Of a stretch of 40,211 bases of DNA, positions 1 to 40,211 are shown piece by piece. How positions within the stretch are numbered: position 1 is the stretch's first letter; each line of letters starts with the position of its first letter. The stretch spans positions 1 to 40,211 of the forward strand of contig DASQGS010000181.1 of NCBI GenBank assembly GCA_035632455.1, given 5' to 3'. The position numbers were made by a program, and so were the translations under genes. The DNA comes from Thermoanaerobaculia bacterium (GTDB taxonomy: Bacteria > Acidobacteriota > Thermoanaerobaculia > Gp7-AA8). Under the pieces are notes generated by a model. It saw only the letters and a list, made by a program, of their open reading frames with translations, had not been told where the DNA came from and did no database searches.

Positions 1-270
1 GTTCGCCGCGGCGATGGAGCCGAATAGAAAGGGATCGTCGACGATCGGCGTAAAGAAGTCGACCGTCTGCACGATCGCCAGATCACCCTCGATGCGAAGC
101 ACGGCGGCGTCGTCGTTCGTGTTGTGGCCGACGACAAGATCCCCCAGCCCTTCGCTCGGAGGGAGTTTCGACAGAACCGAGTGCAGGTCATCCTGACCCA
201 GCTTGCACGCTCAACCGCCGGTCGTCGCGAACGACGACAATGGCGGATACGACTTGATCTTGCGCTTCAC
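1..270 (-). CDS. selD: Selenide, water dikinase (selenophosphate synthetase) SelD, first 90 codons; continues past position 1; in-frame TGA at 211-213 read as selenocysteine
   Basis: Minus-strand frame from GTG at 270 reads MKRKIKSYPPLSSFATTGG-[TGA]-ACKLGQDDLHSVLSKLPPSEGLGDLVVGHNTNDDAAVLRIEGDLAIVQTVDFFTPIVDDPFLFGSIAAAN. This matches the SelD N-terminus (E. coli [23 protein letters not shown] ... DDAAV ... [21 protein letters not shown]). The TGA aligns with catalytic Cys17, and the Lys three residues later is conserved. Absent from the ORF track because of the TGA and the window edge. Confidence 0.8.
181..208 (-). promoter_or_regulatory. Candidate SECIS hairpin immediately 3' of the selD UGA
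   Basis: RNA after the UGA is GC-GUGCA-AGCUG-GGUCA-GGA-UGACC-UGCAC. It forms two 5-bp helices (GUGCA/UGCAC and GGUCA/UGACC) starting 2 nt after the UGA, with the apical loop about 20 nt downstream. The position fits a bacterial SECIS, but the loop is small and no covariance model was run. Confidence 0.3.
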
Positions 271-314
271 TCGGGAATCTTACCGCGCGAGGTGGCTACA
301 GAATGCGAGGAAAG

Positions 315-402
315 CGGCTCACGCGAAGACGCGAAGGCGCGAAGCGAAGAAACCCTCAGAGCCATCTCGGGCACTAACACCTTCGTGTCTTCGCGTGAGC
401 CG
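315..402. repeat. Long hairpin, family CACGCGAAGACGCGAAGG, between the small ORF stop and the selD start
   Basis: CGGCTCACGCGAAGACGCGAAGG (315-337) is the reverse complement of CCTTCGTGTCTTCGCGTGAGCCG (380-402) apart from one G-T position, giving a 23-bp stem and a 42-nt loop. The left arm is built from 8-mers (ACGCGAAG ACGCGAAG GCGCGAAG). Nucleotides 317-343 are identical to 28748-28774. Confidence 0.85.
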
Positions 403-404
403 GG

Positions 405-668
405 TCATTCTCCAGTCACGGTCGCGTGCGCTGCCTCGCAGGCCGCGAGGATCTCCTGGTAGAGGTAGAAGGCGAGCTCGGGATCGATGGGCTCGGCGCT
501 GCCGCGGTTCACGATCTCTGCGATCTGCGAGGCGTAGTAGGACGCCGGCGGCAGGCGGTCTCCGCCGTCGCGCAAAATGCGAAATCCCACCGTCAACTCC
601 TCTTCGAGCTCCCTACGGAATGCTCCGCTCTCGAGGTCGTGGGCCAGGTTCGCGTAATCGACATTCAT
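405..668 (-). CDS. Hypothetical small protein (87 aa)
   Basis: Internal ATG at 668 of ORF 405..758 (MNVDYANLAHDLESGAFRRELEEEL...). It starts 27 nt after the stop of the upstream metalloprotease-like gene on the same strand. No recognisable family. Confidence 0.5.
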   Translation of the reverse strand: MNVDYANLAHDLESGAFRRELEEELTVGFRILRDGGDRLPPASYYASQIAEIVNRGSAEPIDPELAFYLYQEILAACEAAHATVTGE

Positions 669-694
669 GGCACGAGCAGAGCCGCGGCGGCCCG

Positions 695-1858
695 TTACTC
701 CTTCGCTCCGATTCTCGCCAGCACCGAGGGATCGGCGCCGTAGGCCACGCCGGCCCATGTGCCATTTCGCTGCGATCGGGCATCGATCCCACGGTCGCGG
801 AGAAACGCTAGATACGCCTGGAGGAACGTCGCCGCGTCAGCCTCGCTTTCCCACTGCGTCAAGACCAGCACGCTGGTCTCGCAGCGCGCATTCTGAACGA
901 CCGTCGCGCTGTCGCTGACCCACCCCGTCGACGCCGCCTCGCCGAGGAGGAAGCGCCAATGAAACTCGCCGAGATGCTCCACGACAAGCGTCCCGGGGAT
1001 GGTTGGTGGCAAATTGGACGGCACCGCTTTCGGGTCAGCGGCGACACGCGCAAAATACTCCGCGGGATGGAGGATCTCGCGCGTGGTTCGCGGCGGGTTC
1101 GCGTGGACGCGATCGAGTGCCGCCCATCCGCCGCGACGATATGCGTCGATCACGAACGCCAGCCCGTCGAGGTAGGGAAATTTCATGGATTCGACGAAGT
1201 ATCGCGGAGAGCCGGCGGGGATCGTTCGATCGGACGCGCCGGCGTTCTTGAGGGCATTCAGCAAAAAGTCGTTCTGCATCACCTCGTCCAGCGAACGTCC
1301 GCCCTTGTCGAGAATCGCCGCCATCATCACCAGGGACGCCTCGCCCTCGATCAGCGAATCGTAGGCCAGCTCGGCGTCCCAATCTCCCTGAATCCGTTCC
1401 AGTTTCTCGCCTGCGCCGAAGCGCTGATCCTGGAGCGCGTGCGTGAGCTCGTGAACGGCGACGCTCTCCTCGAGCATCGGCAGCTCCGCGCCCTCGAGCG
1501 CGGGAGGCGGTTTGTCCAACGAATAGAAGACGTGCGCCAAAGGATCGTAGAACGCGAGAATCTGCTCCTGATACAGGTCGAGGAGCTTATCGAGAAGATG
1601 GGGATCGTCATCCACGAGCTGCAGAGCGCGGAGGACCACGATGTAGTCATCCGGCGAGACCGGCATGCTCTTGAGCATCTGCTGCCTGAGGATGGCCGGA
1701 AGCTCCTCGCGCGTGACGGTGCGATGATCGACTTTGTGGAGAAACGAGCGCTGGCGCAGCCGCTCGACGGTGCGGATCTCGCTGCTCAGATCGGACGCTT
1801 GCGCCGCCGCGGCAGCGAGAAGGATCGAGACCAGAAGGCCTCGCAGGGTCACGGACAT
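695..1858 (-). CDS. Secreted HExxH zinc-metalloprotease-like protein
   Basis: ORF 695..1930. The likely start is ATG at 1858 (MSVTLRGLLVSILLAAAAAQA, a signal peptide). An HELTH (HExxH) motif lies in VAVHELTHALQDQRFG. Exact family not recognised. Confidence 0.7.
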   Translation of the reverse strand: MSVTLRGLLVSILLAAAAAQASDLSSEIRTVERLRQRSFLHKVDHRTVTREELPAILRQQMLKSMPVSPDDYIVVLRALQLVDDDPHLLDKLLDLYQEQILAFYDPLAHVFYSLDKPPPALEGAELPMLEESVAVHELTHALQDQRFGAGEKLERIQGDWDAELAYDSLIEGEASLVMMAAILDKGGRSLDEVMQNDFLLNALKNAGASDRTIPAGSPRYFVESMKFPYLDGLAFVIDAYRRGGWAALDRVHANPPRTTREILHPAEYFARVAADPKAVPSNLPPTIPGTLVVEHLGEFHWRFLLGEAASTGWVSDSATVVQNARCETSVLVLTQWESEADAATFLQAYLAFLRDRGIDARSQRNGTWAGVAYGADPSVLARIGAKE

Positions 1859-1907
1859 GCGCTGCTCAACGATTCGGTGTCGGACTCTCATTCCGGCCCG
1901 TTTTTCC

Positions 1908-1937
1908 TTGAAAGCCCGTCTTTGCCTCACTTAGAAT
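1908..1937 (+). promoter_or_regulatory. Candidate sigma-70-type promoter for the rsbW-like gene
   Basis: TTGAAA (1908-1913), an 18-nt spacer, then TAGAAT (1932-1937). The -10 element ends 17 nt before ATG 1955. It lies in the divergent spacer shared with the metalloprotease-like gene. Confidence 0.3.
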
Positions 1938-1954
1938 GCCCGGACCATCACTCC

Positions 1955-2407
1955 ATGGAACGTGACGACGAGAGGATCGAGATTACCATCAGCAGCCGGT
2001 TCGAGAACATCGAGCTGGTGCAGGTGATCGCGGAACATCTCTGCGAGAATTCCGGCGTGGATGAGGATGGGTCGCACTGGATCGGTATGGCTGTGCGGGA
2101 GGCGGTGGCGAACGCCATCAAGCACGGCAACAAGCTCGACATCCGAAAGAAGGTTCAAGCCACATTCGACCTGCATGGAAGCGAGCTGGAGATCCGCATC
2201 TCCGACGAGGGCGACGGGTTCGATCCCTCCGCCGTCGGCGATCCCCTGAACCCGCAGAACCTGATGAAGACGAGCGGACGGGGGATTTTCTACATGAAGA
2301 CGTTCATGGACCAGGTCGAGTACAGCTTCTCTCAGGGCGGCGGGACGTCGCTCATCATGACCAAGAATCTTGCAAAGAGCACCGGTATCGCAAACAGCAA
2401 AGCCTGA
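1955..2407 (+). CDS. Anti-sigma regulatory factor / serine protein kinase (RsbW/SpoIIAB-like, HATPase_c)
   Basis: C-terminal 150 aa of ORF 959..2407, starting at ATG 1955: MERDDERIEITISSRFENIELVQVIAEHL...AVREAVANAIKHGN...IRISDEGDGFDP...SGRGIFYMKTFMD. These are the N-, G1- and G2-box pattern of RsbW-type kinases. The upstream part of the ORF is antisense to the metalloprotease-like gene. Confidence 0.85.
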   Translation: MERDDERIEITISSRFENIELVQVIAEHLCENSGVDEDGSHWIGMAVREAVANAIKHGNKLDIRKKVQATFDLHGSELEIRISDEGDGFDPSAVGDPLNPQNLMKTSGRGIFYMKTFMDQVEYSFSQGGGTSLIMTKNLAKSTGIANSKA

Positions 2408-2455
2408 TATCCTCTCCGCCCTGGGCCGGGGACGTGAATCAAAGGAGAATAGACA

Positions 2456-2791
2456 ATGAAAGCCACTAGTCGAGAAGTAGCCGGAGTCGTGATCATCAGC
2501 CTGCAGGGCAAGATCATGATCGGCTCGGGCGACTCCCAACTGCGCGAAGCCATCACCGATGCGCTGAACAGTGGGAAGACCAAAATCCTCCTGGACATGA
2601 GCGGAGTCACGACCATCGACTCGTCCGGCATCGGCGAGTTGGTCGGCTCCTTCACCACCGTGACGAATCGCGGCGGGAAGTTGAAGCTCCTTCACCTCCC
2701 GGCCAAGCTCAACGAGTTGCTTCACGTAACCCAGCTCATCACCGTGTTCGAGGTGTACGAGAGCGAGGAAGAAGGCATCAAGAGCTTCTAG
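2456..2791 (+). CDS. STAS-domain anti-sigma-factor antagonist (RsbV/SpoIIAA-like)
   Basis: 111 aa: ...VVIISLQGKIMIGSGDSQLREAI...KILLDMSGVTTIDSSGIGELVG.... A conserved phosphorylatable Ser lies in the DSSG motif. AAAGGAG ribosome-binding site upstream. Confidence 0.9.
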   Translation: MKATSREVAGVVIISLQGKIMIGSGDSQLREAITDALNSGKTKILLDMSGVTTIDSSGIGELVGSFTTVTNRGGKLKLLHLPAKLNELLHVTQLITVFEVYESEEEGIKSF

Positions 2792-2819
2792 CCGCGGGAT
2801 TACGCCGAGTCTCACCGAA

Positions 2820-2846
2820 GCGGGGGCGTCGGCCTCCGCTTTTTCA
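2820..2846 (+). terminator. Rho-independent terminator after the STAS gene
   Basis: GCGGGGGC (2820-2827), loop GTCG, GCCTCCGC (2832-2839): an 8-bp stem with one G-U pair, followed by TTTTT (2840-2844). Confidence 0.6.
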
Positions 2847-3230
2847 TTTGAGCCCGCACCAGGTCTGCGCCTCCCGGGGCGTGATGCCGTCCAGCCGCCG
2901 TAGGCGCAGCAGCGCTGGGCCGAGCCCTGCACGGATCGCCAGCCAATGCGTGGCCGCGCGTGATGGCCCGCCGCCTCCGGCGAGACTCCGAAATACCCAA
3001 GCCATCCGTAGGAAAACGCCGATCGGCGGCTAAGACGGCTCGCACAGGCCGCGCAATCGTAACTCGTTTGTTTTACGTCTGTTAACGAGTCTCGCGGCTT
3101 GTAGGCATTTGCCCCACTCTCATATCGAAGGGTGGCAATCGTCACGGGCCGAAGTGCGAAACGCTACGTCCCGCCGGATTTTTTGGGGCGAACCTGCGCC
3201 GATATCAACATCAGGTCTGTATTTACGCAA

Positions 3231-4982
3231 ATGCCTACAAATGCAGCACTTAATGACGTATCGACCATCATGAATTCCTTCGTATTCATGTTGCCGTCGA
3301 TGCAGCACACCATCCGCCCGGTGATGTTGAGCCCCGTCGACCCTGAGGTTCTTCCATTTCTCGCCGTTCTGATAGCCGTTCTGCTCGTGGTCATGGCCCG
3401 GCGCGAGCGTTTCGCACATCTCAGCGGAGCCCAGCGATTGCATGGCATGGCGCCCCTCTCGACCGGCGTGCCGGTTCTGGCGATCGGCGCCGGAGAGGCA
3501 TTCAGCGCACGTCCTGAGCGCGAACCAGAGATCCCTTCGCACGAGACCAGCGACGCGCTCGCCGATCTCGTCACCCTCTCCGGCGATTGGGTGTGGGAGT
3601 GCGATGCCGAGGGACGCTACACGTTCGCGGGAACGCAGATTCACGAGATCCTCGGCTATGCGCCGGAAGAGGTCATCGGAAAGACGGCGTGCGACCTTGC
3701 TCTGCCCGAGGAAACTCGGCGGATTCGAAGCCTCCTCCTTCCATTGCTCAGAAGCCCGCGATCCTTCGCCCGAATCGAAGTGACCGCCCTCCATCGCGAT
3801 GGCCGGCCGGTTCTGCTGGAAGTCAGCGGCATGCCATTGATCGGCTCGGGCGGTCAAGCGAACGGCTATCGCGGCCTGGTGCGCGACGTGACTGAGCTGG
3901 AGGCGCACAAGCGGGAACGACAACTCCTTGCGATGGCCATCGAGAACGCCGGCGACGTCGTCATAATCACCGACCGCGAGGGGAGGATCGAATACGTAAA
4001 TCCGGCTTTCGAGACCGTCACCGGCTATCGCCGCAAGGACATCGAGGGCGCGACGCCTCGGATTCTGAAAAGCGGCCGGCAACCGGCTGAGTATTACGAG
4101 AAGATGTGGAGCCGCCTTCTCGCCGGCGAGAACTGGAGCGGCCACTTCGCCAATCTGCGGCGCGACGGCAGTCCCTACTACGCCGATGCAACCGTGTCGC
4201 CGATACTCGATGAGCAGGGTGCGATCACCGGCTTCGTCGCAGTCCAACGCGACGTGACCGAGAAGATGTCCCTTCTCGACCGTCTGCACTCGGCGATGGA
4301 GATGGAGCGGTTCGGGAACCTGGTCAGCGGCGTGGCCCACGAGGTTCGCAATCCTTTAAATGCCATCCAGGCTGCGGTGGGCGCGCTCGAGCTCGAATTC
4401 GGCTCTGAGGCCGAGGCCGGACCGCTGTTCGGCATCGTGCGCTCGCAAGTCGGCCGGCTTGCGCGGCTCATGAGCGATCTGCTGGTCATCGGGAAACCGG
4501 TAGATCAGGCACTTCTTCAAATCAGACCGGTCGCCGAGGTGGTGTCGGAGGCGTTGGCCGTGTGGCGGGAAGCGCATCCCGACGTAAACGAGCGCCGTGT
4601 CCGCTTCACCGCAGGTAGCGGAGCGACCGTCAACGTTGACGTCGCACGCCTGCACCAGGTCGTCGTCAACCTGCTCGACAACGCTCTCCAGCACAGTGAT
4701 TCGGACAGCGAGATCGTCCTCGGTGTCGATGACATCCTGGACCGCTCGCGGATCTTTGTACGCGATGCCGGCTCCGCGGTGATCCCATCGCTCATCGCTC
4801 GGGTATTCGACCCTTTCTTCACCACTCGTCCCGGCGGGACCGGGCTCGGCCTGAGCCTCGTCAAGAGCATCGTCGAGCAGCATGGCGGGACCGTGTCGAT
4901 CCGCAACAACGAGCCACCACCCGGCTGCACCGTGGAGGTAGTTCTTCCGCCGGTGCCCGATAGCGAGAGGAGACGCGCATGA
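3231..4982 (+). CDS. PAS-domain sensor histidine kinase (one TM segment, tandem PAS, HisKA, HATPase_c)
   Basis: ORF 3132..4982. H-box SGVAHEVRNPLNAI. G-boxes DAGSAV and GTGLGLSLVKSIVEQHGG. Two PAS-like segments (WVWECDAEGRYTF..., IENAGDVVIITDREGRIEYVNPAFETVTGY). The start is ambiguous: GTG 3132, ATG 3231 or ATG 3270. Confidence 0.9.
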   Translation: MPTNAALNDVSTIMNSFVFMLPSMQHTIRPVMLSPVDPEVLPFLAVLIAVLLVVMARRERFAHLSGAQRLHGMAPLSTGVPVLAIGAGEAFSARPEREPEIPSHETSDALADLVTLSGDWVWECDAEGRYTFAGTQIHEILGYAPEEVIGKTACDLALPEETRRIRSLLLPLLRSPRSFARIEVTALHRDGRPVLLEVSGMPLIGSGGQANGYRGLVRDVTELEAHKRERQLLAMAIENAGDVVIITDREGRIEYVNPAFETVTGYRRKDIEGATPRILKSGRQPAEYYEKMWSRLLAGENWSGHFANLRRDGSPYYADATVSPILDEQGAITGFVAVQRDVTEKMSLLDRLHSAMEMERFGNLVSGVAHEVRNPLNAIQAAVGALELEFGSEAEAGPLFGIVRSQVGRLARLMSDLLVIGKPVDQALLQIRPVAEVVSEALAVWREAHPDVNERRVRFTAGSGATVNVDVARLHQVVVNLLDNALQHSDSDSEIVLGVDDILDRSRIFVRDAGSAVIPSLIARVFDPFFTTRPGGTGLGLSLVKSIVEQHGGTVSIRNNEPPPGCTVEVVLPPVPDSERRRA

Positions 4983-5359
4983 CGAGCTGCCTTCGCTCGC
5001 GAATTCTAATCGTGGACGACGAGAGCGAGACCGTCGCCGCGCTGGCGCGCCTGTTTCGCAGGCTGGACTGCGACATCGACTCGGCGGGAACGATCGAGGA
5101 AGCATCGCGAACGATCTTGGATCGCGACTATCGGGCCATCGTCACCGATCTTCGCCTCACGCCTGGAACCGGCGAAGAAGGACTGGAGGTCCTTCGGCGC
5201 GCCCGCGAGAAGAACCTCTCCACGGAAGTCATCATCGTCACCGGGTACGGCAATCCATCCCTGATGACGAAGGCCTTCGACCTCGGCGCTGCTTACTACT
5301 TCGAGAAGCCGGTGCATCCGGCTCAGCTCCTCGGAGCGCTGGAGGAGTTGTGTCGGTAG
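4979..5359 (+). CDS. Stand-alone response-regulator receiver protein
   Basis: 126 aa with ILIVDDE...IVTDLRL...VIIVTGYG...YFEKP receiver motifs. Its ATG overlaps the kinase stop (ATGA at 4979-4982). Confidence 0.9.
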   Translation: MTSCLRSRILIVDDESETVAALARLFRRLDCDIDSAGTIEEASRTILDRDYRAIVTDLRLTPGTGEEGLEVLRRAREKNLSTEVIIVTGYGNPSLMTKAFDLGAAYYFEKPVHPAQLLGALEELCR

Positions 5360-6152
5360 TCGTTGGCGCGTCGCAGGATCGAGTCGTCGCCGATCTGGTG
5401 CGGCGAGGCTTTCATTCCGTTGTCTTTCAGCCGATCCGCCGCCTCGACGACGGCACGATCTACGGCTTCGAAGCACTGATGCGCGGACCGACCGGAACGC
5501 TGCTCGCCTCGCCGGGCCGCATTTTCTGCAGATCGAGCATCGACTGGACCCTGCTGCACAAGCTCGATGTGGCCTGCTTCTTCTCCTCGTTGAGGCTGGG
5601 CCGCTTGGCCAGTGTGGAGCAAACCCTGTTCATTAATCTGCACGGCGAGACGCTGTTGCGATACTCAAACGGGGCGGATGAGGTGCGGCGGCTGCTCGAT
5701 CAGCTAGCCATCGCGCCGTCCAGGATCGTCATCGAGCTCTCGGAGATGACCGAGCGCACGCACGTTCGAAGTATCGGCCGGACCCTGCGACCTCTGCGCG
5801 CGGCCGGAGTGCGGCTCGCGCTCGACGATATCGGCGCCCGCTACCCGTGGCTGCACCACATGCTTTGGCTGGAGCCCGATTTCCTGAAGCTCGACCGCAG
5901 CTTCGTGCGCGGCGCAGCCCGATCATCGCGACGGCGCAATCTGATCGTCGGCATGGTCCCGTTCGTCCGAGGCTGCGGCGCGGAGATCATGCCGAGGGTA
6001 TCGAGACGGCAGGCGAGCGCGACGCCCTTCGCGATGCTGGAATCACGCTCGGCCAGGGGTTCCTCCTCGGCTCACCCTTGCCGGTGCAGGAGTGGTTCCC
6101 GGCGGATGCCGCGTCCATGGACCGGACTCGGGTCGCGGGGTTGATGGAATGA
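5350..6152 (+). pseudogene. EAL-domain c-di-GMP phosphodiesterase interrupted by a 1-nt frameshift near 5989-5990
   Basis: Frame A (5350..) carries FQPI...YGFEALMRGP...FINLH...ELSE...LALDDIG...LKLDRSFVRG...LIVGMVPFVRGCGAEI. Frame B (ORF 5847..6152) continues with AEGIETAGERDALRDAGITLGQGFLLGSPLP. Adding one base after ATCAT (5986-5990) restores a complete EAL domain. Confidence 0.8.
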
Positions 6153-6270
6153 GGAATCCTTGGAGCGGCAGGAAGTCTTCGATCGTGGTCTCCTATCTTC
6201 CCTGGATTCGACAGGATGCAATCGAAAACTGTCGGCACAACGGACATAGGAAAATGCCTAAAAGCGCTCC

Positions 6271-6292
6271 AAGGTTACAGTTTCGTAACCTT
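6271..6292. promoter_or_regulatory. Perfect palindrome AAGGTTAC-N6-GTAACCTT upstream of the che operon (candidate operator)
   Basis: AAGGTTAC (6271-6278), AGTTTC, GTAACCTT (6285-6292). It is AT-rich in a GC-rich genome and ends 80 nt upstream of ATG 6372, in the only sizeable spacer before the operon. Confidence 0.4.
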
Positions 6293-6371
6293 TGTGAACT
6301 ACGATGCGCCTGCCGCTACTGACGCTCGTTCCCGCGAGCCGTGAGTGCAACTCCAACGTGAGGAGAAAGAG

Positions 6372-6749
6372 ATGGAAACCCGAAAGAAGATTCTGCTCGT
6401 CGATGACTCGTCGACCATCTTGATGATGGAGCGGATGATCCTGGCCAAGGGTTTGTACGAGCTCATCGTCGCGAAGGACGGCGAAGAGGCGGTGACCAAA
6501 GCGGTGACAGAGCGGCCGGACCTGATTCTCATGGACGTGATCATGCCGAAGATGAATGGCTTCGAAGCCTGCCGGAAGATCCGCCAGCACGGCGAGATCG
6601 GAGAGACGCCGATCATCATGGTCACCACGCGCGGCGAGGGGGCGAACGTCGAGACCGGGTTCGAGAGTGGCTGCAACGACTACGTCACCAAGCCCATCAA
6701 CAGCCTGGAGCTCCTCGCCAAAGTGCGGAGCTACCTCAGTACGCACTAG
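6372..6749 (+). CDS. CheY-like single-domain response regulator
   Basis: METRKKILLVDDSSTILMMERMIL...DLILMDVIMPKMNGFEACRKIR...PIIMVTT...DYVTKP. GAGGAGAAAGAG ribosome-binding site directly before ATG 6372, which is internal to ORF 6345..6749. Confidence 0.9.
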   Translation: METRKKILLVDDSSTILMMERMILAKGLYELIVAKDGEEAVTKAVTERPDLILMDVIMPKMNGFEACRKIRQHGEIGETPIIMVTTRGEGANVETGFESGCNDYVTKPINSLELLAKVRSYLSTH

Positions 6750-6763
6750 GAGACCGTCCGGTC

Positions 6764-7504
6764 ATGTCCAGCGACTCTCACGAGAAATACGTTCACCGCG
6801 TCCAGGAAGAGACGAAGCGGTACACCCACGATCTGCTCGCCGAGAACCAGCGGCTGCAATTGATCGCTGAACGGCTGGAGAAGGAGTGCCGCCTTCTCGA
6901 AGAGGAAGTGGCGAGGCGCAGAGCGGAGCGCCTGCAGTTGTTGGAGCAGCTCCGCACGTTCGAGGATCAGAGCAGGACCTTCGCCGAACAGTACACCGAG
7001 GTCGAGCAGCAGAACGCCAATCTGGCGAATCTTTACGTGGCCAGCTATCGCCTGCACTCCACGCTCGACAAGAGCGAAGTGCTCGCCGCGATCCAGGAGA
7101 TCATCATCAATCTCATCGGATCGGAGGAGATCGCGATCTTTGAGCGCGCCGAAGGGAGCGACATGCTCTCGCTCGTCGCATCCGTGGGCGTCGATGAAGC
7201 GGAGTACTCGGCCGTCCGCCTCGGTCGCGGAGTCATCGGATCGGCGGCTGCAACGGGCGAGATCTACATCCGAACAAACGGAGCGGCCGCTGTCCAGGAG
7301 AACACCGGGCTGACGGCTTGCATCCCTCTGGTGCTTCAGGGACGCGTGCTTGGAGTCGTCGCGGTGTTCCGGCTTCTCCAGCAGAAGAGCGGCGTGGAGG
7401 CCATCGATCGGGAGTTGTTCGATCTATTGGGCACTCACGCGGCCGTTGCCCTTTATTGCACGACGTTGCACGCCCAGATTGCGGGAGCGGCGCTGGCATC
7501 ATGA
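6764..7504 (+). CDS. Coiled-coil plus GAF-domain protein
   Basis: 246 aa. The N-terminal ~90 aa are heptad-rich and charged (LLAENQRLQLIAERLEKECRLLEEEVARRRAERLQLLEQL). The C-terminal part is GAF-like (VLAAIQEIIINLIGSEEIAIF...GVIGSAAATGEIY...IPLVLQGRVLGVVAVF). Confidence 0.8.
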   Translation: MSSDSHEKYVHRVQEETKRYTHDLLAENQRLQLIAERLEKECRLLEEEVARRRAERLQLLEQLRTFEDQSRTFAEQYTEVEQQNANLANLYVASYRLHSTLDKSEVLAAIQEIIINLIGSEEIAIFERAEGSDMLSLVASVGVDEAEYSAVRLGRGVIGSAAATGEIYIRTNGAAAVQENTGLTACIPLVLQGRVLGVVAVFRLLQQKSGVEAIDRELFDLLGTHAAVALYCTTLHAQIAGAALAS

Positions 7505-8010
7505 GCGGCCTCGGCGAGAAGATTCCAATGCCTGCCGGCTTTCCAGAGGCGCCTGACCGCGACGCGTTCACTTACCTGCTTCCCGGAAACCTGGTCGCCT
7601 CACGCGACCCGATCGTGGTGACGACGATCCTCGGTTCCTGCGTGGCTGTCTGTCTCTACGACGCGACGAGCGGAATCGGCGGGATCAACCATTTCCTTCT
7701 GCCAAAGTGGCCGGCGGCCACCGGCGGGACGCCTCGCCACGGAAGCATCGCCATTCCCAAGCTCGTGGAGCGTCTACTGGCCCTCGGCGCAAACCGCGGC
7801 AGGCTCGAAGCGAAAGTTTTTGGAGGCGCTGCGGTCCTGCAGCAGTTGGCCCGTGCCGTCTATCACCTCGGCGCGCAAAACGCGGATGTGGCGATCCAGA
7901 TCCTCGATCGCGCAGGGATTCCGATCGTGGCAAACGATACCGGCGGTCATCGCGGCCGCAAGCTGATCTTTCACACCGAGGGCGGTCTCGCCTTCGTCAA
8001 GTACCTCTGA
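7501..8010 (+). CDS. cheD: Chemoreceptor glutamine deamidase CheD
   Basis: ATG 7501 overlaps the upstream stop (ATGA). Reads ...IVVTTILGSCVAVCLYD...GGINHFLLP...EAKVFGGA...IVANDTGGHRGRKLIFHTEGG, the CheD signature. Confidence 0.9.
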   Translation: MSGLGEKIPMPAGFPEAPDRDAFTYLLPGNLVASRDPIVVTTILGSCVAVCLYDATSGIGGINHFLLPKWPAATGGTPRHGSIAIPKLVERLLALGANRGRLEAKVFGGAAVLQQLARAVYHLGAQNADVAIQILDRAGIPIVANDTGGHRGRKLIFHTEGGLAFVKYL

Positions 8011-8020
8011 AGGACGATCG

Positions 8021-9727
8021 ATGGAGATCAATCGCACGGACGTAGTTCAAGTGTTCCTCGCCGAGTCCGAGGAAAATCTCGGAACAATCGAGCAGACCTT
8101 GATCGCACTCGAGCGCGATTCGGGAAACAGCGAGCTCGTCGAGGAGATCTTCCGCGCCGCCCACACGTTCAAAGGAAACGCCTCCTGCGTAGGTTTCACC
8201 GCACTCGCGGACGTCACGCACATGATCGAGGACTATCTCGATCAGATACGTGTTGGTGCACGGCGGCTAACGCAGCGGGTCATTTCGCTGCTGCTCGATT
8301 CGATCGACGTACTTCGCGAGATGGTCGCGGAGTGCGCGAACGGCTCGGAGTCGCTTCGCGGCGACCACGCTGTCTTCGTCGAAGAGCTGCGCAGCGCCAT
8401 CGAGCGCGAGGACGCGGCCGTCCCAGCCGCGACTGATACCTCCGCACACGCCGCCTCAAACGGCGATGGGCTGCGGAGCCGCACTCTTCGCGTGAGCGTG
8501 GAGAAGCTCGACGGACTGCTCAATCTGGCCGGCGAGGTGGCCATCGCACGCGGTCGTCTCCGGCAGATGATCGAGAGCCGTGAGCCTTTCAATCGAATCC
8601 TGGAAGTGCATCGCGAAGCCGATCAGCTCCACATCGACCTGCAGGAGCTGGTGATGCGCATGCGGATGGTCCCGATCGGCCCGACCTTCAGGCAGCACGT
8701 CCGCACGGTGCGCGACCTGGCGCTGTCGGAGCGCAAAGAGGCAACGCTTGTACTGCATGGCGAGGACGTAGAGCTCGACACGAAAGTCGTCGAGCACTTG
8801 CGCGACCCGCTACTTCATATGATTCGGAACGCGGTCGACCATGGCATCGAGAGGCCTGAGGAACGTGTGGCGGCCGGCAAGGAATCTTGCGGCATCATCG
8901 TTCTCAGCGCCCGCCACGAGAGTGGCTCGATCGTGATCGAGATCCGCGACGATGGCGCGGGCGTCGACCGCCAGCGCATTCTCGGGCGGGCCATCGAGCG
9001 AGGACTGGTTGGCGCCAGCGACAAGATCGCGGACGCCGACATCGATCAACTCCTCTTCTCGTCCGGCCTTTCCACGGCCAAACAAGTGAGCGACATCTCC
9101 GGCCGCGGCGTCGGTCTCGACGTCGTTCGGCGGAACGTCGAGACTTTGCACGGAAGCGTGTCGATCGAAAGCGTTCCAGGAATAGGAACCACGTTCTCAA
9201 TCCGCCTCCCGCTCACGTTAGCCATCATCGACGGTTTTTCCGTCGGCGTCGGTAGGGAAACATTCATGATTCCGCTCGATGCCGTCGTCGAGTGCGTCGA
9301 GGTGCCGCTAGACGGCGCAACGTCGATCGACTCGTGCGGCGTACTCAGTCTTCGCGGCGACCCGCTGCCGTGGGTCCGGCTGCGCGAAGTCTTCGGCGTT
9401 CTCGCCGAGCCGCCGCCGCGCGAGAAAGTCGTCGTCGTGGAATGCGGCGACGTACGGGCAGGGCTCGTCGTCGACGAATTGCACGGAGAGCATCAAACCG
9501 TCATCAAGCCGCTCGGTCCGCTTTTCCACGGACTTCCCGGAATCGCCGGCTCATCCATCCTCGGCAACGGACGCGTGGCTCTGATCATCGATGTGCCGGG
9601 GCTGATCTTCGACGTGACCCAGCGGCTCGCCGCGAGTCGTGCCCGGGGAAACTTCAACGGAGCGAACACCCCGATCCGGGCCGCTGTCGCCGAACCGGGG
9701 AGGAAGAACTGGATGCGAAACCGATAG
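8021..9727 (+). CDS. cheA: Chemotaxis histidine kinase CheA (Hpt, dimerisation, HATPase, CheW-like domains; no obvious P2)
   Basis: 568 aa. Hpt [51 protein letters not shown], and a C-terminal CheW-like domain (...[27 protein letters not shown]...). Confidence 0.95.
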
Positions 9728-9840
9728 CGCCTGCGTCGGTCATCCTCATTCCAAGGGCGACCCACGCAATCGCAAGCGCGGCTAACGATCGAGATCGAGG
9801 GCCGCCCCGACCAAAGCTCAACTCACTTTCCACAAGGAGA

Positions 9841-11505
9841 ATGGCAATGCAGAAAATCACATTGCGTACCCGTTTGATCACCGCATTCGGGATACTCATC
9901 GGCATCGTGGCCGTACTCGGTTGGTTCGCGCTCGACCGTCTTGGAACGCTGAACCACACCATGCGGGACGTCGTCAGCTATCGATACAACATGCTGGAGA
10001 TGACCAATCGCACCCTGGAGATCTCGATCGAGAATTCGCGGTTGACATTACAGATGCTGCTTAGTCGCGACAAGAAGAGCGTCGACGCTCTTCGAGCCGA
10101 GATTCCGCAGAACTCGAAGGCCATCACGAACCTGATCGATCAGATCGAGAAGGGCGTCAAGCTTCCACAGGAAAAAGCGATGTTCGCGGCCGTCACGGCT
10201 CGCCGGACGCCGTACCTGGAAAGCCGTAGGGCAGCGGAGAAGCTCCTTGTCGACGGCCATCACGACCAGGCCGTGGCGGTGGCGGTCAACGAGATGCTGC
10301 CGCACCTCACCTCGTACCGGCAAGCCTGGAACGATTTCGCGGCGTTTCAGCGCAAGAGCGCCGAAGTAGCGGTTCAGCAAAGCGCGAGAGAATTCGAGTC
10401 AGCGCGCACGGTCATTTTCATCGGAATCATCGTCGCAGTTATCGCCGCGCTGGTTTTGGCGTGGAGCGTGACGAGGGCGGTGACCAAGCCGGTCATGGCC
10501 GCAACCAGAGTCGCCGAGGAGATCGCGGCGGGCAACCTAGACGTGGAGATCACCATCACCGGCCGCGACGAGTTGGGTCAGCTTCAGCGTTCCATGCAGA
10601 CCATGTCGCAGAAGCTCCGCGAAGTCGTGGCCGAGATTCGCAGCGGAGCGGAAGCCTTGGCTTCGGCGGCGGGCCAGGTCTCGGCCTCGTCACAGACACT
10701 CTCGCAGGGCACGAGCGAGCAGGCCTCGTCGGTCGAGGAGACGACTTCAAGCCTCGAGCAGATGAATGCCTCCATCATGCAGAACGCCGACAACAGCAAA
10801 CAGATGGAACAGATGGCGGTCACCGGCACGCGCGACGCCGAGGAGAGTGGGAACGCCGTTCAAGCCACGGTCGAGGCGATGACCAATATCGCCGAGCGCA
10901 TCTCGATCATCGAAGAGATCGCCTATCAGACGAATCTTCTCGCGCTCAACGCCGCCATCGAAGCGGCACGGGCCGGCGATCACGGACGTGGATTCGCGGT
11001 GGTGGCCACCGAGGTGCGCAAGCTGGCGGAGCGCAGCCAGACCGCGGCCAAGGAGATCGGCCAGCTCGCTTCGACGAGTGTGCGCGTCGCGGAGCGCTCC
11101 GGCGGGCTGCTGCGCGATCTCGTGCCGGCGATCCGCAAGACCACCGCGCTAGTTCAAGAGGTCTCCGCCGCCTCCAGCGAGCAAGCCACAGGCGTCGCCC
11201 AAATCAACCTCGCCATGAGCAGCGTCGACCAGGTCACGCAGCGCAACGCGTCAGCGGCCGAGGAACTGTCCGGCACCGCTGAGGAGATGGCCTCCCAGGC
11301 CGAGTCGCTGCAAACACTGATGAGCTTCTTCAAGCTCGGCAACGAATCCGCACCTGCGAACAGGCATGTGCCGCAGCCAGCCATGCGAATCGGTGCGAGT
11401 CCCGTTGCCAACGCGCCGCAGAAACCGTTGGTGCGCTTTCAGCCCGGAAGCGCAGCAGCTTTCGACCATCAGCCAGCGGCTGAGAATGGTTTCCAGCGCT
11501 TCTGA
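9841..11505 (+). CDS. Methyl-accepting chemotaxis protein (4-helix-bundle sensor, HAMP, MA domain)
   Basis: ATG 9841 follows AAGGAGA, internal to ORF 9292..11505. N-terminal TM ([20 protein letters not shown]), a second TM plus HAMP, and the highly conserved tip [41 protein letters not shown]. Confidence 0.95.
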
Positions 11506-11516
11506 GGGGGCCACCG

Positions 11517-12050
11517 ATGAAGACCAGGGAGACTCGTGAGCTGAAGCAGTTCCTCACGTTCGACATCGCCGGCGAGGAATACGCCATTTCCGTCCTGAAG
11601 GTCCGCGAGATTCTCGAGTACGACGTCGTCACGCCAGTGCCCAATGTGCCGGCCTCGATCCGCGGGGTCATGAACCTCCGAGGACAGGTCGTGCCGATCA
11701 TCGACCTCGCGGTGAAATTCGGCCTGCCGAGAACACAGACCGGACGGACCACGTGCAACATCGTCGTCGACGTCTCGCTCGAAGGTGAGGATGCGGTCAT
11801 GGGCATCATGGCCGACCCGGTCAAACAGGTAATCGATCTCGTCGCGGACGAGATCGAGCCTCCGCCGGCGTTCGGGACAAGCGTTCACGTCGATTACCTC
11901 CAAGGCATGGGGAAGGCGGACAAAAGATTCGTGCTGATCCTCGATCTCGACAAGCTCCTCACGACCGACGAACTGCTCAAGCCCGAGCAGGCGGAGGCCG
12001 CGATGGTAGAGGTCGCCCCTACCGAAGCCTCCGAGGCAGCGTTGCCTTGA
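11517..12050 (+). CDS. cheW: Chemotaxis coupling protein CheW
   Basis: 177 aa: FLTFDIAGEEYAISVLKVREILEY...VPNVPASIRGVMNLRGQVVPIIDL. Confidence 0.95.
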   Translation: MKTRETRELKQFLTFDIAGEEYAISVLKVREILEYDVVTPVPNVPASIRGVMNLRGQVVPIIDLAVKFGLPRTQTGRTTCNIVVDVSLEGEDAVMGIMADPVKQVIDLVADEIEPPPAFGTSVHVDYLQGMGKADKRFVLILDLDKLLTTDELLKPEQAEAAMVEVAPTEASEAALP

Positions 12051-12916
12051 ATACCCTGGTCGCTGTGGCGACATTGACCGATCGCGAATTCGGGCAGATC
12101 CAGGAGCTCGTGTACCGCGAGGCGGGCATCTTCCTATCCAAAGAGAAGAAGGCTCTGGTTGTCGCGCGCCTGGGAAGACGGCTTCGCGAGCTGCAGATTC
12201 AATCCTTCGGCGAGTACTACAGTCGCGCCCATGAATCGAACGACGAGCGAAGGCGCTTGCTCGACGCCATCTGCACGAATGAGACGCACTTCTTTCGCGA
12301 GCCGCGCCAGTTCGAGTTCCTGGAGCGACAGATCATTCCGGCGTGGCGGCGCGAGGCATCCGCGGGGAGACGCCGGCGATGCGTGCGCGTGTGGAGCGCC
12401 GCTTGTTCGACCGGCGAGGAGCCGTTTTCGATCGCTATGCTTCTTCGTTACGCGCTCCCCTCGGATTGGGCGATCGAGCTGCTGGCCAGCGACCTCTCAA
12501 CCCAGGTGCTGGCGAGGGCGCAGGCAGCAGTCTGGCCAATCGCCAGGTCCGAGGAGATTCCTCCGGTACTGTTGAAGGCCTTCATGCTCAGAGGCGTCGA
12601 GGCTCACAGCGGGCTGATGAAGGCCTCATCCGAGCTCCGGTCGCTGGCGACGTTCCGTCACATCAATCTGAACGATGAGCGGTACGATGTCGGGCAATTC
12701 GATCTCGTGTTCTGCCGCAACGTGCTCATGTACTTCAGTGACGATTCCAGGACAAGAGTGATCCTGCGCTTGCTGAAACATCTCACTCCGTCGGGCTATC
12801 TCTTCCTCGGTCACGCCGAGTCGCTGAACCGCGTCACCGATCGGGTAAAGAACGTTGGTCCGACGGTCTACGCGCATGCCGATCAGGACGAGACTTTTCT
12901 CGGAGCGGCGGGGTGA
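12047..12916 (+). CDS. cheR: Chemotaxis protein methyltransferase CheR
   Basis: 289 aa: [19 protein letters not shown]...[13 protein letters not shown]...[18 protein letters not shown]...FCRNVLMYF. The TTG start overlaps the cheW stop; a GTG a few codons downstream is also possible. Confidence 0.93.
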
Positions 12917-13965
12917 AAGTTCTCGTCGTCGACGATTCCGCCGTGGTCAGGCAGATCGTGACCGCGATCCTGGCGGAGCAGCGCGACATCACGGTGCAGG
13001 TCGCTTCAGATCCGCTCATCGCCATGCAGAAGATGCAGCAGTCCCGTCCCGACGTCATTCTTCTCGATCTCGAAATGCCGCGGATGGATGGGCTGACCTT
13101 TCTTCGCAAGTTGATGAGCGAGGACCCGATCCCCGTGGTGGTCTGCTCAGCTCTGGCCGGCCGCGGCAGCGACGTGGCGGTCCAGGCGTTGGAAGAGGGC
13201 GCGGTCGATATCGTCACCAAGCCACGCCTTGGCGTGCGCGAGTTTCTCATCGAGACCTCGATCACGCTGACCGACACGCTGCGGGCTGCGGCGAGCGCCA
13301 AGCTGCGGTCTCGTCTCCGTCACTTGCCGCGCAAGCCGAAAGAGACTGCCGACGCTGTGCTCGCCGCCCAGCCACCGGCCGTGCGCTATACGACGGATAA
13401 GGTGGTGGCCATGGGCGCTTCCACCGGCGGCACCGAAGCGCTCAGCGCGATTATCGAAGCCCTTCCACCCGACGCGCCGGCGGTCGTCGTCGTGCAGCAC
13501 ATGCCGGAGGTCTTCACGGCCAGCTTCGCCCGGCGACTGAACGACATCAGCCGCGTCGAGGTCAAGGAGGCCGCCGACGGCGATCGCGCCGCTCCAGGAC
13601 ACGTGCTTATCGCGCCCGGCAACCGGCACTTGATCGTCCGTCGCAGCGGTGCACGCTACGTGGTCGAGCTTGCGGACGGCCCGCTGGTCTCGCGGCACCG
13701 CCCGAGCGTCGACGTACTCTTCCGCTCCGTCGCTCAGGCGGCAGGGCCCAACGCCATCGGCGTGATCCTCACCGGAATGGGGAGCGACGGCGCCGCCGGT
13801 CTGCTGGAGATGTTCGAAGCCGGCGCCGTGACCATCGCACAGAACGAGGCGACCTGCGTGGTCTTCGGCATGCCGAAGGAAGCGATCGCCCGCGGCGCCG
13901 TACACCACGTGCTCCCGCTCGGCAGTATTCCGGGAGCGCTCGTCCGAATGGCTACGGCGCAGTAG
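12913..13965 (+). CDS. cheB: Protein-glutamate methylesterase CheB (receiver plus CheB_methylest)
   Basis: 350 aa: [15 protein letters not shown]...[11 protein letters not shown]...[14 protein letters not shown]...VVVVQHMP...[13 protein letters not shown] overlap with the cheR stop. Confidence 0.95.
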
Positions 13966-13973
13966 ACGTCGGC

Positions 13974-15086
13974 TCACAGCCGCTTCCGCGCAAGAATCGA
14001 ACGATACAAATCCTCGAGCCGGCCGATGCGGAGCTCCTTCGAGAAGCTACGCCGTACGTGATCCATCGCACGCGCCGCGACGGCATTGCGGCGGTCCGGT
14101 CCGCCCATCACGTCGCGAATCGCGCCGGCGATCGCGCCGGAGTCCTGCGGCGCGATGAGCCAGCCTACTTCACGTGTCGAGACCAACTCGCGGTTGCCGC
14201 CGCAGTCGGTTGCGATGACCGGTTTGCGCATGGCCATGGCCTCGCGAATCGTTCCGGTCACACCCGTGCCGGCCCAGGAGGCATCGACGACGAGATCGCA
14301 GGCGGCAAGAACGCTGGGCATGTCGGTCCGGTACTCGACTGGCGAAACGCGATCTCCGATTCCCGACTCACGGGCAAAGCCGGTGACGTCCCCCTTCTCT
14401 CCGTCGTTCCTGCAGCCGACCAGCGCCAAGTGGATCTCGGGATGCGACGGCGCCACGGCGGCGATTGCCGCGATCAGCTCCTTCCACCCTTTCCAATCGC
14501 GGACGCCGACCTGGGCAACGAGGAAGCGGTCCTCGCCGATGCCTTTCTCGCGACGAAACGCTGAGGGGTCCCACTTCGTCGGATCAAACAATGCGACGTC
14601 GGTGCCCGCGTAGACGACTTCGACCTTATCTGAAGGCAGCCTGCCGCTGGTCACGATCACGTCCTTGATCTGCCGGCATACCGTGACGATGCGGTCGACG
14701 CGGTGCGTGCGATACTTGCCGCGATTCCAACGATCGAGCGGGAACGACACGCCGCGGTTGACGATAAACGCGCCAACTGGCTTCCCGAACGTGGCACTCA
14801 GCGCGAGAGCGTGGGCCACTCCCTTGTGGGCGTGGATCACATCGAAGCGCCGTTCGGCGATGAGCCGGCGGAGCGCGAAAATAGTCCCGAGGTCGAACGA
14901 GTTGCGAAACGGAAGTGCCTGGAAGTCAATCCCCGACTCGGCGGCCTTTGCCGCGAGAACGGGATCGGGACGGCTCGCGATCGCGACCTCGTGGCCCCGC
15001 TCGCGCAACCCCGCCGCGGCCTGGAACATCTGGTGGACCGACCCGGTGTTGAACTGGTTGAACTCGAGGGCCTGAAGGATTCTCAT
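13974..15086 (-). CDS. Glycosyltransferase, GT4-type (GT-B fold)
   Basis: 370 aa: MRILQALEFNQFNTGSVHQM...GHEV... and a C-terminal ...VVDASWAGTGVTGTIREAMAMRKPVIATDCGGNRELV, typical of Glycos_transf_1. Confidence 0.85.
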   Translation of the reverse strand: MRILQALEFNQFNTGSVHQMFQAAAGLRERGHEVAIASRPDPVLAAKAAESGIDFQALPFRNSFDLGTIFALRRLIAERRFDVIHAHKGVAHALALSATFGKPVGAFIVNRGVSFPLDRWNRGKYRTHRVDRIVTVCRQIKDVIVTSGRLPSDKVEVVYAGTDVALFDPTKWDPSAFRREKGIGEDRFLVAQVGVRDWKGWKELIAAIAAVAPSHPEIHLALVGCRNDGEKGDVTGFARESGIGDRVSPVEYRTDMPSVLAACDLVVDASWAGTGVTGTIREAMAMRKPVIATDCGGNRELVSTREVGWLIAPQDSGAIAGAIRDVMGGPDRRNAVAARAMDHVRRSFSKELRIGRLEDLYRSILARKRL

Positions 15087-15109
15087 CGGTGAGAATGTTA
15101 CGTGTTGGT

Positions 15110-15243
15110 TGTTGAATTGAATACCAATTGAGCAACGAGGCTCACGCGAAGGAGCGAAGCTTCTATTGATTGAGCTTGTTCATATCCAAGCGAATTCGCG
15201 TCTTCGCGTGGCCATTTGTCTAACTTCAATTCAAGATTCAACA
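15110..15243. repeat. AT-rich ~134-bp imperfect palindrome (MITE-like) containing a copy of the CACGCGAAG family
   Basis: The outer arms TGTTGAAT (15110-15117) and ATTCAACA (15236-15243) pair, as do TTGAATTGAA (15113-15122) and TTCAATTCAA (15225-15234). The inner arms are GGCTCACGCGAAGGAGCGAAGC (15139-15160) and GCGAATTCGCGTCTTCGCGTGGCC (15190-15213), with CACGCGAAG/CTTCGCGTG pairing perfectly. It lies in the divergent spacer between the GT4 and hydrolase genes. Confidence 0.5.
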
Positions 15244-15313
15244 TTTGCCACTCAACATTTATCATTCCCGACTGCGCAGTCTGGTTTTCACTCCGCGGAA
15301 AAGGAGTCCTCGC

Positions 15314-16153
15314 ATGCGACGTCTTCCTCTGCTTCTCTCCGCCATCCTCGCGCTGCTCGCTCCGCTCGTCCTCTCCGCGCAGGAGCATGAACATCCCGGC
15401 ACGCGCACAACCGTCAACACCTTCCATAAGGGCGCTGCGCCTCCGCCGACCATCTCCCTGCTTCGAGGCAAAGTCATCCAGTTCCCTTCTGCGATAGGCG
15501 GCAACGCGAGCGGATACCTCGCGCTCCCTGACTCGAAGACGCCCGCGCGCCACCCCGCGATCATCGTGATCCAGGAGTGGTGGGGAATGAACGACTGGAT
15601 CCTTCAACAGGCTGATCGCTTTTCGCGCGACGGCTACGTCGCTTTGGCTATCGACCTTTACCGCGGCAAGAGCACCACCGATCCGGCCACGGCTCACGAG
15701 CTGATGCGCGGTATGCCGGAGGATCGAGCCATGGCCGATCTGAAAGCCGCATTCAACCTTCTCGCTTCGCGCTCGGACGTCGATCCGGCGAAGATCGGTT
15801 CGATCGGCTGGTGCATGGGCGGTGGCTATTCGCTCGCGCTGGCGACGGTCGAGCCTCGCCTCGCGGCCTGCGTGATGAACTACGGGCGACTGGTCACGGA
15901 TCCGGCCACGATCGAGAAGATGCGTCCTCCGATCCTCGGCAACTTCGGCGCCGACGACAAAGGCATCCCGCCGGCCGACGTGAAGGCCTTCGATGCCGCG
16001 CTCAAGAAGGCGGGGAAATCGTCGGACATCAAGATCTACGACGGCGCAGGGCATGCGTTCATGAATCCTGCGAACACGGACGGATACCGCCCCGAGTCAG
16101 CCAAGGACGCCTGGAGACGGATTGATGCGTTCCTCGAGAAGAAACTGAAGTAA
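15314..16153 (+). CDS. Secreted dienelactone hydrolase family protein
   Basis: ATG 15314 follows AAGGAG. Signal peptide MRRLPLLLSAILALLAPLVLSAQ. Motifs IIVIQEWWGMNDW..., GSIGWCMGGGYSL (nucleophile elbow), GADDKGIP and GAGHAFMNP. Confidence 0.9.
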   Translation: MRRLPLLLSAILALLAPLVLSAQEHEHPGTRTTVNTFHKGAAPPPTISLLRGKVIQFPSAIGGNASGYLALPDSKTPARHPAIIVIQEWWGMNDWILQQADRFSRDGYVALAIDLYRGKSTTDPATAHELMRGMPEDRAMADLKAAFNLLASRSDVDPAKIGSIGWCMGGGYSLALATVEPRLAACVMNYGRLVTDPATIEKMRPPILGNFGADDKGIPPADVKAFDAALKKAGKSSDIKIYDGAGHAFMNPANTDGYRPESAKDAWRRIDAFLEKKLK

Positions 16154-16320
16154 GCTCCGGCGATCATTGACGCGGAGAGGTGCTCGCCGCCTCGGCCGTG
16201 CGTTGCGGCGCGCCGGGAGCGGATGATACGATGCAAGCTGTTGATTCCAAGTAATTTCGCGGACTCGTGCAAGGCCGGGAGGCAGGGTTGCCGACGGACA
16301 AGGCTCCTCCGAGGGACCAG

Positions 16321-16812
16321 ATGAAGGTGACCGACAAGCGGATCTTCACCGCTGAGGGCGAGATCCGGGAGGAGTTCCGGGATGAATTCCGTGGTGATAG
16401 CACCACGGCCGATCCGTCCCCGACGCTGGCGCCACCTGAGCCTGCGCCCGAAAAGCCGGCGGAACCGCCACCGAGGCCCGCGGAGCCTCCGCCCCAACCG
16501 AAGAAGGAGAAGCCCGCTGCCGCCGGTGAGCGCGGCCGCACCGTGACCGATCGCGCGCAAAACCCGGGGACGCCATTCACGAACTTTCTCGAGTCGCTCA
16601 TCGTGCAGGCGTACATGAGCCTCGGCATGCTGCGCAACCCTTATCAGCCGCAAGCGAAGGTCGATCCGCCCGCGGCCCGGCAGATGATCGAGATTCTCAC
16701 GCTTCTGCACGACAAGACCGCCGGCAACCTGACCGATGAAGAAGAGGATTTTCTGACGACGCATCTGGGAGAATTGAAGCTCGCGTTCGTCCAAAGAACG
16801 AAGTCTCTGTGA
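16321..16812 (+). CDS. DUF1844-like protein with a proline-rich linker
   Basis: Start at ATG 16321 (MKVTDKRIF), internal to ORF 16267..16812. The C-terminal part FTNFLESLIVQAYMSLGMLRNP...ARQMIEILTLLHDKTAGNLTDEEEDFLTTHLGELKLAFV matches my memory of the DUF1844 pattern. Confidence 0.75.
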   Translation: MKVTDKRIFTAEGEIREEFRDEFRGDSTTADPSPTLAPPEPAPEKPAEPPPRPAEPPPQPKKEKPAAAGERGRTVTDRAQNPGTPFTNFLESLIVQAYMSLGMLRNPYQPQAKVDPPAARQMIEILTLLHDKTAGNLTDEEEDFLTTHLGELKLAFVQRTKSL

Positions 16813-18653
16813 TGACACCTCGCCGCGCCGCATGGTCTCTGCTCCTCCTACTCGCGTGCGCAGCCATGCCCGCGATGGCGGAGCAGACTGCGCCTCGCGA
16901 CATCTTCCCGCAGGCGATGGCCTCGGCTGACGCCGGCGACGTCCAGGGCGCGATCAAGAAGACCAATGAGCTGACCGAGACCGGCAAGATCTACGGTCTC
17001 AAGACCTATCCGATCTACGCTGAGGCCGTCGCCTCGCTCGCCAGCGCGGCGGCGAGAGACGGCAAGGCGAAGGTCGCGGAGTGGGCGGCGAAAGCAGCCG
17101 AGCAACTCGATCCCACCTCGGCCGGCGTGGCCTTTGCCGCCGCGGATCGCGCGGCCGATCGGGGAGAGTGGGGTCACGCGCTCCCCGCCGTCGCTCGCGG
17201 CTACCTCAAGACCTTCTCGACTTACCGCTCGCGGGTCCTGGCGCGAAGCGATCTCGATGTGGTTCTTTGTATGGCCATCGGCCTGATCGGCATCGCCCTT
17301 GCCATCACCCTTTTCTTCCGCCACGGCCGGTCGGCATCCCACGACTTTCGCGAGATCATCGGGGCGCGCGTGCACGGCGGGTCCGTGACCATCCTGGCCA
17401 TCGCCGTGCTTTTCCTCCCAGTGTTCCTCTGGCTCGGCCCGGTCTGGCTGGCGTTCTACTGGTTCGCGATTTTCTTCGGCTACGCCAACGCGAGCGAGCG
17501 TAGCCTCATCGTGATCACCTCGCTGGCGCTGGCGATCGCGCCTCTCGCGCTCGATCGCGTCGCGACGACGATCGCGAATGTCAACAGTCCGGTCGTCGTG
17601 GCGGCGGCGGCGAACAGCGAACAGAGCTACCAGCCCGACGCGTTGCGCAGCCTTCAGGAGCTCGCCGCCCAAGTCCCCGACGACGCCACGATCCAGCTCC
17701 TTCTCGGCAACCTTCAACTGCACGAAGGCAACGATCGCCTCGCTGGGGTCCACTACCGCCGCTCCGCTGAATTGAAGGACTCAGCCGGGGCTCACGTGAA
17801 TCTCGGCAATCTGCATTTCGCGAACAACGACTTTGCCGCGGCGATCACGGAATACGAGAAGGCCCAGAAGCTCGATCCGAAGCTCGCGATCGCCTTCTAC
17901 AACAACTCGGTCGCCAGCGGCGAGACCTACAAATTCGACGAGCAGGGACAGAAGCTCGATCAAGCCAAGAAAATCGACAGCGCGGCGATCGAGAGGTTGT
18001 CGCAGAGCCAGGGGCCGCTCAAAGTCGCGACGTACAACCCGCCCATTCGCGAAGCATGGCAGGTGGCCACGTCGATCTCCCGTCGCGGGACGGCGCGGAG
18101 CCTCTTCGGCAACTACGCGTTCTTCGATCCGCTCACCAGCGCATTGAACCCCATCACGATCGGCGGTCTGTTGTCTCTCGCGCTGGCCATGGTGATCTGG
18201 CTCATCTCACGCCGGAACGGCTTCGCCGGCGCCTGCATCAAGTGCGGCAGGACATTCTGCTACCGATGCAAGTCGTCGTCCGAGAGCGCCACGTATTGCA
18301 CGCAGTGCATCCACATCTACCTCAAGCGCGACGGTGTGTCGCTGCAGACGAAGCGGCAGAAGCTGGACGAGGTTCACGGGTATCAGAGCGCGCTCCTGCG
18401 CCGCAACCGCATCCTGGCGACATTCATGCCGGGCTCGGCGCAGATCCTCGAAGGGAACGCCGTGGCCGGCTACCTGGCGATGCTCCTGTTCCTCTTCTTC
18501 GTATCGTTCGCGATTCTGATCGGACGCCTGGCGCCGGTGCTCGCCGACGGCCATGCCGCCAGGCTGATCGCCCGCATCGTGTCGATCGTCATCGCCGTCA
18601 TCATCTGGTGCGTGTTTACTGTGCCGGTTTACCGGCGGAAAGTCGCGGTCTAG
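16812..18653 (+). CDS. Polytopic membrane protein with TPR repeats and a cytoplasmic double CxxC zinc ribbon
   Basis: The ATG shares a base with the upstream TGA. It has a signal-like N-terminus, about 7 hydrophobic segments, TPR-like LGNLQLHEGNDRLAGVHYRRSAEL / LGNLHFANNDFAAAITEYEKAQKLDP, and CIKCGRTFCYRCKSSSESATYCTQC. Confidence 0.8.
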   Translation: MTPRRAAWSLLLLLACAAMPAMAEQTAPRDIFPQAMASADAGDVQGAIKKTNELTETGKIYGLKTYPIYAEAVASLASAAARDGKAKVAEWAAKAAEQLDPTSAGVAFAAADRAADRGEWGHALPAVARGYLKTFSTYRSRVLARSDLDVVLCMAIGLIGIALAITLFFRHGRSASHDFREIIGARVHGGSVTILAIAVLFLPVFLWLGPVWLAFYWFAIFFGYANASERSLIVITSLALAIAPLALDRVATTIANVNSPVVVAAAANSEQSYQPDALRSLQELAAQVPDDATIQLLLGNLQLHEGNDRLAGVHYRRSAELKDSAGAHVNLGNLHFANNDFAAAITEYEKAQKLDPKLAIAFYNNSVASGETYKFDEQGQKLDQAKKIDSAAIERLSQSQGPLKVATYNPPIREAWQVATSISRRGTARSLFGNYAFFDPLTSALNPITIGGLLSLALAMVIWLISRRNGFAGACIKCGRTFCYRCKSSSESATYCTQCIHIYLKRDGVSLQTKRQKLDEVHGYQSALLRRNRILATFMPGSAQILEGNAVAGYLAMLLFLFFVSFAILIGRLAPVLADGHAARLIARIVSIVIAVIIWCVFTVPVYRRKVAV

Positions 18654-18659
18654 TCGCTC

Positions 18660-19955
18660 ATGGCACTCGAAGGAACGCTGCGCGATTTCAGCCTCGCGGA
18701 CATCTTCCAGCTCATCGGGCTGCAGCGGAAGACCGGCGCGCTGACGCTGCGCGGGAAGGACGACACCGTGACGGTGACTTTCCTCGACGGCAAGGTCGTC
18801 GGCGCCGACTCGCTGAACCGCAGACTCGACAACCGCCTCGGCAACGTGCTGATCCGGAACGGGACGCTCACCCAGGATCAGCTCAACCGCGCTCTCGAGA
18901 TCCAGCGCGAGACTTTGCAGCGCCTCGGCTTCATCCTCATCCACTACGGCATCATCTCCGCCGAATCGCTGAAGGCCGCGATCCAGCTTCAGATCCTCCA
19001 GGTCGTCTACCGCCTGTTCCGTTGGAAGGACGGCGACTATCACTTCTCGCAGGAGACCACCATCGAGTACGACCGCGACAACGTCGTGCCGATCAGCGCG
19101 GAGTCGATCCTGATGGAAGGCGCAAGGATGATTGACGAGTGGCCGATCATCGAGAAGCGCATCCGCTCGTACGACATGCTCTTCCGCAAGAAGCTGACCG
19201 ACCAGGAGATCGTGGTGGTCGGCGCGGAGGAGGCCGACGAGATCGACTTCGAGGACTCGCCGTCGTCACGCCGCAAGAAGCCGTTCGCCACCGACAGGAT
19301 CCGGATCTCGCGGGAAGAGAAGCAGGTCTACGACCTCGTCGATGGCACCGAGACCGTCGCCGACATCGTGGAGTCCTCGAGGCTGTCGGAGTTCGACACG
19401 AACAAGGCCCTCTACGAGCTGCTGACCCGCGATCTCATCGAGGAGGTACGCCACGCCGCCGGGCCGCCCGGCAGCGAGGGAACGCCGCTCGACGAGATCG
19501 CCGTCGCCGAGACGCCGGTGCCGCTGCCGCTCGTGGTCGCCCTCGCCGTCGTGGCCCTGATCTCGCTCGTCACGTCGTTCAAGAATCCGCTCAACGGCTT
19601 CCGTCCGTTCGGGCGTACGACTTCCTGCGTGACCGAGATTCGGAAGGCTATCTCGATGCAGCGGATTCAACGCGTTGTCGATGCCATTGAGAAGTACAGC
19701 TTGGTGAACGCGCACCTTCCGAACCGCGTGCAGGAGCTGGCTCCGGACTACGTTGCGCCGTCGATGCTGATCGATCCATGGGGCAATGCGTACAACTACA
19801 ACCACCATCGCCCGGAGGTCTTCTACGTGATCGGCTTCGCCGCCGACGGTCGTGCCGACACCGATCTCCTGCTCTCTCACGCCATCGACACAGCCCCACT
19901 CCTTGCGCCTGCCAGCACGAAGCCCGCGACGGGCGGGATACAGCTTCTGGATTGA
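18660..19955 (+). CDS. DUF4388 domain protein fused through one TM helix to a GspG/pseudopilin-like C-terminal domain
   Basis: N-terminus LEGTLRDFSLADIFQLIGLQRKTGALTLRGKDDTVTVTFLDGKVVGA (DUF4388 pattern). TM helix VPLPLVVALAVVALISLVTSF. C-terminus ...IEKYSLVNAHLPNRVQELAPDYV...LIDPWGNAYNYN...YVIGFAADGRADTDLL, resembling the type II secretion GspG globular domain (DPWG.pY.Y ... S.G.DG). Confidence 0.8.
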   Translation: MALEGTLRDFSLADIFQLIGLQRKTGALTLRGKDDTVTVTFLDGKVVGADSLNRRLDNRLGNVLIRNGTLTQDQLNRALEIQRETLQRLGFILIHYGIISAESLKAAIQLQILQVVYRLFRWKDGDYHFSQETTIEYDRDNVVPISAESILMEGARMIDEWPIIEKRIRSYDMLFRKKLTDQEIVVVGAEEADEIDFEDSPSSRRKKPFATDRIRISREEKQVYDLVDGTETVADIVESSRLSEFDTNKALYELLTRDLIEEVRHAAGPPGSEGTPLDEIAVAETPVPLPLVVALAVVALISLVTSFKNPLNGFRPFGRTTSCVTEIRKAISMQRIQRVVDAIEKYSLVNAHLPNRVQELAPDYVAPSMLIDPWGNAYNYNHHRPEVFYVIGFAADGRADTDLLLSHAIDTAPLLAPASTKPATGGIQLLD

Positions 19956-19982
19956 ACGAAGCGCGCGTTACACTTCTCCCAC

Positions 19983-20855
19983 ATGCGACTCAAGTTGCTC
20001 TACAACCCGGCGGCTGGCCGCGGGCGGGCGCGGAAGTATATCGGCGAAGCGGAGACCTGTCTGTTGTCGATGGGAGCGGCAGTTGATGTCGAGGCGAGCA
20101 ACAGCCCGGCGCATCTGACCGCACTCGCTGCTCAGGCCTCGCGGGCCGGATACGATCGCGTCGTGGTTTGTGGCGGAGATGGGTCGCTGAATCTCGCCGT
20201 GCGCGAGCTCGATCTTCAGCAAGGGACTCTTGCACTTCTGCCGCTCGGATCGGGCGACGATTTCGCTCACGTCCTCGGGATTCCGCAGCGGCTCGACCGT
20301 GCGTGCGATCTGATCGTGAAGGGGAAGCCGCGCGAGGTGGACGTGGCCCTGGCCAACGGTATTCGCTACCTCGGCGTGGCCGGCCTCGGTTTCGACTCCG
20401 AGGTCGCCGCCTATGCCAACGAAAACGCCGGCATCCTGCGGGGATCGCACATCTACCTCTACGCCATCCTGCGCATCCTTCCGCGTTTTCTGCCGCATCG
20501 GGTGAGGCTCCGGCTGGCCGAAGGCACGCGAGAGGAGCACATCATGTTCGCGGTCGTCGGGAACTCGAGGCAATATGGCGGCGGAATTCGGATTACCCCT
20601 CGGGCGGTGATCGACGATCGCATACTCGACCTCTGCATCGTTCACCGCACGAGCCGCGCGCAGTTGCTCAAGACTCTCCCGCTGGCATACACCGGCATGC
20701 ACGTCAACAGCCCGTTCGTCGAGACCGGCCGCGGAGTCGAGTTTCATTTCGAGAGCGACGCGCCGCTCGAGGTTTACGCGGACGGCGAGCGCCTGACGCG
20801 TACGCCCGTCTCGTTCACGCTCGCCGAGGAAAAGCTGCGCATCATCGCGCCATAG
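19983..20855 (+). CDS. Diacylglycerol-kinase-family lipid kinase (YegS/DAGK_cat-like)
   Basis: 290 aa: LLYNPAAGRGRA...YDRVVVCGGDGSLNLAVREL...LALLPLGSGDDFAHVLGIP. Confidence 0.9.
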   Translation: MRLKLLYNPAAGRGRARKYIGEAETCLLSMGAAVDVEASNSPAHLTALAAQASRAGYDRVVVCGGDGSLNLAVRELDLQQGTLALLPLGSGDDFAHVLGIPQRLDRACDLIVKGKPREVDVALANGIRYLGVAGLGFDSEVAAYANENAGILRGSHIYLYAILRILPRFLPHRVRLRLAEGTREEHIMFAVVGNSRQYGGGIRITPRAVIDDRILDLCIVHRTSRAQLLKTLPLAYTGMHVNSPFVETGRGVEFHFESDAPLEVYADGERLTRTPVSFTLAEEKLRIIAP

Positions 20856-20871
20856 GGAGCGCCGGCATCAA

Positions 20872-20897
20872 GTCGCGGGGCCTCCTTGCCCCGCGAC
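20872..20897 (+). terminator. GC-rich hairpin 17 nt after the lipid-kinase stop (no T-tract)
   Basis: GTCGCGGGGC (20872-20881), loop CTCCTT, GCCCCGCGAC (20888-20897): a perfect 10-bp stem. Confidence 0.45.
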
Positions 20898-20921
20898 CCT
20901 ACTCGCGCAGATGTGACCCAC

Positions 20922-20960
20922 CGTCATCCTGACCCGCGCAGACAGCGTAGGATCTCCTTG
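20922..20960. repeat. REP-like unit, family GTCATCCTGA...GGATCTCC
   Basis: CGTCATCCTGACCCGCGCAGACAGCGTAGGATCTCCTTG aligns with the reverse complement of 32698-32736 (GCGTCATCCTGAGCCGCGTAGACGGCGAAGGATCTCCTC) and with 32622-32678. Confidence 0.7.
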
Positions 20961-20988
20961 GAAAGATCGCAATTATCGCGAGTCCCCT

Positions 20989-21013
20989 CCGCGGGGCGCG
21001 GGACGCCCCGCGG
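20989..21013. repeat. Second perfect GC hairpin in the kinase-htrA spacer
   Basis: CCGCGGGGCG (20989-20998), loop CGGGA, CGCCCCGCGG (21004-21013). It shares the CGCGGGGC core with the hairpin at 20872-20897. Confidence 0.6.
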
Positions 21014-21051
21014 TTGCGGCCGGGACGGCCGCGCTCCTTTAGAATGTGCGT

Positions 21052-22422
21052 ATGAACAAGCTCCGCACCTTCGTACTGCTCTTCGCGCTCACGATCGGCT
21101 GCAAGCCGATGGCCGAATCGCAGACCATCTCGGGTCAGCCGAGACAGGAACATGCGCAGATCCCGCCGACGGTGAGCGCGGTTCGCCGCACGCCGGTGGT
21201 GGTGGTTGCCCACGACATTCTTCCGTGCGTCGTCAACATTCAGACCGAGGCCACGATCCGGCGGCGAGAAGTCGACCCCTTCTTCGACCCGTTCAGCATC
21301 TTCGGAGGCCGCGACCGCGTGTATCAGTCGCAATCGCTGGGCTCGGGATTCGTCTGGTCCTCCGACGGGATCGTCGTCACCAACAATCACGTGGTGGAAG
21401 GTGCGTCGCGGATCACGGTCAACTTCAATGACGGTTCGCAGCTTGCCGCGAAGCTGATCGGCGTCGATCCTGACAGCGATCTGGCCGTGTTGCGCGTCGA
21501 TTCCAGAAAACTGTCGGCCGCGCCGATCGGCACGTCGTCCGACCTGATGATCGGCGAGACAGTCATCGCCATCGGCAACCCGTTCGGCTTGAGCGGCTCG
21601 GTGACCACGGGCGTGGTCTCTGCTTTAGGCCGGTCCGTGCCGTCGAAGGAGGCGGGGCGGACCTTCACGGATTTCATCCAAACCGACGCTTCGATCAATC
21701 CCGGCAATTCCGGCGGGCCCCTCGTCAACATCGAAGGGCGCGTCATCGGCATCAACGTCGCGATCTACGCGCAAGCGCAGAACATCGGCTTCGCCATCCC
21801 TGTCGACCGGGCGAAGAAAGTGATTCAGGATCTGCTCCGCTACGGCGAGGTCCACAGCGCCTGGATCGGGGCGGTCACGGCGACGCTGACGCCGGAGGAG
21901 GCGAAGCGCATCGGCGCGCATGCGCAGAAGGGCGCGCTCGTGGCGCGCGTGTTCGCAGGCTCGCCTGCGCAGGCCGCGGGTCTGCGCGCCGGAGATGTGA
22001 TCGTGGCCGTCAACGGCAAGGGCGTCGATTCGCGCGAAGCCTTCTCCACGCTCACGGCCACTGCATCGATCGGACAGGCCGTCGAGGTGACGTTCATGCG
22101 CGAGGGTGGCAGCTCCCGCACTTCCGTCCGTCCCGGCGAGCCGCCGGCGAACCTCGGGCTGCGGATCCTCGAAGACGTGGCCGGCCTGCGTGTCAGCGAT
22201 GAGGGGAGGAACGTCGTCATCCAGAGCGTGCTCCGCGGATCTCGCAGTGAAAACATCGGCCTCGCCCCGGGCGACGTCATCGTCGGCATCAACGGCTCGG
22301 AGGTCCACTCGGTCAAGGATCTGAACAACGAGCTGAGCAAAGCCGCGGAACGCTCATCGATCGTGCTGTCAGTCGCGCGCGACCGGTACATCTACAACCT
22401 GACGTTCCCGATGGGCGTGTAA
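21052..22422 (+). CDS. htrA: HtrA/DegP-family periplasmic serine protease with two PDZ domains, lipoprotein-type signal
   Basis: ORF 21046..22422. ATG 21052 gives MNKLRTFVLLFALTIGC (lipobox). Catalytic triad contexts are VTNNHVV, DSDLAVL and GNSGGPLVN, followed by two PDZ-like segments. Confidence 0.95.
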   Translation: MNKLRTFVLLFALTIGCKPMAESQTISGQPRQEHAQIPPTVSAVRRTPVVVVAHDILPCVVNIQTEATIRRREVDPFFDPFSIFGGRDRVYQSQSLGSGFVWSSDGIVVTNNHVVEGASRITVNFNDGSQLAAKLIGVDPDSDLAVLRVDSRKLSAAPIGTSSDLMIGETVIAIGNPFGLSGSVTTGVVSALGRSVPSKEAGRTFTDFIQTDASINPGNSGGPLVNIEGRVIGINVAIYAQAQNIGFAIPVDRAKKVIQDLLRYGEVHSAWIGAVTATLTPEEAKRIGAHAQKGALVARVFAGSPAQAAGLRAGDVIVAVNGKGVDSREAFSTLTATASIGQAVEVTFMREGGSSRTSVRPGEPPANLGLRILEDVAGLRVSDEGRNVVIQSVLRGSRSENIGLAPGDVIVGINGSEVHSVKDLNNELSKAAERSSIVLSVARDRYIYNLTFPMGV

Positions 22423-22546
22423 GAAACCAGAAACCAGAAACTAGAAACTAGAAACTAGAAACTAGAAACTGGAAGTAGAAAGTAGCTGCCGCCTTCTGGT
22501 TTCTGGTTTCTGGTTTCTGGTTTCTAGTTTCTGGTTTCTGGTTTCC
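22422..22546. repeat. Heptamer-repeat hairpin: 7 x AGAAACY facing 7 x GGTTTCT, filling the convergent junction
   Basis: The left arm (22422-22470) is AGAAACC x2 then AGAAACT x5. The right arm (22498-22546) is GGTTTCT x4, AGTTTCT, GGTTTCT, GGTTTCC. The arms are about 49 nt with a loop of about 27 nt. The element starts at the last base of the htrA TAA and ends 3 nt before the stop of the minus-strand lipoprotein gene. Confidence 0.92.
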
Positions 22547-22548
22547 GG

Positions 22549-23187
22549 CTACGGTCTTCGGCGCCGGCGCGGCTCGGGCGCGGCGGTCTCCTGCATCTGC
22601 CAGCGCATGGGGATGGCGTTGGTGACGAGGGACTCGGTGGCCTCCATCCACTTGGGAAAGAGCGCTGCCGCAAGGCTTCGATCGTGGACCGCGCGCTCGG
22701 GAATGCCGATGAGCTGCGCGAACGGCGCGGTGTCGTTGATGAAGTTGATCTTCACCTGCAGCGCGCGCGGGTAGTGAATGAACGGCGCGGTACTGGACTG
22801 CGGGACGAGGATCGACACATGGGCCGCCGTCGCGAAGGACTTCTTGTCGCCCGGGTTGACCTGCTGGAGGCGGGGAAGAAGCTCCATGCCGGGCACCTCC
22901 GTGCCGAGGGAGACAGTCACGGTCTGAGTCTCGGGATCGTAGGAGCTCTCGGGCATGATCTCGGCGATGGCGATGGCGGTCTTCCGCTCGTTCGTGATCG
23001 TGTAGCTGAGCGAGATCACCGAGTTCGCCGAGAGTTGATCGTTGTCGATCTCGACGTCGATCCGCACGCCGTTCTCCGTGGCGACCACGCGGCGGGGCTG
23101 CTTGAGATCCACCGGCTTCGACGTCGAGCAGGCAGGCAGAAACGAAGAGACAACGAGCACCGCCAGGACACCGTTCAGGCGTTTCAC
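22549..23187 (-). CDS. Hypothetical lipoprotein (212 aa)
   Basis: MKRLNGVLAVLVVSSFLPAC-STSKP (lipobox LPAC). No family recognised. Coding-like composition on this strand. Confidence 0.7.
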   Translation of the reverse strand: MKRLNGVLAVLVVSSFLPACSTSKPVDLKQPRRVVATENGVRIDVEIDNDQLSANSVISLSYTITNERKTAIAIAEIMPESSYDPETQTVTVSLGTEVPGMELLPRLQQVNPGDKKSFATAAHVSILVPQSSTAPFIHYPRALQVKINFINDTAPFAQLIGIPERAVHDRSLAAALFPKWMEATESLVTNAIPMRWQMQETAAPEPRRRRRP

Positions 23188-23256
23188 GACCGACTCCTCC
23201 CGTTTTCCGGACGATCGTAGCGCAAAAACGGGAGCCCGGCGTCAGCGAATCGTCAC

Positions 23257-23353
23257 GAAAAAGCAGAAGGCAGAAAGCAGAAAGCAGAAATGGTTCTGCG
23301 CGAGAACGTCACTCTTGGCAGATGCCACTTCTGCTTTCTGCCTTCTGCTTTTC
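23257..23353 (-). terminator. Heptamer-repeat hairpin (RGCAGAA units) abutting the lepA stop; probable lepA terminator
   Basis: The plus-strand arm is GAAAAAGCAGAAGGCAGAAAGCAGAAAGCAGAAATGG (23257-23293) and the other arm is CCACTTCTGCTTTCTGCCTTCTGCTTTTC (23325-23353). 24 nt (AAAAGCAGAAGGCAGAAAGCAGAA) pair perfectly, and the left arm has one extra heptamer. In lepA-sense RNA the hairpin ends in CUUUUUC. Confidence 0.8.
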
Positions 23354-25204
23354 TCAGTCGATCTTCAGCACCGCCAGGAACGCTTCCTGCGGAATCTCGA
23401 TCTTCCCCACGCGCTTCATCCGCTTCTTTCCTTCCTTCTGCTTCTCCAGCAGCTTGCGTTTGCGGGAGATGTCGCCGCCGTAGCACTTGGCCAGGACGTC
23501 CTTGCGCAGCGATTTGACGCTCGCGCGGGCGATGATCCTGTTTCCAATCGCGGCCTGCAGGGCCACCTCGAACATCTGCCGCGGGATGAACTCCTTCATC
23601 TTGTCCACGAGCAGCTTGCCGCGGGCATAGGCCTTGTCCTTGTGCACGATCAGGGAGAGCGCGTCGAGCGGGTCGCCGTTGACCAGGATGTCCATCTTCA
23701 CCAGATCGCTGGCCCGGTAGCCGATGAACTGGTAGTCCAGCGAGGCGTATCCGCGGGAGATTGATTTCAGCTTGTCGAAGAAATCGAGGATCACCTCGTT
23801 GAGCGGCATCTCGTAGACGAGCATGACCCGGTTGGAGCTGACGTACTCGAGCTTCTTCTGCTGGCCGCGGCGATCGATAGCCAGGGCCAGGATCGGTCCG
23901 ACAAACTCGTCGTTCGTCAGGATGGTGGCCTCGATGAACGGCTCCTCGATCGAGTCGATGTACGAAGGATCGGGCATCTTCTGAGGATTCTCGATCTCCA
24001 CGACCTCGCCGTCGGTCCTGTTGACGCGGTAGCGGACTCCGGGCGCCGAGGTCAGCAGCTCGAGATTGAACTCTCGCTCCAGCCGCTCCTGGATGATCTC
24101 CATGTGGAGCAGACCGAGAAAGCCGCAGCGGAATCCGAACCCCAGCGCTAGAGAGCTCTCGGGCTCGAAGCTGAACGACGCGTCGTTGAGCTTGAGCTTG
24201 GCCACGGCATCGCGAAGGTTCTCGTAGTCGTCGGTGTTGATCGGGAAAATCCCGGCAAACACCATGGCCTTCACTTCCTGGAAGCCCGGCAGCGGCGCCG
24301 CGCTTCCTTTCTCCTCGGTGATCGTGTCGCCGATCTTTGCCTGGACGATGTCTTTGATGTTGCCTGAGATGAATCCGACCTCGCCGGTGCCGAGCCGGTC
24401 GACGGCCCGGGCCTTCGGCGTGAAGATTCCCATCTCCGTCACTTCATAGACCCGGTCCGTGGAGAGGAACTTGATGCGCATGCCCTTGCGGATCTCGCCG
24501 TCGACGACTCGAACCAGCATCATCACGCCGCGATAAGAGTCGTACCAGGAGTCGAAGAGCAGCGCACGCAACAGTGCGCTCGGATCGCCCTTCGGCGCGG
24601 GAATGTGGGTGATGATCTTGTCGAGGATCTCGTCGACGCCGATGCCCGACTTGGCCGAAGCGAGCACGGCATCGTGTGCGTCGAGGCCGATCACGTTCTC
24701 GATCTGCTCCCGGACGCGCTCCGGCTCGGCGGACGGAAGGTCGACTTTGTTGATTACCGGGAGAATGCTCAGATCGTTGTTGATGGCCAGGTAGCTGTTC
24801 GCCAGAGTCTGTGCCTCGACGCCCTGCGTGGCATCGACCACGAGAATCGCGCCCTCGCACGCCGCCAGGCTCCGGCTGACCTCATAGCTGAAATCGACAT
24901 GGCCCGGCGTGTCGATCAGATTGAAGACATAGTCCTGCCCATCCTTGGCGCGGAAGTTCAGGGTCACGGCCCGGGCCTTGATGGTGATGCCACGCTCGCG
25001 CTCGAGATCCATGTCGTCGAGCATCTGCTCGCTCATGTCGCGCAGCTCCACCGCACCGGTCCTTTGGAGGATGCGGTCGGAGAGCGTGGTCTTCCCGTGA
25101 TCGATATGGGCGATGATCGAGAAGTTGCGGATGTGCTGCGGGTCAGGCAAATTGGGTCCGTTCGTATTGAGGGTTTTCCGGGAGCGCCGAAGGAAGCACG
25201 ACAA
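23354..25204 (-). CDS. lepA: Translation elongation factor 4 (LepA)
   Basis: [22 protein letters not shown]...DTPGHVDF...NKVDL..., with full-length collinearity to EF4 including the C-terminal LepA_C part. The start is uncertain: TTG 25204 (track) or TTG 25150 ([13 protein letters not shown]). Confidence 0.97.
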
Positions 25205-25278
25205 GCCGGCTTAGCGCGGCGTTGAATTAACACGAAAGCGCGGAATTGTCATCCCGCAGAGGGTGGGCGGGACGGAGG

Positions 25279-25312
25279 AAGCAGTGATCAGTGGTCAGTG
25301 GTCGGTGGTCGG
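25279..25312. repeat. CAGTGGT heptamer array (family 1), no inverted partner
   Basis: AAGCAGTGATC AGTGGTC AGTGGTC GGTGGTC GG, directly downstream (in gene sense) of the GT2 stop at 25317. It shares the AAGCAGTGATCAG head with 31428-31440 and with the reverse complement of 37880-37897. Confidence 0.8.
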
Positions 25313-25316
25313 CGCG

Positions 25317-26252
25317 TCATCCTGAGCGTGATTCTCCCGGCATCGATCGCTCCAATAGCCGCGGACCCTGCCTCCGCAGTCGCAGCGCCCCGAAATATCC
25401 TCTCGCCTCTCCGATCAACTTCGCCGGAATCCACCACGGATGCCGGAGCAGATAGCGAGTGGCGATGGTCTTCTGCAAACGGGTTGCCGCGTACCTCCAC
25501 ATCGGCCCGCGGAAGTGTTGAAGGGCGAAGTAGTAGTCCCCGATCGAATGCGCCGCCGACGATGTGCGGCGATGGTCGCCGTAGGTGCGGACGCCGCCGG
25601 ATGCGATCCTCAGATGTCGAATACCGGCGCCCGGCTCGAACCAGATCGCTCCACCGGCATCGACGACGCGGCGGGCGAAATCGGTCTCGAACCGATATGC
25701 CGTGCCGATGTAGTTCTCGTCGAACCCACCAAGCGCGAGGGCCCGCTCGCGAACGACGGAGAGATTGCCGGCCATGACGTTCTCCACGCGGGTACCGGCG
25801 CTGGAGTTGAACAGGAAGTCGAGATCGGGAATCTGCCCTGGCCGAGCAGCCGGTCGCTCGAACGACACCGGCGTCTCTCCCGGCTGAAGGATCTGACCGA
25901 CGACCGCCCAGATCGATGCGTCGCCATGGCGCAGAGCGTGCTGCACCACGAGGTTGCCGATCGGCTCGATGTCGTCATCGAGAAACAGCACGAGCGGTTT
26001 GCCCGCCAGCAACAGCGCAACGTTCATCGCCCTCGGAATCGAAGGCCGGTCGAGCCGCTCCCACCGAATCGTTCCTGCGGCGCTCCACGCTTCAAGACGG
26101 GCGAGGATCTGCTCCGGATGCTGCGCGGTTTGATCGACAACGAGAATCTCCCCAGGCGGATCAGGGAGCTCCAGCAGGCGGGCGATCGTCTCGACGAGAA
26201 TCGGACCACGGTTGTAGCTCGGAATCGCGACCGTCACGTCCGATGCGTGCAT
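25317..26252 (-). CDS. Family 2 glycosyltransferase
   Basis: ATG 26252 gives MHASDVTVAIPSYNRGPILVETIARLLEL...ILVVDQT...FLDDDIEP (GT-A DxD region). The last 8 codons (PGESRSG-stop) are encoded by a GCGTCATCCTGAGCG REP-like sequence. Confidence 0.85.
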   Translation of the reverse strand: MHASDVTVAIPSYNRGPILVETIARLLELPDPPGEILVVDQTAQHPEQILARLEAWSAAGTIRWERLDRPSIPRAMNVALLLAGKPLVLFLDDDIEPIGNLVVQHALRHGDASIWAVVGQILQPGETPVSFERPAARPGQIPDLDFLFNSSAGTRVENVMAGNLSVVRERALALGGFDENYIGTAYRFETDFARRVVDAGGAIWFEPGAGIRHLRIASGGVRTYGDHRRTSSAAHSIGDYYFALQHFRGPMWRYAATRLQKTIATRYLLRHPWWIPAKLIGEARGYFGALRLRRQGPRLLERSMPGESRSG

Positions 26253-26259
26253 GCGAGGG

Positions 26260-26496
26260 TCACCTTTGTGATCGCCACTGATGGCCGCAATCGAGACAGA
26301 CGCGCTCGTTGAGCACAAGGTGAGCGATGACGATCGCCGCGATCATGATTCCAGCAACCAGACCTGCATTCAGCTTCGCCGCAAGGACAGCCAACAAGCC
26401 CGCCGCGACAAGCGCGAGATACACCCCCCAGGTCCTCCGGCCGCCGCGCCTGACGTGAGCGGAGTCGCAATTCGGGCAGGTGCGGTGGTCAGTCAT
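26260..26496 (-). CDS. Small membrane protein with split zinc ribbon (CPNC ... CLDC)
   Basis: [19 protein letters not shown]...two hydrophobic helices...ERVCLDCGHQW. The stop lies 7 nt before the GT2 ATG, and its ATG overlaps the stop of the upstream small ORF (ATGA at 26496-26493). Confidence 0.6.
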   Translation of the reverse strand: MTDHRTCPNCDSAHVRRGGRRTWGVYLALVAAGLLAVLAAKLNAGLVAGIMIAAIVIAHLVLNERVCLDCGHQWRSQR

Positions 26497-26672
26497 GCCG
26501 CGCGCGTGCATGTCTCGGCAGTTTGCGGGATTCGATCGAGCAGGGCGATCAATTCCTCGTCGACGTCGCTGGGCTCCAGGAAGCCGGCGAGCGCGACATA
26601 ATTGGTGTGGACACTCTCGATCTCGATTGCCGTGAGCATTTGACCGCCGCTGATTGTATATTCACTCATCAT
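26493..26672 (-). CDS. Possible small ORF (59 aa), first gene of the minus-strand GT2 operon
   Basis: [59 protein letters not shown]. This is the only part of ORF 26493..27221 that is not antisense to the SDR gene. It is translationally coupled (ATGA) to the zinc-ribbon ORF. No homology recognised, and its ATG overlaps the divergent SDR ATG. Confidence 0.35.
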
Positions 26673-27459
26673 GGACCTCGGAATCCGCAATCGCATCGCC
26701 ATGGTCGCCGCAGCCAGCCAGGGGCTCGGGCGTGCCGCCGCTGAGGCCCTGGCGCGCGAGGGGTGCCGGGTATCGATCTGCTCGCGCTCGCTGGAGTCGC
26801 TCGAAGACGCCCGGCGCGCGATCGAGGCGCGCGGCAGCGACGTGCTGGCCGTGTCGTGCGACGTGACGAAGGCGGACGATCTCCGGCGGTGGTTTGATGC
26901 GACCATCGAGCGCTTCGGGCAGGTCGACATCCTGGTGACGAACACGGGCGGGCCGCCGGCAGCGAGATTCCTCGACCTGTCAGAAGAGGATTGGCGGCAG
27001 GGCATCGACTCCACGCTGATGAATGTCGTGCGGCTCTCGGGCCTCGTCATCCCCGACATGAGGAAGCGGAAGTGGGGGCGGATCGTCCACATCACTTCGC
27101 TCGTCGCGAAGCAGCCGACGGAACTGATCACCATCTCCAGCACGCTGCGAGCCGGCATCTCGGCCCTCACGAAGACGCTCGCCGACCAAGTGGCAAGGGA
27201 CGGCATCCTGGTCAACGCCATCCTGCCGGGCCACTACCTGACCGGCCGCCAGCAGCATCTCGCCGAGATCCGCGCGAAGGAGCAGGGAATCACACCGGAG
27301 CAATATCTCGAAAAAGCCGTCGAATCGATTCCGCTCGGTCGCTACGGGCGCCCGGAGGAGTTGGGCGATGCCATCGCGTTTCTCTGCAGCGAGCGCGCCA
27401 GTTTCATCACCGGCACCAGCATGCAGGTCGACGGCGGACAGATAAGGTCCACGTTTTGA
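26671..27459 (+). CDS. SDR-family oxidoreductase (3-oxoacyl-ACP-reductase-like)
   Basis: [26 protein letters not shown] (Gly-rich NAD(P) motif), ILVTNTGG, and S...[10 protein letters not shown] in place of the YxxxK region, then VNAILPG. Confidence 0.9.
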
Positions 27460-27661
27460 TATGGACTGCGGCGGCTCGCCGCGTATGGACTGCGGCGGCG
27501 AGGCCGCCGCTTTCGATGACCACTGCGCAAGTCCACAGTTTCTTGAGCGTGCCGATTTAAGCTCGCTGCGTAAGCTCACGACCGCCGCTTCGTGGCGCGG
27601 AAAGCGGCAGCCTAGCTGCCGCAGTCCATATGACGGCGGCGAGCCGCCGCAGTCCATATGG
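27459..27661. repeat. 203-nt compound palindrome filling the SDR/tsaD convergent junction
   Basis: There are three stem segments. ATATGGACTGCGGCGGCTCGCCG (27459-27481) pairs perfectly with 27637-27659 (23 bp). TATGGACTGCGGC (27484-27496) pairs perfectly with 27618-27630 (13 bp). GCCGCCGCTTTCG (27503-27515) pairs imperfectly with 27598-27611. Each arm carries TATGGACTGCGGCGG twice. The central loop is about 82 nt. Confidence 0.92.
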
Positions 27662-28720
27662 TCACCCGATGCGCGACCTGGCGGCGACGCGCCGCGGATC
27701 CTGCGCTTCGTTGCTCCGCTGCAATCCGGCGAACGCGATCATGGCGGCGTTGTCGGTGCAGTAGCGCTTTTCAGGCAGGCGAACGATGAGGCCGCGCTGC
27801 CTGCCCCATGCCGCCATGCGGTCGCGCAACACGCCGTTGGCGGCAACGCCGCCTGCGATCACGACCTCGGCCGGCATCGGCTCGCGCTCGCGCAAGAGGC
27901 GCGACCAAATCGTCTCCAGCCGGTCGAACAGTTGCTCGAACAGAGCGTCCTGGAATGTCGCGCAGAAGACTGCGAGGTTGCCGGCGCCGGAAGCGTCTGC
28001 CTGCGCGTGGATGCCGTGTGTGCGCGCCAGCCGGATCGCTCCGGCCTTGATGCCGGAATACGAGAAATCGACCGAGTCGTCCTTGAACTGCGGAACCGGG
28101 AAGGGGAAGCGGCCTCGATCGGCCGTGCCGGCTCGGGCGTGCTTCTCGATTTGTGGACCGCCCGGGTAAGGTAGCCCGATGAACTTCGCCACTTTGTCGA
28201 ACGTCTCGCCGATGGCGTCGTCGCGAGTACGGTTGAGCATTGTCACGGCCGGCGCCTTGCCGTCTTCGCCGCGCCGGATGTCGTAGATCGACGAGTGGCC
28301 GCCGGAGATGACGAGGCTGAGGAATCGCGCCGGAAGTGGACTCGCCGGCCCCTCGGTTTGCAGGTACGGGGAGAAGATGTGGCCTTCGAGATGGTTCACC
28401 GAGATCAGCGGAATACCGAGGCCGTAGGCCAGGCCCTGGGCTCCCGCCACGCCGACCATAAGAGCACCGATCAAACCGGGGCCGGAGGTGACGGCGACTG
28501 CGTCGACGCCGTTCCAGTTCGTGGCGCTATCGTCGAGAGCGCGCCGAATCAGCGGGAAGAGATGTTGCAGATGCTCGCGCGAGGCGATCTCGGGAACGAC
28601 GCCGCCGAAGGGCTGATGGCGGTCGATCTGCGAGGCGATCAGGTTGACGAGGACCGAGCCATCGCGCTCGAGCAGCGCGACCGAAGTTTCGTCGCAAGAG
28701 GTTTCGATGCCGAGGATCAT
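27662..28720 (-). CDS. tsaD: tRNA N6-adenosine threonylcarbamoyltransferase TsaD
   Basis: ATG 28720 gives MILGIETSCDETSVALL...HLEGHIF...GGVAAN..., the canonical Kae1/TsaD signature. Confidence 0.95.
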   Translation of the reverse strand: MILGIETSCDETSVALLERDGSVLVNLIASQIDRHQPFGGVVPEIASREHLQHLFPLIRRALDDSATNWNGVDAVAVTSGPGLIGALMVGVAGAQGLAYGLGIPLISVNHLEGHIFSPYLQTEGPASPLPARFLSLVISGGHSSIYDIRRGEDGKAPAVTMLNRTRDDAIGETFDKVAKFIGLPYPGGPQIEKHARAGTADRGRFPFPVPQFKDDSVDFSYSGIKAGAIRLARTHGIHAQADASGAGNLAVFCATFQDALFEQLFDRLETIWSRLLREREPMPAEVVIAGGVAANGVLRDRMAAWGRQRGLIVRLPEKRYCTDNAAMIAFAGLQRSNEAQDPRRVAARSRIG

Positions 28721-28747
28721 GAGAAGCAAGTGTTCGAACTGAAGGAA

Positions 28748-28784
28748 GCTCACGCGAAGACGCGAAGGCGCGAAACGACCTCAG
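28748..28784. repeat. Half-copy of the CACGCGAAGACGCGAAGG family in the tsaD/valS divergent spacer
   Basis: GCTCACGCGAAGACGCGAAGGCGCGAAACGACCTCAG. The first 27 nt are identical to 317-343 and both copies end in ACC(C)TCAG. No inverted partner nearby. Confidence 0.75.
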
Positions 28785-28793
28785 TTTGACATA

Positions 28794-31427
<2,634 letters not shown>

Positions 31428-31436
<9 letters not shown>

Positions 31437-31467
31437 TCAGCGGTTAGTGGTGATCAGTAGGTGGTGG
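31428..31467. repeat. Degenerate CAGTGGT-family array overlapping the valS stop
   Basis: CAGCAGTGATC AGCGGTT AGTGGTG ATCAGTA GGTGGTG GGC. The TGA of the CAGTGA head (31434-31436) is the valS stop codon. Confidence 0.6.
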
Positions 31468-31533
31468 GCACGGCAGACGCCCTAGACGACGTTTCTCCGC
31501 GATAATCGACGTATCAAGCGGTAGAATTCGTCT

Positions 31534-31752
31534 ATGGCAGGAGCATCTCTAGACCAATTGCTCGAGCTCACCACCGATGAGCGACTCGATATCGTCCAAG
31601 CGATTTGGGACAGCTTGGCACAAAACCCGGAAGCCGTACCGATCACTCAGGCACAACGCGACGAGCTTGACCGAAGGCTGAAAGCCTACGAACAGGACGG
31701 CGATGCCGGAGAGAGTTGGGAATCGGTGAAGCGCTCGTTGCGAGACGAATGA
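31534..31752 (+). CDS. Putative addiction-module antitoxin component (72 aa)
   Basis: LLELTTDERLDIVQAIWDSLAQNPEAVPITQAQRDELDRRLKAYEQDGDAGESWESVKRSL. This fits the pattern of the 'putative addiction module component' family that pairs with ParE/RelE-type toxins (recognised from memory). Confidence 0.7.
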   Translation: MAGASLDQLLELTTDERLDIVQAIWDSLAQNPEAVPITQAQRDELDRRLKAYEQDGDAGESWESVKRSLRDE

Positions 31753-31838
31753 CTCGCGATCTGTTCATCCGTCGCGAATTTGAGTCGTTTCCTTCAAGAA
31801 TCCCAGCTCTTGCCGCGCCTCGTGTACGATTTGCGCGG

Positions 31839-32609
31839 ATGATCTCGATCGACACGCGGCGGATCGTGGCCGGACTGAAGACCATCGAGTCGATCGCCGT
31901 CATCTCGCGCGTCTCCTCCACCAACCTCATCGCACGGCGCGTCGTCAGCGAATGCATCGACAACGATTTGCCCCTTCCGTCTGCGATCATCATTGCCGGC
32001 GAGCAATTCGCGGGACGTGGGCGGAACGGCCGCCACTGGTCCTCGCCTGCCGGAAAGGGGATCTACGCGACGACGTTACTGTCGAGACCGGCGGCGGAGC
32101 TGGCCATGCTGCCGCTGGAGATCGCGAATATCGTCGCCGGATACCTGCGTGAGGTATTCGCAATCGAAGCCGGGATCAAATGGCCGAACGACATTCTCGC
32201 CGGCGGCCGGAAGATCGCCGGCATCCTGATCGAAGCCCGCGTTCAGGACGACCGGGCCTTTCTACTCGCCGGCACCGGCGTGAACGTCGAGCCGGTGAAG
32301 AACGAGTCGCACGCAAACGCCGTCGCCATCAGTGAGGCCGCCCCGCGCAACTTCACCGGCATCGCCGACGCCACCGTGGCCTTCATCGAATACGTCGACG
32401 AGCGCCTCAGGCGCCAGTTCGACCCGGATCGCGTTCTGACCGAGTGGCGACGCCTCACCGTCCACCGCTCCGGCGACCGCATCACCTGCGCCATTGGCGA
32501 CCGGACGGTCTTCGGCACGTGGGGAGGCATCGACGATCACGGTCGCGCGCTGATCAGACAAGGCGAGGAAACGGCGGCAATCTCGGCGGGCGATCTGATC
32601 ATGACGTAG
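31839..32609 (+). CDS. birA: Biotin--[acetyl-CoA-carboxylase] ligase (group I BirA, no HTH)
   Basis: ATG 31839 is internal to ORF 31716..32609. Motifs: SRVSSTNLIA..., GEQFAGRGRNGRHWSSPAGKGIY (GRGRxGRxWxSP) and GIKWPNDIL...KIAGILIE. Confidence 0.85.
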   Translation: MISIDTRRIVAGLKTIESIAVISRVSSTNLIARRVVSECIDNDLPLPSAIIIAGEQFAGRGRNGRHWSSPAGKGIYATTLLSRPAAELAMLPLEIANIVAGYLREVFAIEAGIKWPNDILAGGRKIAGILIEARVQDDRAFLLAGTGVNVEPVKNESHANAVAISEAAPRNFTGIADATVAFIEYVDERLRRQFDPDRVLTEWRRLTVHRSGDRITCAIGDRTVFGTWGGIDDHGRALIRQGEETAAISAGDLIMT

Positions 32610-32621
32610 GTGTCGGCCTTC

Positions 32622-32736
32622 CGTCATCCTGAGGCGGCGGCACCCCGGAGGAGTAGAGCGCGCCGAAGGATCTCCTTGCGCCAACGGCGTTCCTGCCGAG
32701 GAGATCCTTCGCCGTCTACGCGGCTCAGGATGACGC
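32622..32736. repeat. Inverted pair of GTCATCCTGAG...GGATCTCC REP-like units (BIME-like) in the birA/qor convergent junction
   Basis: The left unit spans 32622-32678 (CGTCATCCTGAG...GAAGGATCTCCTTG). The right unit spans 32698-32736 (GAGGAGATCCTTCGCCGTCTACGCGGCTCAGGATGACGC). Both terminal boxes are perfectly complementary. The 19-nt spacer contains CGCC-AAC-GGCG. Confidence 0.88.
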
Positions 32737-32754
32737 ATGACGTGACGCTCCGTG

Positions 32755-33720
32755 TCACGGAATCAGCAGCACCTTTCCCGTCGTCTTCCGCGCCTCCAGC
32801 AGTTGATGTGCCTCGCCCGCCCTTTGCAGAGGAAACTCGCCGCCGATCCGGATCTTGAGCGCGCCGCTGCGAATCCATCCGAGGACTTCGCCGGCGCGCC
32901 AGAGCAACTCGTCGCGCGTGGTCGAGTAATGAGCGAGGCTCGGTCGCGTGAGAAACACACCGTTCTTCGCGAGTCTCGAGGGATCAACGGGCGCCACGGT
33001 GCCGCTCGATTGTCCGAACAGCGCCAGCGTTCCGCGCAAGCCGACGCAATTGAGGCTCTTGTCGAATGTCGTCTTGCCGACGGAGTCGTACACGACGTTC
33101 ACGCCCTTGCCGCCGGTGAGCCGCAGCACCTCGGCCTCGAAGTCGCTGGTCGTGTAGAGGATCACCACGTCGGCTCCCGCCTTCCGCGCGATCGCCGCTT
33201 TCTCCTCGGTCGAGACCGTTGCAAACACCTTTGCTCCCCGCTTCTTCGCGATTTGCACGAGAAGCCCTCCCGCTCCACCGGCAGCGGCGTGCACCAGCGC
33301 GCTGTCTCCTTCTTTCAAGGCGTAGGTACTGACGGCGAGGTAGTGCGCCGTCATGCCCTGCAGCATCGCCGCGGCGGCCGTCCGCGTGTCGACACCGTCC
33401 GGAATCGGCACCAGCTTCCACGCCGGAGCGACGGCGTAGTCCGCGTACGCGCCAGGGACCATCGCATAGGCCACGCGATCTCCAACGCGCAGATTCTCCA
33501 CGCCCGCGCCGACTTTCTCTACGGTTCCCGCGGCCTCCAAACCTGGCGTAAACGGCGTCGCGAGCTTGTACAAACCGGTGCGGTGGTAGACGTCGATGAA
33601 ATTGAGCCCGATGGCCTCGATCTTCACCAGCGCCTCTCCTGCTGCCGGTTCCGGCGTCGGGATGTCGACGTATTCGAGAACCTCGGGACCGCCGGTAGCT
33701 GAAACGCGAATGGCTCGCAT
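32755..33720 (-). CDS. NADPH:quinone oxidoreductase (zeta-crystallin/MDR family)
   Basis: 321 aa: MRAIRVSATGGPEVLEYVDIPTPEPAAGEALVKIEAIGLNFIDVYHRTGLY...VHAAAGGAGGLLVQIAK. Confidence 0.9.
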   Translation of the reverse strand: MRAIRVSATGGPEVLEYVDIPTPEPAAGEALVKIEAIGLNFIDVYHRTGLYKLATPFTPGLEAAGTVEKVGAGVENLRVGDRVAYAMVPGAYADYAVAPAWKLVPIPDGVDTRTAAAAMLQGMTAHYLAVSTYALKEGDSALVHAAAGGAGGLLVQIAKKRGAKVFATVSTEEKAAIARKAGADVVILYTTSDFEAEVLRLTGGKGVNVVYDSVGKTTFDKSLNCVGLRGTLALFGQSSGTVAPVDPSRLAKNGVFLTRPSLAHYSTTRDELLWRAGEVLGWIRSGALKIRIGGEFPLQRAGEAHQLLEARKTTGKVLLIP

Positions 33721-33771
33721 GGCTTTGTACCTCCGGGCGGGGATTTTATTCTGAGTTGAAACCTCGGGTTT

Positions 33772-33815
33772 GTCAGTGGTCAGTTAGTGGTCAGTGGTCA
33801 GTGGTTAGTGGTCAG
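33772..33815. repeat. CAGTGGT heptamer array (family 1), about 6 units
   Basis: GTCAGTGGT CAGTTAGTGGT CAGTGGT CAGTGGT TAGTGGT CAGG, located between the qor start and the GGDEF stop (33828). No inverted partner. Confidence 0.85.
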
Positions 33816-33827
33816 GGCGACCGAGTA

Positions 33828-35114
33828 CTATGCCGATCGCTGTGCCGCAGGCGCGATCACGCGGTTGCGGCCTTCGCGCTTGGCCTGGTACAGGCGCTCG
33901 TCGGCGCGGCCGATGAGCTCCTGCGGCGCGGCGCCGTCTTCCGGAAAGACCGCGACGCCGATGCTCACCGTGACGCCGCGGCCGCCGGCGGGAGGCTGGA
34001 GTGCTTCGACGTTTGCGCGGATTCGCTCGGCCATGGCAACGAGCCCAGCGAGATCGATCTGCGGCGCGATGACCACGAACTCCTCGCCGCCGTAACGCGC
34101 CGGAAAATCGACCGCGCGCAGAGTGTCGCTGATCGCTCGTGAGACGCGCTGCAAGGCCTCGTTCCCCGCGGGATGTCCGAGCTCATCGTTGTAGGCCTTG
34201 AACTTGTCGAGATCGAGGACCAGAACGCCGAATCGCTCGGGATAGCGGCCTGCGCGCTCGATCTCTTCATCGAGGCGCTCGCGGAACGCGCGGAAATTCG
34301 GCAGCCCGGTCAGCTCGTCCGTGCGGGCGTGCGCCGCCAGGGCGGCATGCGACGCTGTGAGTGCGTCGGCCATGTGGTTGAACGCCTCGGCGAGCCGGGC
34401 GATCTCGCGATCGCCCGCAACCGGCGCCCGCGCGCCGAGATCGCCCGCCGCGATGCGGCCGGACGCTGCCGAGAGGTCCTCGAGCGGCCGCACCACTCGG
34501 GCGACGGTGAGGCGGACGACGGCGAAGCTGCAGATCGCGACGATCCAGGCGATCGACAGACCACTCCACATCATCGAGCGCGTGTCGCGCTCCAGCTCGG
34601 GCAACTGCCGGGCGATGGCTTGCTTCCGCGAATCGATGACTTCCTGCGCCGCCCGGTTCACGTCGGAGGAGATCTGAGCCATTTCGGCGAGCGATTGGCC
34701 GCGCGCCGCGGGAGATGCCGCGGGCCAATCGACAACGGCATCGGTGACACTCGCTCCGAACGCCTTCACCTTCGCTCGCAGGATCCCGAGCGGAAGCGTG
34801 TCGAGGGCATCGTTCTGCAGGAGCTGCGAAACCGCGCGGTAGCGCTCCACAGCACGCGGCGGAATCGCGCCGCTCGCGGCCTCCGACTCGAACCGCGATC
34901 GGAATGCGTTCTGCGCGCGAATCAGCTCCTCGAGCGACGCGATGGCCCGAGCCTCGACGCCAATCAGATGGCTCCACCGTTCCTGCGATGCTTTGGCCTG
35001 CCAACTCAACCCGAACGTGATGGCGAAGAGGGCGAGCGCGAACACCCAAGTCAACAGGATCACGCGCGACCGAAGCCGCATCCGGCGATCGACTCGGTCG
35101 TATTGCCGGGTCAT
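33828..35114 (-). CDS. Membrane-bound diguanylate cyclase (periplasmic sensor region, HAMP, GGDEF)
   Basis: 428 aa with an N-terminal TM, a second TM plus HAMP (VRPLEDLSAASGRIAAGDLGARAP), then DELTGLPNFRAF...VLDLDKFKAYNDELGHPAGN...RYGGEEFVVIAP (GGEEF active site). Confidence 0.9.
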   Translation of the reverse strand: MTRQYDRVDRRMRLRSRVILLTWVFALALFAITFGLSWQAKASQERWSHLIGVEARAIASLEELIRAQNAFRSRFESEAASGAIPPRAVERYRAVSQLLQNDALDTLPLGILRAKVKAFGASVTDAVVDWPAASPAARGQSLAEMAQISSDVNRAAQEVIDSRKQAIARQLPELERDTRSMMWSGLSIAWIVAICSFAVVRLTVARVVRPLEDLSAASGRIAAGDLGARAPVAGDREIARLAEAFNHMADALTASHAALAAHARTDELTGLPNFRAFRERLDEEIERAGRYPERFGVLVLDLDKFKAYNDELGHPAGNEALQRVSRAISDTLRAVDFPARYGGEEFVVIAPQIDLAGLVAMAERIRANVEALQPPAGGRGVTVSIGVAVFPEDGAAPQELIGRADERLYQAKREGRNRVIAPAAQRSA

Positions 35115-35235
35115 GACGCGCTCGCACCCGGCGGCTTCAGGTGGGTACGCAAGTTGCCGATCGCGAGATCACGAGGCACGAAGAAAGAATAGCAGGAGGA
35201 CTTGCAAACGCAGGCGCTGCCGATCCAGTCTTCCC

Positions 35236-37347
35236 TCACGACGGAGCGGAGTCGGTCCACTTGCGAATCGATTCGAGGAGGTAGTCGTTGCCCATAAACG
35301 ACACGATGTCGCCGACGCGGCGGCCGATGAGTGCCTTCGCGACATCCGACTGGAGTGAATAGATTCCGCGCTCGGGCGCGGATTCCCATGGGCCAAGGAT
35401 GGTGATCTCGCGGCGAATGTCGCCGTTCGAGACTCCGACCTTCGTGCCCACTCGGACGGCCGTGATGTCGATCGCGGCCGGGTCGAGGACGCGAACCCGC
35501 GAGATCTCGCTCGAGAGCTCGCCGACGCGCGCGGACAGATATTCGGCGCGCTGGCGGGCGGCCTTGTACTCGAAGTTCTCGCGAAGGTCGCCCATCTCGC
35601 GCGCCGCCTGGATGGCTCTCGAGTTCTCGGGAATCTCGACGCGCTTGAGATGATCGAGCTCGGCGCGCTTCTTCTCCAGCATCTCCGCCGTCGCGTACAC
35701 AGGCTCGGATTGCGGCTCGCGAAGCGCCGGATATTTCATGATCAGCGCGTTCCGCAGATTCTCGCGGCGGTATTCCTCCAGGCTGCCGTAGCGCTCGAGC
35801 GAATCGAACAGCTTTCGGGCCTGCTCCTCGTTGTCTTCGGCCATGACGATCCGGGAAGCCAGACCACCCGTGTCGAAGATGTCTTTGAGTCGGGGGCGAA
35901 CCGCGGCGAACTCATCCGATCCGATGGCGTCGAGAACCTGGAAAAGCAGCGCATACGTGGCCTTGTCGCCGAGCGAGTCGTCGTCGGCCACTCGCTTGAC
36001 GTGCCACTGGAAGGCGCGCGGATGGCGGCGCGGATATCGCAGCGTCTCGTCCACGAGCCGGTCGCGCATCTCGGTCTCGCCTGCATTCTCGAGCGTTGAG
36101 ATAATCAGCGAGAGAATGCGTGGCTCGTCGTCGAGGAAGAAGACCTCGCCGAAGACCTTCGTCCAATCGGGGTGGCTCGCGCGAACGCTGCCGAGGGCGC
36201 GCTCGCGAAGAGGCTTGTCGCCGATGGCCGCAACAGTGCGCGATGCCATCGGTCCTCCGAGGAGCGACGCTGGATCGATGCTCGTCCCACGATCGCCGGG
36301 CATCGCTTCGAGCACGGCCAGAATCTGCCAGGCCATCGCTTGATCGCTTCTGGCCAGTTTGGTGGCCTGAACCTGGAGCACCGAGGCGAAGTGGTCTCCG
36401 AGCTCCTTGCTGCGGCTGCTGTGCTTGCGGGCGAGATCGAGCTTGGACTTGACGTCGGCTGCGTCGAAGTCGCGGCGGATGGTTTTCTCCGCATCATCCG
36501 CCGAGGCGTTCCAGGAGTACGTGGCCTTGGCGCCGGTGCCGCTGACGACGATCTGCGGGTTCTTGCGCGCCGAGGTCCACCAGCCGCTCCACTTGTCCTC
36601 CGGCACGATCCCTATCATGGCGTCGCGAGCCTCCGGCATGGTCATGGGACGGCCGAAGCTCTGCAGGAGGCGGGCGAATGTATCGGCCGGCTTGGCCTTG
36701 GCCTCGGCTCTGAGGCGGTCGGGAGCTGTGAACTTCTCGTGCAGCAGATGGCTGGGCGGAACCGGCGTCAGGAACTTTGCCGCGGCGCCGAGCGGCACGG
36801 AGACGCGCTTCTCTTTCTCGAAATCGAGCCGGCAAATGCCGAGCTCAGGGTTCAACTCGGTGACGATCCCCGCTCCGCGGCCGGCCATGAAGTAGGTCGC
36901 GCCTTCATCGTACTGGAGCCACGCCTCGATCTTCTCCGCGCGCTCGACGGGATTGCTGGCCGGATCGCTGAAGCCGGCAAAGTCGAACACACGCTTGAAG
37001 TTCTTTCGATCGGAAAACGCCCCTTTGAGCGCCTGCTCGATCGGGCCGCGGAAGTTCGCGGGATGCTTCGACATCCTGCCGAGCTCTTTCAGCACTTGCA
37101 GGCGCTGTGGCCAGAGCTTCCGCTCGAGCAGCGAGTCGGAGAGGAGGCCGATCAACGTGTCGGATTGGGTTCGCTGCTCTGCTTTCCGAAGTTGCTTCGC
37201 CACGCGGAGGAATGCCTCGGTATTTGAGGCGTCGGATTCGAGCTCGGACATCCAGAGCGATTCGACGTCGTCAAATTTCTTTTGCTCGATCAGAGCATTC
37301 GCATCTTCCGCAAACCCCAAAGCGATTCCCCCCGCAAGGTGTGACAT
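35236..37347 (-). CDS. Large GreA/GreB-family protein: ~550-aa unknown N-terminal region plus a C-terminal Gre-like module
   Basis: ATG 37347 (MSHLAGGIALGF...). The C-terminal ~150 aa read LEKKRAELDHLKRVEIPENSRAIQAAREMGDLRENFEYKAARQRAEYLSARVGEL...VGTKVGV...ITILGPWESAPERGIYSLQSDVAKALIGRRVGD, matching the Gre coiled-coil and FKBP-like domains. Confidence 0.8.
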   Translation of the reverse strand: MSHLAGGIALGFAEDANALIEQKKFDDVESLWMSELESDASNTEAFLRVAKQLRKAEQRTQSDTLIGLLSDSLLERKLWPQRLQVLKELGRMSKHPANFRGPIEQALKGAFSDRKNFKRVFDFAGFSDPASNPVERAEKIEAWLQYDEGATYFMAGRGAGIVTELNPELGICRLDFEKEKRVSVPLGAAAKFLTPVPPSHLLHEKFTAPDRLRAEAKAKPADTFARLLQSFGRPMTMPEARDAMIGIVPEDKWSGWWTSARKNPQIVVSGTGAKATYSWNASADDAEKTIRRDFDAADVKSKLDLARKHSSRSKELGDHFASVLQVQATKLARSDQAMAWQILAVLEAMPGDRGTSIDPASLLGGPMASRTVAAIGDKPLRERALGSVRASHPDWTKVFGEVFFLDDEPRILSLIISTLENAGETEMRDRLVDETLRYPRRHPRAFQWHVKRVADDDSLGDKATYALLFQVLDAIGSDEFAAVRPRLKDIFDTGGLASRIVMAEDNEEQARKLFDSLERYGSLEEYRRENLRNALIMKYPALREPQSEPVYATAEMLEKKRAELDHLKRVEIPENSRAIQAAREMGDLRENFEYKAARQRAEYLSARVGELSSEISRVRVLDPAAIDITAVRVGTKVGVSNGDIRREITILGPWESAPERGIYSLQSDVAKALIGRRVGDIVSFMGNDYLLESIRKWTDSAPS

Positions 37348-37525
37348 TGCCGAGCGCAGTTGCCGGGCGGGCGCCCGGCGCGCGCGGGCGCAGATTGTAA
37401 CCTTCGGCAGAGGAAAAAGCGCGGGCCGGCGGATATTCCTTGACGGAGGCGCCGGAATACGCCCCGCCATGACCACGTTCCCGCCGCGGACCCATCACCG
37501 GACAATCGACAGATCGAGGAGAATC

Positions 37526-37684
37526 ATGGCCGAGAACAAGGCTCACGAGCTATTGCGGAAGCATAACGTCACCGTTGAGGACATCAAGGAAGGGCGCACG
37601 ACCATGCACCACCTGCGCCGTATGGTCCACGCGGACGAGCTTCCGTTCGACGTGTTCAGGGCGCTCGTGAAGATGCGCAGGTAG
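37526..37684 (+). CDS. Possible small protein (52 aa)
   Basis: ATG 37526 follows GAGGAGAA: MAENKAHELLRKHNVTVEDIKEGRTTMHHLRRMVHADELPFDVFRALVKMRR. No family recognised. Confidence 0.4.
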   Translation: MAENKAHELLRKHNVTVEDIKEGRTTMHHLRRMVHADELPFDVFRALVKMRR

Positions 37685-37698
37685 GGCAGCGAGCTGTG

Positions 37699-37897
37699 AA
37701 AGCAGTGAGCAGTTGTCAGTTGTCGGGAAAAGCAGTGAGCAGTTGTCAGTTGGTCGGTGGTCAGCAAGGCTGGCGCTCGCGGTCGCTGCAACGACTCACC
37801 GCTCTCCAACCCGAAGACAAAGGCTGATCGCCGCTCTTCTGACAACTGACCACTGCTTCTCCTGACCACTGACCACTGACAACAGATCACTGCTTCA
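37699..37897. repeat. ~200-nt compound palindrome of the CAGTGGT/CAGTTGT family filling the convergent junction before mpl
   Basis: The left arm carries AAAGCAGTGAGCAGTTGTCAGTTG twice (37699-37722 and 37729-37752, 24/24 identical) and then GTCGGTGGTCAG. The right arm (37839-37897) is CTGACAACTGACCACTGCTTCT CCTGACCACTGACCACTGACAACAGATCACTGCTTCAG, an imperfect reverse complement with two sub-units. The mpl stop (37887-37889) lies inside the AAGCAGTGA head. Confidence 0.88.
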
Positions 37898-39323
37898 GCC
37901 ACTCCAGAATCTTCTCGTGCACGCCGCCGAAGGCACCCGAGGACATGATCAGCACCACGTCGCCTTCCTTCGCCTCGGAGGCCACATGTGCGGCAAGCGC
38001 ATCGAAATCGTCGATCTGTTCCGCGGGGATTCCATCGGCAACGAGGCGGCGGATGATGGTCTCCACCGACATCATCTTGTCGATGCCGTAGCGGGTCTCG
38101 TAGCGGCCGCGGTGGAAGACCGGCCCGATCACCAGGCGATCGGCCGCGTGGAATGCATCGACATACGCGGGCTCGAACTCCTTGCGCGCCGAGGAGATCG
38201 AGCGCGGCTCGAACAGCGCCCAGATTCGCTGACCCGGATAGCGCTTTCGCGCGCCGTCGAGCGTCGTGGCGATCGCTGTCGGGTGGTGCGCGAAGTCGTC
38301 GATCACCGTGACTCCTCGCTCCACGCCGCGTACTTCCATCCTCCGCTTGATCCCTCGGAACGATTCCAGCCCGCGCTGGATCTCCTCGGCTGAGAGTCCC
38401 GCGTCGTGCGCGACCGCGATACAGGCCAGAGCATTGAGCACGTTGTGCTGCCCAGACAGCGTGGTCGTGAAGCGAAACCACTCGCGCCCTTCCCGCTGCG
38501 CTGTAAACGCCGCACCGCTGGGAACGAGGTCGATTCCGCCGGCGGACCAGTCGTTCGTCCGCGCCATCCCGAATGTGAGCCAGCGCGCTCTGGCGTCGCT
38601 GCGAAGGCTCAGTACCCGCGCATCGTCGCCGTTCGCAACGATCAAGTCGCCCGGCGCGACCCGCTGCACGGCCAGCCGAAACGCGTCGACGATCGCGTCG
38701 AGGCTGGGGAAAATGTCGGCGTGATCGAACTCGATGTTGTTGACGATCAGCGAGCTGGCACGGTAGTGCAGAAACTTCGGTCCCTTGTCGAAGAATGCGG
38801 TGTTGTACTCGTCTCCCTCGATGACAAAGTCCGGACCTGTGCCGAGCTTGAAGTTCTGGTCGAAGTTGAGCGGGATACCGCCGACCACCATGCTCGGATC
38901 GCGTCCCGCCGCCTCCAGAATCCAGGCCATGAGCGACGTGGTCGTCGTCTTTCCGTGCGTGCCGGTTACGACGATGGAACGCTTACCCTTGATGAAAAGG
39001 CCATAAATCGCCTCCGGCATCGATGTGTACGGCAGGTCCATCTCCAAGGTAGCAGCCGCCTCGGCGTTCGTGGACGCCGCCGCGTTCCCAATCACCACCA
39101 GGCCGGGCTGTGACCTCTCCAGGTGCTCTTTCGTATATCCTTCCAGCACGGGGATCCCGAGTCGTTCCAGGTATGTCGACATCGGGGGATAGACATGCTC
39201 GTCGGAGCCCGACACCCGGTAGCCGCGTTGCTGTAGCATGCCGGCCAGCGAAGCCATCGCCGTCCCGCAGATCCCGATCAGATGGACACGCTCGACGGGG
39301 CTAGGTTCTTTGACGTGAGGCAT
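37887..39323 (-). CDS. mpl: UDP-N-acetylmuramate:L-alanyl-gamma-D-glutamyl-meso-diaminopimelate ligase (Mpl; MurC paralogue)
   Basis: 478 aa: VHLIGICGTAMASLAGMLQQRGYRVSGSDEHVYPPMSTYLERLGIPVLEGY (compare E. coli Mpl ILGICGTFMGGLA...GSDANVYPPMSTLLE), GTHGKTTTTS. Confidence 0.9.
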   Translation of the reverse strand: MPHVKEPSPVERVHLIGICGTAMASLAGMLQQRGYRVSGSDEHVYPPMSTYLERLGIPVLEGYTKEHLERSQPGLVVIGNAAASTNAEAAATLEMDLPYTSMPEAIYGLFIKGKRSIVVTGTHGKTTTTSLMAWILEAAGRDPSMVVGGIPLNFDQNFKLGTGPDFVIEGDEYNTAFFDKGPKFLHYRASSLIVNNIEFDHADIFPSLDAIVDAFRLAVQRVAPGDLIVANGDDARVLSLRSDARARWLTFGMARTNDWSAGGIDLVPSGAAFTAQREGREWFRFTTTLSGQHNVLNALACIAVAHDAGLSAEEIQRGLESFRGIKRRMEVRGVERGVTVIDDFAHHPTAIATTLDGARKRYPGQRIWALFEPRSISSARKEFEPAYVDAFHAADRLVIGPVFHRGRYETRYGIDKMMSVETIIRRLVADGIPAEQIDDFDALAAHVASEAKEGDVVLIMSSGAFGGVHEKILEWLKQ

Positions 39324-39445
39324 TCGTTTCCTCGTTTCGGAGAGACCTGGCGGCGGCCGGCCCGAAGGGAATGGCCCGGCCGGACCGCTCTGTTCGGAAG
39401 GGCGATCCTAAACCCAAGGTTGTTCAACACAGGAGGATTTTCAGT

Positions 39446-40211
39446 ATGTCGTCGAAGCGCATTCTCGTGGTCACGCTTGCCTTCCTGGTTTCGTTGACCG
39501 CCTCGCTGACCATGGGCGCGGACGCGCCGAAGGCCGGCGCCAAGGCGAAGAAGAACGATACCGAAGGATCGAGCAAGGCAGTAGCGGGCGACTCCAAGTC
39601 CGAGGAGAAAGCCCCCCGTCTCACCATCGTCGAACCGGTCAAGGACTACGGCACGGTGCCGAAGGGCGACAAGCTCGACTGGTCGTTCGAGATCAGGAAC
39701 ACCGGCACGGCCGACCTGCAGGTCATAGCGGCCAAGCCCGGCTGCGGCTGCACGGTCGCTGATTTCGACAAGCTCATCAAGCCCGGAGGGACCGGCAAGG
39801 TCACCGCGCACGTCGATACGACGAACTTCGCGGGCCCGATCTCGAAGGGCATCACTCTCGAGACGAACGATCCGTCGACTCCGACCTCGCAGCTCACCAT
39901 CCATGCCATCGTGAAGCCGTTTGTGGAGGCCTACCCGGCAGGGTTCGTCCGCTACAACCTGCTGCAGGGCGACGCCGAAACGCAGAGCGTCACGCTCTAC
40001 TCCGAGGAAGACGATCCGTTCGAGATCGTGAAAGTCGAGTCACCTGACGCCTGGACCAAGGTCGCGTATCACAAGATCGACAAACCGGAGGATCTCGCCA
40101 AGGAAGTCGGGAAGCCGGGTCAGAATCAATACAGGCTCGACATCACCGTCGGCGGACCTGACGTCAAGCTCGGCCCAATCGCGGATCGCATCCACATCGT
40201 CACCAACTCCA
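39446..40211 (+). CDS. DUF1573-domain secreted protein, 5' part (runs off the window)
   Basis: AGGAGG lies 9 nt before ATG 39446. The signal peptide is MSSKRILVVTLAFLVSLTASLTMGA. It continues ...DYGTVPKGDKLDWSFEIRNTGTADLQVIAAKPGCGCTVADFDKLIKPGGTGKV...ITLETND, the DUF1573 pattern. Not in the ORF track because there is no stop within the window. Confidence 0.8.
   Translation, partial: MSSKRILVVTLAFLVSLTASLTMGADAPKAGAKAKKNDTEGSSKAVAGDSKSEEKAPRLTIVEPVKDYGTVPKGDKLDWSFEIRNTGTADLQVIAAKPGCGCTVADFDKLIKPGGTGKVTAHVDTTNFAGPISKGITLETNDPSTPTSQLTIHAIVKPFVEAYPAGFVRYNLLQGDAETQSVTLYSEEDDPFEIVKVESPDAWTKVAYHKIDKPEDLAKEVGKPGQNQYRLDITVGGPDVKLGPIADRIHIVTNS

Follow-up and report, generated by a model that had tools for sequence, protein, structure and literature searches.

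LapD of Pseudomonas fluorescens is an inner-membrane receptor with HAMP and degenerate GGDEF-EAL domains, in which binding of c-di-GMP in the cytoplasm alters the periplasmic domain; its periplasmic partner is LapG. In the Pel polysaccharide system, a membrane c-di-GMP receptor, PelD, and an inner-membrane TPR protein, PelE, are found next to a GT4 enzyme, PelF. PatA-type regulators (PixE, PixG, and LsiR of Synechocystis and PatA of Anabaena) have a REC domain, receive phosphorylation as their input, and have the PATAN domain (PF14332) as their output domain, which binds PilB and PilC and is located at the membrane. Binding of PATAN domains to PilB and PilC was described in Synechocystis (bioRxiv 10.1101/2021.06.11.447907), and DnaK1 binds both the PATAN regulator PixG and PilB (PMC13710413). 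The MshEN motif for c-di-GMP binding has been defined experimentally as a tandem of 24-residue units, RLGxx(L/V/I)(L/V/I)xxG(L/V/I)(L/V/I)xxxxLxxxLxxQ, separated by a 5-residue spacer (Wang et al. 2016, PMC5013675).

Here we compare with these systems a gene cluster from a Thermoanaerobaculia bacterium, carried on a stretch of DNA of 40,211 nucleotides (GCA_035632455.1; hereafter the window). A preliminary description of the window had proposed that four genes, here called g1 to g4, form one module of uncharacterised envelope proteins with a role in trans-envelope signalling or lipid remodelling.

A conserved three-gene operon

The region from 16321 to 20855 contains four open reading frames that are co-oriented on the + strand (Table 1). 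The g1/g2 junction reads GTGATG, and the start of g2 overlaps the g1 stop codon (TGA, 16810–16812). The gap between g2 and g3 is 6 nt and that between g3 and g4 is 27 nt. Downstream of g4, the two hairpins share a CGCGGGGC core and are without T tracts, and no terminator-like site was called at these hairpins (20872–21013). The arrangement given in the preliminary description, with its gene order, junctions, hairpins, and htrA, is thus borne out by the sequence.

Table 1. Features of the locus, with positions counted from the first nucleotide of the window.
Feature	Position	Strand	Details
g1, DUF1844 protein	16321-16812	+	163 aa from ATG; upstream GTG at 16267 gives 181 aa
g2, polytopic inner-membrane protein	16812-18653	+	613 aa from ATG; 614 aa from GTG at 16809
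g2, periplasmic TPR domain	17589-18005	+	residues about 260-398; between TM4 and TM5
g2, cytoplasmic zinc ribbon	18234-18308	+	C475-x2-C478-G ... C483-x2-C486 ... C496-x2-C499
g3, PATAN-TM-GspG-like protein	18660-19955	+	431 aa
g3, tandem MshEN c-di-GMP-binding motif (predicted)	18834-18992	+	residues 59-111; two 24-residue units
g3, TM helix	19518-19574	+	residues 287-305; Kyte-Doolittle 2.6; AF2 helix 289-307
g3, periplasmic GspG-like (pseudopilin head) domain	19611-19895	+	contains DPWGNAYNY motif
g4, lipid kinase, YegS/Rv2252/BmrU family	19983-20855	+	290 aa
Two perfect 10-bp GC hairpins	20872-20897 and 20989-21013	.	between g4 and htrA; inverted-repeat search and sequence reading
htrA	21046-22422		downstream of hairpins

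We surveyed synteny in 151 Acidobacteriota genomes, of which 76 are carriers. The g3 gene lies directly 3′ of g2 in 73 of these 76; of the remaining three, one is a contig break and the other two are not listed. Directly 5′ of g2, g1 is found in 57 of the 76 carriers, and a stop-start overlap of 4 nt between g1 and g2 occurs in loci with GC contents of 34–67%. In a second, small phylum the g2-g3 pair is present in 13 of 13 genomes and directly adjacent in 11, and g1 is never beside the pair. The same adjacency is seen in two loci fetched through distant homologues of g2, one from the second phylum (L093, genome G151) and one on a metagenome contig (L094). The conserved unit is therefore the three-gene operon g1-g2-g3, not a set of four, and its ancient core is the g2-g3 pair. 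Profile searches, which the preliminary description had named as a way to refute the module, place none of g1, g2, and g3 in a characterised pathway. In soil Acidobacteria the operon is old, conserved, and so far unstudied.

The fourth gene behaves differently. Its product matches DAGK_cat (100 bits) and YegS_C (115 bits) in Pfam and TIGR00147 at subfamily level (152 bits, cut-off 118.65), and no equivalog model reached its own cut-off. The identification of g4 as a lipid kinase of the DAG-kinase family thus holds, and the protein, with no TM segment, is soluble. Among 80 Thermoanaerobaculia loci, the g4 orthologue is on the opposite strand and convergent to g3 in 48–50, on the same strand in none, and absent from 19 despite room for it. 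It is also convergent to g3 in four genomes of the same family, on another contig in a genome of the same order (G107), and unlinked from g1-g2-g3 in the rest of the phylum, beyond the family. Because it is opposite or missing in these loci, never co-oriented, and unlinked beyond the family, g4 is a neighbour and not a member of the unit, and a local inversion has co-oriented it here. Conserved synteny of all four genes was the preliminary description's own test of the module, and g4 does not show it. What stands of the module is g1-g2-g3 as a conserved, tightly coupled, and uncharacterised set that spans both sides of the inner membrane; the proposal of a lipid-remodelling machine loses its basis with the kinase.

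Domain organization of the three proteins

The g1 protein matches DUF1844 (Pfam PF08899) with 69.8 bits against a cut-off of 27. An N-terminal KVxDKRxF motif is followed by a disordered, proline-rich linker and, at the C-terminus, the helical DUF1844 domain; domain and linker agree with the earlier reading of this gene. Both the N-terminal motif and a KTxGNLTxEE core are kept in distant orthologues. A hydropathy scan found no TM segment in g1, and the protein is predicted to be cytoplasmic. DUF1844 is not specific to this operon. It is single-copy in 125 of the 151 Acidobacteriota genomes, many of them without g2-g3, and in all nine genomes without g2-g3 that were checked it is directly 5′ of dnaK. 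For g1, a small cytoplasmic protein, the dnaK locus is the primary genomic partner, and in Acidobacteriota the gene is translationally coupled to g2.

The AF2 model of g2 has a mean pLDDT of 90.1 and a pTM of 0.84. From hydropathy and the positive-inside rule, we read the protein as a signal peptide, a periplasmic helical N-domain, TM1–4, a periplasmic TPR domain, TM5, a cytoplasmic zinc ribbon, and two C-terminal TM helices. The hydropathy scan gave the signal peptide and six TM segments, and residues 209–224 were read as the seventh. A cytoplasmic loop within the four-TM block carries H177-D178-xx-E181, and the loop from 467 to 544 has 14 K+R versus 4 D+E. The TPR region spans approximately residues 270–400, where TPR_11, TPR_1, TPR_2, and TPR_8 of Pfam are above cut-off at 327–365 and the AF2 model has helix pairs over 260–398. 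Foldseek returned only TPR matches for g2, and neither the membrane core nor the zinc ribbon has a Pfam match. Among 38 homologues, C475, C478, C496, C499, and P540 are invariant, so that four cysteines of the ribbon are invariant, and the other two are conserved in at least 90%. The length, polytopic nature, TPR repeats, and zinc ribbon reported for this protein were all confirmed, but the ribbon has three CxxC pairs rather than the two described.

The g3 protein comprises a PATAN domain with an MshEN-type insertion and a winged-helix-like domain, both cytoplasmic, followed by a TM helix and a periplasmic GspG-like globular domain (mean AF2 pLDDT 76.6). It matches PF14332 (PATAN, also DUF4388) in two stretches with 115.2 bits (cut-off 25); a search of the genome splits this match at 18669–18917 and 18918–19142, and the helical insertion divides the domain. 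No match to a REC (CheY-like receiver) domain was found in g3, and the C-terminus consists of the TM helix and periplasmic domain. Similarity of the head to GspG is marginal and the assignment is weakly supported. The head scored 20.3 bits (E 6e-4) against T2SSG (PF08334), just under the cut-off of 21. This family is precomputed on many g3 orthologues. A profile of the head domain had GspG/EpsG as its top five PDB matches at marginal E values of 1e-3 to 7e-3, and the AF2 model has a long helix (323–350) and then three strands (379–408). No pseudopilin was among the Foldseek top 50 for the whole chain, and the head is missing in short orthologues and hence not universal. Of the DUF4388-TM-pseudopilin fusion that had been proposed for g3, the first two parts are well founded and the third is marginal. 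Ahead of the TM helix, where the sequence reads ...AETPVPLPLVVALAVV..., there is no class III signal peptide or prepilin-peptidase site (G|F/M-T-L-x-E). With 286 cytoplasmic residues before the TM helix and no prepilin leader, g3 cannot be cleaved or polymerised.

The insertion in the PATAN domain carries a tandem MshEN motif. Unit 1 (residues 59–82) is RLGNVLIRNGTLTQDQLNRALEIQ, which has one deviation, a T for the hydrophobic residue after G. Unit 2 (residues 88–111) is RLGFILIHYGIISAESLKAAIQLQ, and the spacer RETLQ (residues 83–87) has the canonical five residues. The score against NF053729 (NCBIfam) is 49.6 bits with a curated cut-off of 38. Sequence matches in the PDB are to the N-domains of PilF (9.5e-11), PilB (8e-5), and MshE (5htl, 2.3e-4), and with Foldseek the AF2 model superposes on 8pdk_B, the c-di-GMP-bound GSPII-B domain of PilF, with an rmsd of 0.8 Å over 52 residues (probability 0.98). 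The unit also matches NfrB-type glycosyltransferases and EpsG. The view that g1, g2, and g3 all lack an assigned function therefore needs correction for g3. We regard the motif as the decisive feature of g3; it had been overlooked in the preliminary description.

Of 53 acidobacterial orthologues that could be read, 39 retain both R/K-x-G heads of the motif and 50 retain one or both. Degenerate heads occur in 13 of 13 second-phylum orthologues and about a quarter of those from Acidobacteriota, so c-di-GMP sensing cannot be a universal function of the g2-g3 pair. For the g3 protein of the window, motif and model suggest that the PATAN insertion most likely binds c-di-GMP. The host genome encodes 19 GGDEF domains and at least four PilB/GspE-type ATPases, and can therefore use such a signal.

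A putative inner-membrane c-di-GMP receptor complex

We propose that g1, g2, and g3 form a c-di-GMP receptor complex in the inner membrane, with type IV pilus-like machinery or DnaK as its possible target, and we put the probability of this at roughly one half. From translational coupling and co-occurrence, we infer that the three proteins interact physically. In this complex g3 would be a single-pass sensor that presents a c-di-GMP-binding insertion in the cytoplasm and an unprocessable GspG-type head in the periplasm. The g2 protein would be its obligatory membrane partner, with two helical/TPR domains in the periplasm and a zinc ribbon of four to six cysteines in the cytoplasm. Binding of c-di-GMP made by the many GGDEF enzymes of the host would alter the contacts that the PATAN domain, the zinc ribbon of g2, and g1 make with partners in the cytoplasm. 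Via the complex of g2 and g3 in the membrane, this change may also reach the TPR and pilin-like domains on the periplasmic side, an 'inside-out' mode of signalling like that of LapD.

The likeliest targets would be a type IV pilus or T2SS-like machine, through PilB and PilC, and/or DnaK. No pilus, T2SS, or polysaccharide gene is beside the operon in any locus examined, so gene context does not indicate the target. PilM occurs in 144 of the 151 genomes whether or not they have the pair, which makes its co-occurrence uninformative. In at least 22 genomes, from 15 families, g3 is directly followed by dnaK, but as dnaK is a housekeeping gene this adjacency may be neutral. A more specific form of the proposal, which we consider tentative and rather improbable, makes g2-g3 an inside-out c-di-GMP transducer in pilus assembly, where it would act under second-messenger control as a brake, primer, or docking subunit; DUF1844 would be a DnaK-linked adaptor that has so far gone unrecognised. 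The uncleavable, unpolymerisable head and the TPR domains would then face a type IV pilus or T2SS-like machine from the periplasm, and the cytoplasmic partners of the PATAN domain would be PilB, PilC, and DnaK. If this is true, the g2-g3 pilus regulator would be a new kind of pilus-machine component that is widespread in Acidobacteriota.

Other readings of the operon were considered. The insertion could be a structural PATAN 'alpha-clip' that does not bind c-di-GMP, which would make g2-g3 a nucleotide-independent membrane scaffold. Makarova et al. 2006, as cited in PMC12448109, describe an alpha-helical insertion in PATAN domains, and all 13 second-phylum orthologues and L094 keep the insertion without R-x-G heads; one head is gone from about a quarter of the acidobacterial orthologues. 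We nevertheless doubt this reading, since both 24-residue units and the spacer of g3 match the experimentally defined motif with a score above the curated cut-off, the model superposes closely on a c-di-GMP-bound structure, and selection on the two heads is suggested by their joint retention in 39 of 53 orthologues. A role in heat shock or proteostasis, with DUF1844 as a DnaK-associated factor, g2-g3 as a sensor in the membrane or a client-delivery platform that cooperates with DnaK, Hsp20, and HtrA, and no link to pili, is in our view unlikely. It fits the position of dnaK 3′ of g3, the position of DUF1844 5′ of dnaK where g2-g3 is missing, and the binding of a PATAN regulator by DnaK1 in Synechococcus (PMC13710413). 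It also fits one locus (L001, genome G093) in which dnaK, hsp20, and a sigma-70-family gene follow g3, parts of this set in L006 and L008, and the htrA gene that comes after the locus in the window and in 47 of 80 close relatives. Proximity to housekeeping genes is weak evidence, however, and dnaK is elsewhere in the window's own family (in G070, dnaK is on contig C13 and the operon on C10). In the second phylum the pair has neither DUF1844 nor the main dnaK copy as a neighbour, and no chaperone-type domain was detected in g1, g2, or g3.

The scaffolding of a c-di-GMP-activated synthase of exopolysaccharide or another envelope polymer, which would use the divergent GT4 enzyme by analogy with PelD/PelE and PelF or with MshEN-bearing NfrB, seems to us quite improbable. 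The Pel system offers a precedent for c-di-GMP receptors with a TPR-containing partner in the inner membrane, the MshEN unit has the glycosyltransferase and EpsG matches noted above, and 69 of 80 close relatives have a GT4 gene upstream on the other strand (13974–15086 in the window, divergent). But GT4 is not adjacent in other classes, where only L009 and L010 have it, several kb off, and the loci examined contain no polysaccharide export, polymerase, or flippase genes. The original proposal that all four genes make up one trans-envelope signalling or lipid-remodelling machine has very little likelihood left. In the window no terminator-like site separates g3 from the co-oriented g4, and g4 orthologues are near g3 in about 50 of 69 family loci with enough flanking sequence; yet the kinase has no TM segment, and the synteny data on strand, absence, and linkage described above already largely refute this machine.

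Comparison with known systems

The proposed receptor complex shares its logic with LapD, where a cytoplasmic c-di-GMP signal also reaches a periplasmic domain. The domains are unrelated, with HAMP and degenerate GGDEF-EAL in LapD versus PATAN and MshEN in g3, and LapG is the known periplasmic partner of LapD. The arrangement of g2-g3 is similar to that of PelD/PelE, but there is no sequence relationship, the locus is without PelG- or PelA-C-like genes, and linkage to GT4 is limited to one class.

The g3 head shares with the major T2SS pseudopilin GspG (PulG, EpsG, XcpT) the A..Y....G.YP..L and DPWG..Y.Y motifs and a long helix followed by beta strands. By contrast with GspG, g3 lacks the class III signal peptide, the prepilin-peptidase site, and Glu5, and the sequence match is marginal. 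With PatA-type regulators g3 has in common a PATAN domain with a helical insertion. It differs from them in having its own TM anchor and a periplasmic domain in place of REC, in always being paired with g2, and in its predicted input, which is c-di-GMP rather than phosphorylation. The tandem 24-residue units, the 5-residue spacer, the PDB matches, and the superposition on PilF make the insertion of g3 like the MshEN domains of MshE, PilB, PilF, and NfrB. In those proteins MshEN is N-terminal on a secretion ATPase or a glycosyltransferase, whereas in g3 the unit is inserted in the PATAN domain of a membrane-anchored, non-enzymatic protein.

Conservation of the operon

The four genes considered here encode a DUF1844 protein (g1), a polytopic membrane protein with TPR repeats and a zinc ribbon (g2), a PATAN (DUF4388) protein with a transmembrane (TM) helix and a GspG-like part (g3), and a lipid kinase (g4). 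Their source is an acidobacterial metagenome-assembled genome that is 82% complete and comprises 4.2 Mb in 540 contigs. The preliminary description had treated them as one tightly coupled module followed by hairpins and htrA. The layout itself was confirmed: the ORF coordinates place four forward-strand genes at 16321-20855, the g1 stop and g2 start overlap within GTGATG, and reading of the sequence gave gaps of 6 nt between g2 and g3 and 27 nt between g3 and g4. The hairpins and then htrA were located 3' of g4 by an inverted-repeat listing, the sequence and a profile match.

Features of the locus and of related loci discussed in the text
Feature	Position	Strand	Remark
GT4 glycosyltransferase gene	13974-15086	-	5' of g1
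Dienelactone hydrolase gene	15245-16153	+	between the GT4 gene and g1
g1	16321-16812	+	ORF
g2	16812-18653	+	ORF; alternative start at GTG 16809
g3	18660-19955	+	ORF
g4	19983-20855	+	ORF; DAGK_cat and YegS_C
Two hairpins	20872-20897 and 20989-21013		perfect 10-bp GC stems, no T tract
htrA	21046-22422		3' of the two hairpins
DUF1844-dnaK without g2-g3	G002:C1:3793149-3795652		likewise in genomes G094, G039, G082, G142, G130, G069, G021 and G011
dnaK, hsp20 and a 283-aa sigma-70-family gene (possibly RpoH-like) after g1-g2-g3	L001:10201-13554		locus from genome G093

The start of g1 is ambiguous: initiation at GTG 16267 would lengthen the protein by 18 residues (stretch 16267-16320). Within this possible extension, the peptide TDKAPPRDQ has a loose similarity to the extra N-terminal residues of an orthologue from the same family. 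The hairpins at 20872-21013 have a CGCGGGGC core in common, oppositely oriented in the two, and are closer to dispersed REP-like elements than to a simple intrinsic terminator.

Each protein was searched against 150 further species genomes spread over Acidobacteriota, where g2-type proteins were counted if near full length or, in one divergent family, if the C-terminal half was present. Such a protein occurs in at least 76 of the 150 genomes. This number is a lower bound because a divergent g2 lies between g1 and g3 in a lineage scored as g2-negative (locus L010). Of the 76 carriers, 73 have a g3 homologue directly 3' of g2 and on its strand; of the other three, one g2 is at a contig break and two had no adjacent g3 among the matches listed. 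As for g1, 57 of the carriers have it directly 5' of g2 and 3 have it at another position; in the remaining 16 it was not detected at E≤1e-3. Six of the seven loci from distant lineages (34-67% GC) that could be read at this point show a 4-nt g1-g2 overlap, and the g2-g3 junction in distant-lineage loci is usually a few bases or an overlap, with a maximum of about 110 nt. Among 1.8 billion representative proteins, the g2 family forms 159 clusters (50% identity, E≤1e-30). When divergent g2 homologues were used as a search profile, most matches were generic TPR proteins, and a single divergent clade was recovered.

The pair also occurs in a second phylum, which was reached by way of a divergent g2 homologue and is represented by a small group of 13 species genomes. 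All 13 carry g2, with g3 directly 3' in 11, and each has a single DUF1844 gene that in no case adjoins the pair. Since the pair occurs outside Acidobacteriota without a neighbouring DUF1844 gene, g2-g3 is the ancient core, to which g1 is attached in Acidobacteriota.

The fourth gene does not belong to this unit. Its product passes the TIGR00147 cut-off for the YegS/Rv2252/BmrU family of lipid kinases. In four same-family genomes the g4 orthologue adjoins g3 in convergent orientation; in a genome of the same order it is on another contig, and elsewhere in the 150-genome survey it is unlinked. The usual order in Thermoanaerobaculia is GT4 (-), sometimes dienelactone hydrolase (+), g1, g2 and g3 (+), g4 (-) and htrA (+). 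We examined 80 loci, all from close Thermoanaerobaculia relatives, by tblastn. Within this set, 48 loci have g4 next to g3 on the opposite strand, two more opposite-strand copies either overlap the g3 end by a base or lie 4.9 kb away, and g4 is absent from 19 loci having room for it. It is co-oriented with g3 in none of the 80. Among the genomes compared, a co-oriented g4 was seen only in the window's genome (19956-21045). Because g4 is convergent in 48-50 of the 80 relatives and co-oriented in none, its orientation here is read as an inversion; this implies either an assembly error or a recent local event spanning about 0.9-1.1 kb. An inverted-repeat search of the window found no repeats flanking g4 that could explain an inversion. 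Close spacing of 27 nt in a single genome can reflect a recent inversion and not an operon. Of the proposed four-gene unit, then, g1-g2-g3 is conserved across Acidobacteriota but g4 is not part of it, and with the kinase outside the conserved unit the suggestion of lipid remodelling has no support. A separate candidate for module membership, the upstream che operon (about 6.4-14 kb), was rejected: its last gene (12913-13965), the sole che query, was found in 0 of 80 related loci.

Linkage to dnaK

Across these 151 genomes, we set the location of dnaK against the locations of g1 and g3. It is directly 3' of g3 on the same strand, in the order DUF1844-g2-g3-dnaK, in at least 22 genomes; these represent 15 families, of which four belong to the window's class. 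Nine genomes lacking g2-g3 have a single DUF1844 gene directly 5' of dnaK. Apart from the fuller heat-shock set in the table, partial sets follow g1-g2-g3 at two loci (L006, with dnaK and the sigma gene, and L008). Genomes of the second phylum have 4-7 Hsp70 matches each at E≤1e-100. Given both the DUF1844-g2-g3-dnaK and the DUF1844-dnaK orders, the ancestral frame in Acidobacteriota looks like DUF1844-[g2-g3]-dnaK, and the window's family has lost dnaK here, with g4 and htrA in its place. DUF1844 may be a DnaK-linked factor; the adjacency of dnaK to the three genes may also be neutral. The linkage is consistent with a recent experimental hint that DnaK acts with PATAN regulators at the pilus motor. 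In that 2026 study, DnaK1 was reported to bind both PixG, which is a PATAN regulator, and PilB, the ATPase of the pilus (PMC13710413).

Domain architecture of the three proteins

The domains first assigned from sequence were DUF1844 in g1, TPR in g2, DUF4388 in g3 and a DAG-kinase-family enzyme in g4, and all were recovered; the CxxC pairs in g2, however, number three and not two. Residues 1-190 of g3 form a PATAN domain that is interrupted by a helical insertion (Pfam, genome search and AF2). A near-perfect tandem MshEN unit makes up this insertion, consisting of RLGNVLIRNGTLTQDQLNRALEIQ, the 5-residue spacer RETLQ and RLGFILIHYGIISAESLKAAIQLQ. The MshEN motif was defined from the MshE-c-di-GMP structure (Wang et al., PMC5013675). 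The g3 unit scores 49.6 bits against NCBIfam NF053729 (curated cut-off 38) and matches the solved PilF, PilB and MshE N-domains in a search of PDB sequences. In the AF2 model (mean pLDDT 76.6), the insertion and the c-di-GMP-bound form of PilF GSPII-B align over 52 residues with an rmsd of 0.8 Å. One preprint reports some DUF4388 proteins annotated with a GspE_N domain (bioRxiv 10.1101/2021.06.11.447907).

The PATAN domain is followed by a winged-helix-like domain at about 210-265 (Foldseek match 2yu3) and by a single TM helix at 287-305 (hydropathy); Pfam gave nothing significant for the linker domain. The periplasmic domain has a long helix, three strands and the GspG-like motifs A..Y....P..L and DPWGNAYNY. 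Its Pfam T2SSG match is sub-threshold, and the five best PDB matches to its profile are GspG/EpsG, at only E 1e-3 to 7e-3. Many g3 orthologues have a precomputed PF08334 match, and the domain is missing from some short orthologues. Whole-chain Foldseek matched the MshEN and winged-helix parts and returned no pseudopilin. No prepilin leader was found in g3, therefore this part is predicted to be a pilin-like head that is neither processed nor polymerised.

The AF2 model of g2 has a pLDDT of 90.1 and a pTM of 0.84. From hydropathy and charge, g2 has a signal peptide, a periplasmic helical domain (25-142), four TM helices with a cytoplasmic loop containing near-invariant H177 and conserved D178 and E181, a periplasmic TPR domain (about 251-447), a fifth TM helix, a strongly basic cytoplasmic segment enclosing the zinc ribbon, and two C-terminal TM helices. 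Five residues, Cys475, 478, 496 and 499 and Pro540, do not vary among 38 homologues. Foldseek with g2 found TPR proteins only, and Pfam gave nothing significant for the membrane core, zinc ribbon or C-terminal TM helices. In g1, a conserved KVxDKRxF motif at the N-terminus is followed by a Pro-rich, disordered linker and a helical DUF1844 core for which no PDB relative was found. In Deinococcus, DUF1844 has been described as a family of low variability with a link to dtd (PMC9425974). A PADLOC search gave no match to a defence system.

A predicted c-di-GMP receptor complex

The best-supported reading is that g1-g2-g3 encodes a predicted inner-membrane c-di-GMP receptor complex. In this model, g3 would bind c-di-GMP via its MshEN insertion, with g2 as its membrane partner. 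The PATAN domain, the zinc ribbon and g1 would relay the signal to partners in the cytoplasm, and the TPR and pilin-like domains may receive it across the membrane as well.

Pilus-type machinery is the favoured target, because MshEN units are a typical component of pilus and secretion ATPases, g3 has a GspG-like head, and the window's genome, though incomplete, encodes 19 GGDEF domains, of which one lies in the window at 33861-34328 (-), along with several ATPases resembling PilB/GspE and PilT. It is favoured too because PATAN domains bind PilB and PilC (bioRxiv 10.1101/2021.06.11.447907). Against such a target, no pilus gene adjoins the operon in the loci examined. PilM, a type IV pilus marker, is present in 144 of 151 genomes with or without the pair and is so nearly universal that its co-occurrence with the pair is uninformative. 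An MglB-like gene is present in the window's genome on another contig.

Three other readings were weighed against the receptor complex. Both R/K-x-G heads of the MshEN unit are kept in 39 of 53 readable acidobacterial g3 orthologues and at least one in 50 of 53; they are degenerate in all 13 second-phylum orthologues. With these counts on either side, we consider it rather unlikely that the pair is a nucleotide-independent scaffold. A role of the module in proteostasis, the reading to which the dnaK and heat-shock neighbours are relevant, is less probable still, and this adjacency is the one that may be neutral. Least probable is that the pair is a polysaccharide scaffold working with the divergent GT4 enzyme. 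In favour of that reading, 69 of 80 close relatives have the GT4 gene 5' of g1 and on the other strand. The dienelactone hydrolase gene lies between them, as in the window, in 28.

Acidobacteriota are abundant in soil and possess many c-di-GMP enzymes. For this phylum the operon supplies a conserved candidate c-di-GMP receptor, and if the cytoplasmic domain of g3 does bind c-di-GMP, an annotation gap would become a defined signalling node.

As a comparison with known systems, g3 is by sequence and structure a PATAN protein containing an MshEN unit. About ten PATAN (DUF4388) proteins are encoded in the window's genome (for example C161:4104-4403, C119:100-561 and 3623-4087, and on contigs C180, C391 and C43), an expansion similar to one reported for Myxococcus; a literature search on MXAN_4738/4739 and sgnC found nothing relevant. 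Unlike PatA-type regulators, g3 has no REC domain and is for that reason not of this type, and unlike pseudopilins it has no prepilin leader and is thus not one of them. No paper was found that describes this architecture, in which a PATAN domain enclosing an MshEN unit is combined with a TM helix and a pilin-like head and is always accompanied by a zinc-ribbon/TPR membrane partner; it is a new combination of known parts and not a new category.

Follow-up and report, generated by a model that had tools for sequence, protein, structure and literature searches.

The 126-nt gap between the stop codons of the convergent htrA and lipoprotein genes is filled by a real and unusually long hairpin. It is an extreme case within a widespread class of bacterial intergenic hairpins built from 7-base repeats, which had been noticed before; such hairpins are frequent in Thermoanaerobaculia and in other soil bacteria. 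On balance, the element is probably a heptamer-repeat hairpin produced by replication slippage and arm-to-arm copying, whose role would not go beyond that of a generic hairpin at the 3' end and would not be that of a canonical terminator. The stretch of DNA analyzed, referred to here as the window, is an entire contig of 40,211 nt from a metagenome-assembled genome (MAG) of a soil acidobacterium of the Thermoanaerobaculia.

The element occupies positions 22422-22546 of the window and forms a stem-loop with a stem of 53-61 bp and arms of (AGAAACY)7 and (RGTTTCY)7. The stop-to-stop gap that it fills spans 22423-22548, and the parts of the hairpin and its flanking genes are as follows:

21046-22422, + strand: gene for an HtrA/DegP-type serine protease with Trypsin_2 and two PDZ domains; its TAA stop (22420-22422) abuts the hairpin.
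22422-22470, + strand: 5' arm of seven tandem heptamers, AGAAACC x2 then AGAAACT x5.
22471-22497, + strand: apical part, GGAAG (22471-22475) facing CTTCT (22493-22497) with two G.T positions, around a loop at 22476-22492.
22498-22546, + strand: 3' arm of seven tandem heptamers, GGTTTCT x4, AGTTTCT, GGTTTCT and GGTTTCC.
22549-23187, - strand: gene for a 212-aa lipoprotein with a signal peptide and the lipobox FLPAC; its TAG stop (22549-22551) lies 2-3 nt from the hairpin.

The first-pass annotation had described a single hairpin filling this convergent gap, and the coordinates, stops and arms all agree with the sequence. The seven-plus-seven heptamers of its arms were likewise read from the sequence, and TRF detected both arms as period-7 arrays of 9.3 and 7.4 copies. 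The first base of the 5' arm (A22422) is the final A of the htrA stop codon, and the heptamer arrays are noncoding, running from that base to 2-3 nt before the stop of the lipoprotein gene, whose product matched no Pfam family. When the units were paired one by one, the three outer pairs proved to be Watson-Crick as annotated, with the exception of A22422 opposite C22546, and to include a compensated AGAAACT/AGTTTCT pair; in the four inner unit pairs, T faces G. A repeat search returned an inverted repeat (22423-22475 and 22493-22545) with 53-nt arms that are 91% complementary and 17 nt apart, and the slipped registers that had been considered possible were found, ten of them beside the main register. 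The 13-mer AGAAACYAGAAAC occurs 12 times in the window, always within this hairpin, where 0.04 occurrences would be expected by chance. The GC content of the stem is 37%, with C at least as frequent as G in the heptamer part of the 5' arm and the 3' arm G-richer. The arms have equal unit numbers yet differ in their four inner units, a combination that calls for selection in favour of a flush stem, unless it is coincidental.

Both senses of the element fold strongly. RNA of the htrA sense (+ strand) folds at -90.0 kcal/mol (z -13.8) and RNA of the - strand at -72.4 kcal/mol (z -11.7), with none of 200 shuffles as good in either case, while the DNA fold of the element gives -50.3 (z -11.7). The difference between the two strands bears out the earlier proposal that the four inner T/G pairs, as G-U pairs, make the htrA-sense structure the stronger. 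The absence of a canonical U-tract also held on inspection: on the + strand there is none 3' of the stem, which is followed by CGGCUACGG, and on the - strand the stem ends only in UUUCUUAC, partly within the stem itself. As annotated, the hairpin far exceeds an ordinary terminator in size, and a 53-61 bp stem with a loop of ~17 nt fails the canonical intrinsic terminator shape (a short GC-rich stem of ~5-14 bp and a loop of 3-8 nt). A consensus promoter/terminator scan of the window did not call the heptamer hairpin, and canonical terminators were not enriched in the window (17 found vs 11.7 +/- 3.8 expected). The window also gave no Rfam match at the gathering threshold and no hit in a tRNA/tmRNA scan.

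The G-U strand asymmetry is real in this hairpin but is not a class trait, and it does not look functional, contrary to what the first-pass annotation implied. Across 26 hairpins of the class, 22 mismatches are wobbles on the plus strand, 23 are wobbles on the minus strand and 18 are transversions, and in class hairpins between co-directional genes the sense strand has no folding-energy advantage. Strand-specific RNA selection was rejected at the class level on these two grounds. Within the focal hairpin the four inner wobbles are not independent, because a single mutated unit (AGAAACT) was amplified within the left arm.

Besides the focal hairpin, short tandem repeats form the arms of three further hairpins in the window, and four arrays stand singly. 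These include the following, listed together with one hairpin of a related type:

315-402, unstranded: same-class hairpin of an 8-nt unit (ACGCGAAG) x3 and its complement, -54 kcal/mol, z -5.8; adjoins the stop of ORF 405-758 (minus strand).
23259-23352, unstranded: same-class hairpin with arms (AAAGCAG/AAGGCAG) x4 and (CTGCTTT) x3-4, -59 kcal/mol, z -6.9; abuts the lepA stop (23354, minus strand).
25282-25312, + strand: single unpaired heptamer array CAGTGGT x4, unstructured (z ~0); directly after the stop of a glycosyltransferase gene (25317, minus strand).
27461-27660, unstranded: related type of hairpin whose arms are two tandem ~26-nt units, -140 kcal/mol, z -10.9; fills the convergent junction of a short-chain dehydrogenase gene and TsaD.
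31431-31465, + strand: single array CAGTGAT/CAGCGGT/TAGTGGT, with the TGA stop of valS inside its first unit.
33772-33815, + strand: single heptamer array (GTCAGTG/GTGGTCA) x6, unstructured; directly after the stop of a GGDEF gene (33828, minus strand).
37699-37892, unstranded: same-class composite hairpin that combines CAGTGAG/CAGTTGT/GGTCGGT units with their complements, -106.6 kcal/mol, z -5.9; overlaps the stop of a Mur-ligase gene (37887).

The unit of the hairpin at 23259-23352 is one mutation away from the AGAAACC unit (GCAGAAA vs CCAGAAA). Arrays of at least three copies in the window, searched at periods 4 to 12, have period 7 alone (5 vs 0), and AGAAACY is present at one locus and CAGTGGT at four. 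Every convergent junction of the window that has a spacer holds a large hairpin (22422, 27461 and 32622). No transposase, RAYT (the IS200/IS605-like Y1 transposase associated with REP elements), reverse transcriptase or mobile-element gene was found among the 34 window genes.

The same preference for 7-nt units extends beyond the window. In 80 related loci, 83 tandem arrays had period 7, compared with 31 of period 6 and 15 of period 8, and an independent metagenome set held 140 arrays of period 7 and at most 12 of any other period. Pairing of TRF arrays identified 26 inverted array pairs among relatives, 23 of them with period 7, and the focal hairpin is the largest. A single genome-wide unit family was rejected, given ~46 different units in the 83 arrays, and so were purely locus-specific units, since one unit family can turn up at several non-orthologous loci and in more than one genome: CGGGGGT is found at three loci of one relative (L140), and both AAGGCAG and ACGCGAAG occur in the window and in unrelated contigs. 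At least 120 metagenome contigs, whose GC contents range from 34 to 68%, carry AGAAACY arrays, and in 26 of the 80 such contigs that were fetched the array has an inverted partner. Some of these AGAAACY hairpins are inside operons, ribosomal-protein operons among them: they separate S11 from S4 and HslV from HslU, and also follow S9 and S5, a short ORF behind the S5 hairpin having been read as L30 but not Pfam-checked. The loops of the AGAAACY hairpins are not conserved. Divergent gaps upstream of an ABC-transporter gene and of htrA also contain class members. A restriction of the class to gene 3' ends was rejected on the basis of the divergent-gap and intra-operon members, and the implied view of the hairpin as a singular structure tailored to its junction gives way to a lineage-wide class that also occupies co-directional, divergent and intra-operon sites.

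Several regularities of the class bear on its origin. Units within one array grade into one another by single mutations. The lengths of the arrays peak at 4.3-4.4 units and do not fall off geometrically, which suggests some constraint on the arrays. The 5' arm is the G-richer in 25/25 and 12/12 other pairs, a rule that the focal hairpin breaks, and in 22 of the 26 AGAAACY hairpins the arms are arranged the other way round from the focal hairpin, the 3' arm being A-rich. Of the unit families, 8/16 vs 0/16 supplied stops in all three frames, a marginal enrichment (p ~0.03).

The comparison of relatives that had been proposed earlier covered, at the DNA level, htrA junctions with other neighbouring genes, where units differ from genome to genome. 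Across 50 loci with an htrA/SprT-like gene pair, the gap ranged from -4 to 558 nt; seven gaps were 15 nt or shorter, and the 38 above 60 nt fold strongly. In relatives, the htrA junction is either vacant (-4 to 7 nt) or occupied by a hairpin made of another unit. At one orthologous junction the arms changed in concert, as GGATTGA/TCAATCC, GAATTGA/TCAATTC and AAATTGA/TCAATTT. The nearest HtrA relatives (79-81% identity) have another downstream gene and gaps of 1-43 nt. An 84%-identical lipoprotein homologue on a JGI contig is followed directly by an AGAAACC-like array, about two units shorter as judged from the protein tail, which reads through it; a protein-based metagenome scan with the lipoprotein as query found nothing.

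We propose that such arrays would lengthen and shorten through replication slippage of the 7-nt unit, which in the focal hairpin may have amplified different units in the two arms, AGAAACT on the left and AGAAACC on the right. Complementarity of the arms would be made or kept by arm-to-arm copying, that is, intra-strand template switching or quasipalindrome correction, and probably does not stem from base-by-base compensatory selection. Both processes have precedents: heptamers are described as the most over-represented long simple sequence repeats in bacteria, with slippage proposed as the cause (PMC4679880 and PMC4692102, summarising Mrazek 2007; bioRxiv 10.1101/309039), and hairpins are created and maintained through template switching (PMC8794818). 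Because the element is located between two stop codons, each of the convergent mRNAs would carry it at its 3' end, where the 53-61 bp stem would fold. Its role at the RNA level would most likely be that of a generic barrier only, which would shield the transcripts from 3' exonucleases and somewhat reduce read-through into the facing gene. The heptamer periodicity would then be a trace of origin and not of function. Purely local slippage does not explain the recurrence of unit families at non-orthologous loci and in different genomes, nor does it explain the G-rich polarity of the 5' arm.

A dedicated bidirectional terminator, in which a long hairpin lacking a U-tract halts RNA polymerase arriving from both genes in a lineage with few canonical terminators, seems rather unlikely, even though the exact fill of the stop-to-stop gap, the large hairpin at each spacer-bearing convergent junction of the window, the hairpin-or-nothing state of relatives' junctions and the lack of canonical terminator enrichment would all suit it. 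A slipped register could leave a GGUUUCU tail as a U-tract, the 3' arm is U-rich on both strands with many slipped registers available, and the - strand stem ends in UUUCUUAC. Against this, AGAAACY hairpins sit between S11 and S4 and between HslV and HslU as well as after S5 and S9, where efficient termination would be harmful, class members also occupy divergent gaps, and the 3' arm is A-rich in 22/26 AGAAACY hairpins. Relatives with a gap of 0-7 nt manage without a hairpin, and no strand-specific conservation of pairing is seen. We give still less weight to a broader scheme, itself quite unlikely, in which heptamer hairpins form a polar, actively generated or dispersed system that organizes intergenic transcription. 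Under that scheme the G-rich-first order would hide C-rich, unstructured stretches of untranslated intergenic RNA from Rho and supply three-frame stops right behind a gene, the rare reversed elements directly at a stop (the focal one included) would, like the C-rich single arrays that follow stops in the window, be termination-permissive, and units shared across loci and genomes would reflect a dedicated copying mechanism.

That the element is a dispersed mobile or actively copied repeat, of the REPIN or MITE kind or else an array recognized by a protein that reads 7-nt units, and was inserted and maintained at the junction, is in our judgment unlikely. It would account for unit families common to non-orthologous loci and several genomes, for AGAAACY arrays in so many metagenome contigs of such different GC content, and for orthologous junctions that are filled in some genomes and empty in others; the polarity rule and the 4.3-unit mode point to a defined process or constraint, and single-unit genome-wide families are known in Xanthomonas, Geobacter, Beggiatoaceae and cyanobacteria (PMC4692102, PMC2700814, PMC4679880). 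However, no direct repeat is common to the two flanks (GCGTGTA and GGCTACG) and there is no target-site duplication, nor are MITE target-site duplications present at the other stop-abutting copies. Neither termini nor loop are conserved, AGAAACY is at one locus only in the 40-kb window, transposase, RAYT and reverse transcriptase are absent among the window genes, the 83 arrays comprise ~46 different units, and gradation by single mutations within arrays is what local evolution predicts. A mobile element was set aside because neither a target-site duplication nor a transposase was found in the window. It is very improbable that the copy number or the join was made by the assembler. The window is an entire MAG contig from short reads, and three related contigs (L044, L046 and L141) end within heptamer arrays, which shows that these repeats disturb assembly. 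The flanks of the hairpin, on the other hand, are unrelated genes with intact stops, which excludes a fold-back chimera, and their C-termini are intact and conserved; at 124 nt the element would fit within a typical read or within the largest k-mer of 141, inferred from the k141_ names of sister MAG contigs. The independent JGI contig carries its AGAAACC-like array directly after the orthologous lipoprotein gene, and the same architecture is found in multi-megabase, presumably long-read assemblies (OY970284.1, L039; CAVWUH010000002.1, L038).

A heptamer-repeat hairpin shaped by slippage and arm-to-arm copying, our preferred reading, has its closest architectural counterpart in Xanthomonas. There, GGGAATC arrays with one G-rich consensus per genome were interpreted as G-quadruplex formers (Rehm et al. 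2015, PMC4692102), and 70-75 cases per genome of facing opposite-strand arrays could form stem-loops or cruciforms (PMC4692102). Both systems consist of tandem 7-nt intergenic units in facing arrays able to pair, mostly 0-50 bp from a stop codon and sometimes overlapping it, typically with about four units and with length and sequence varying at the same loci between close relatives. In contrast, many units coexist in the Thermoanaerobaculia lineage, the focal arms have seven units, and the focal hairpin reverses the usual G-rich-first arm order. AGAAACY cannot form a quadruplex because each unit has a single G and the complementary arm at most GG, and the G-quadruplex explanation was rejected for AGAAACY/RGTTTCT units on account of this lack of G-tracts.

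Cyanobacterial STRR heptamers were reportedly described by Mazel and colleagues in 1990. TAACTGA repeats are found in Beggiatoaceae and cyanobacteria, with one inverted case in 170 sets (MacGregor 2015, PMC4679880). Like the present class, these are intergenic, dispersed families of tandem heptanucleotides, and the CAGTGGT/GTGGTCA arrays of the window match cyanobacterial STRR2 (TTGGTCA) at 6/7 positions. They differ in being nearly all direct arrays, mostly just upstream of start codons, in other phyla of low GC. In Geobacter metallireducens, four to five tandem heptamers (GGACCGG; MTYCTGA) are found at 15-49 loci (Aklujkar et al. 2009, PMC2700814) and were annotated as putative regulatory elements (PMC2700814). 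Judging by a figure legend, MTYCTGA sites were apparently drawn as strand-switching, hairpin-like alignments. Each Geobacter family, however, has one unit and a fixed length, some sites lie inside genes, and there is no evidence for unit turnover at orthologous sites.

In canonical bidirectional terminators, an A-tract and a U-tract border a GC-rich stem of 5-14 bp, and bidirectional intrinsic terminators at convergent genes were reportedly described by Ju and colleagues in 2019. The focal element resembles them as one hairpin between two stops, common to both convergent transcripts, but has a 53-61 bp stem of 37% GC without flanking tracts. REP, BIME and REPIN elements of proteobacteria are transcribed intergenic palindromes, often at operon ends or within operons, that act as 3' exonuclease barriers and weak terminators, and the focal element would most plausibly work like them. 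As with REP/REPIN, orthologous junctions are filled or empty. A REP is an imperfect palindrome of 20-40 nt that is conserved, bears a GTAG-type signature on its 5' side and comes with a cognate RAYT transposase, whereas the focal arms are tandem heptamers with no motif beyond the unit and no RAYT in the window; unlike multi-copy REP, the AGAAACY unit pair has no second copy in the window.

The sole detailed study of the paired form invoked G-quadruplex formation (PMC4692102). The Thermoanaerobaculia hairpins have a Xanthomonas-like architecture built from non-quadruplex units, with the typical arm of about four units kept and with the polarity retained in relatives and reversed in the focal hairpin. 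The quadruplex explanation is weakened because the same architecture occurs with such units, at the typical arm length and with the relatives' polarity, and because arms change in concert at junctions that are filled or empty. In practical terms, the arrays break short-read assemblies and lengthen or truncate ORF calls at gene ends. With hundreds of Thermoanaerobaculia MAGs, including complete chromosomes, the lineage offers a tractable comparative system for the origin and spread of long perfect stems.

The 126-nt gap between the stop codons of a convergent htrA-like gene and a lipoprotein gene reads (AGAAACC)2(AGAAACT)5, a short apical part, and (GGTTTCT)4 AGTTTCT GGTTTCT GGTTTCC. This junction and the other repeat elements of the window are as follows.

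21046-22422: htrA-like gene, Trypsin_2 and two PDZ domains, TAA stop at 22420-22422
22422-22546: heptamer hairpin
22549-23187, minus strand: lipoprotein gene, 212 aa, TAG stop at 22549-22551
23259-23352: AAAGCAG/CTGCTTT hairpin directly after the lepA stop, -59 kcal/mol, z -6.9
37699-37892: composite hairpin of CAGTGAG/CAGTTGT units that overlaps a Mur-ligase gene stop, -106.6, z -5.9
315-402: hairpin of tandem 8-mer ACGCGAAG repeats
28752-28774: single ACGCGAAG array
25282-25312, 31431-31465 and 33772-33815: single CAGTGGT-type arrays
27461-27660: hairpin filling the convergent junction of a short-chain dehydrogenase gene and tsaD, -140 kcal/mol, z -10.9
32622-32735: REP-like palindrome filling a convergent junction

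The 212-aa protein has a signal peptide, the lipobox FLPAC and, as in its homologues, a C-terminal RRRRRP. Both heptamer arrays were called by TRF, and a repeat search recovered arms of 53 nt with 91% complementarity, a spacing of 17 nt and ten of the slipped registers that the first-pass annotation had anticipated. RNA folding gave -90.0 kcal/mol (z -13.8) for the plus strand and -72.4 (z -11.7) for the minus strand, and DNA folding gave -50.3 (z -11.7). The two-unit motif matched 12 times in the window against 0.04 expected, every time within the heptamer hairpin. The hairpin is genuine, and its earlier description was exact by sequence, TRF, repeat search and folds.

The window, an entire contig (40,211 nt) from a Thermoanaerobaculia (Acidobacteriota) MAG, was compared with 80 loci from a scan of species-representative genomes, carrying HtrA orthologues of 67-77% identity. 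Among window arrays of at least three copies and periods 4-12, five had period 7 and none any other period; across the 80 loci and the window (686 kb), period 7 accounted for 83 such arrays, compared with 31, 15 and 14 for periods 6, 8 and 9. Period-7 arrays lay in gaps or at the extreme edges of crude ORF calls. When arrays were paired with inverted partners up to 250 nt away, 26 hairpins emerged, 23 of them of period 7 and the largest being the element at htrA, while stems of at least 20 bp occurred in 80 of 270 intergenic gaps of 30-700 nt (about 30%). Longer units were also seen: each arm of the hairpin at 27461-27660 holds two tandem copies of a ~26-nt unit (TATGGACTGCGGCGGC...), and similar long-unit hairpins occur in three related loci (L035, L047, L060). 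The REP-like palindrome family GTCATCCTGAGC...GCTCAGGATGAC, with inner pair GAAGGATCTCC/GGAGATCCTTC, is present at 32622-32735 and about 25316-25328 and is also intergenic in L018, L026, L031, L034, L048 and L052.

The convergent junction of htrA with a SprT-like gene, identifiable in 50 loci, had stop-to-stop distances of -4 to 558 nt (median 103); the gap was at most 15 nt in 7 loci and exceeded 60 nt, folding strongly, in 38. At many filled junctions the hairpin arms are tandem repeats, with a unit that differs per genome (CAGAGCG, TTGCTGG, GTCGGCG, GCGCAAC, AGTGCCT, AAAGCAG, 8-mers, 9-mers and 20-mers). In the relatives with the closest HtrA (79-81%) the gap measures 1, 43 and 7 nt, and the htrA-facing-lipoprotein gene pair of the window is a rearrangement. 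One contig alone, from JGI, seems to share a convergent neighbour, of putative identity, after its lipoprotein gene (84% identical); the tail of that protein (SRKAEGRNLKPESSEG) is an other-frame reading through an AGAAACC-like array which, judged from the protein, may be about two units shorter than that of the window. In a locus from another genus (L081), the homologous lipoprotein gene is followed by a convergent junction that a hairpin of -166 kcal/mol with non-tandem arms fills from stop to stop (3633-3835), and a GACGGTG heptamer hairpin occupies the gap before that gene (2790-2935).

About 2 kb downstream, ahead of a gene that starts MILR, many genomes have heptamer hairpins at a second junction, built from GGATTGA/TCAATCC in five, GAATTGA/TCAATTC in one, AAATTGA/TCAATTT in two, and CGGGGGT/ACCCCCG in a tight clade (89-97% HtrA identity). 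One variant is common to all units of both arms, so each array varies as one block and complementarity is kept. Arrays that are homogenised internally, with one arm copied from the other, are a far easier route to this than eight independent compensatory substitutions. The very close relatives L009 and L039 (97% HtrA identity) differ by point changes that lack compensation. At a third junction, the divergent gap before an ABC-transporter gene, such hairpins occur in three genomes.

The first-pass annotation had proposed that G-U pairing strengthens the structure for one transcript. The htrA-sense advantage is real (-90.0 against -72.4), but class counts do not support a functional reading, since four of the wobble positions are a single T-unit amplified in the left arm, the mismatches of the 26 hairpins comprise 22 plus-strand wobble, 23 minus-strand wobble and 18 transversions, and hairpins between co-directional genes among them have no sense-strand fold advantage. 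We therefore do not take the asymmetry to be functional. Watson-Crick pairs make up 92% of aligned positions in the 26, and in the L039 hairpin the antisense strand is the more stable one by 23 kcal/mol.

Arrays of four AGAAACY units were matched in at least 120 contigs of a metagenome scan, and 26 of the 80 fetched (GC 34 to 68%) held arrays with an inverted partner. Several of these hairpins lie inside operons: one separates the ribosomal protein genes S11 and S4 (L111), another stands between HslV and a putative hslU, an AAA ATPase gene (L117), a third follows S5 ahead of a short ORF read as a putative L30 (L084), and a fourth follows S9 (L158); such hairpins are thus tolerated where efficient termination would harm. 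Canonical terminators in the window (17 against 11.7 +/- 3.8 expected) are not enriched, and the element has no U-tract. Together these points argue against a dedicated bidirectional terminator, which we consider unlikely. Membership of a dispersed or mobile repeat system is quite improbable in our estimate. The genes of the window are of ordinary housekeeping and signalling types; neither a transposase nor a reverse transcriptase is among them, and Rfam and tRNA scans of the window were empty. Units do recur: CAGTGGT (GTGGTCA) occurs at four separate intergenic loci in 40 kb, the fourth within the composite hairpin at 37842-37885, and is therefore a dispersed family; ACGCGAAG also forms a hairpin in an unrelated metagenome contig (L128, 6650-6792); AAGGCAG is shared by the window, L080 and L124; and CGGGGGT lies at three L140 loci. 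CCAGAAA, GCAGAAA and CCAGCAA are one mutation apart, and L106 and L140 contain mixed arrays. An assembly artefact is highly improbable.

Several further observations concern these arrays and the genes around them. The CAGTGGT arrays at 25282 and 33772 form no structure, are C-rich on the sense strand and lie immediately 3' of stop codons; the unit agrees with the cyanobacterial STRR2 unit TTGGTCA at 6/7 positions. Several short-read contigs end within heptamer arrays (L044 5369-5441, L046 2626-2687, L141 1-43, L115 1380-1419), and many related contigs end within about 100 nt past htrA; the repeats break assemblies, so MAG copy numbers need caution. Gene callers and simple ORF calls enter arrays (the JGI lipoprotein, L009, L021, L030 and others), giving flanking genes false C-terminal extensions, such as the tail SRKAEGRNLKPESSEG of the JGI lipoprotein, or false N-terminal ones. 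A 746-aa protein (35236-37476, minus strand), far longer than ordinary GreA, has GreA/GreB domains at its C-terminus only (residues 594-727) and no Pfam match in its N-terminal 590 residues. An uncalled small ORF (31536-31730, MAGASLDQLLELTTDERLDIVQAIWDSL...) separates valS from the following called gene, whose start may be miscalled; its product may resemble an addiction-module antitoxin-type protein.

The arms have a consistent polarity, identical on either strand read. The 5' arm has more G than C in 25/25 informative Thermoanaerobaculia pairs (about 13 independent unit families) and is G-richer in all 12 pairs built from units other than AGAAACY in the independent metagenome set. AGAAACY loci follow the order RGTTTCT...AGAAACY in 22 cases and the window's order in 4, placing its hairpin among the rare reversed cases, every one of which begins right at a stop codon. 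Among 16 unit families, the 5'-arm unit contains a stop codon in 8 and the 3'-arm unit in none, an enrichment over shuffled units that is marginal only (p about 0.03); since 7 cannot be divided by 3, three copies of a stop-containing unit right after a gene provide a stop in all three frames. Local slippage alone accounts for neither polarity nor unit dispersal. The class-level regularities of polarity, concerted change, the unit network and fill-or-empty junctions merit a dedicated genome-wide study.

For the window's element we lean towards an origin and upkeep by slippage and arm-to-arm copying, in which it would serve only as a generic 3'-end hairpin for both convergent mRNAs. As later papers summarise Mrazek 2007, in many bacteria no long simple sequence repeats are as over-represented as heptanucleotides, with polymerase slippage as the proposed cause (PMC4679880, PMC4692102). 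Hairpins can be generated and preserved by template switching (PMC8794818). In 7,006 surveyed genomes, tandem heptamers were the commonest intergenic periodic repeat, and the survey gave no hint of their function (bioRxiv 10.1101/309039); no indexed paper joining Thermoanaerobaculia with intergenic repeats was found. A Xanthomonas genome holds about 185 GGGAATC arrays, which in 70-75 cases form an inverted pair near stop codons, in the same arm order as we read the description (PMC4692102); in Geobacter metallireducens the families consist of four to five heptamers (PMC2700814). An array length mode, here 4.3-4.4 units, is likewise reported for both, but in our set it holds also for units unable to form G-quadruplexes. 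The window's element is an extreme, reversed-polarity member of this known, unexplained kind of paired heptanucleotide repeat arrays.

Follow-up and report, generated by a model that had tools for sequence, protein, structure and literature searches.

Heptanucleotide repeats that follow gene ends, such as the STRR, have been known for decades and have no agreed function; STRR and long simple repeats are mainly described as direct arrays. Palindromes of the REP/BIME type are extragenic elements at the 3' ends of genes, often of convergent ones; protection of mRNA 3' ends and an influence on termination have been proposed for them. Each REP family has one conserved, non-periodic sequence and a linked RAYT transposase. 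Canonical intrinsic terminators have stems of about 5-14 bp and a U-tract of 7-9 nt. The closest described arrays are the GGGAATC heptamers of Xanthomonas and the GGGGAYT heptamers of Nostoc, 7-nt tandem repeats that are about 90% intergenic (Rehm et al. 2015, PMC4692102). These arrays overlap a stop codon or are at most about 50 bp away from one, and the sense strand is the G-rich one. They form 70-75 convergent (inverted), stem-loop-capable pairs per genome, are scarce between divergent ORFs, and vary in length and sequence among close relatives (PMC4692102). Each genus has one dominant G-tract unit with G-quadruplex potential, and few of the Nostoc arrays are paired (PMC4692102). In the passages of PMC4679880 and PMC4692102 that deal with cyanobacterial STRR, these appear as non-coding heptanucleotide tandem arrays with several unit types per genome, and a passage of the latter credits the heptanucleotide excess among long simple repeats to a 2007 survey from Mrázek's group. 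TAACTGA heptamer direct repeats occur in Beggiatoaceae, cyanobacteria and Bacteroidetes (MacGregor 2015, PMC4679880); they use one unit, are direct with one inverted case only, and are found just upstream of start codons (PMC4679880). An enrichment of hairpins behind stop codons, attributed to termination, extends to every bacterial phylum (PMC13155455).

The window analyzed here is the whole 40,211-nt contig of a Thermoanaerobaculia (Acidobacteriota) MAG, from a soil acidobacterium. The comparative set comprised 45 non-duplicate sequences (~690 kb, window included) from ~41 related Thermoanaerobaculia genomes, with only ~20 kb of available DNA per genome. Fold z-scores were calculated by comparing RNA folds with 200 dinucleotide shuffles, and gap statistics by junction type were restricted to intergenic gaps of at least 40 nt; in the whole data set, 24 of 96 convergent gaps were shorter than this. 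The window matched zero Rfam families at gathering thresholds, an exact-match search with its SDR protein gave no result, and metagenome scans with its hyp212 protein and an 84%-identical relative, P0002, returned zero loci. In the search for strain-level relatives, the best LepA homologue had 90% identity, and three contigs sharing an identical LepA proved to be either the same sequence or a scaffold with Ns. A literature search found no publications on repeats or hairpins in Thermoanaerobaculia.

Judged by sequence, the Thermoanaerobaculia hairpins are a many-unit version of the heptamer repeats reported in Xanthomonas and cyanobacteria. Among 64 intergenic arrays, 52 had a period of 7, as in Xanthomonas and Nostoc, 10 had a period of 8, and one each had periods of 10 and 14; none had a period of 5, 6 or 9, and shuffled gaps contained no tandem arrays. 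The likeness to the Xanthomonas and Nostoc heptamers extends to the stop-adjacent site, the G-rich sense arm (the first arm has G > C in 44 hairpins versus 6), the inverted stem-loop pairs and the depletion in divergent gaps. The Thermoanaerobaculia arrays differ in belonging to another phylum, in having 28 unit families, several per genome, and in being mostly paired (51 of 66 have an inverted partner within 200 nt), with arms of 25-70 nt and some 8-nt units. They also differ in G-quadruplex potential, as 0 of 52 arms had four or more GGG runs. The preliminary description of the window was aware of no described system with such features; inverted heptamer pairs were, in fact, already known from Xanthomonas and Nostoc (PMC4692102). 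STRR and long simple repeats are likewise non-coding heptanucleotide arrays of several unit types, but post-stop inverted pairing, G-first polarity and orthologous turnover are absent from the passages describing them. The TAACTGA repeats are, similarly, intergenic heptamer arrays in distant phyla, whereas the Thermoanaerobaculia elements lie at 3' ends.

Like canonical intrinsic terminators, the hairpins put a stable stem-loop immediately behind the stop codon, and convergent genes share it. Unlike them, they have stems of 25-70 bp, periodic arms with a GC content of 53% (genome, 63%) and, as the preliminary description had rightly stated, no canonical U-tract: the 10 nt after the stem contained a mean of 2.4 T, and at least 5 T in 12% of cases. 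Terminator-like sites occurred at chance level (16 vs 12.5), and the second arm showed no significant A/T asymmetry (27 vs 21) of the kind that could conceal a U-tract. The two arms mirror each other's variant units, with 96 mismatches against 163 expected. That description had also suggested examining orthologous junctions for arm co-variation; the mismatches between arms gave no excess of G-U on the sense strand (31 vs 27). New here are the G-rich arm in first position, the lack of G-quadruplex capacity and the lack of an RNA-strand mismatch bias. Stop codons in the first arm were not supported as the cause of G-first polarity (18 vs 10; 20 of 52 first arms are stop-free), and CRISPR was not seriously entertained, since no spacers separate the 7-8-nt units.

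Across the 45 sequences, ~130 long inverted repeats were found in 74 kb of intergenic DNA and 10 in 615 kb of coding DNA, a density roughly 100-fold higher in the former. They were present in 44 of 72 convergent gaps (61%), 61 of 193 tandem gaps (32%) and 16 of 78 divergent gaps (21%), so that a strong inverted repeat was missing from 68% of the tandem gaps in this size class (40 nt or more). The first 110 nt after the stop codon folded with z < -2 in 72% of convergent and 40% of tandem cases; in 5' regions the figures were 22% (divergent) and 18%. The link between hairpins and gene 3' ends, first noticed in the window, is therefore strong and lineage-wide, and its presence in ~41 genomes speaks against the genome-specific mechanism envisaged earlier. 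Neither is the periodic type peculiar to convergent junctions, being carried by 17% of convergent, 17% of tandem and 6% of divergent gaps. In tandem gaps, the median distance is 2.5 nt from the upstream stop to a periodic hairpin and 146 nt from the hairpin to the following start, and 28 of 32 hairpins are nearer the stop. The upstream ORF ends within the first arm in 12 of 32 cases; in sequence L003, for example, murC runs 35 nt into the array.

Within the window, the HtrA/hyp212 convergent junction is filled from stop to stop by a hairpin (22423-22545) whose 53-nt arms, 91% complementary, consist of ~7 copies of AGAAACY and the complement (period 7 over 22422-22545, 9.3 and 7.4 copies); the fold of 22420-22548 reached -86.4 kcal/mol (z = -16.1). 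The post-LepA hairpin (23259-23352, minus strand) occupies a tandem junction and starts 1 nt after the LepA stop. Its 24-nt arms of AAAGCAG/AAGGCAG heptamers are 100% complementary, with a 7/8 period over 23260-23351 and z = -9.2 for the minus-strand fold of 23255-23353, and the unit family recurs in L014, L015 and L032. A long hairpin at 37700-37895 (minus strand) takes in the murC stop codon upstream of a greA-like gene; it has 56-nt arms, 79% complementary, composed of CAGTKGT heptamers and a duplicated 30-mer, with a 7/8 period over 37699-37892 and a minus-strand fold of 37690-37900 at -106.6 kcal/mol (z = -7.0). At 315-402 (minus strand), a hairpin with ACGCGAAG octamer arms follows the stop of a weak minus-strand ORF (405-668) at a distance of 2 nt; 310-407 folds with z = -7.6, and the 7/8 period is found at 321-344.

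Other hairpins of the window have no 7/8 period. The SDR/TsaD convergent junction is filled by a 201-nt composite, REP-like hairpin (27459-27659) with nested 24- and 31-nt arms, in which TATGGACTGCGGCGGC..GCCGC occurs twice, 24 nt apart, and again in mirrored form; the fold of 27455-27665 reached -140.2 kcal/mol (z = -10.9), and the motif GGASTGCGGYRGC had 17 intergenic versus 4 coding matches, in 9 of 45 sequences. The BirA/Zn-ADH convergent junction carries an imperfect hairpin (32622-32745) of the dispersed GTCATCCTGAG...GAAGGATCTCC family, with the motif at 32623 (plus) and 32734 (minus) and 29 intergenic versus 4 coding matches in 16 of 45 sequences; the fold of 32610-32754 had a z of only -2.9. 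So far as the ~20 kb per genome shows, both elements resemble the REP/BIME of enterobacteria and pseudomonads in that their motifs recur mostly in intergenic DNA; the periodic hairpins, unlike REPs, have tandem-repeat arms. A GC-rich hairpin at 20872-21013 (plus strand) lies in the tandem junction after a diacylglycerol-kinase-like gene (-71.4 kcal/mol, z = -4.8).

Three arrays lack a partner arm and fold no better than shuffles. These are a CAGTGGT-family heptamer array at 25282-25312 (minus strand), 4 nt from the GT2 stop (period 7/8 at 25282-25310; z = -0.8 for 25279-25312), a degenerate CAGTGRT-family array at 31428-31467 (plus strand) that overlaps the ValRS stop (z = +0.9), and a GTCAGTG/TGGTCAG heptamer array of period 7/8 at 33772-33815 (minus strand), 12-15 nt after the stop of a GGDEF gene (z = +0.5). 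On direct reading, 31428, 25282 and 37700 have a AGCAGTGATCAG head in common, and a head AGCAGTGAKCAG followed by TGGTCAG-type units defines one family at four window loci. Of the three loci with ACGCGAAG, two are divergent gaps: a hairpin of the ACGCGAAG type lies at 15139-15214 between GT4 and DLH (z = -3.15 for 15090-15239), and a single ACGCGAAG x3 array at 28752-28774 between TsaD and ValRS (z = +0.6) covers the first two nucleotides of the start codon of TsaD. The hairpin at 15139-15214 contradicts a strict 3'-end rule.

These results modify the preliminary description in several respects. It had counted five convergent junctions, four of them filled by hairpins; the window has four, of which three are hairpin-filled, and the remaining cheB/GT4 gap (13966-13973) does measure the 8 nt given for it and has no hairpin. 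The supposed convergent junction at 37685-37886 is a tandem one, from murC to the greA-like gene on the same strand, since the plus-strand ORF at 36953-37684 has no Pfam match and an antisense-type codon GC (0.49/0.58/0.77), and since murC and the greA-like gene are co-oriented, 58 nt apart, in the relative L003. The same ORF overlaps the real minus-strand greA-like gene (35236-37476). Long inverted repeats were recovered at 22423-22545, 27459-27659, 37700-37895, 23259-23352 and 315-402, and the hairpins are real, with fold z-scores from -3 to -16. Arm periodicity, which had been generalized to all junctions, held for the six periodic regions above and failed for 27459-27659, 32610-32754 and 20872-21013. 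At same-direction 3' ends, the hairpins at 315-402, 20872-21013 and 23259-23352 were upheld, while the half-arrays beginning at 25279, 31428 and 33772 do not fold, and the view that units differ from locus to locus does not accommodate the AGCAGTGAKCAG/TGGTCAG family at four loci or ACGCGAAG at three.

Orthologous junctions keep a hairpin and change its unit. At the hyp212/STAS junction, orthologs carry at least 10 unit or REP-like families, or else the gap is no longer than ~30 nt; between murC and the greA-like gene, the window carries CAGTKGT and L003 a GAAAGGC hairpin. Unit number differs among orthologs that have the same flanks (L033, L044, L037 and L038), in L044 in one arm only. Copies within a genome share loop and arms, as in three CGTTAGC hairpins of L003 and the CAGTGRT family of the window. 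Where one unit is present in different genomes the loops are unrelated, and units recur in genomes ~50% diverged in the neighbouring protein. Each genome has a few element families, each represented several times per 20 kb. No obvious target-site duplication was shared by the flanks of three copies from one family, and no parent element was seen. No transposase or RAYT was present among the Pfam-annotated genes of loci with gene lists.

The elements are small palindromic DNAs directly after, and sometimes over, stop codons, and are of two kinds: periodic hairpins of 7-nt (less often 8-nt) units, and GC-rich REP-like palindromes of dispersed families. We consider it somewhat probable that they are the usual 3'-end elements of this lineage, renewed at the DNA level, with stem-loops that terminate, insulate or protect. 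Once transcribed, they would fold into very stable stem-loops that may act without a U-tract to end or insulate transcription, and that may also shield the mRNA 3' end; because a palindrome is identical from both strands, one element could serve both genes of a convergent pair. These roles in termination, insulation and RNA protection are inferred. The missing U-tract, together with the reported need of mycobacterial RNA polymerase for one (in the part of PMC3993855 that concerns it), makes factor-independent termination doubtful. A DNA-level process generating the hairpins, raised earlier, is plausible: the elements would be made and renewed by within-genome copying plus slippage of 7/8-nt units, an origin that is partly shown, and would turn over fast while the position after the gene end persists. 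They appear not to be tuned base by base at the RNA level; the absence of G-U asymmetry leaves no positive sign of RNA-level selection. Points against a 3'-end role are the family members in the divergent gaps at 15139-15214 and 28752-28774, the three unpaired, unfolded arrays and the 68% of tandem gaps without a strong inverted repeat. No copying machinery, be it a transposase, a target-site duplication or another agent, came to light.

The elements could instead be small selfish palindromes of the MITE or REP kind that an unseen transposase, such as a RAYT or an IS200/IS605-type enzyme, mobilizes in trans. They would accumulate behind stop codons because insertion is tolerated there, and both hairpin and position would be by-products without a role for the host. 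We regard this as unlikely. It agrees with the arms and loops shared by within-genome copies, the few families with several copies per 20 kb, the unrelated families at orthologous junctions, the 12 of 32 upstream ORFs that end in the first arm and the lack of an RNA-strand mismatch bias, and divergent-gap depletion would fit selection against promoter disruption. However, no transposase in the Pfam-annotated loci and no target-site duplication accompanies the elements, one unit has unrelated loops in different genomes, and neutral insertion does not predict an exclusive 7/8-nt period or the G-first polarity. Junctions are, moreover, either closed (up to ~30 nt) or hairpin-bearing, which suggests that the position needs a hairpin. 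Shared loops, recurrence of units in ~50%-diverged genomes and G-first polarity are all left without account if the hairpins are a mutational by-product, in which ordinary short terminator stems grew by replication slippage favouring 7 nt, the arms were matched by intrastrand template switching and the period itself would serve no purpose. Such slippage should also yield the missing periods of 5, 6 and 9. We therefore hold a mutational by-product to be distinctly improbable, although unit number does differ among orthologs (in one arm only in L044), variant units are mirrored between arms, and heptanucleotide units lead the long simple repeats of many prokaryotes, for which passages of PMC4679880 and PMC4692102 propose a polymerase-related slippage bias.

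By analogy with B. subtilis CspB, which binds heptamer direct repeats with one protein per heptamer (according to a passage of PMC4679880), the arrays might be binding sites for a protein covering ~7 nt per subunit, such as a cold-shock (OB-fold) protein, that would coat an arm, melt the hairpin and regulate read-through or mRNA decay. The strict 7/8-nt period and the single arrays without a partner arm would suit such sites, but 28 unrelated unit families speak against a sequence-specific binder and no candidate gene is linked to the arrays; we consider this reading very unlikely. The chance of a short-read assembly artefact at repeats is negligible. Tandem repeats in a MAG contig such as the window can be assembled wrongly; even so, an artefact is effectively refuted by independent assemblies that carry identical hairpins. 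L001 and L002, which stem from separate samples and assemblies, have 99.97% identity (3 differences in 11,643 positions), three hairpins included, and L051 equals L052 over the 4.3 kb aligned, heptamer array included. Hairpins of the same kinds occur across records whose names suggest different assembly pipelines and sample sets (k141, k127, NODE-style contigs and curated scaffolds) and in multi-megabase contigs of 2.5-5 Mb (L027, L031 and L040), and arms of 25-70 nt are, we assume, probably shorter than typical short reads.

It is conceivable, though rather unlikely, that the 7-8-nt period is no slippage accident but a design feature reflecting nested termination attempts, a dedicated DNA-level builder, or both. 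With each second-arm unit transcribed, the finished stem would stand one unit (7-8 nt) behind the RNA 3' end, approximately the length of an RNA:DNA hybrid or a U-tract. The second arm being pyrimidine- and C-rich, the polymerase would meet nested, register-tolerant attempts on a weak r(Y):d(R) hybrid. A dedicated DNA-level activity that builds and copies palindromic repeats beside stop codons might act instead, or as well. If true, the period as a design feature would amount to a bidirectional terminator without a U-tract and would account for the G-first polarity.

Whichever reading applies, Thermoanaerobaculia provide a second, clearer system for the old question of heptanucleotide repeats after gene ends. 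They combine Xanthomonas-like placement, pairing and G-first polarity, yet have dozens of unrelated units. The pattern is retained without G4 potential, which removes the G4 explanation and leaves period, polarity, pairing and post-stop position. Unit number, phase and strain-level turnover make the question testable. For annotation, we observed that antisense shadow ORFs beside hairpins mislead the typing of junctions and that genuine ORFs can end inside arrays.

Inverted repeats and 7/8-nt periodicity are both present in the window (63% GC), as the preliminary description stated. RNA folds were compared with 200 dinucleotide shuffles and gave -86.4 kcal/mol (z -16.1) at 22420-22548, -140.2 kcal/mol (z -10.9) at 27455-27665, -53.6 kcal/mol (z -7.6) at 310-407, and -71.4 kcal/mol at both 20872-21013 (z -4.8) and 32610-32754 (z -2.9). 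On the minus strand, the values were -56.1 kcal/mol (z -9.2) at 23255-23353 and -106.6 kcal/mol (z -7.0) at 37690-37900. The absence of a canonical U-tract at the hairpins was confirmed. Periodicity does not extend to every arm, as had been supposed, and the hairpins at 27459-27659, 32622-32745 and 20872-21013 are non-periodic. The first of these carries the motif GGASTGCGGYRGC and the second GTCATYCYGAG...CGAAGGATCY. Of the 45 surveyed sequences, the window among them, 9 contain the former motif and 16 the latter, mostly between genes. Nor does each locus have its own unit: the arrays at 25282, 31428 and 33772 and both arms of the hairpin at 37700 form one family. The three unpaired half-arrays (25279-25312, 31428-31467 and 33772-33815) showed no folding relative to shuffles (z about 0). 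ACGCGAAG is found at three window loci, of which two lie in divergent gaps; this octamer family lies on the promoter side at 15139-15214 and 28752-28774 and also builds the 3'-end hairpin at 315-402.

Genes in the window were mapped using Pfam and codon-position GC. The plus strand encodes the cheA-MCP-cheW-cheR-cheB cluster (ending at 13965), DLH (15245-16153), TPR (16809-18653), DUF4388 (18660-19955), a DAG kinase-like protein (19983-20855), HtrA (21046-22422), SDR (26671-27459), ValRS (28794-31436), BirA (31716-32609) and DUF1573 (from about 39314). Minus-strand genes are GT4 (13974-15086), LepA (23354-25150/25204), GT2 (25317-26318), TsaD (27662-28753), Zn-ADH (32755-33720), HAMP-GGDEF (33828-35114), a long GreA-like protein (35236-37476), MurC (37887-39323) and the gene for a 212-aa protein, hyp212 (22549-23187). 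Five convergent junctions had been counted, among them 37685-37886. At that site, the plus-strand ORF 36953-37684 lacks any Pfam hit, has the codon GC of a shadow ORF and overlaps the real minus-strand greA-like gene; in L003, a sequence from a related genome, murC adjoins a greA-like gene (HTH_GRAD + GreA) on one strand. This leaves four convergent junctions in the window, of which three are filled by hairpins and the fourth has a gap of 8 nt. Long antisense shadow ORFs lie opposite real genes at 36953-37684 (+), 25440-26312 (+) and 695-1930 (-). All are GC-rich at third codon positions and lack Pfam hits, and one was the source of the earlier error in junction typing. The GreA-like gene, directly downstream of the murC hairpin, is unusually long for a Gre-factor-like protein: its 746-aa product has GreA/GreB N-/C-terminal domains only at residues 594-727, preceded by a long N-terminal region without a Pfam hit, and the L003 ortholog has 690 aa with PF27167 HTH_GRAD and GreA domains.

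Neighborhoods of hyp212 homologues were taken from metagenome contigs and from 41 species-representative genomes, each a MAG of Thermoanaerobaculia or Acidobacteriota. With duplicates removed, 45 sequences remained, in which coding DNA totals 615 kb and intergenic DNA 74 kb. Genes were called with a custom gene caller, which reproduced the gene calls supplied for L003, and inverted repeats were identified with a gapless inverted-repeat finder. There were 149 long inverted repeats, about 130 intergenic and 10 coding, a roughly 100-fold density ratio. Of the gaps 40 nt or longer, 44 of 72 convergent, 61 of 193 tandem and 16 of 78 divergent ones contained a long inverted repeat; 24 of 96 convergent gaps were shorter than 40 nt. 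When the first 110 nt after a stop were folded, z fell below -2 in 72% of the convergent gaps and 40% of the tandem ones, versus 22% and 18% for 5' regions, and about 17 of 46 hairpins in convergent gaps extended to within 15 nt of both stops. The proposal that hairpins fill convergent junctions holds as a lineage-wide tendency of hairpins in general. The periodic type is not specific to such junctions: it occupies tandem and convergent gaps equally (17% each) and is rarer in divergent gaps (6%).

Intergenic tandem arrays had periods of 7 (52 arrays), 8 (10), 10 (1) and 14 (1); shuffled gaps yielded none, and the 615 kb of coding DNA yielded seven. An inverted partner lay within 200 nt of 51 of 66 arrays, and several others proved paired on inspection. 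In tandem gaps, periodic hairpins begin a median of 2.5 nt past the stop of the upstream gene and finish 146 nt short of the following start, with the stop codon inside the first arm in 12 of 32. Upstream ORFs often end within the first arm, so some protein C-termini are encoded by repeat units; murC of L003 (895-2349) runs 35 nt into a GAAAGGC array (2315-2393). Inverted GAAAGGC arrays in the same sequence (7201-7233 and 7458-7490), 224 nt apart, flank a called 72-aa ORF and form no tight hairpin.

The arms also have a polarity that is absent from the preliminary description. Whichever strand is read 5' to 3', G exceeded C in the first arm of 44 of the 50 periodic hairpins that were informative (p = 3e-8), or 23 versus 5 when counted by unit family (p = 0.0009), and that arm was purine-rich in 36 versus 13. 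The G-first bias was weaker in non-periodic hairpins (57 versus 30). The polarity is not accounted for by stop-codon content, the second arm is not T-rich, and none of the arms has G-quadruplex potential. Possible causes are a weaker pyrimidine-RNA:purine-DNA hybrid during second-arm synthesis or avoidance of exposed C-rich RNA. Among the few exceptions is one heptamer found in both arm orders, GAATGTT-first in L010 (895-953 and 3741-3800) and AACATTC-first in L020 (1533-1616).

Units turn over rapidly at fixed positions. At the orthologous convergent hyp212/STAS junction, at least 10 different periodic units occur across genomes, including AGTTGTC, GTGCTCG, GGCCGTT, CGGTTTT, GTCCTTA, GATTAGTG and GTTCCTCG; other genomes have one of several REP-like families (dispersed, non-periodic palindromes) there, or a gap of about 30 nt or less. 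About 2.9 kb further downstream, the tandem junction has a hairpin in almost all cases, built from various units. Variant units are mirrored across arms, with 96 mismatches versus 163 expected under permuted unit order in a rough test, and G-U-compatible mismatches in tandem-junction hairpins showed no sense excess (31 sense, 27 antisense). Long near-perfect arms, rapid turnover and the absence of any RNA-strand signature together point to hairpins that are made and renewed at the DNA level, the post-stop position being what persists.

Enrichment of hairpins just past stops extends to all bacterial phyla (PMC13155455), and this part of the pattern is ordinary. The closest precedent for the periodic type is the GGGAATC heptamer of Xanthomonas, which is about 90% intergenic, lies a mean of 28 nt from the upstream ORF, forms 70-75 convergent-orientation pairs per genome, is depleted between divergent ORFs and varies among close species, and for which no function was found (Rehm et al. 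2015, PMC4692102). The hairpins described here match all positional and structural features of that type except a single G-tract unit with G4 potential, and are therefore filed as a variant of this already known, unexplained kind. As cited in the same paper, a 2007 survey of simple repeats found an excess of heptamers, and three heptanucleotides (STRR) are mentioned for Calothrix. A proposed polymerase-slippage reason for 7-nt units is reviewed by MacGregor 2015 (PMC4679880), whose own heptamer system differs in lying upstream of start codons. The literature searched yielded nothing on repeats or hairpins of Thermoanaerobaculia.

Once transcribed, the hairpins would terminate or insulate transcription arriving from either side and shield 3' ends. 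The elements would propagate by copying, after which slippage would lengthen or shorten them. The missing U-tract weighs on the functional part, transcription ending or insulation and 3'-end protection, in which our confidence is slightly better than even. The main rival holds that these are selfish palindromic elements tolerated only after stops. Copies within a genome share loop as well as arms, as do three CGTTAGC hairpins in L003, and between genomes the same unit is found with unrelated loops; we regard the selfish reading as possible and appreciably less probable than the functional one.

Between genomes with common flanks (L033, L044, L037 and L038; L014 and L015), both the number of units and their variants change, sometimes in one arm only. 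These differences fit slippage, which probably contributes; pure slippage is an unlikely account. Among the 52 periodic hairpins there are 28 unit families, some of them shared by many genomes (AACGATG by seven). That the arrays serve protein binding is very improbable. Identical hairpins in independent assemblies, together with the occurrence of hairpins in multi-megabase contigs, exclude an assembly artefact.

Outside the window, a structured and conserved element roughly 150 nt long is present in L003 (4900-5064), L018 (1360-1522), L021 (164-328), L025 (3773-3934), L037 (3173-3335), L026, L027, L028, L038, L044 and L049. Its core is nearly invariant (…GAGACCCTTCAGCT.CGCGCCCACCTCGGACCCAACCACGG…CTCTCTCTCTCTGCAACGCG.GCCGGAGGGTCTCG), and 7 pairs of the closing stem have changed in a compensatory manner. 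No Rfam family matched the element at gathering thresholds or at E <= 1, and it may represent an undescribed non-coding RNA of Thermoanaerobaculia. The hyp212 protein has no Pfam domain; its family of about 120 clusters is seemingly confined to Thermoanaerobaculia and related Acidobacteriota, with 31 invariant residues (alignment A1) and, at position 20, an almost invariant Cys that may be a lipoprotein signal. In relatives, hyp212 follows LepA and is convergent with a STAS/anti-sigma pair; the synteny of the window differs.

Follow-up and report, generated by a model that had tools for sequence, protein, structure and literature searches.

Short tandem repeats with a 7-base unit (STRR) have been known from intergenic DNA since 1990, and to our knowledge no origin or function for bacterial repeats of this kind is accepted. 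Proteins of the PF05635 family are found in rRNA intervening sequences (IVS), and Avd in diversity-generating retroelements. The rRNA IVS elements are ORF-bearing stem-loops with terminal inverted repeats of ~28 bp; they are cut by RNase III, occur sporadically and have been proposed to be mobile (PMC4990558). Heptamer repeats near stop or start codons have been described in Xanthomonas (GGGAATC, with 70-75 convergent plus/minus pairs) and Nostoc (GGGGAYT) (Rehm 2015, PMC4692102), and in Beggiatoaceae (TAACTGA; PMC4679880). CGTC-tagged REP dimers have no dedicated transposase and are known inside larger palindromes (Di Nocera 2013, PMC3733652).

The DNA analysed here, a stretch of 40,211 nt which we call the window, is contig C181 of a Thermoanaerobaculia (Acidobacteriota) metagenome-assembled genome (MAG) of 4.2 Mb in 540 contigs, with 64% GC and 82% completeness (G000). 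Its ValRS is 74-75% identical to homologues in soil Thermoanaerobaculia MAGs. The window contains arrays of the heptamer CAGTGGT, which resemble the repeats of Xanthomonas, Nostoc, Beggiatoaceae and the STRR in being tandem 7-nt repeats of few units, intergenic, close to a stop or start codon and patchy in taxonomy. The unit contains CAGT/ACTG, as STRR1 and STRR3 of cyanobacteria presumably also do. The same is true of TAACTGA in Beggiatoaceae (PMC4679880). Unlike the published heptamer repeats, those with CAGTGGT are hosted by Acidobacteriota and also by phages, and they come with a PF05635 gene and a demonstrated insertion site; our literature search found no paper linking heptamer repeats to PF05635 genes or showing an insertion site. 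The unit also lacks GGG tracts, so the quadruplex reading of the Rehm 2015 heptamers is not transferable to it.

The original prediction had placed five such arrays in the window, all at gene 3' ends and four of them on the plus strand, and we find them as described, at 25279-25312, 31428-31467, 33772-33815, 37699-37763 and 37839-37897, with only the last inverted. Allowing up to 2 mismatches, the two-unit sequence CAGTGGTCAGTGGT is found 12 times in the window, whereas 100 shuffles predict 0.04. By our own gene calls and the ORF lists, all five arrays lie 0-15 nt from a stop codon. They make up one complete hairpin (37699-37897) and three solo arms, and the corresponding features are as follows.

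25277-25312 (array from 25279), minus strand: solo arm of the CAGTGGT family, with head AAGCAGTGAT and then CAGTGGT CAGTGGT CGGTGGT CGG on the plus strand
25316-25327, plus strand: end remnant GTCATCCTGAGC of a REP-like CGTC/TGTC-tagged palindrome
31428-31467, plus strand: degenerate solo arm of the 5' type, CAGTGAT CAGCGGT TAGTGGT GATCAGT AGGTGGT
33772-33815, plus strand: solo arm of ~6 units, 12 nt from the stop of a minus-strand GGDEF gene
37699-37763, plus strand: compound 5' arm of the window's single complete hairpin, with two sub-arrays, each AAAGCAGTGAGCAGTTGTCAGTTG...
37764-37838, no strand: hairpin loop of unique sequence with a small inner stem, from sequence and folding
37839-37897, minus strand: 3' arm with ACCACTG/ACAACTG units on the plus strand, from sequence and folding

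The complete element (37680-37905) folds at -113 kcal/mol with a z of -6.45, and none of 200 shuffles was as good. Its 5' arm begins at 37699, 15 nt past the stop of a conserved 52-aa ORF on the plus strand, and at its other end the mpl stop (37887-37889) lies inside the 3' arm, within the head TGAAGCAGTGATC of the minus-strand reading. The loops of the window's own copies hold no ORF, and hence no PF05635 ORF. For the three solo arms, folding does not surpass that of shuffled sequence (z +0.5 and +0.7 for 25277-25312; no significant fold, z +0.4 and +1.3, for 33772-33815), and a search for hidden partners of solo arms, by minimum free energy pairing with the sequence downstream, gave no discrimination. 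The mRNA of the GGDEF gene would carry the ACCACUG-type reading of its array. The valS stop (TGA, 31434-31436) lies within the head of the array at 31428-31467; the ValRS of relatives ends at the same place, where a related MAG (L005) has a hairpin of GTCGGGA units. The conserved head that had been proposed for the family, AAGCAGTGA[T/G]C, is present exactly or with 1 mismatch in five of the six window sub-arrays, but it is missing at 33772 and occurs at only 5 of 87 loci genome-wide; the exact head is thus largely local to the window. TGAAGCAGTGG also heads one CAGTGGT copy in another genus, and a looser AGTGA[G/T] unit lies upstream of 27 of the 87 arrays.

The window also holds two sister elements.

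22422-22546, no strand: element of the AGAAACC/GGTTTCT heptamer family with the same architecture; the family also has a PF05635-bearing member (G000 contig C301)
23257-23353, no strand: element of the AAAGCAG/CTGCTTT family, abutting the lepA stop; a CAGTGGT hairpin occupies the same site in G018, a genome of another genus

An 8-mer tandem family (ACGCGAAG, ~3 copies) is present at 321-344 and 28752-28774, and the related MAG L006 likewise contains 8-mer arrays.

Genome-wide mapping, which had been proposed as a check, revealed a dispersed family whose copy number is far above chance. The exact 14-mer CAGTGGTCAGTGGT occurs 60+57 times, and the CAGTGGT pattern read backwards had no match in 41 genomes. 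Tandem Repeats Finder reported 461 period-7 arrays of at least 3 copies in G000, against 214 for period 6 and 113 for period 8. These period-7 arrays sort into at least eight main unit families, of which CAGTGGT is the largest. A stricter scan gave ~95 CAGTGGT loci, 90 of the 95 outside called genes. Same-direction gaps hold 41 loci, divergent gaps 13 and convergent gaps 7; another 5 fall within called genes, and 29 sit at contig ends. So large a share at contig ends points to breakage of the assembly by the repeats. As it comes to nearly a third of the loci, and includes the 5' arm of the gene-bearing copy on contig C308, the true copy number is probably higher than counted. An array usually has 3-4 full units (just three in 55 of 87) and typically ends in CGGTGGT-CAG, with a range of 3 to 18 units.

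Most typically, (CAGTGGT)n and (ACCACTG)n face each other as an inverted pair across a loop that varies, with a handedness that has almost no exceptions. In G000, 35 of the 95 loci have a partner within 350 nt, and CAGTGGT comes first in all of them (35:0); for another 24 the nearness of a contig end prevents a decision, and the remaining 36 are solo arms inside contigs. In G018, 20 of 21 sampled loci are paired, with a handedness of 20:0. Metagenome loci (80 loci, 37-71% GC) gave 22:0 and viral contigs (58 contigs) 34:2, for a total of 111:2. Across all heptamer families (109 pairs) handedness is fixed per family in ~98 of 100. The outer and inner junctions are genome-specific, AGTGAG...CAGC in G000 and GTTGT...CAGTT in G018, and the loops are unique sequence, unrelated between copies. 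CAGTGGT arrays were found in 3 of the 24 genera of the bacterial family that were sampled.

An inverted pair is strand-symmetric, and its orientation is therefore uninformative, so that the earlier argument from orientation is limited to the window's three solo arms. Within this limit, the absence of a gene-direction preference is borne out genome-wide, since solo arrays in same-direction gaps are 8 sense and 13 antisense. The suggestion of a replication-oriented motif found no support: the orientation of solo arrays is unrelated to contig GC skew (31 of 57) and to the strand that carries most genes (28 of 57).

The loops of CAGTGGT hairpins in G018 (L108, L111, L112, L120, L126) often contain nested arrays, of CAGCGGC-type units and AATCACT heptamers. 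We take AATCACT to fit the WATCACW heptad bound by the inc18 omega repressor, which may be a coincidence. Units that occur together with CAGTGGT at viral and metagenome loci (L127-L264) are CAGTAAT, CAGTGAT, CAGTTGA, CAGTGGC and CAGTTGT; all retain CAGT, and the last three bases vary.

The arrays are joined at 22 of 87 loci to a second repeat, in the order array and then GTCATCCTGAG, mostly through a CAGCAC junction. GTCATCCTGAG is the end of a palindrome of ~112 nt that has 120 complete copies (dimers) in G000, and one of these lies in the window.

32623-32734, minus strand: complete REP-like palindrome, a CGTC-tagged dimer occupying the gap between the convergent birA and ADH genes, with 91% identity to the query copy

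This copy folds at -40.3 kcal/mol with a z of -5.05. Among 119 copies, GTCATCC is preceded by C in 55% and by T in 44%, and in the fold of the core unit the 4-nt tag is free and the stem is of 5+4 bp (ATCCT/GCCG). With its terminal CGTC/TGTC tag, A-T stem start, head-to-head dimers and no linked transposase, the core is a CGTC-tagged REP dimer, in a variant whose loop has 6 nt rather than 4-5 and whose stem is interrupted. The 120 dimers show no target-site duplication of 3 nt or more, and a literature search with the string GTCATCCTGAG returned unrelated papers only. Arrays are absent from 96 of the 120 cores; cores occur in 18 of 24 genera, and G018 has many arrays and few cores. Core and arrays are thus separate modules. 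Like REP, BIME and CGTC-REP sequences, the elements lie at 3' ends, at <20 bp from ORFs, their termini provide stop codons and they form inverted dimers around variable spacers; like CGTC-REPs they have no dedicated transposase, and the GTCATCC core is nested in CAGTGGT arms as REP dimers are in larger palindromes. In contrast to REPs, the heptamer arm is not a palindrome and bears no GTAG or CGTC tag, and only the ~112-nt core fits (PMC3733652).

One such junction lies in the window. The array 25279-25312 ends 7 nt from the stop of a minus-strand GT2 gene, and the stop itself (TGA, read as TCA at 25317-25319) is supplied by the REP-like core remnant GTCATCCTGAGC. The junction type array-CGGCGC-GTCATCC matches that of the common CAGCAC-GTCATCC junction. 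Read on the minus strand, 25277-25312 is the ACCACTG-type 3' arm of a composite element that has been truncated, and together with GTCATCCTGAGC the array forms the right half of such an array/REP-like composite. That the GT2 3' end merges into half a repeat element, from which it takes its stop, suggests the breakpoint of a rearrangement or of an insertion. The window's solo arms are most simply taken as leftovers; one stands at the edge of the GT2 gene, and an inverted 52-aa ORF lies beside the complete hairpin. Palindromes are known sites of breakage.

The gene order around these sites also varies. The GT2 glycosyltransferase gene (25317-26670) lies here between lepA and an SDR gene, which in G003 are adjacent and divergent, ~80 nt apart, without it. 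The conserved 52-aa ORF (MAENKAHELLRKHN...VKMRR; 37526-37684, plus strand) is on the strand opposite to mpl, whereas in G003, G004 and G018 it stands between mpl and a GreA-fusion gene with all three on one strand; the small inversion relative to these genomes adjoins the heptamer palindrome at 37680-37905.

Paired elements are positioned closely by stop codons. In same-direction gaps their median distance from the upstream stop is 4 nt and 43 of 56 start within 20 nt, and convergent gaps are filled stop to stop. At the lepA 3' end, G000 has an AAAGCAG pair, G018 a CAGTGGT pair and G004 a GCCAACA run, with no array in G003, G012 or G001. At the mpl 3' end, G000 has a CAGTGGT pair and G003 an AACATTC...GAATGTT pair, with no array in G004 or G018. 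The array sequence is not conserved at a site, and occupancy is recurrent.

A gene is found inside some of these hairpins. Matches to PF05635, the 23S rRNA IVS protein family with an Avd-like four-helix bundle, occur at 4 places in G000 and at 15 in five relatives. Of 14 genes examined, 13 lie between complementary heptamer arrays: two are CAGTGGT-armed (G000 C308 and G018 C45) and the other 11, of 12, have arms of other units, in six genomes (two in G000).

G000 C308: AAGTGAT CAGTGCT CAGTGGT, PF05635 gene, long ACCACTG array
G018 C45: (GGTCAGT)5, PF05635 gene, (ACTGACC)4
G000 C387:6624-6935: PF05635 gene with AATGCAG arms, the unit of another abundant G000 hairpin family
G000 C301:14516-14812: PF05635 gene with AAACCAG arms, the unit of another abundant G000 hairpin family
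Other genera: PF05635 genes with other heptamer units as arms

The 5' arm of the C308 copy is cut by the contig end. A third CAGTGGT-armed PF05635 gene, at metagenome locus L261, has the opposite orientation relative to its arms. The orthologous PF05635 proteins of the G000 and G018 copies are only 52% identical, which ties with a protein that has different arms, and in the PF05635 tree the proteins do not clearly track the heptamer units. No PF05635 gene was found in G000 (82% complete) for the GAATGTT, CAATTTT and ACGAGGG families.

The two CAGTGGT-armed copies precede the same gene, CoA-transferase subunit B (83% identity), and the C45 copy directly follows subunit A, that is, it lies between scoA and scoB. 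In genomes without the element this junction is TAAgcgATG (G003) or TAAccgATG (G015), a spacer of 3 nt, and 11 nt in G001. Since the junction is filled in G018 and G000 and has only 3 nt in G003 and G015, the element has been inserted there, between translationally coupled genes. No target-site duplication is visible when the filled site of G018 is set against the empty sites of G003 and G015, a comparison of one site across genera. The expectation that the arrays behave as inserted DNA is thus upheld by presence and absence at one site across genera, but mobilisation by a RAYT, which had been suggested along with it, is not.

In G004 (C21, locus L320) a REP-like dimer (TGTCATCCTGAGCCGCGCAGACGGCGAAGGATCC...GGGATGACA) occupies the CoA-transferase A/B gap; one and the same 3-nt spacer has thus received two palindromic elements that are unrelated.

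In phages the same placement is commoner than by chance. Of 22 viral pairs, 21 have a stop within 15 nt, where random placement gives 22%, and 14 span the distance from a stop to a start of the same direction, where it gives 7%. The viral contig L130 (IMGVR_UViG_3300047586_000106) carries at 330-6460 a phage tail operon with a CAGTGGT hairpin in every stop-to-start gap. Its genes encode a tail terminator, tail proteins and a tape-measure protein; in each gap the first arm comes 1-4 nt after the stop, a short loop separates it from the second arm and 2-6 nt follow before the ATG, and most of the downstream genes have no visible Shine-Dalgarno sequence. A late operon is incompatible with strong termination in each of its gaps.

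From these observations we would describe the CAGTGGT family as IVS-like insertion elements of mRNA spacers, with arms built of heptamer arrays and, in most copies, without an ORF. The five window loci probably represent a single intact copy, together with three remnants that each keep one arm, of a dispersed family of hairpin elements with heptamer arms, the full form of which has a PF05635 gene. As in the 23S rRNA IVS with a PF05635/S23p ORF of Coxiella and Leptospira (PMC4990558), the gene-bearing copies enclose a small four-helix-bundle gene within the loop of a long inverted-repeat stem, the distribution is sporadic, suggesting horizontal spread, and the element is tolerated inside an essential transcript; the IVS has also been proposed to be mobile, with its ORF contributing. 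The long stem is seen in the fold of 37680-37905 and in the arms on both sides of the gene in G018 C45 and G000 C308. Unlike the rRNA IVS, CAGTGGT elements are all in spacers of protein genes at stop codons, their stem arms are tandem heptamer arrays, and copies without an ORF vastly outnumber those that bear the gene. RNase III cutting is a feature of the IVS, and for the CAGTGGT elements we only infer it. The single 23S rRNA gene of G018 has 2,953 nt against a 2,925-position model and contains no insertion (that of G000 is not assembled). MITEs and their autonomous parents offer a second parallel, in that many short gene-less copies share their ends with a rare gene-bearing copy and site occupancy varies among relatives; they differ in that here no target-site duplication is seen (one site), the loops are unrelated and the encoded protein is not a known transposase.

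A complete element sits directly at a stop codon and fills the gap to the stop or start of the next gene. On the IVS-like reading, gene-less loops would relate to the PF05635-bearing member as MITEs do to a transposon, and each heptamer family in these genomes would have its own PF05635 gene. The element would be transcribed with its host gene, and its 25-60-bp stem may then act at the RNA level like the stem of an rRNA IVS, either through RNase III cutting or as a protective 3' hairpin, which would let it sit harmlessly between coupled genes. Spread would be by a copy mechanism, possibly with the PF05635 protein acting on the arms, and solo arms would be inert leftovers of broken or rearranged palindromes. 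Several observations count against the scheme: 13 of 95 loci are in divergent gaps (by our own gene calls), the unrelated loops argue against simple transposition of whole elements, G000 (82% complete) has 3-4 PF05635 genes for at least eight heptamer families, the PF05635 proteins do not clearly track the units, and the 5' arm of the C308 copy is cut off. At the RNA level, the hairpins show no sense-strand advantage in folding, no covariation between arms and no T-tract, and terminator-like sites are not enriched.

A broader version is that heptamer-armed hairpins form a distinct mobile class that crosses phyla, an 'mRNA intervening sequence', whose PF05635/Avd-like protein recognises its own arms and helps to copy or maintain the element, and which RNase III excises from transcripts. 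We put this forward tentatively, as a possibility that we would not at present favour.

A different reading, which we consider rather unlikely, is that the heptamer runs are DNA-level arrays bound by a protein, on double- or single-stranded DNA, with the PF05635 protein as one candidate binder, and that they function or spread on DNA and not on RNA. Precedents exist: rows of 7-bp heptads are the target of the inc18 plasmid omega repressor, and Avd, which is related to PF05635 proteins, binds both nucleic acid and a reverse transcriptase. In favour of such binding, the unit stays the same in different genera, in phages and in contigs that range from 37 to 71% GC, with the enclosed protein down to 52% identity, each family may have a PF05635 gene of its own, and solo arms that do not fold persist at stop codons. 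Tests for RNA pairing point the same way. In 56 hairpins the sense strand folded better in 27 and the antisense strand in 28, which gives no sense-strand advantage. The arms show no compensatory changes, whether compared in unit register or at best-register identity: identity between the two arms of a locus is no higher than between arms taken from separate loci (0.929 against 0.935 in G018, 0.885 against 0.889 in G000, 0.910 against 0.911 in viral and 0.942 against 0.951 in metagenome loci). Each arm is thus held near the family consensus independently, which leaves no positive signature of selection for RNA pairing and fits a constraint at the level of sequence. Rfam contained no matching family, giving only chance matches to microRNA precursors on long hairpins. 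Against DNA binding, at least eight unit families in one genome would require several specific binders, the exact placement at stops and starts is a landmark of the transcript, and the PF05635 tree does not clearly track the units. The DNA-level element of the original prediction is accordingly retained in part: the family is above chance, without gene-direction bias, insertion-like, fused to a REP-like core at 22 of 87 loci and without arm covariation, but its proposed forms as a RAYT target or a replication motif find no support, and the protein-binding array is kept as the rival just described.

That the hairpins are selected factor-independent terminators, replacing sites with a hairpin and U-tract in this lineage, seems to us improbable. 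They do start a few nt past stops and fill convergent gaps, and different heptamer hairpins stand at the 3' end of one gene in different genera; canonical terminator-like sites are not enriched in the region (13 against 11.8 expected), and none is found at the arrays except a small hairpin (25258-25239) downstream of one of them. However, hairpins are also present between scoA and scoB, which encode subunits of one enzyme, and in every gap of the phage tail operon, where termination would abolish expression of the downstream gene. There is moreover no T-tract past the ACCACTG arms, and many orthologous 3' ends have no element.

Growth of microsatellites by slippage, locus by locus and with no common origin, is very improbable. 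The range of 3 to 18 units per array, the variant units that differ between the two arms of a locus and the over-representation of heptamer simple repeats in some bacteria (PMC4692102) would suit it, but one unit in one handedness recurs at >100 loci in unrelated contigs (111:2), together with the genome-specific junctions of G000 and G018. Its variants fare no better, since the arrays show no GC-skew or gene-strand bias expected of replication-oriented motifs, and the CAGTGGT unit has GG only, where a G-quadruplex needs four GGG+ tracts and the stable quadruplexes of Xanthomonas need GGG. Mobilisation as REP/REPIN elements by a RAYT (an IS200-like Y1 transposase) is largely refuted and the least probable of all: the intergenic 3'-end bias, the inverted dimers with variable spacers, the stop-supplying termini known from REPs (PMC3733652), the fusion of many arrays to a CGTC-tagged REP-like dimer and 8 Y1_Tnp loci in G000 speak for it, but a PF01797 search of G000, five relatives and five viral records showed no association, none of the 8 G000 loci had arrays or REP-like ends within 1.5 kb, the array-rich G018 (86 array matches) and the five array-rich viral records have no Y1_Tnp gene, the tandem arms lack self-complementarity and the GTAG tag, and 96 of 120 cores are without arrays and distributed differently across genera.

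In practical terms, CAGTGGT elements break MAG assemblies (29 of 95 loci at contig ends), supply stop codons and mark points of rearrangement. With hairpin arms of near-invariant handedness, insertion at stops and starts and an enclosed PF05635 gene, the 7-base repeats are now tied to a gene-bearing and probably mobile element, and their origin and function become testable. If the 'mRNA intervening sequence' reading were true, it would explain the puzzle of the heptamer repeats (STRR and their relatives) and give PF05635 proteins a function, as parts of an element that occupies the stop/start junctions of operons and phages at no cost.

Follow-up and report, generated by a model that had tools for sequence, protein, structure and literature searches.

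A Probable Cluster of REP-like Repeats in the Palindrome Between Convergent SDR and tsaD Genes of an Uncultured Acidobacterium

Introduction

What kind of element fills the gap between an SDR gene and a convergently oriented tsaD gene in a Thermoanaerobaculia bacterium? The gap is 202 nucleotides long, and it is wholly occupied by a palindrome. The stretch of DNA under analysis, hereafter referred to as the window, encompasses 40,211 nucleotides (GenBank assembly GCA_035632455.1, contig DASQGS010000181.1), and its host genome, designated G000, is a soil acidobacterium MAG of 4.2 Mb in 540 contigs. An initial annotation, made from the letters alone, suggested that the palindrome resembled a MITE or a structured RNA gene more than a terminator. 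Presented here is an analysis of its anatomy, of its relatives in the host and in 124 genomes of the same family, and of the means by which it may have arrived.

Results

Anatomy of the palindrome

The SDR gene (26671-27459, plus strand) ends with a TGA codon at 27457-27459, and the tsaD gene (27662-28753, minus strand) ends with a TGA codon at 27662-27664. Both genes were confirmed with Pfam. In a comparison across genera, SDR homology was found to reach the same stop codon, indicating that the stop is ancestral and that the SDR gene was not invaded by the element. The tsaD homology in relatives likewise reaches its stop. A search for an ortholog of the SDR/tsaD junction that is empty of the element yielded none, the two genes lying on separate contigs in every other genus searched and G000 being the only species of its genus among the genomes compared. 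In metagenome relatives with a tsaD that is 72-77% identical, a different gene is located downstream of it.

The extent of the palindrome, from the SDR stop to the tsaD stop, and its anatomy are as initially described. The outer arms (27459-27482 and 27636-27659) are 24 nucleotides long and 100% complementary. The inner arms (27484-27514 and 27600-27630) are 31 nucleotides long and 90% complementary; their first 13 nucleotides pair perfectly and the remainder imperfectly. The 15-mer TATGGACTGCGGCGG, said to be present twice in each arm, does occupy four sites, of which three are exact (27460 and 27484 on the plus strand, 27644 on the minus strand) and the fourth, at 27616 on the minus strand, contains one mismatch. 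The number of such matches expected in shuffled sequences is 0.07. The RNA fold of the palindrome is calculated at approximately -140 kcal/mol for either strand, with z-scores of -10.9 and -10.6 relative to dinucleotide shuffles. The centre (27516-27597), which had been viewed as unique and lower in GC, indeed has a GC content of 58.5% as compared to 67-72% for the arms and 63% for the contig. It is not unique, however, in that its first ~15 nucleotides (GATGACCACTGCGCA) and its last ~15 nucleotides are conserved tails of a repeat family, and only the region from ~27530 to 27590 is strongly diverged.

The palindrome is composed of four repeat units, two on each strand. The outer left unit (27460-27482, plus strand) begins at the base directly after the SDR TGA and contains the head TATGGACT (27460-27467), the 5' stem GCGGCGGC (27468-27475), and a TC loop (27476-27477). 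It is cut off within its 3' stem, of which only GCCGC (27478-27482) is present, and there is no TTTC tail. The same junction between a truncated and a full unit, namely GCCGC followed by zero or one nucleotide and TATGG, is observed at at least 14 other loci, including those on contigs C274, C236, C179, C196, C270, and C132. The inner left unit, referred to as A-type (27484-27529, plus strand), consists of the head (27484-27491), stem strands at 27492-27499 and 27503-27510 that flank a GAG loop (27500-27502), TTTC (27511-27514), and the conserved A tail GATGACCACTGCGCA (27515-27529). In BLAST searches, the coverage contributed by the other copies in the genome is 92-99 over the head-to-stem portion (27484-27513) and 22-28 at the end of the A tail. 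The diverged centre of the doublet (27530-27590, GC content of 55.7%) is not conserved between copies, and only three others (on C212, C216, and C522) align over the whole centre, with identities of 71-76%.

The inner right unit, referred to as B-type (27591-27630), is read from the minus strand, where the reverse complements of the positions given make up its head (27623-27630), the stem GCGGCAGC (27615-27622), a TAG loop, the stem GCTGCCGC (27604-27611), TTTC (27600-27603), and a B tail that begins with CGCGCCACGAAG. It bears a compensated A-T variant of the stem. The outer right unit (27635-27658, minus strand) is again truncated, reading TATGGACT, GCGGCGGC, TC, and GCCGCC. This unit repeats the outer left one perfectly in inverted orientation and lies 3 nucleotides from the tsaD stop. 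Together, the two inner units form a 147-nucleotide A/B doublet with unlike ends (27484-27630), which is the standard and commonest form of the repeat family. The locus is a doublet with one truncated additional unit on each side, and the stacking of these extra units on both ends accounts for the three tiers of the palindrome.

A dispersed, high-copy repeat family

The repeat unit is ~32 nucleotides long and contains a head (TATGGACT; conserved as TATGGA(C/G)T), an 8-bp GC stem (GCGGCGGC/GCCGCCGC), a hypervariable loop of 2-4 nucleotides, and TTTC, after which one of two kinds of conserved tail, A or B, follows. The 15-mer occurs in G000 in 71 exact copies, in 139 when one mismatch is allowed, and in 189 when two are allowed, these last being distributed among 126 clusters on 103 contigs. 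A control search with the reversed pattern yielded no matches. A search of the arms and centre against the genome had been proposed in the initial annotation, with the proviso that an element found to be unique and absent from relatives would signify a sporadic local duplication. The arms turn out to be part of a dispersed family with many copies, and thus this is not the case. The palindrome is almost certainly a member of that family.

Single units in either orientation account for 76 of the clusters and +- doublets for 28; stacks of the types ++-, +--, ++, +++, and ++--, and of two or three minus units, are also found. Only at the SDR/tsaD locus are four units arranged as ++-- with outer arms that match perfectly. 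The commonest form is an inverted A/B pair of about 137 nucleotides (most are 127-149), which can be folded into one long hairpin. When 27 doublets were typed, 17 were A/B or B/A and five were A/A. The spacers of the G000 doublets are strongly diverged, and their modal head-to-head spacing is 120-126 nucleotides. In G133 there are nine uniform copies of 112 nucleotides with a head spacing of exactly 97 nucleotides. The modal spacing in the one genome and the exact spacing in the other suggest that the doublet may be copied as a unit, although the divergence of the G000 spacers weighs against this.

Within the stem, 97.4% of the cells are paired, and three pairs are changed on both sides; at one position the pairs are G-C (79), A-U (15), and G-U (6). 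A covariation score as high as that observed was not obtained in any of 500 shuffles. The loops vary freely. The stem is followed almost invariably by TTT, the tails reading TTTCG, TTTTC, or TTTCC. Among the 124 genomes of the same family, copy numbers range from 0 to 247. Most genomes contain 0-2 copies, and five others contain 247, 72, 61, 43, and 41. The head variants of the high-copy genomes, such as TATGGAGT, TTTGGACT, and TCTGGACT, are genome-specific.

The REP superfamilies (Di Nocera 2013, Nunvar 2010) are recognized as short (20-40 nucleotides), imperfect, high-copy, extragenic palindromes, as is the unit described here, and by an organization as singles, inverted dimers (unlike partners included), and clusters, which is likewise observed. 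A GTAG or CGTC end tag, the third of their characteristics, is absent from the unit. Of 112 outermost units, only 18 have GTAG within 15 nucleotides upstream of the head, where it overlaps TAG stop codons. Its candidacy as a cleavage tag was rejected, as the enrichment stems from those codons. Other REP families in the same genome do have GTAG.

Placement at gene ends

The units are oriented from hairpin to TTTC downstream of stop codons. With gene calls that are crude, relying on ORF length and GC3, a start within 8 nucleotides of the stop of an ORF in the same orientation was observed for 37 of 104 outermost units (36%) as compared to 2% of random intergenic positions. For isolated single units, the gene end is on the head side in 23 cases and on the tail side in one. 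Junctions with units are convergent in 27 cases, tandem in 22, and divergent in 11, and the corresponding numbers for all junctions in the genome are 502, 1772, and 500. There is no bias as to whether the A or the B end of a doublet faces the gene (7 versus 4).

A scan for intrinsic terminators, defined by at least five T in the eight bases after the stem, flagged none of the four units at the locus, as there are only 3-4 T; canonical long-T terminators occur in relatives of this lineage. The element may have a terminator-like or other 3'-end role, albeit not by the canonical intrinsic pattern.

As a stand-in for the SDR/tsaD junction, for which a direct empty site was not obtained, the junction at the EF-G stop in genus g52 was compared between species. 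The repeat family is present there in G133 and G112. In other species of the genus at least six other hairpin families are found, and in G107 the site is empty with a gap of 9 nucleotides. At this same convergent junction, the hairpin family differs in nearly all g52 species and in other genera as well.

The search for a transposase

Y1 transposase genes (PF01797) were searched for in the genome of the window, in the five high-copy genomes, and in the family as a whole. G000 contains eight Y1_Tnp loci. Inverted units lie on both sides of two of these, one on C149 and one, a pseudogene, on C291, but other hairpin families intervene. A different, GTAG-tagged hairpin family directly adjoins the C149 gene, and the TATGGACT units lie beyond it on the outside. 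The protein encoded on C149 matches the IS200/IS605 model (76 bits) rather than the REP-transposase model (19 bits). A Y1 paralogue on C274 is without units.

G040 contains RAYT-like genes that exceed the cut-off of the NCBI model for REP-associated tyrosine transposases (81.1 bits versus 80), and units are positioned within 500 nucleotides at three of the four loci examined. The repeats belonging to these RAYT-like genes themselves bear the published GGGGWSAS-type motif (GGGGTCAC), a feature shared with the TIR families of Acidobacteria discussed below. A tblastn search with the G040 RAYT against G000 revealed one homologue, split over C480 and C405, with no flanking units. Flanking units were also absent from the Y1 loci examined in G133 (two of its three), G124 (two of its six), G111, and G101, and from the genes with weak RayT similarity in G111, G101, and G133. 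Of the 124 genomes, 114 contain Y1 genes irrespective of copy number, and thus they do not separate the high-copy from the zero-copy genomes. None of these transposases could be linked convincingly to the repeat family. Note that units are found just as much on both sides of toxin-antitoxin pairs, of other repeat families, and of a foreign gene. The bracketing of Y1 genes may accordingly reflect only that units hug the stops of the outer genes.

A larger autonomous element was sought between heads spaced 0.4-3 kb apart in G000, G133, and G101. These pairs enclose toxin-antitoxin pairs of the hicAB-like and ParE/RelE-like kinds (recognized by eye in the translations), other repeat doublets, a Y1 gene, and ordinary genes. 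None holds a DDE transposase, and a transposase-bearing parent with these ends was not found among them. Inspection of the G133 copies and G000 doublets revealed no target-site duplication. In G101 the terminal bases are TTTGGACT...AGTCCAAA (TTTGG...CCAAA); given that they stay inverted, the terminal bases are part of the inverted repeat rather than a duplicated TA.

Discussion

On the basis of these data, the SDR/tsaD locus is probably a four-unit cluster of a REP/BIME/REPIN-like element, for which both a Y1-dependent spread and a role at mRNA 3' ends are proposed. The two proposals differ in strength. That a HUH (Y1) tyrosine transposase spreads the units is a tentative suggestion, the link being weak, and its chances are somewhat less than even. 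A RAYT or IS200-type enzyme would copy the units in trans from a single-stranded hairpin. Such transposition would leave no duplication, and cutting and joining at fixed sites could also yield head-to-tail stacks. The cuts are predicted to fall directly 5' of the TATGG head and, in the 3' stem, behind GCCGC, in agreement with the stack junctions that recur in the genome. The perfect outer arms might have arisen from two insertions of the commonest unit, that with the TC loop, or, alternatively, template switching across the hairpin could have rendered an asymmetric ++- cluster symmetric. Once inserted, the element would provide both convergent mRNAs with a very stable 3' hairpin, affording protection from exonucleases and a barrier to read-through. 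This 3'-end role in both mRNAs is about as likely as not.

The similarities to the REP/BIME elements of Enterobacteria and Pseudomonas and to the REPIN/RAYT systems are extensive (PMC3116915; PMC3733652). All are short, GC-rich, imperfect palindromes that are extragenic and present in more than 100 copies, and they occur as singles, as inverted dimers 20-100 bp apart, as dimers of unlike partners, and as clusters. Stem changes are compensated, no target duplication is seen, the distribution between species is patchy, and several families coexist in a genome. Y1 transposase genes are present and are sometimes bracketed by the repeats. Dimers of unlike partners, clusters, and REPs nested within other palindromes all have precedents (PMC3733652). 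In contrast to those systems, the present family has neither a GTAG nor a CGTC tag, does not immediately flank a single-copy transposase, is strictly polar with respect to the upstream stop, retains a conserved TTT after the stem, and resides in a Thermoanaerobaculia-like acidobacterium rather than in the Proteobacteria. In Acidobacteria, inverted-repeat families are known to flank tyrosine transposases (PMC3733652). These TIR families with TIR-associated tyrosine transposases (TIRYT, or TIRtrons), including those of Koribacter versatilis, belong to the same phylum, have untagged inverted repeats, some of which are self-complementary, form REP-like dimers and clusters, and flank RAYT-like genes (PMC3733652). 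The published families, however, are moderate in size and directly flank the transposase, whereas the present units are much more abundant and are positioned outside of other repeats.

The Correia (NEMIS), ERIC, and RUP-type MITEs are also inverted-repeat elements of 100-150 nucleotides that are co-transcribed with their neighbors and form long RNA hairpins, but their interiors are conserved and their target sites duplicated (TA in the case of Correia), neither of which is observed here. With regard to placement, REPs near termination codons in Escherichia coli reportedly affect translation and mRNA fate, as described by Liang, Rudd & Deutscher in 2015 (Mol Cell). There, too, a hairpin repeat is situated within a few nucleotides of the stop of the upstream gene, but this holds for a subset of REPs, whereas in the present family the placement is dominant and fixed in orientation.

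Several other explanations were considered. Chief among them is that the units are 3'-end hairpin modules selected by the host and spread by recombination, gene conversion, or template switching without a dedicated transposase. Strong hairpins after the stop would be favored, above all between convergent genes, and unrelated families would compete for the sites. The turnover of hairpin families at one convergent junction in g52 and beyond, the strict head-to-stop polarity, the near-invariant TTT, and the lack of a matching transposase among the loci searched are all in keeping with this scheme. It is nevertheless unlikely, for the more than 120 near-identical unlinked units, the genome-specific heads, and the nine uniform G133 copies have the appearance of copying bursts, which are not readily made by homologous recombination alone, and units are found in divergent and tandem junctions as well. 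A classical MITE, that is, an element derived by deletion from an insertion sequence, with TATGGACTGCGGCGG as terminal inverted repeats and mobilized by a TA-duplicating DDE transposase of the IS630/Tc1 type, is decidedly improbable. The inverted ends, the lengths of 112-147 nucleotides, the high copy number, and the T-A at both extremities in G000 would suit such an element. The second base, however, differs by genome and yet stays inverted, as in G101, no other flanking duplication accompanies the copies inspected, and the widely spaced head pairs never enclose a DDE transposase. Moreover, units occur singly and in head-to-tail stacks, and each "terminal repeat" can fold on its own into a hairpin.

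The likelihood of a structured small-RNA gene or cis-regulatory RNA in the gap is slight. The fold is very stable, but either strand folds equally well, as any DNA palindrome should, and the Rfam matches, obtained with permissive E-values, are to generic long-hairpin models and fall far below threshold (53.8 bits versus 197 for MIR8622 and 31.7 versus 74 for BTH_s1). In addition, the centre is the least conserved part in more than 20 doublets, and no promoter-like site was found at the locus. Given that all four units belong to a high-copy, probably mobile family, the locus is very probably not a unique RNA gene. Thus, of the two likenesses originally proposed, that to a MITE was borne out in the loose sense of a dispersed high-copy repeat, although not of a classical MITE, and that to an RNA gene was not supported. 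Least probable of all, to the point of being negligible, is a sporadic local inverted duplication of no wider meaning. No second ++-- cluster with perfectly matching outer arms is found in G000, but the genome-wide copy counts for the family to which all four units belong refute such an origin.

To return to the favored interpretation, the SDR/tsaD palindrome is ordinary repeat DNA rather than a new RNA gene, and to that extent the original observation is deflated. It does, however, extend REP-like elements to uncultured Acidobacteriota of the Thermoanaerobaculia type, with a family signature that falls outside of the published GTAG and CGTC classes. With about one fifth of the clusters located at contig ends, the repeats explain part of the fragmentation of the MAG assembly. 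A more speculative and rather doubtful possibility is that the unit is a polar mobile "3'-end cassette", the insertion of which, beyond any subsequent selection, is itself directed to the first few nucleotides after a stop and follows the orientation in which the gene is transcribed. Such targeting could be guided by the translating or terminating machinery, or by single-stranded DNA exposed at gene ends. If this were true, many unrelated hairpin families of the Acidobacteriota would compete for and replace one another at the same sites, and the 3' ends of genes would constitute a dedicated, fast-turnover niche for mobile hairpins. The polarity of the family is both measurable and striking, with heads 0-8 nucleotides after the stop and isolated singles placed head-first by 23 to 1. 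Together with the turnover at junctions, it bears on how REP-like elements choose their sites and on their function in the host.

Structure of the SDR/tsaD palindrome

The 202-nt gap between the convergent SDR gene (26671..27459, forward strand, with its TGA at 27457-27459) and tsaD (27662..28753, reverse strand, with its stop at 27662-27664), the identities of which were confirmed by Pfam, is filled end to end by a nested inverted repeat. The outer arms, 27459-27482 and 27636-27659, extend over 24 nt with perfect complementarity, and the inner arms, 27484-27514 and 27600-27630, are 31 nt in length and 90% complementary. Three exact copies of the 15-mer TATGGACTGCGGCGG and one with a single mismatch occur within the palindrome (0.07 matches by chance). 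The fold has an energy of ~-140 kcal/mol on either strand (z about -10.6 to -10.9), and the GC content is 58.5% in the centre versus 67-72% in the arms. The initial annotation of a palindrome at 27459-27661 between the two stop codons is thus borne out by the reading frames, the arms, the 15-mer, the fold, and the lower-GC centre. In relatives, homology to both SDR and tsaD reaches the identical stop codons, and thus the element lies exactly between two ancestral stops with neither protein truncated.

The window represents the entire contig C181 of its own genome (G000), a 4.2-Mb MAG of 540 contigs that is 82% complete with a GC content of 63.9%. This genome contains 71 exact copies of the 15-mer, 139 at one mismatch or fewer and 189 at two or fewer, spread over 103 contigs and 126 clusters; a reversed-pattern control gave 0 matches. 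In a BLAST search with the 203 nt, each arm was covered by 50-99 other genomic copies and the centre by only three. For approximately one-fifth of the clusters, the nearest contig end is no more than ~150 nt away, which indicates that the true copy number is higher and that the assembly is partly broken by the repeat.

Each unit consists of the head TATGGA(C/G)T, GCGGCGGC, a loop of 2-4 nt, GCCGCCGC, and TTT(C/T). At least seven of the eight stem pairs are kept in 145 of 180 units, and the loops are hypervariable (TC, TT, AAG, TCG, GAG, and others). At one stem position the pair is G-C (111 units), A-T (23), or G-T (8), and at another it is C-G (139) or T-A (4). The A-T variant may represent a single lineage copied many times. 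In an alignment of 104 units, 97.4% of the stem cells are paired, a value favored by the pre-filtering of rows at six or more of eight pairs, and changes on both sides are observed at three pairs. The covariation score was reached by none of 500 shuffles, and slid controls collapse.

Following the TTTC are two alternative conserved tails, namely A, G(T/A)TGACCAC..GCG, and B, TTTTCGCGC(C/G)A..GGCA. Among 27 doublets, or inverted unit pairs, 17 could be assigned to A/B or B/A and are mostly 127-149 nt long, five are A/A and longer (140-183 nt), and none was assigned to B/B. A minimal 34-nt form, TATGGACTGCGGCGGC-TC-GCCGCCGCAGTCCATA, is found on C10, C53, and C536. Head-to-tail stacks are common, and at no fewer than 14 loci the stop-proximal unit ends after GCCGC with the next TATGG starting 0-1 nt on. 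The "three tiers" originally ascribed to the palindrome are, in fact, a single A/B doublet (27484-27630) flanked on each side by one additional truncated unit, and its SDR-side junction is this recurrent stack junction, a unit cut after GCCGC and then TATGG. The resulting ++-- cluster, where the signs denote unit orientation, is the sole symmetric one of its kind in the genome; ++-, +--, ++, and -- clusters are frequent.

Placement and turnover at stop codons

On the basis of crude gene calls that relied on ORF length and GC3 and covered 85% of the genome, the clusters occupy 27 convergent, 22 tandem, and 11 divergent junctions, compared to 502, 1772, and 500, respectively, genome-wide. The outermost unit begins 0-8 nt past the stop of a co-oriented ORF with 100 or more codons in 37 of 104 cases; the chance figure for random intergenic positions and orientations is 2%. 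For the 45 isolated single units positioned away from contig ends, a gene end is located 60 nt or less from the head side in 23 (10 nt or less in 16) and from the tail side in one. These counts define a unit polarity of stop codon, head, hairpin, and TTTC, and the palindrome between the convergent genes is simply one polar module per gene. A scan of the units revealed none with the canonical intrinsic-terminator pattern; canonical terminators, a GC-hairpin with T6-9, are present in the lineage.

No flanking direct repeats were visible at the copies inspected. The element ends in the related genome G101 read TTTGGACT...AGTCCAAA, and thus the terminal bases are part of the inverted repeat rather than a duplicated TA. 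An orthologous SDR/tsaD junction was not found in the genomes or metagenomes searched. The junction past the EF-G stop was compared in 14 species of the genus g52 (loci L084-L097), and most carry a different hairpin element directly past the same stop. The unit family of the palindrome is located 0 nt past the stop in G133 and G112, GTAG-type REPs are found in G119 and G116, heptamer-repeat hairpins in G101 and G132, and other long hairpins in G120, G135, and G124. The site is empty in G107, where the convergent gene's stop is only 9 nt away. In G112 (L092) the convergent gene takes its final seven codons and its TAG stop from the element. A similar variety of hairpins is observed past the SDR stop in other genera. 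These differing elements at the EF-G and SDR stops point to a fast turnover at post-stop sites in which many families are involved.

Downstream of tsaD in relatives is a conserved non-coding segment of ~110 nt (L098-L103, e.g., L100:3527-3640; L011, L015) that reads AACCTTTCC..GTGAGCG..GATCTCCTACCCCTCTC and then a GC hairpin with T6-9. The G000 copy is located elsewhere (C153, ~7500-7680) and is oriented opposite to the neighboring epimerase gene, and thus the segment acts like a transcription unit of its own. This candidate small RNA contains a C/U-rich, anti-Shine-Dalgarno-like motif and gave no match in Rfam.

Distribution of the unit

When 185,579 species genomes were scanned for the exact pattern, the unit was nearly confined to MAGs labelled Thermoanaerobaculia or Acidobacteriota, the other matches being single contigs from three other phyla. 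Most of the 124 genomes counted in the same family have 0-2 copies, and others have 247, 72, 61, 43, 41, 36, 35, and 32 (reversed controls, 0-2). The high-copy genomes are distinguished by head variants of their own, namely TATGGAGT in G133 and G044, TTTGGACT in G101, and TCTGGACT in part of G040. In the 5-contig assembly of G133, a uniform 112-nt doublet is present in nine copies.

Association with transposase genes

Eight loci for Y1 (HUH tyrosine) transposases (Y1_Tnp, PF01797) were located in the own genome, two of which, C149 (with units at 1206 and 1975) and a pseudogene on C291, lie between inverted TATGGACT units. The space from the units to the Y1 gene of C149 holds a second hairpin, GCCGCCGAAGGCGGC, and a GTAG-tagged REP, GTAGCCCCCGCCTTCAGGCGGGGG, which is present in 10-18 copies in this genome. 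The close paralogue on C274 has the inner repeats only, without TATGGACT units, and the C149 protein matches the NCBI IS200/IS605 model and not the REP-transposase model. Inverted TATGGACT units that abut the outer genes' stop codons also enclose a hicAB-like pair (C125, 7843-8461) and a ParE/RelE-like toxin-antitoxin pair (C487, 2729-3503), both assigned by eye from translations, and other repeat doublets are bracketed on C334 and C443. In G133, two copies of the 112-nt element enclose 2.4 kb of low-GC DNA (L066, C5:1593600-1596850) that encodes a 791-aa protein and resembles foreign DNA gained at the site of a repeat. The simplest reading of the bracketing is that the units hug the stops of the outer genes, and thus any other sequence that shares the gap comes to lie between them. 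On this reading, a transposase link to the unit family is no more than plausible.

Multi-copy genes in G040 pass the NCBI REP-associated tyrosine transposase (RAYT) model (81.1 bits, cut-off 80), with units within 500 nt at three of four loci, a proximity unlikely by chance given one cluster per 33-100 kb. These genes have their own GGGGTCAC-type repeats. No units flank the Y1 genes examined in G133, G124, G111, and G101, and Y1 genes occur in 114 of the 124 family genomes irrespective of unit copy number. A DDE transposase with unit ends was not found in the places examined.

The GCCGCCGAAGGCGGC hairpin, the GTAG-tagged hairpin GTAGCCCCCGCCTTCAGGCGGGGG, and GAGCCCGCGAAGCGGGCG, in that order, form a composite family of ~18 copies in the own genome (C149, 1230-1330 and 1880-1960; C274; C10, C152, C209, C241, C302, C337, C346, C405, C444, C472, and C510). 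It directly flanks the closely related Y1 genes of C149 and C274 and thus displays the classical REPtron arrangement. Contigs C116, C295, C508, C61, and C439 each carry a further Y1 gene with its own distinct hairpin family, such as GTAGCCGGTGG... or GTAGTCCCGTAGGGAC, which brings the number of separate REP-like systems in the genome to at least five or six. The RAYT-model gene of G040 (L035, L036, L040, L041) encodes 320-340 aa and is present in approximately ten copies. These have inverted repeats of the GGGGTCAC type and are flanked by short tandem repeats in arrays; many of them are positioned at contig ends, and one adjoins an IS110-like transposase gene. RAYTs are typically single-copy, and ten or so copies are thus unusual. 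The sole G000 homologue (41% identity) is split over two contig ends with a 16-nt overlap (C480, 1-187, and C405, 16515-17261), and no TATGGACT units flank it.

Comparison with known repeat systems

The unit family resembles REP, BIME, and REPIN elements (PMC3116915; PMC3733652) in its copy number, its hairpin with compensated changes, its occurrence as singles, dimers of unlike partners, and clusters, its nesting in other palindromes, the presence of several families per genome, the lack of a duplication, and its patchy distribution. Unlike published REPs, it has no GTAG or CGTC end tag, and among the loci examined no matching RAYT has it as a direct flank. The nearest published analogue is in Acidobacteria, for which untagged TIR families and their TIR-associated tyrosine transposases have been described (PMC3733652).

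The early suggestion of a MITE was partly right in that the palindrome is a dispersed, mobile-type repeat, but it is REP-like rather than a classical MITE. The other suggestion, a structured RNA gene, was not supported. In 2015, Liang et al. reportedly described a subset of E. coli REPs in which the hairpin repeats are located near stop codons. Whereas stop-codon placement holds for only a subset there, such placement in a fixed orientation is the rule in the unit family described here. The interest of the SDR/tsaD locus itself is modest, and that of the polarity and site turnover of the family is somewhat greater.
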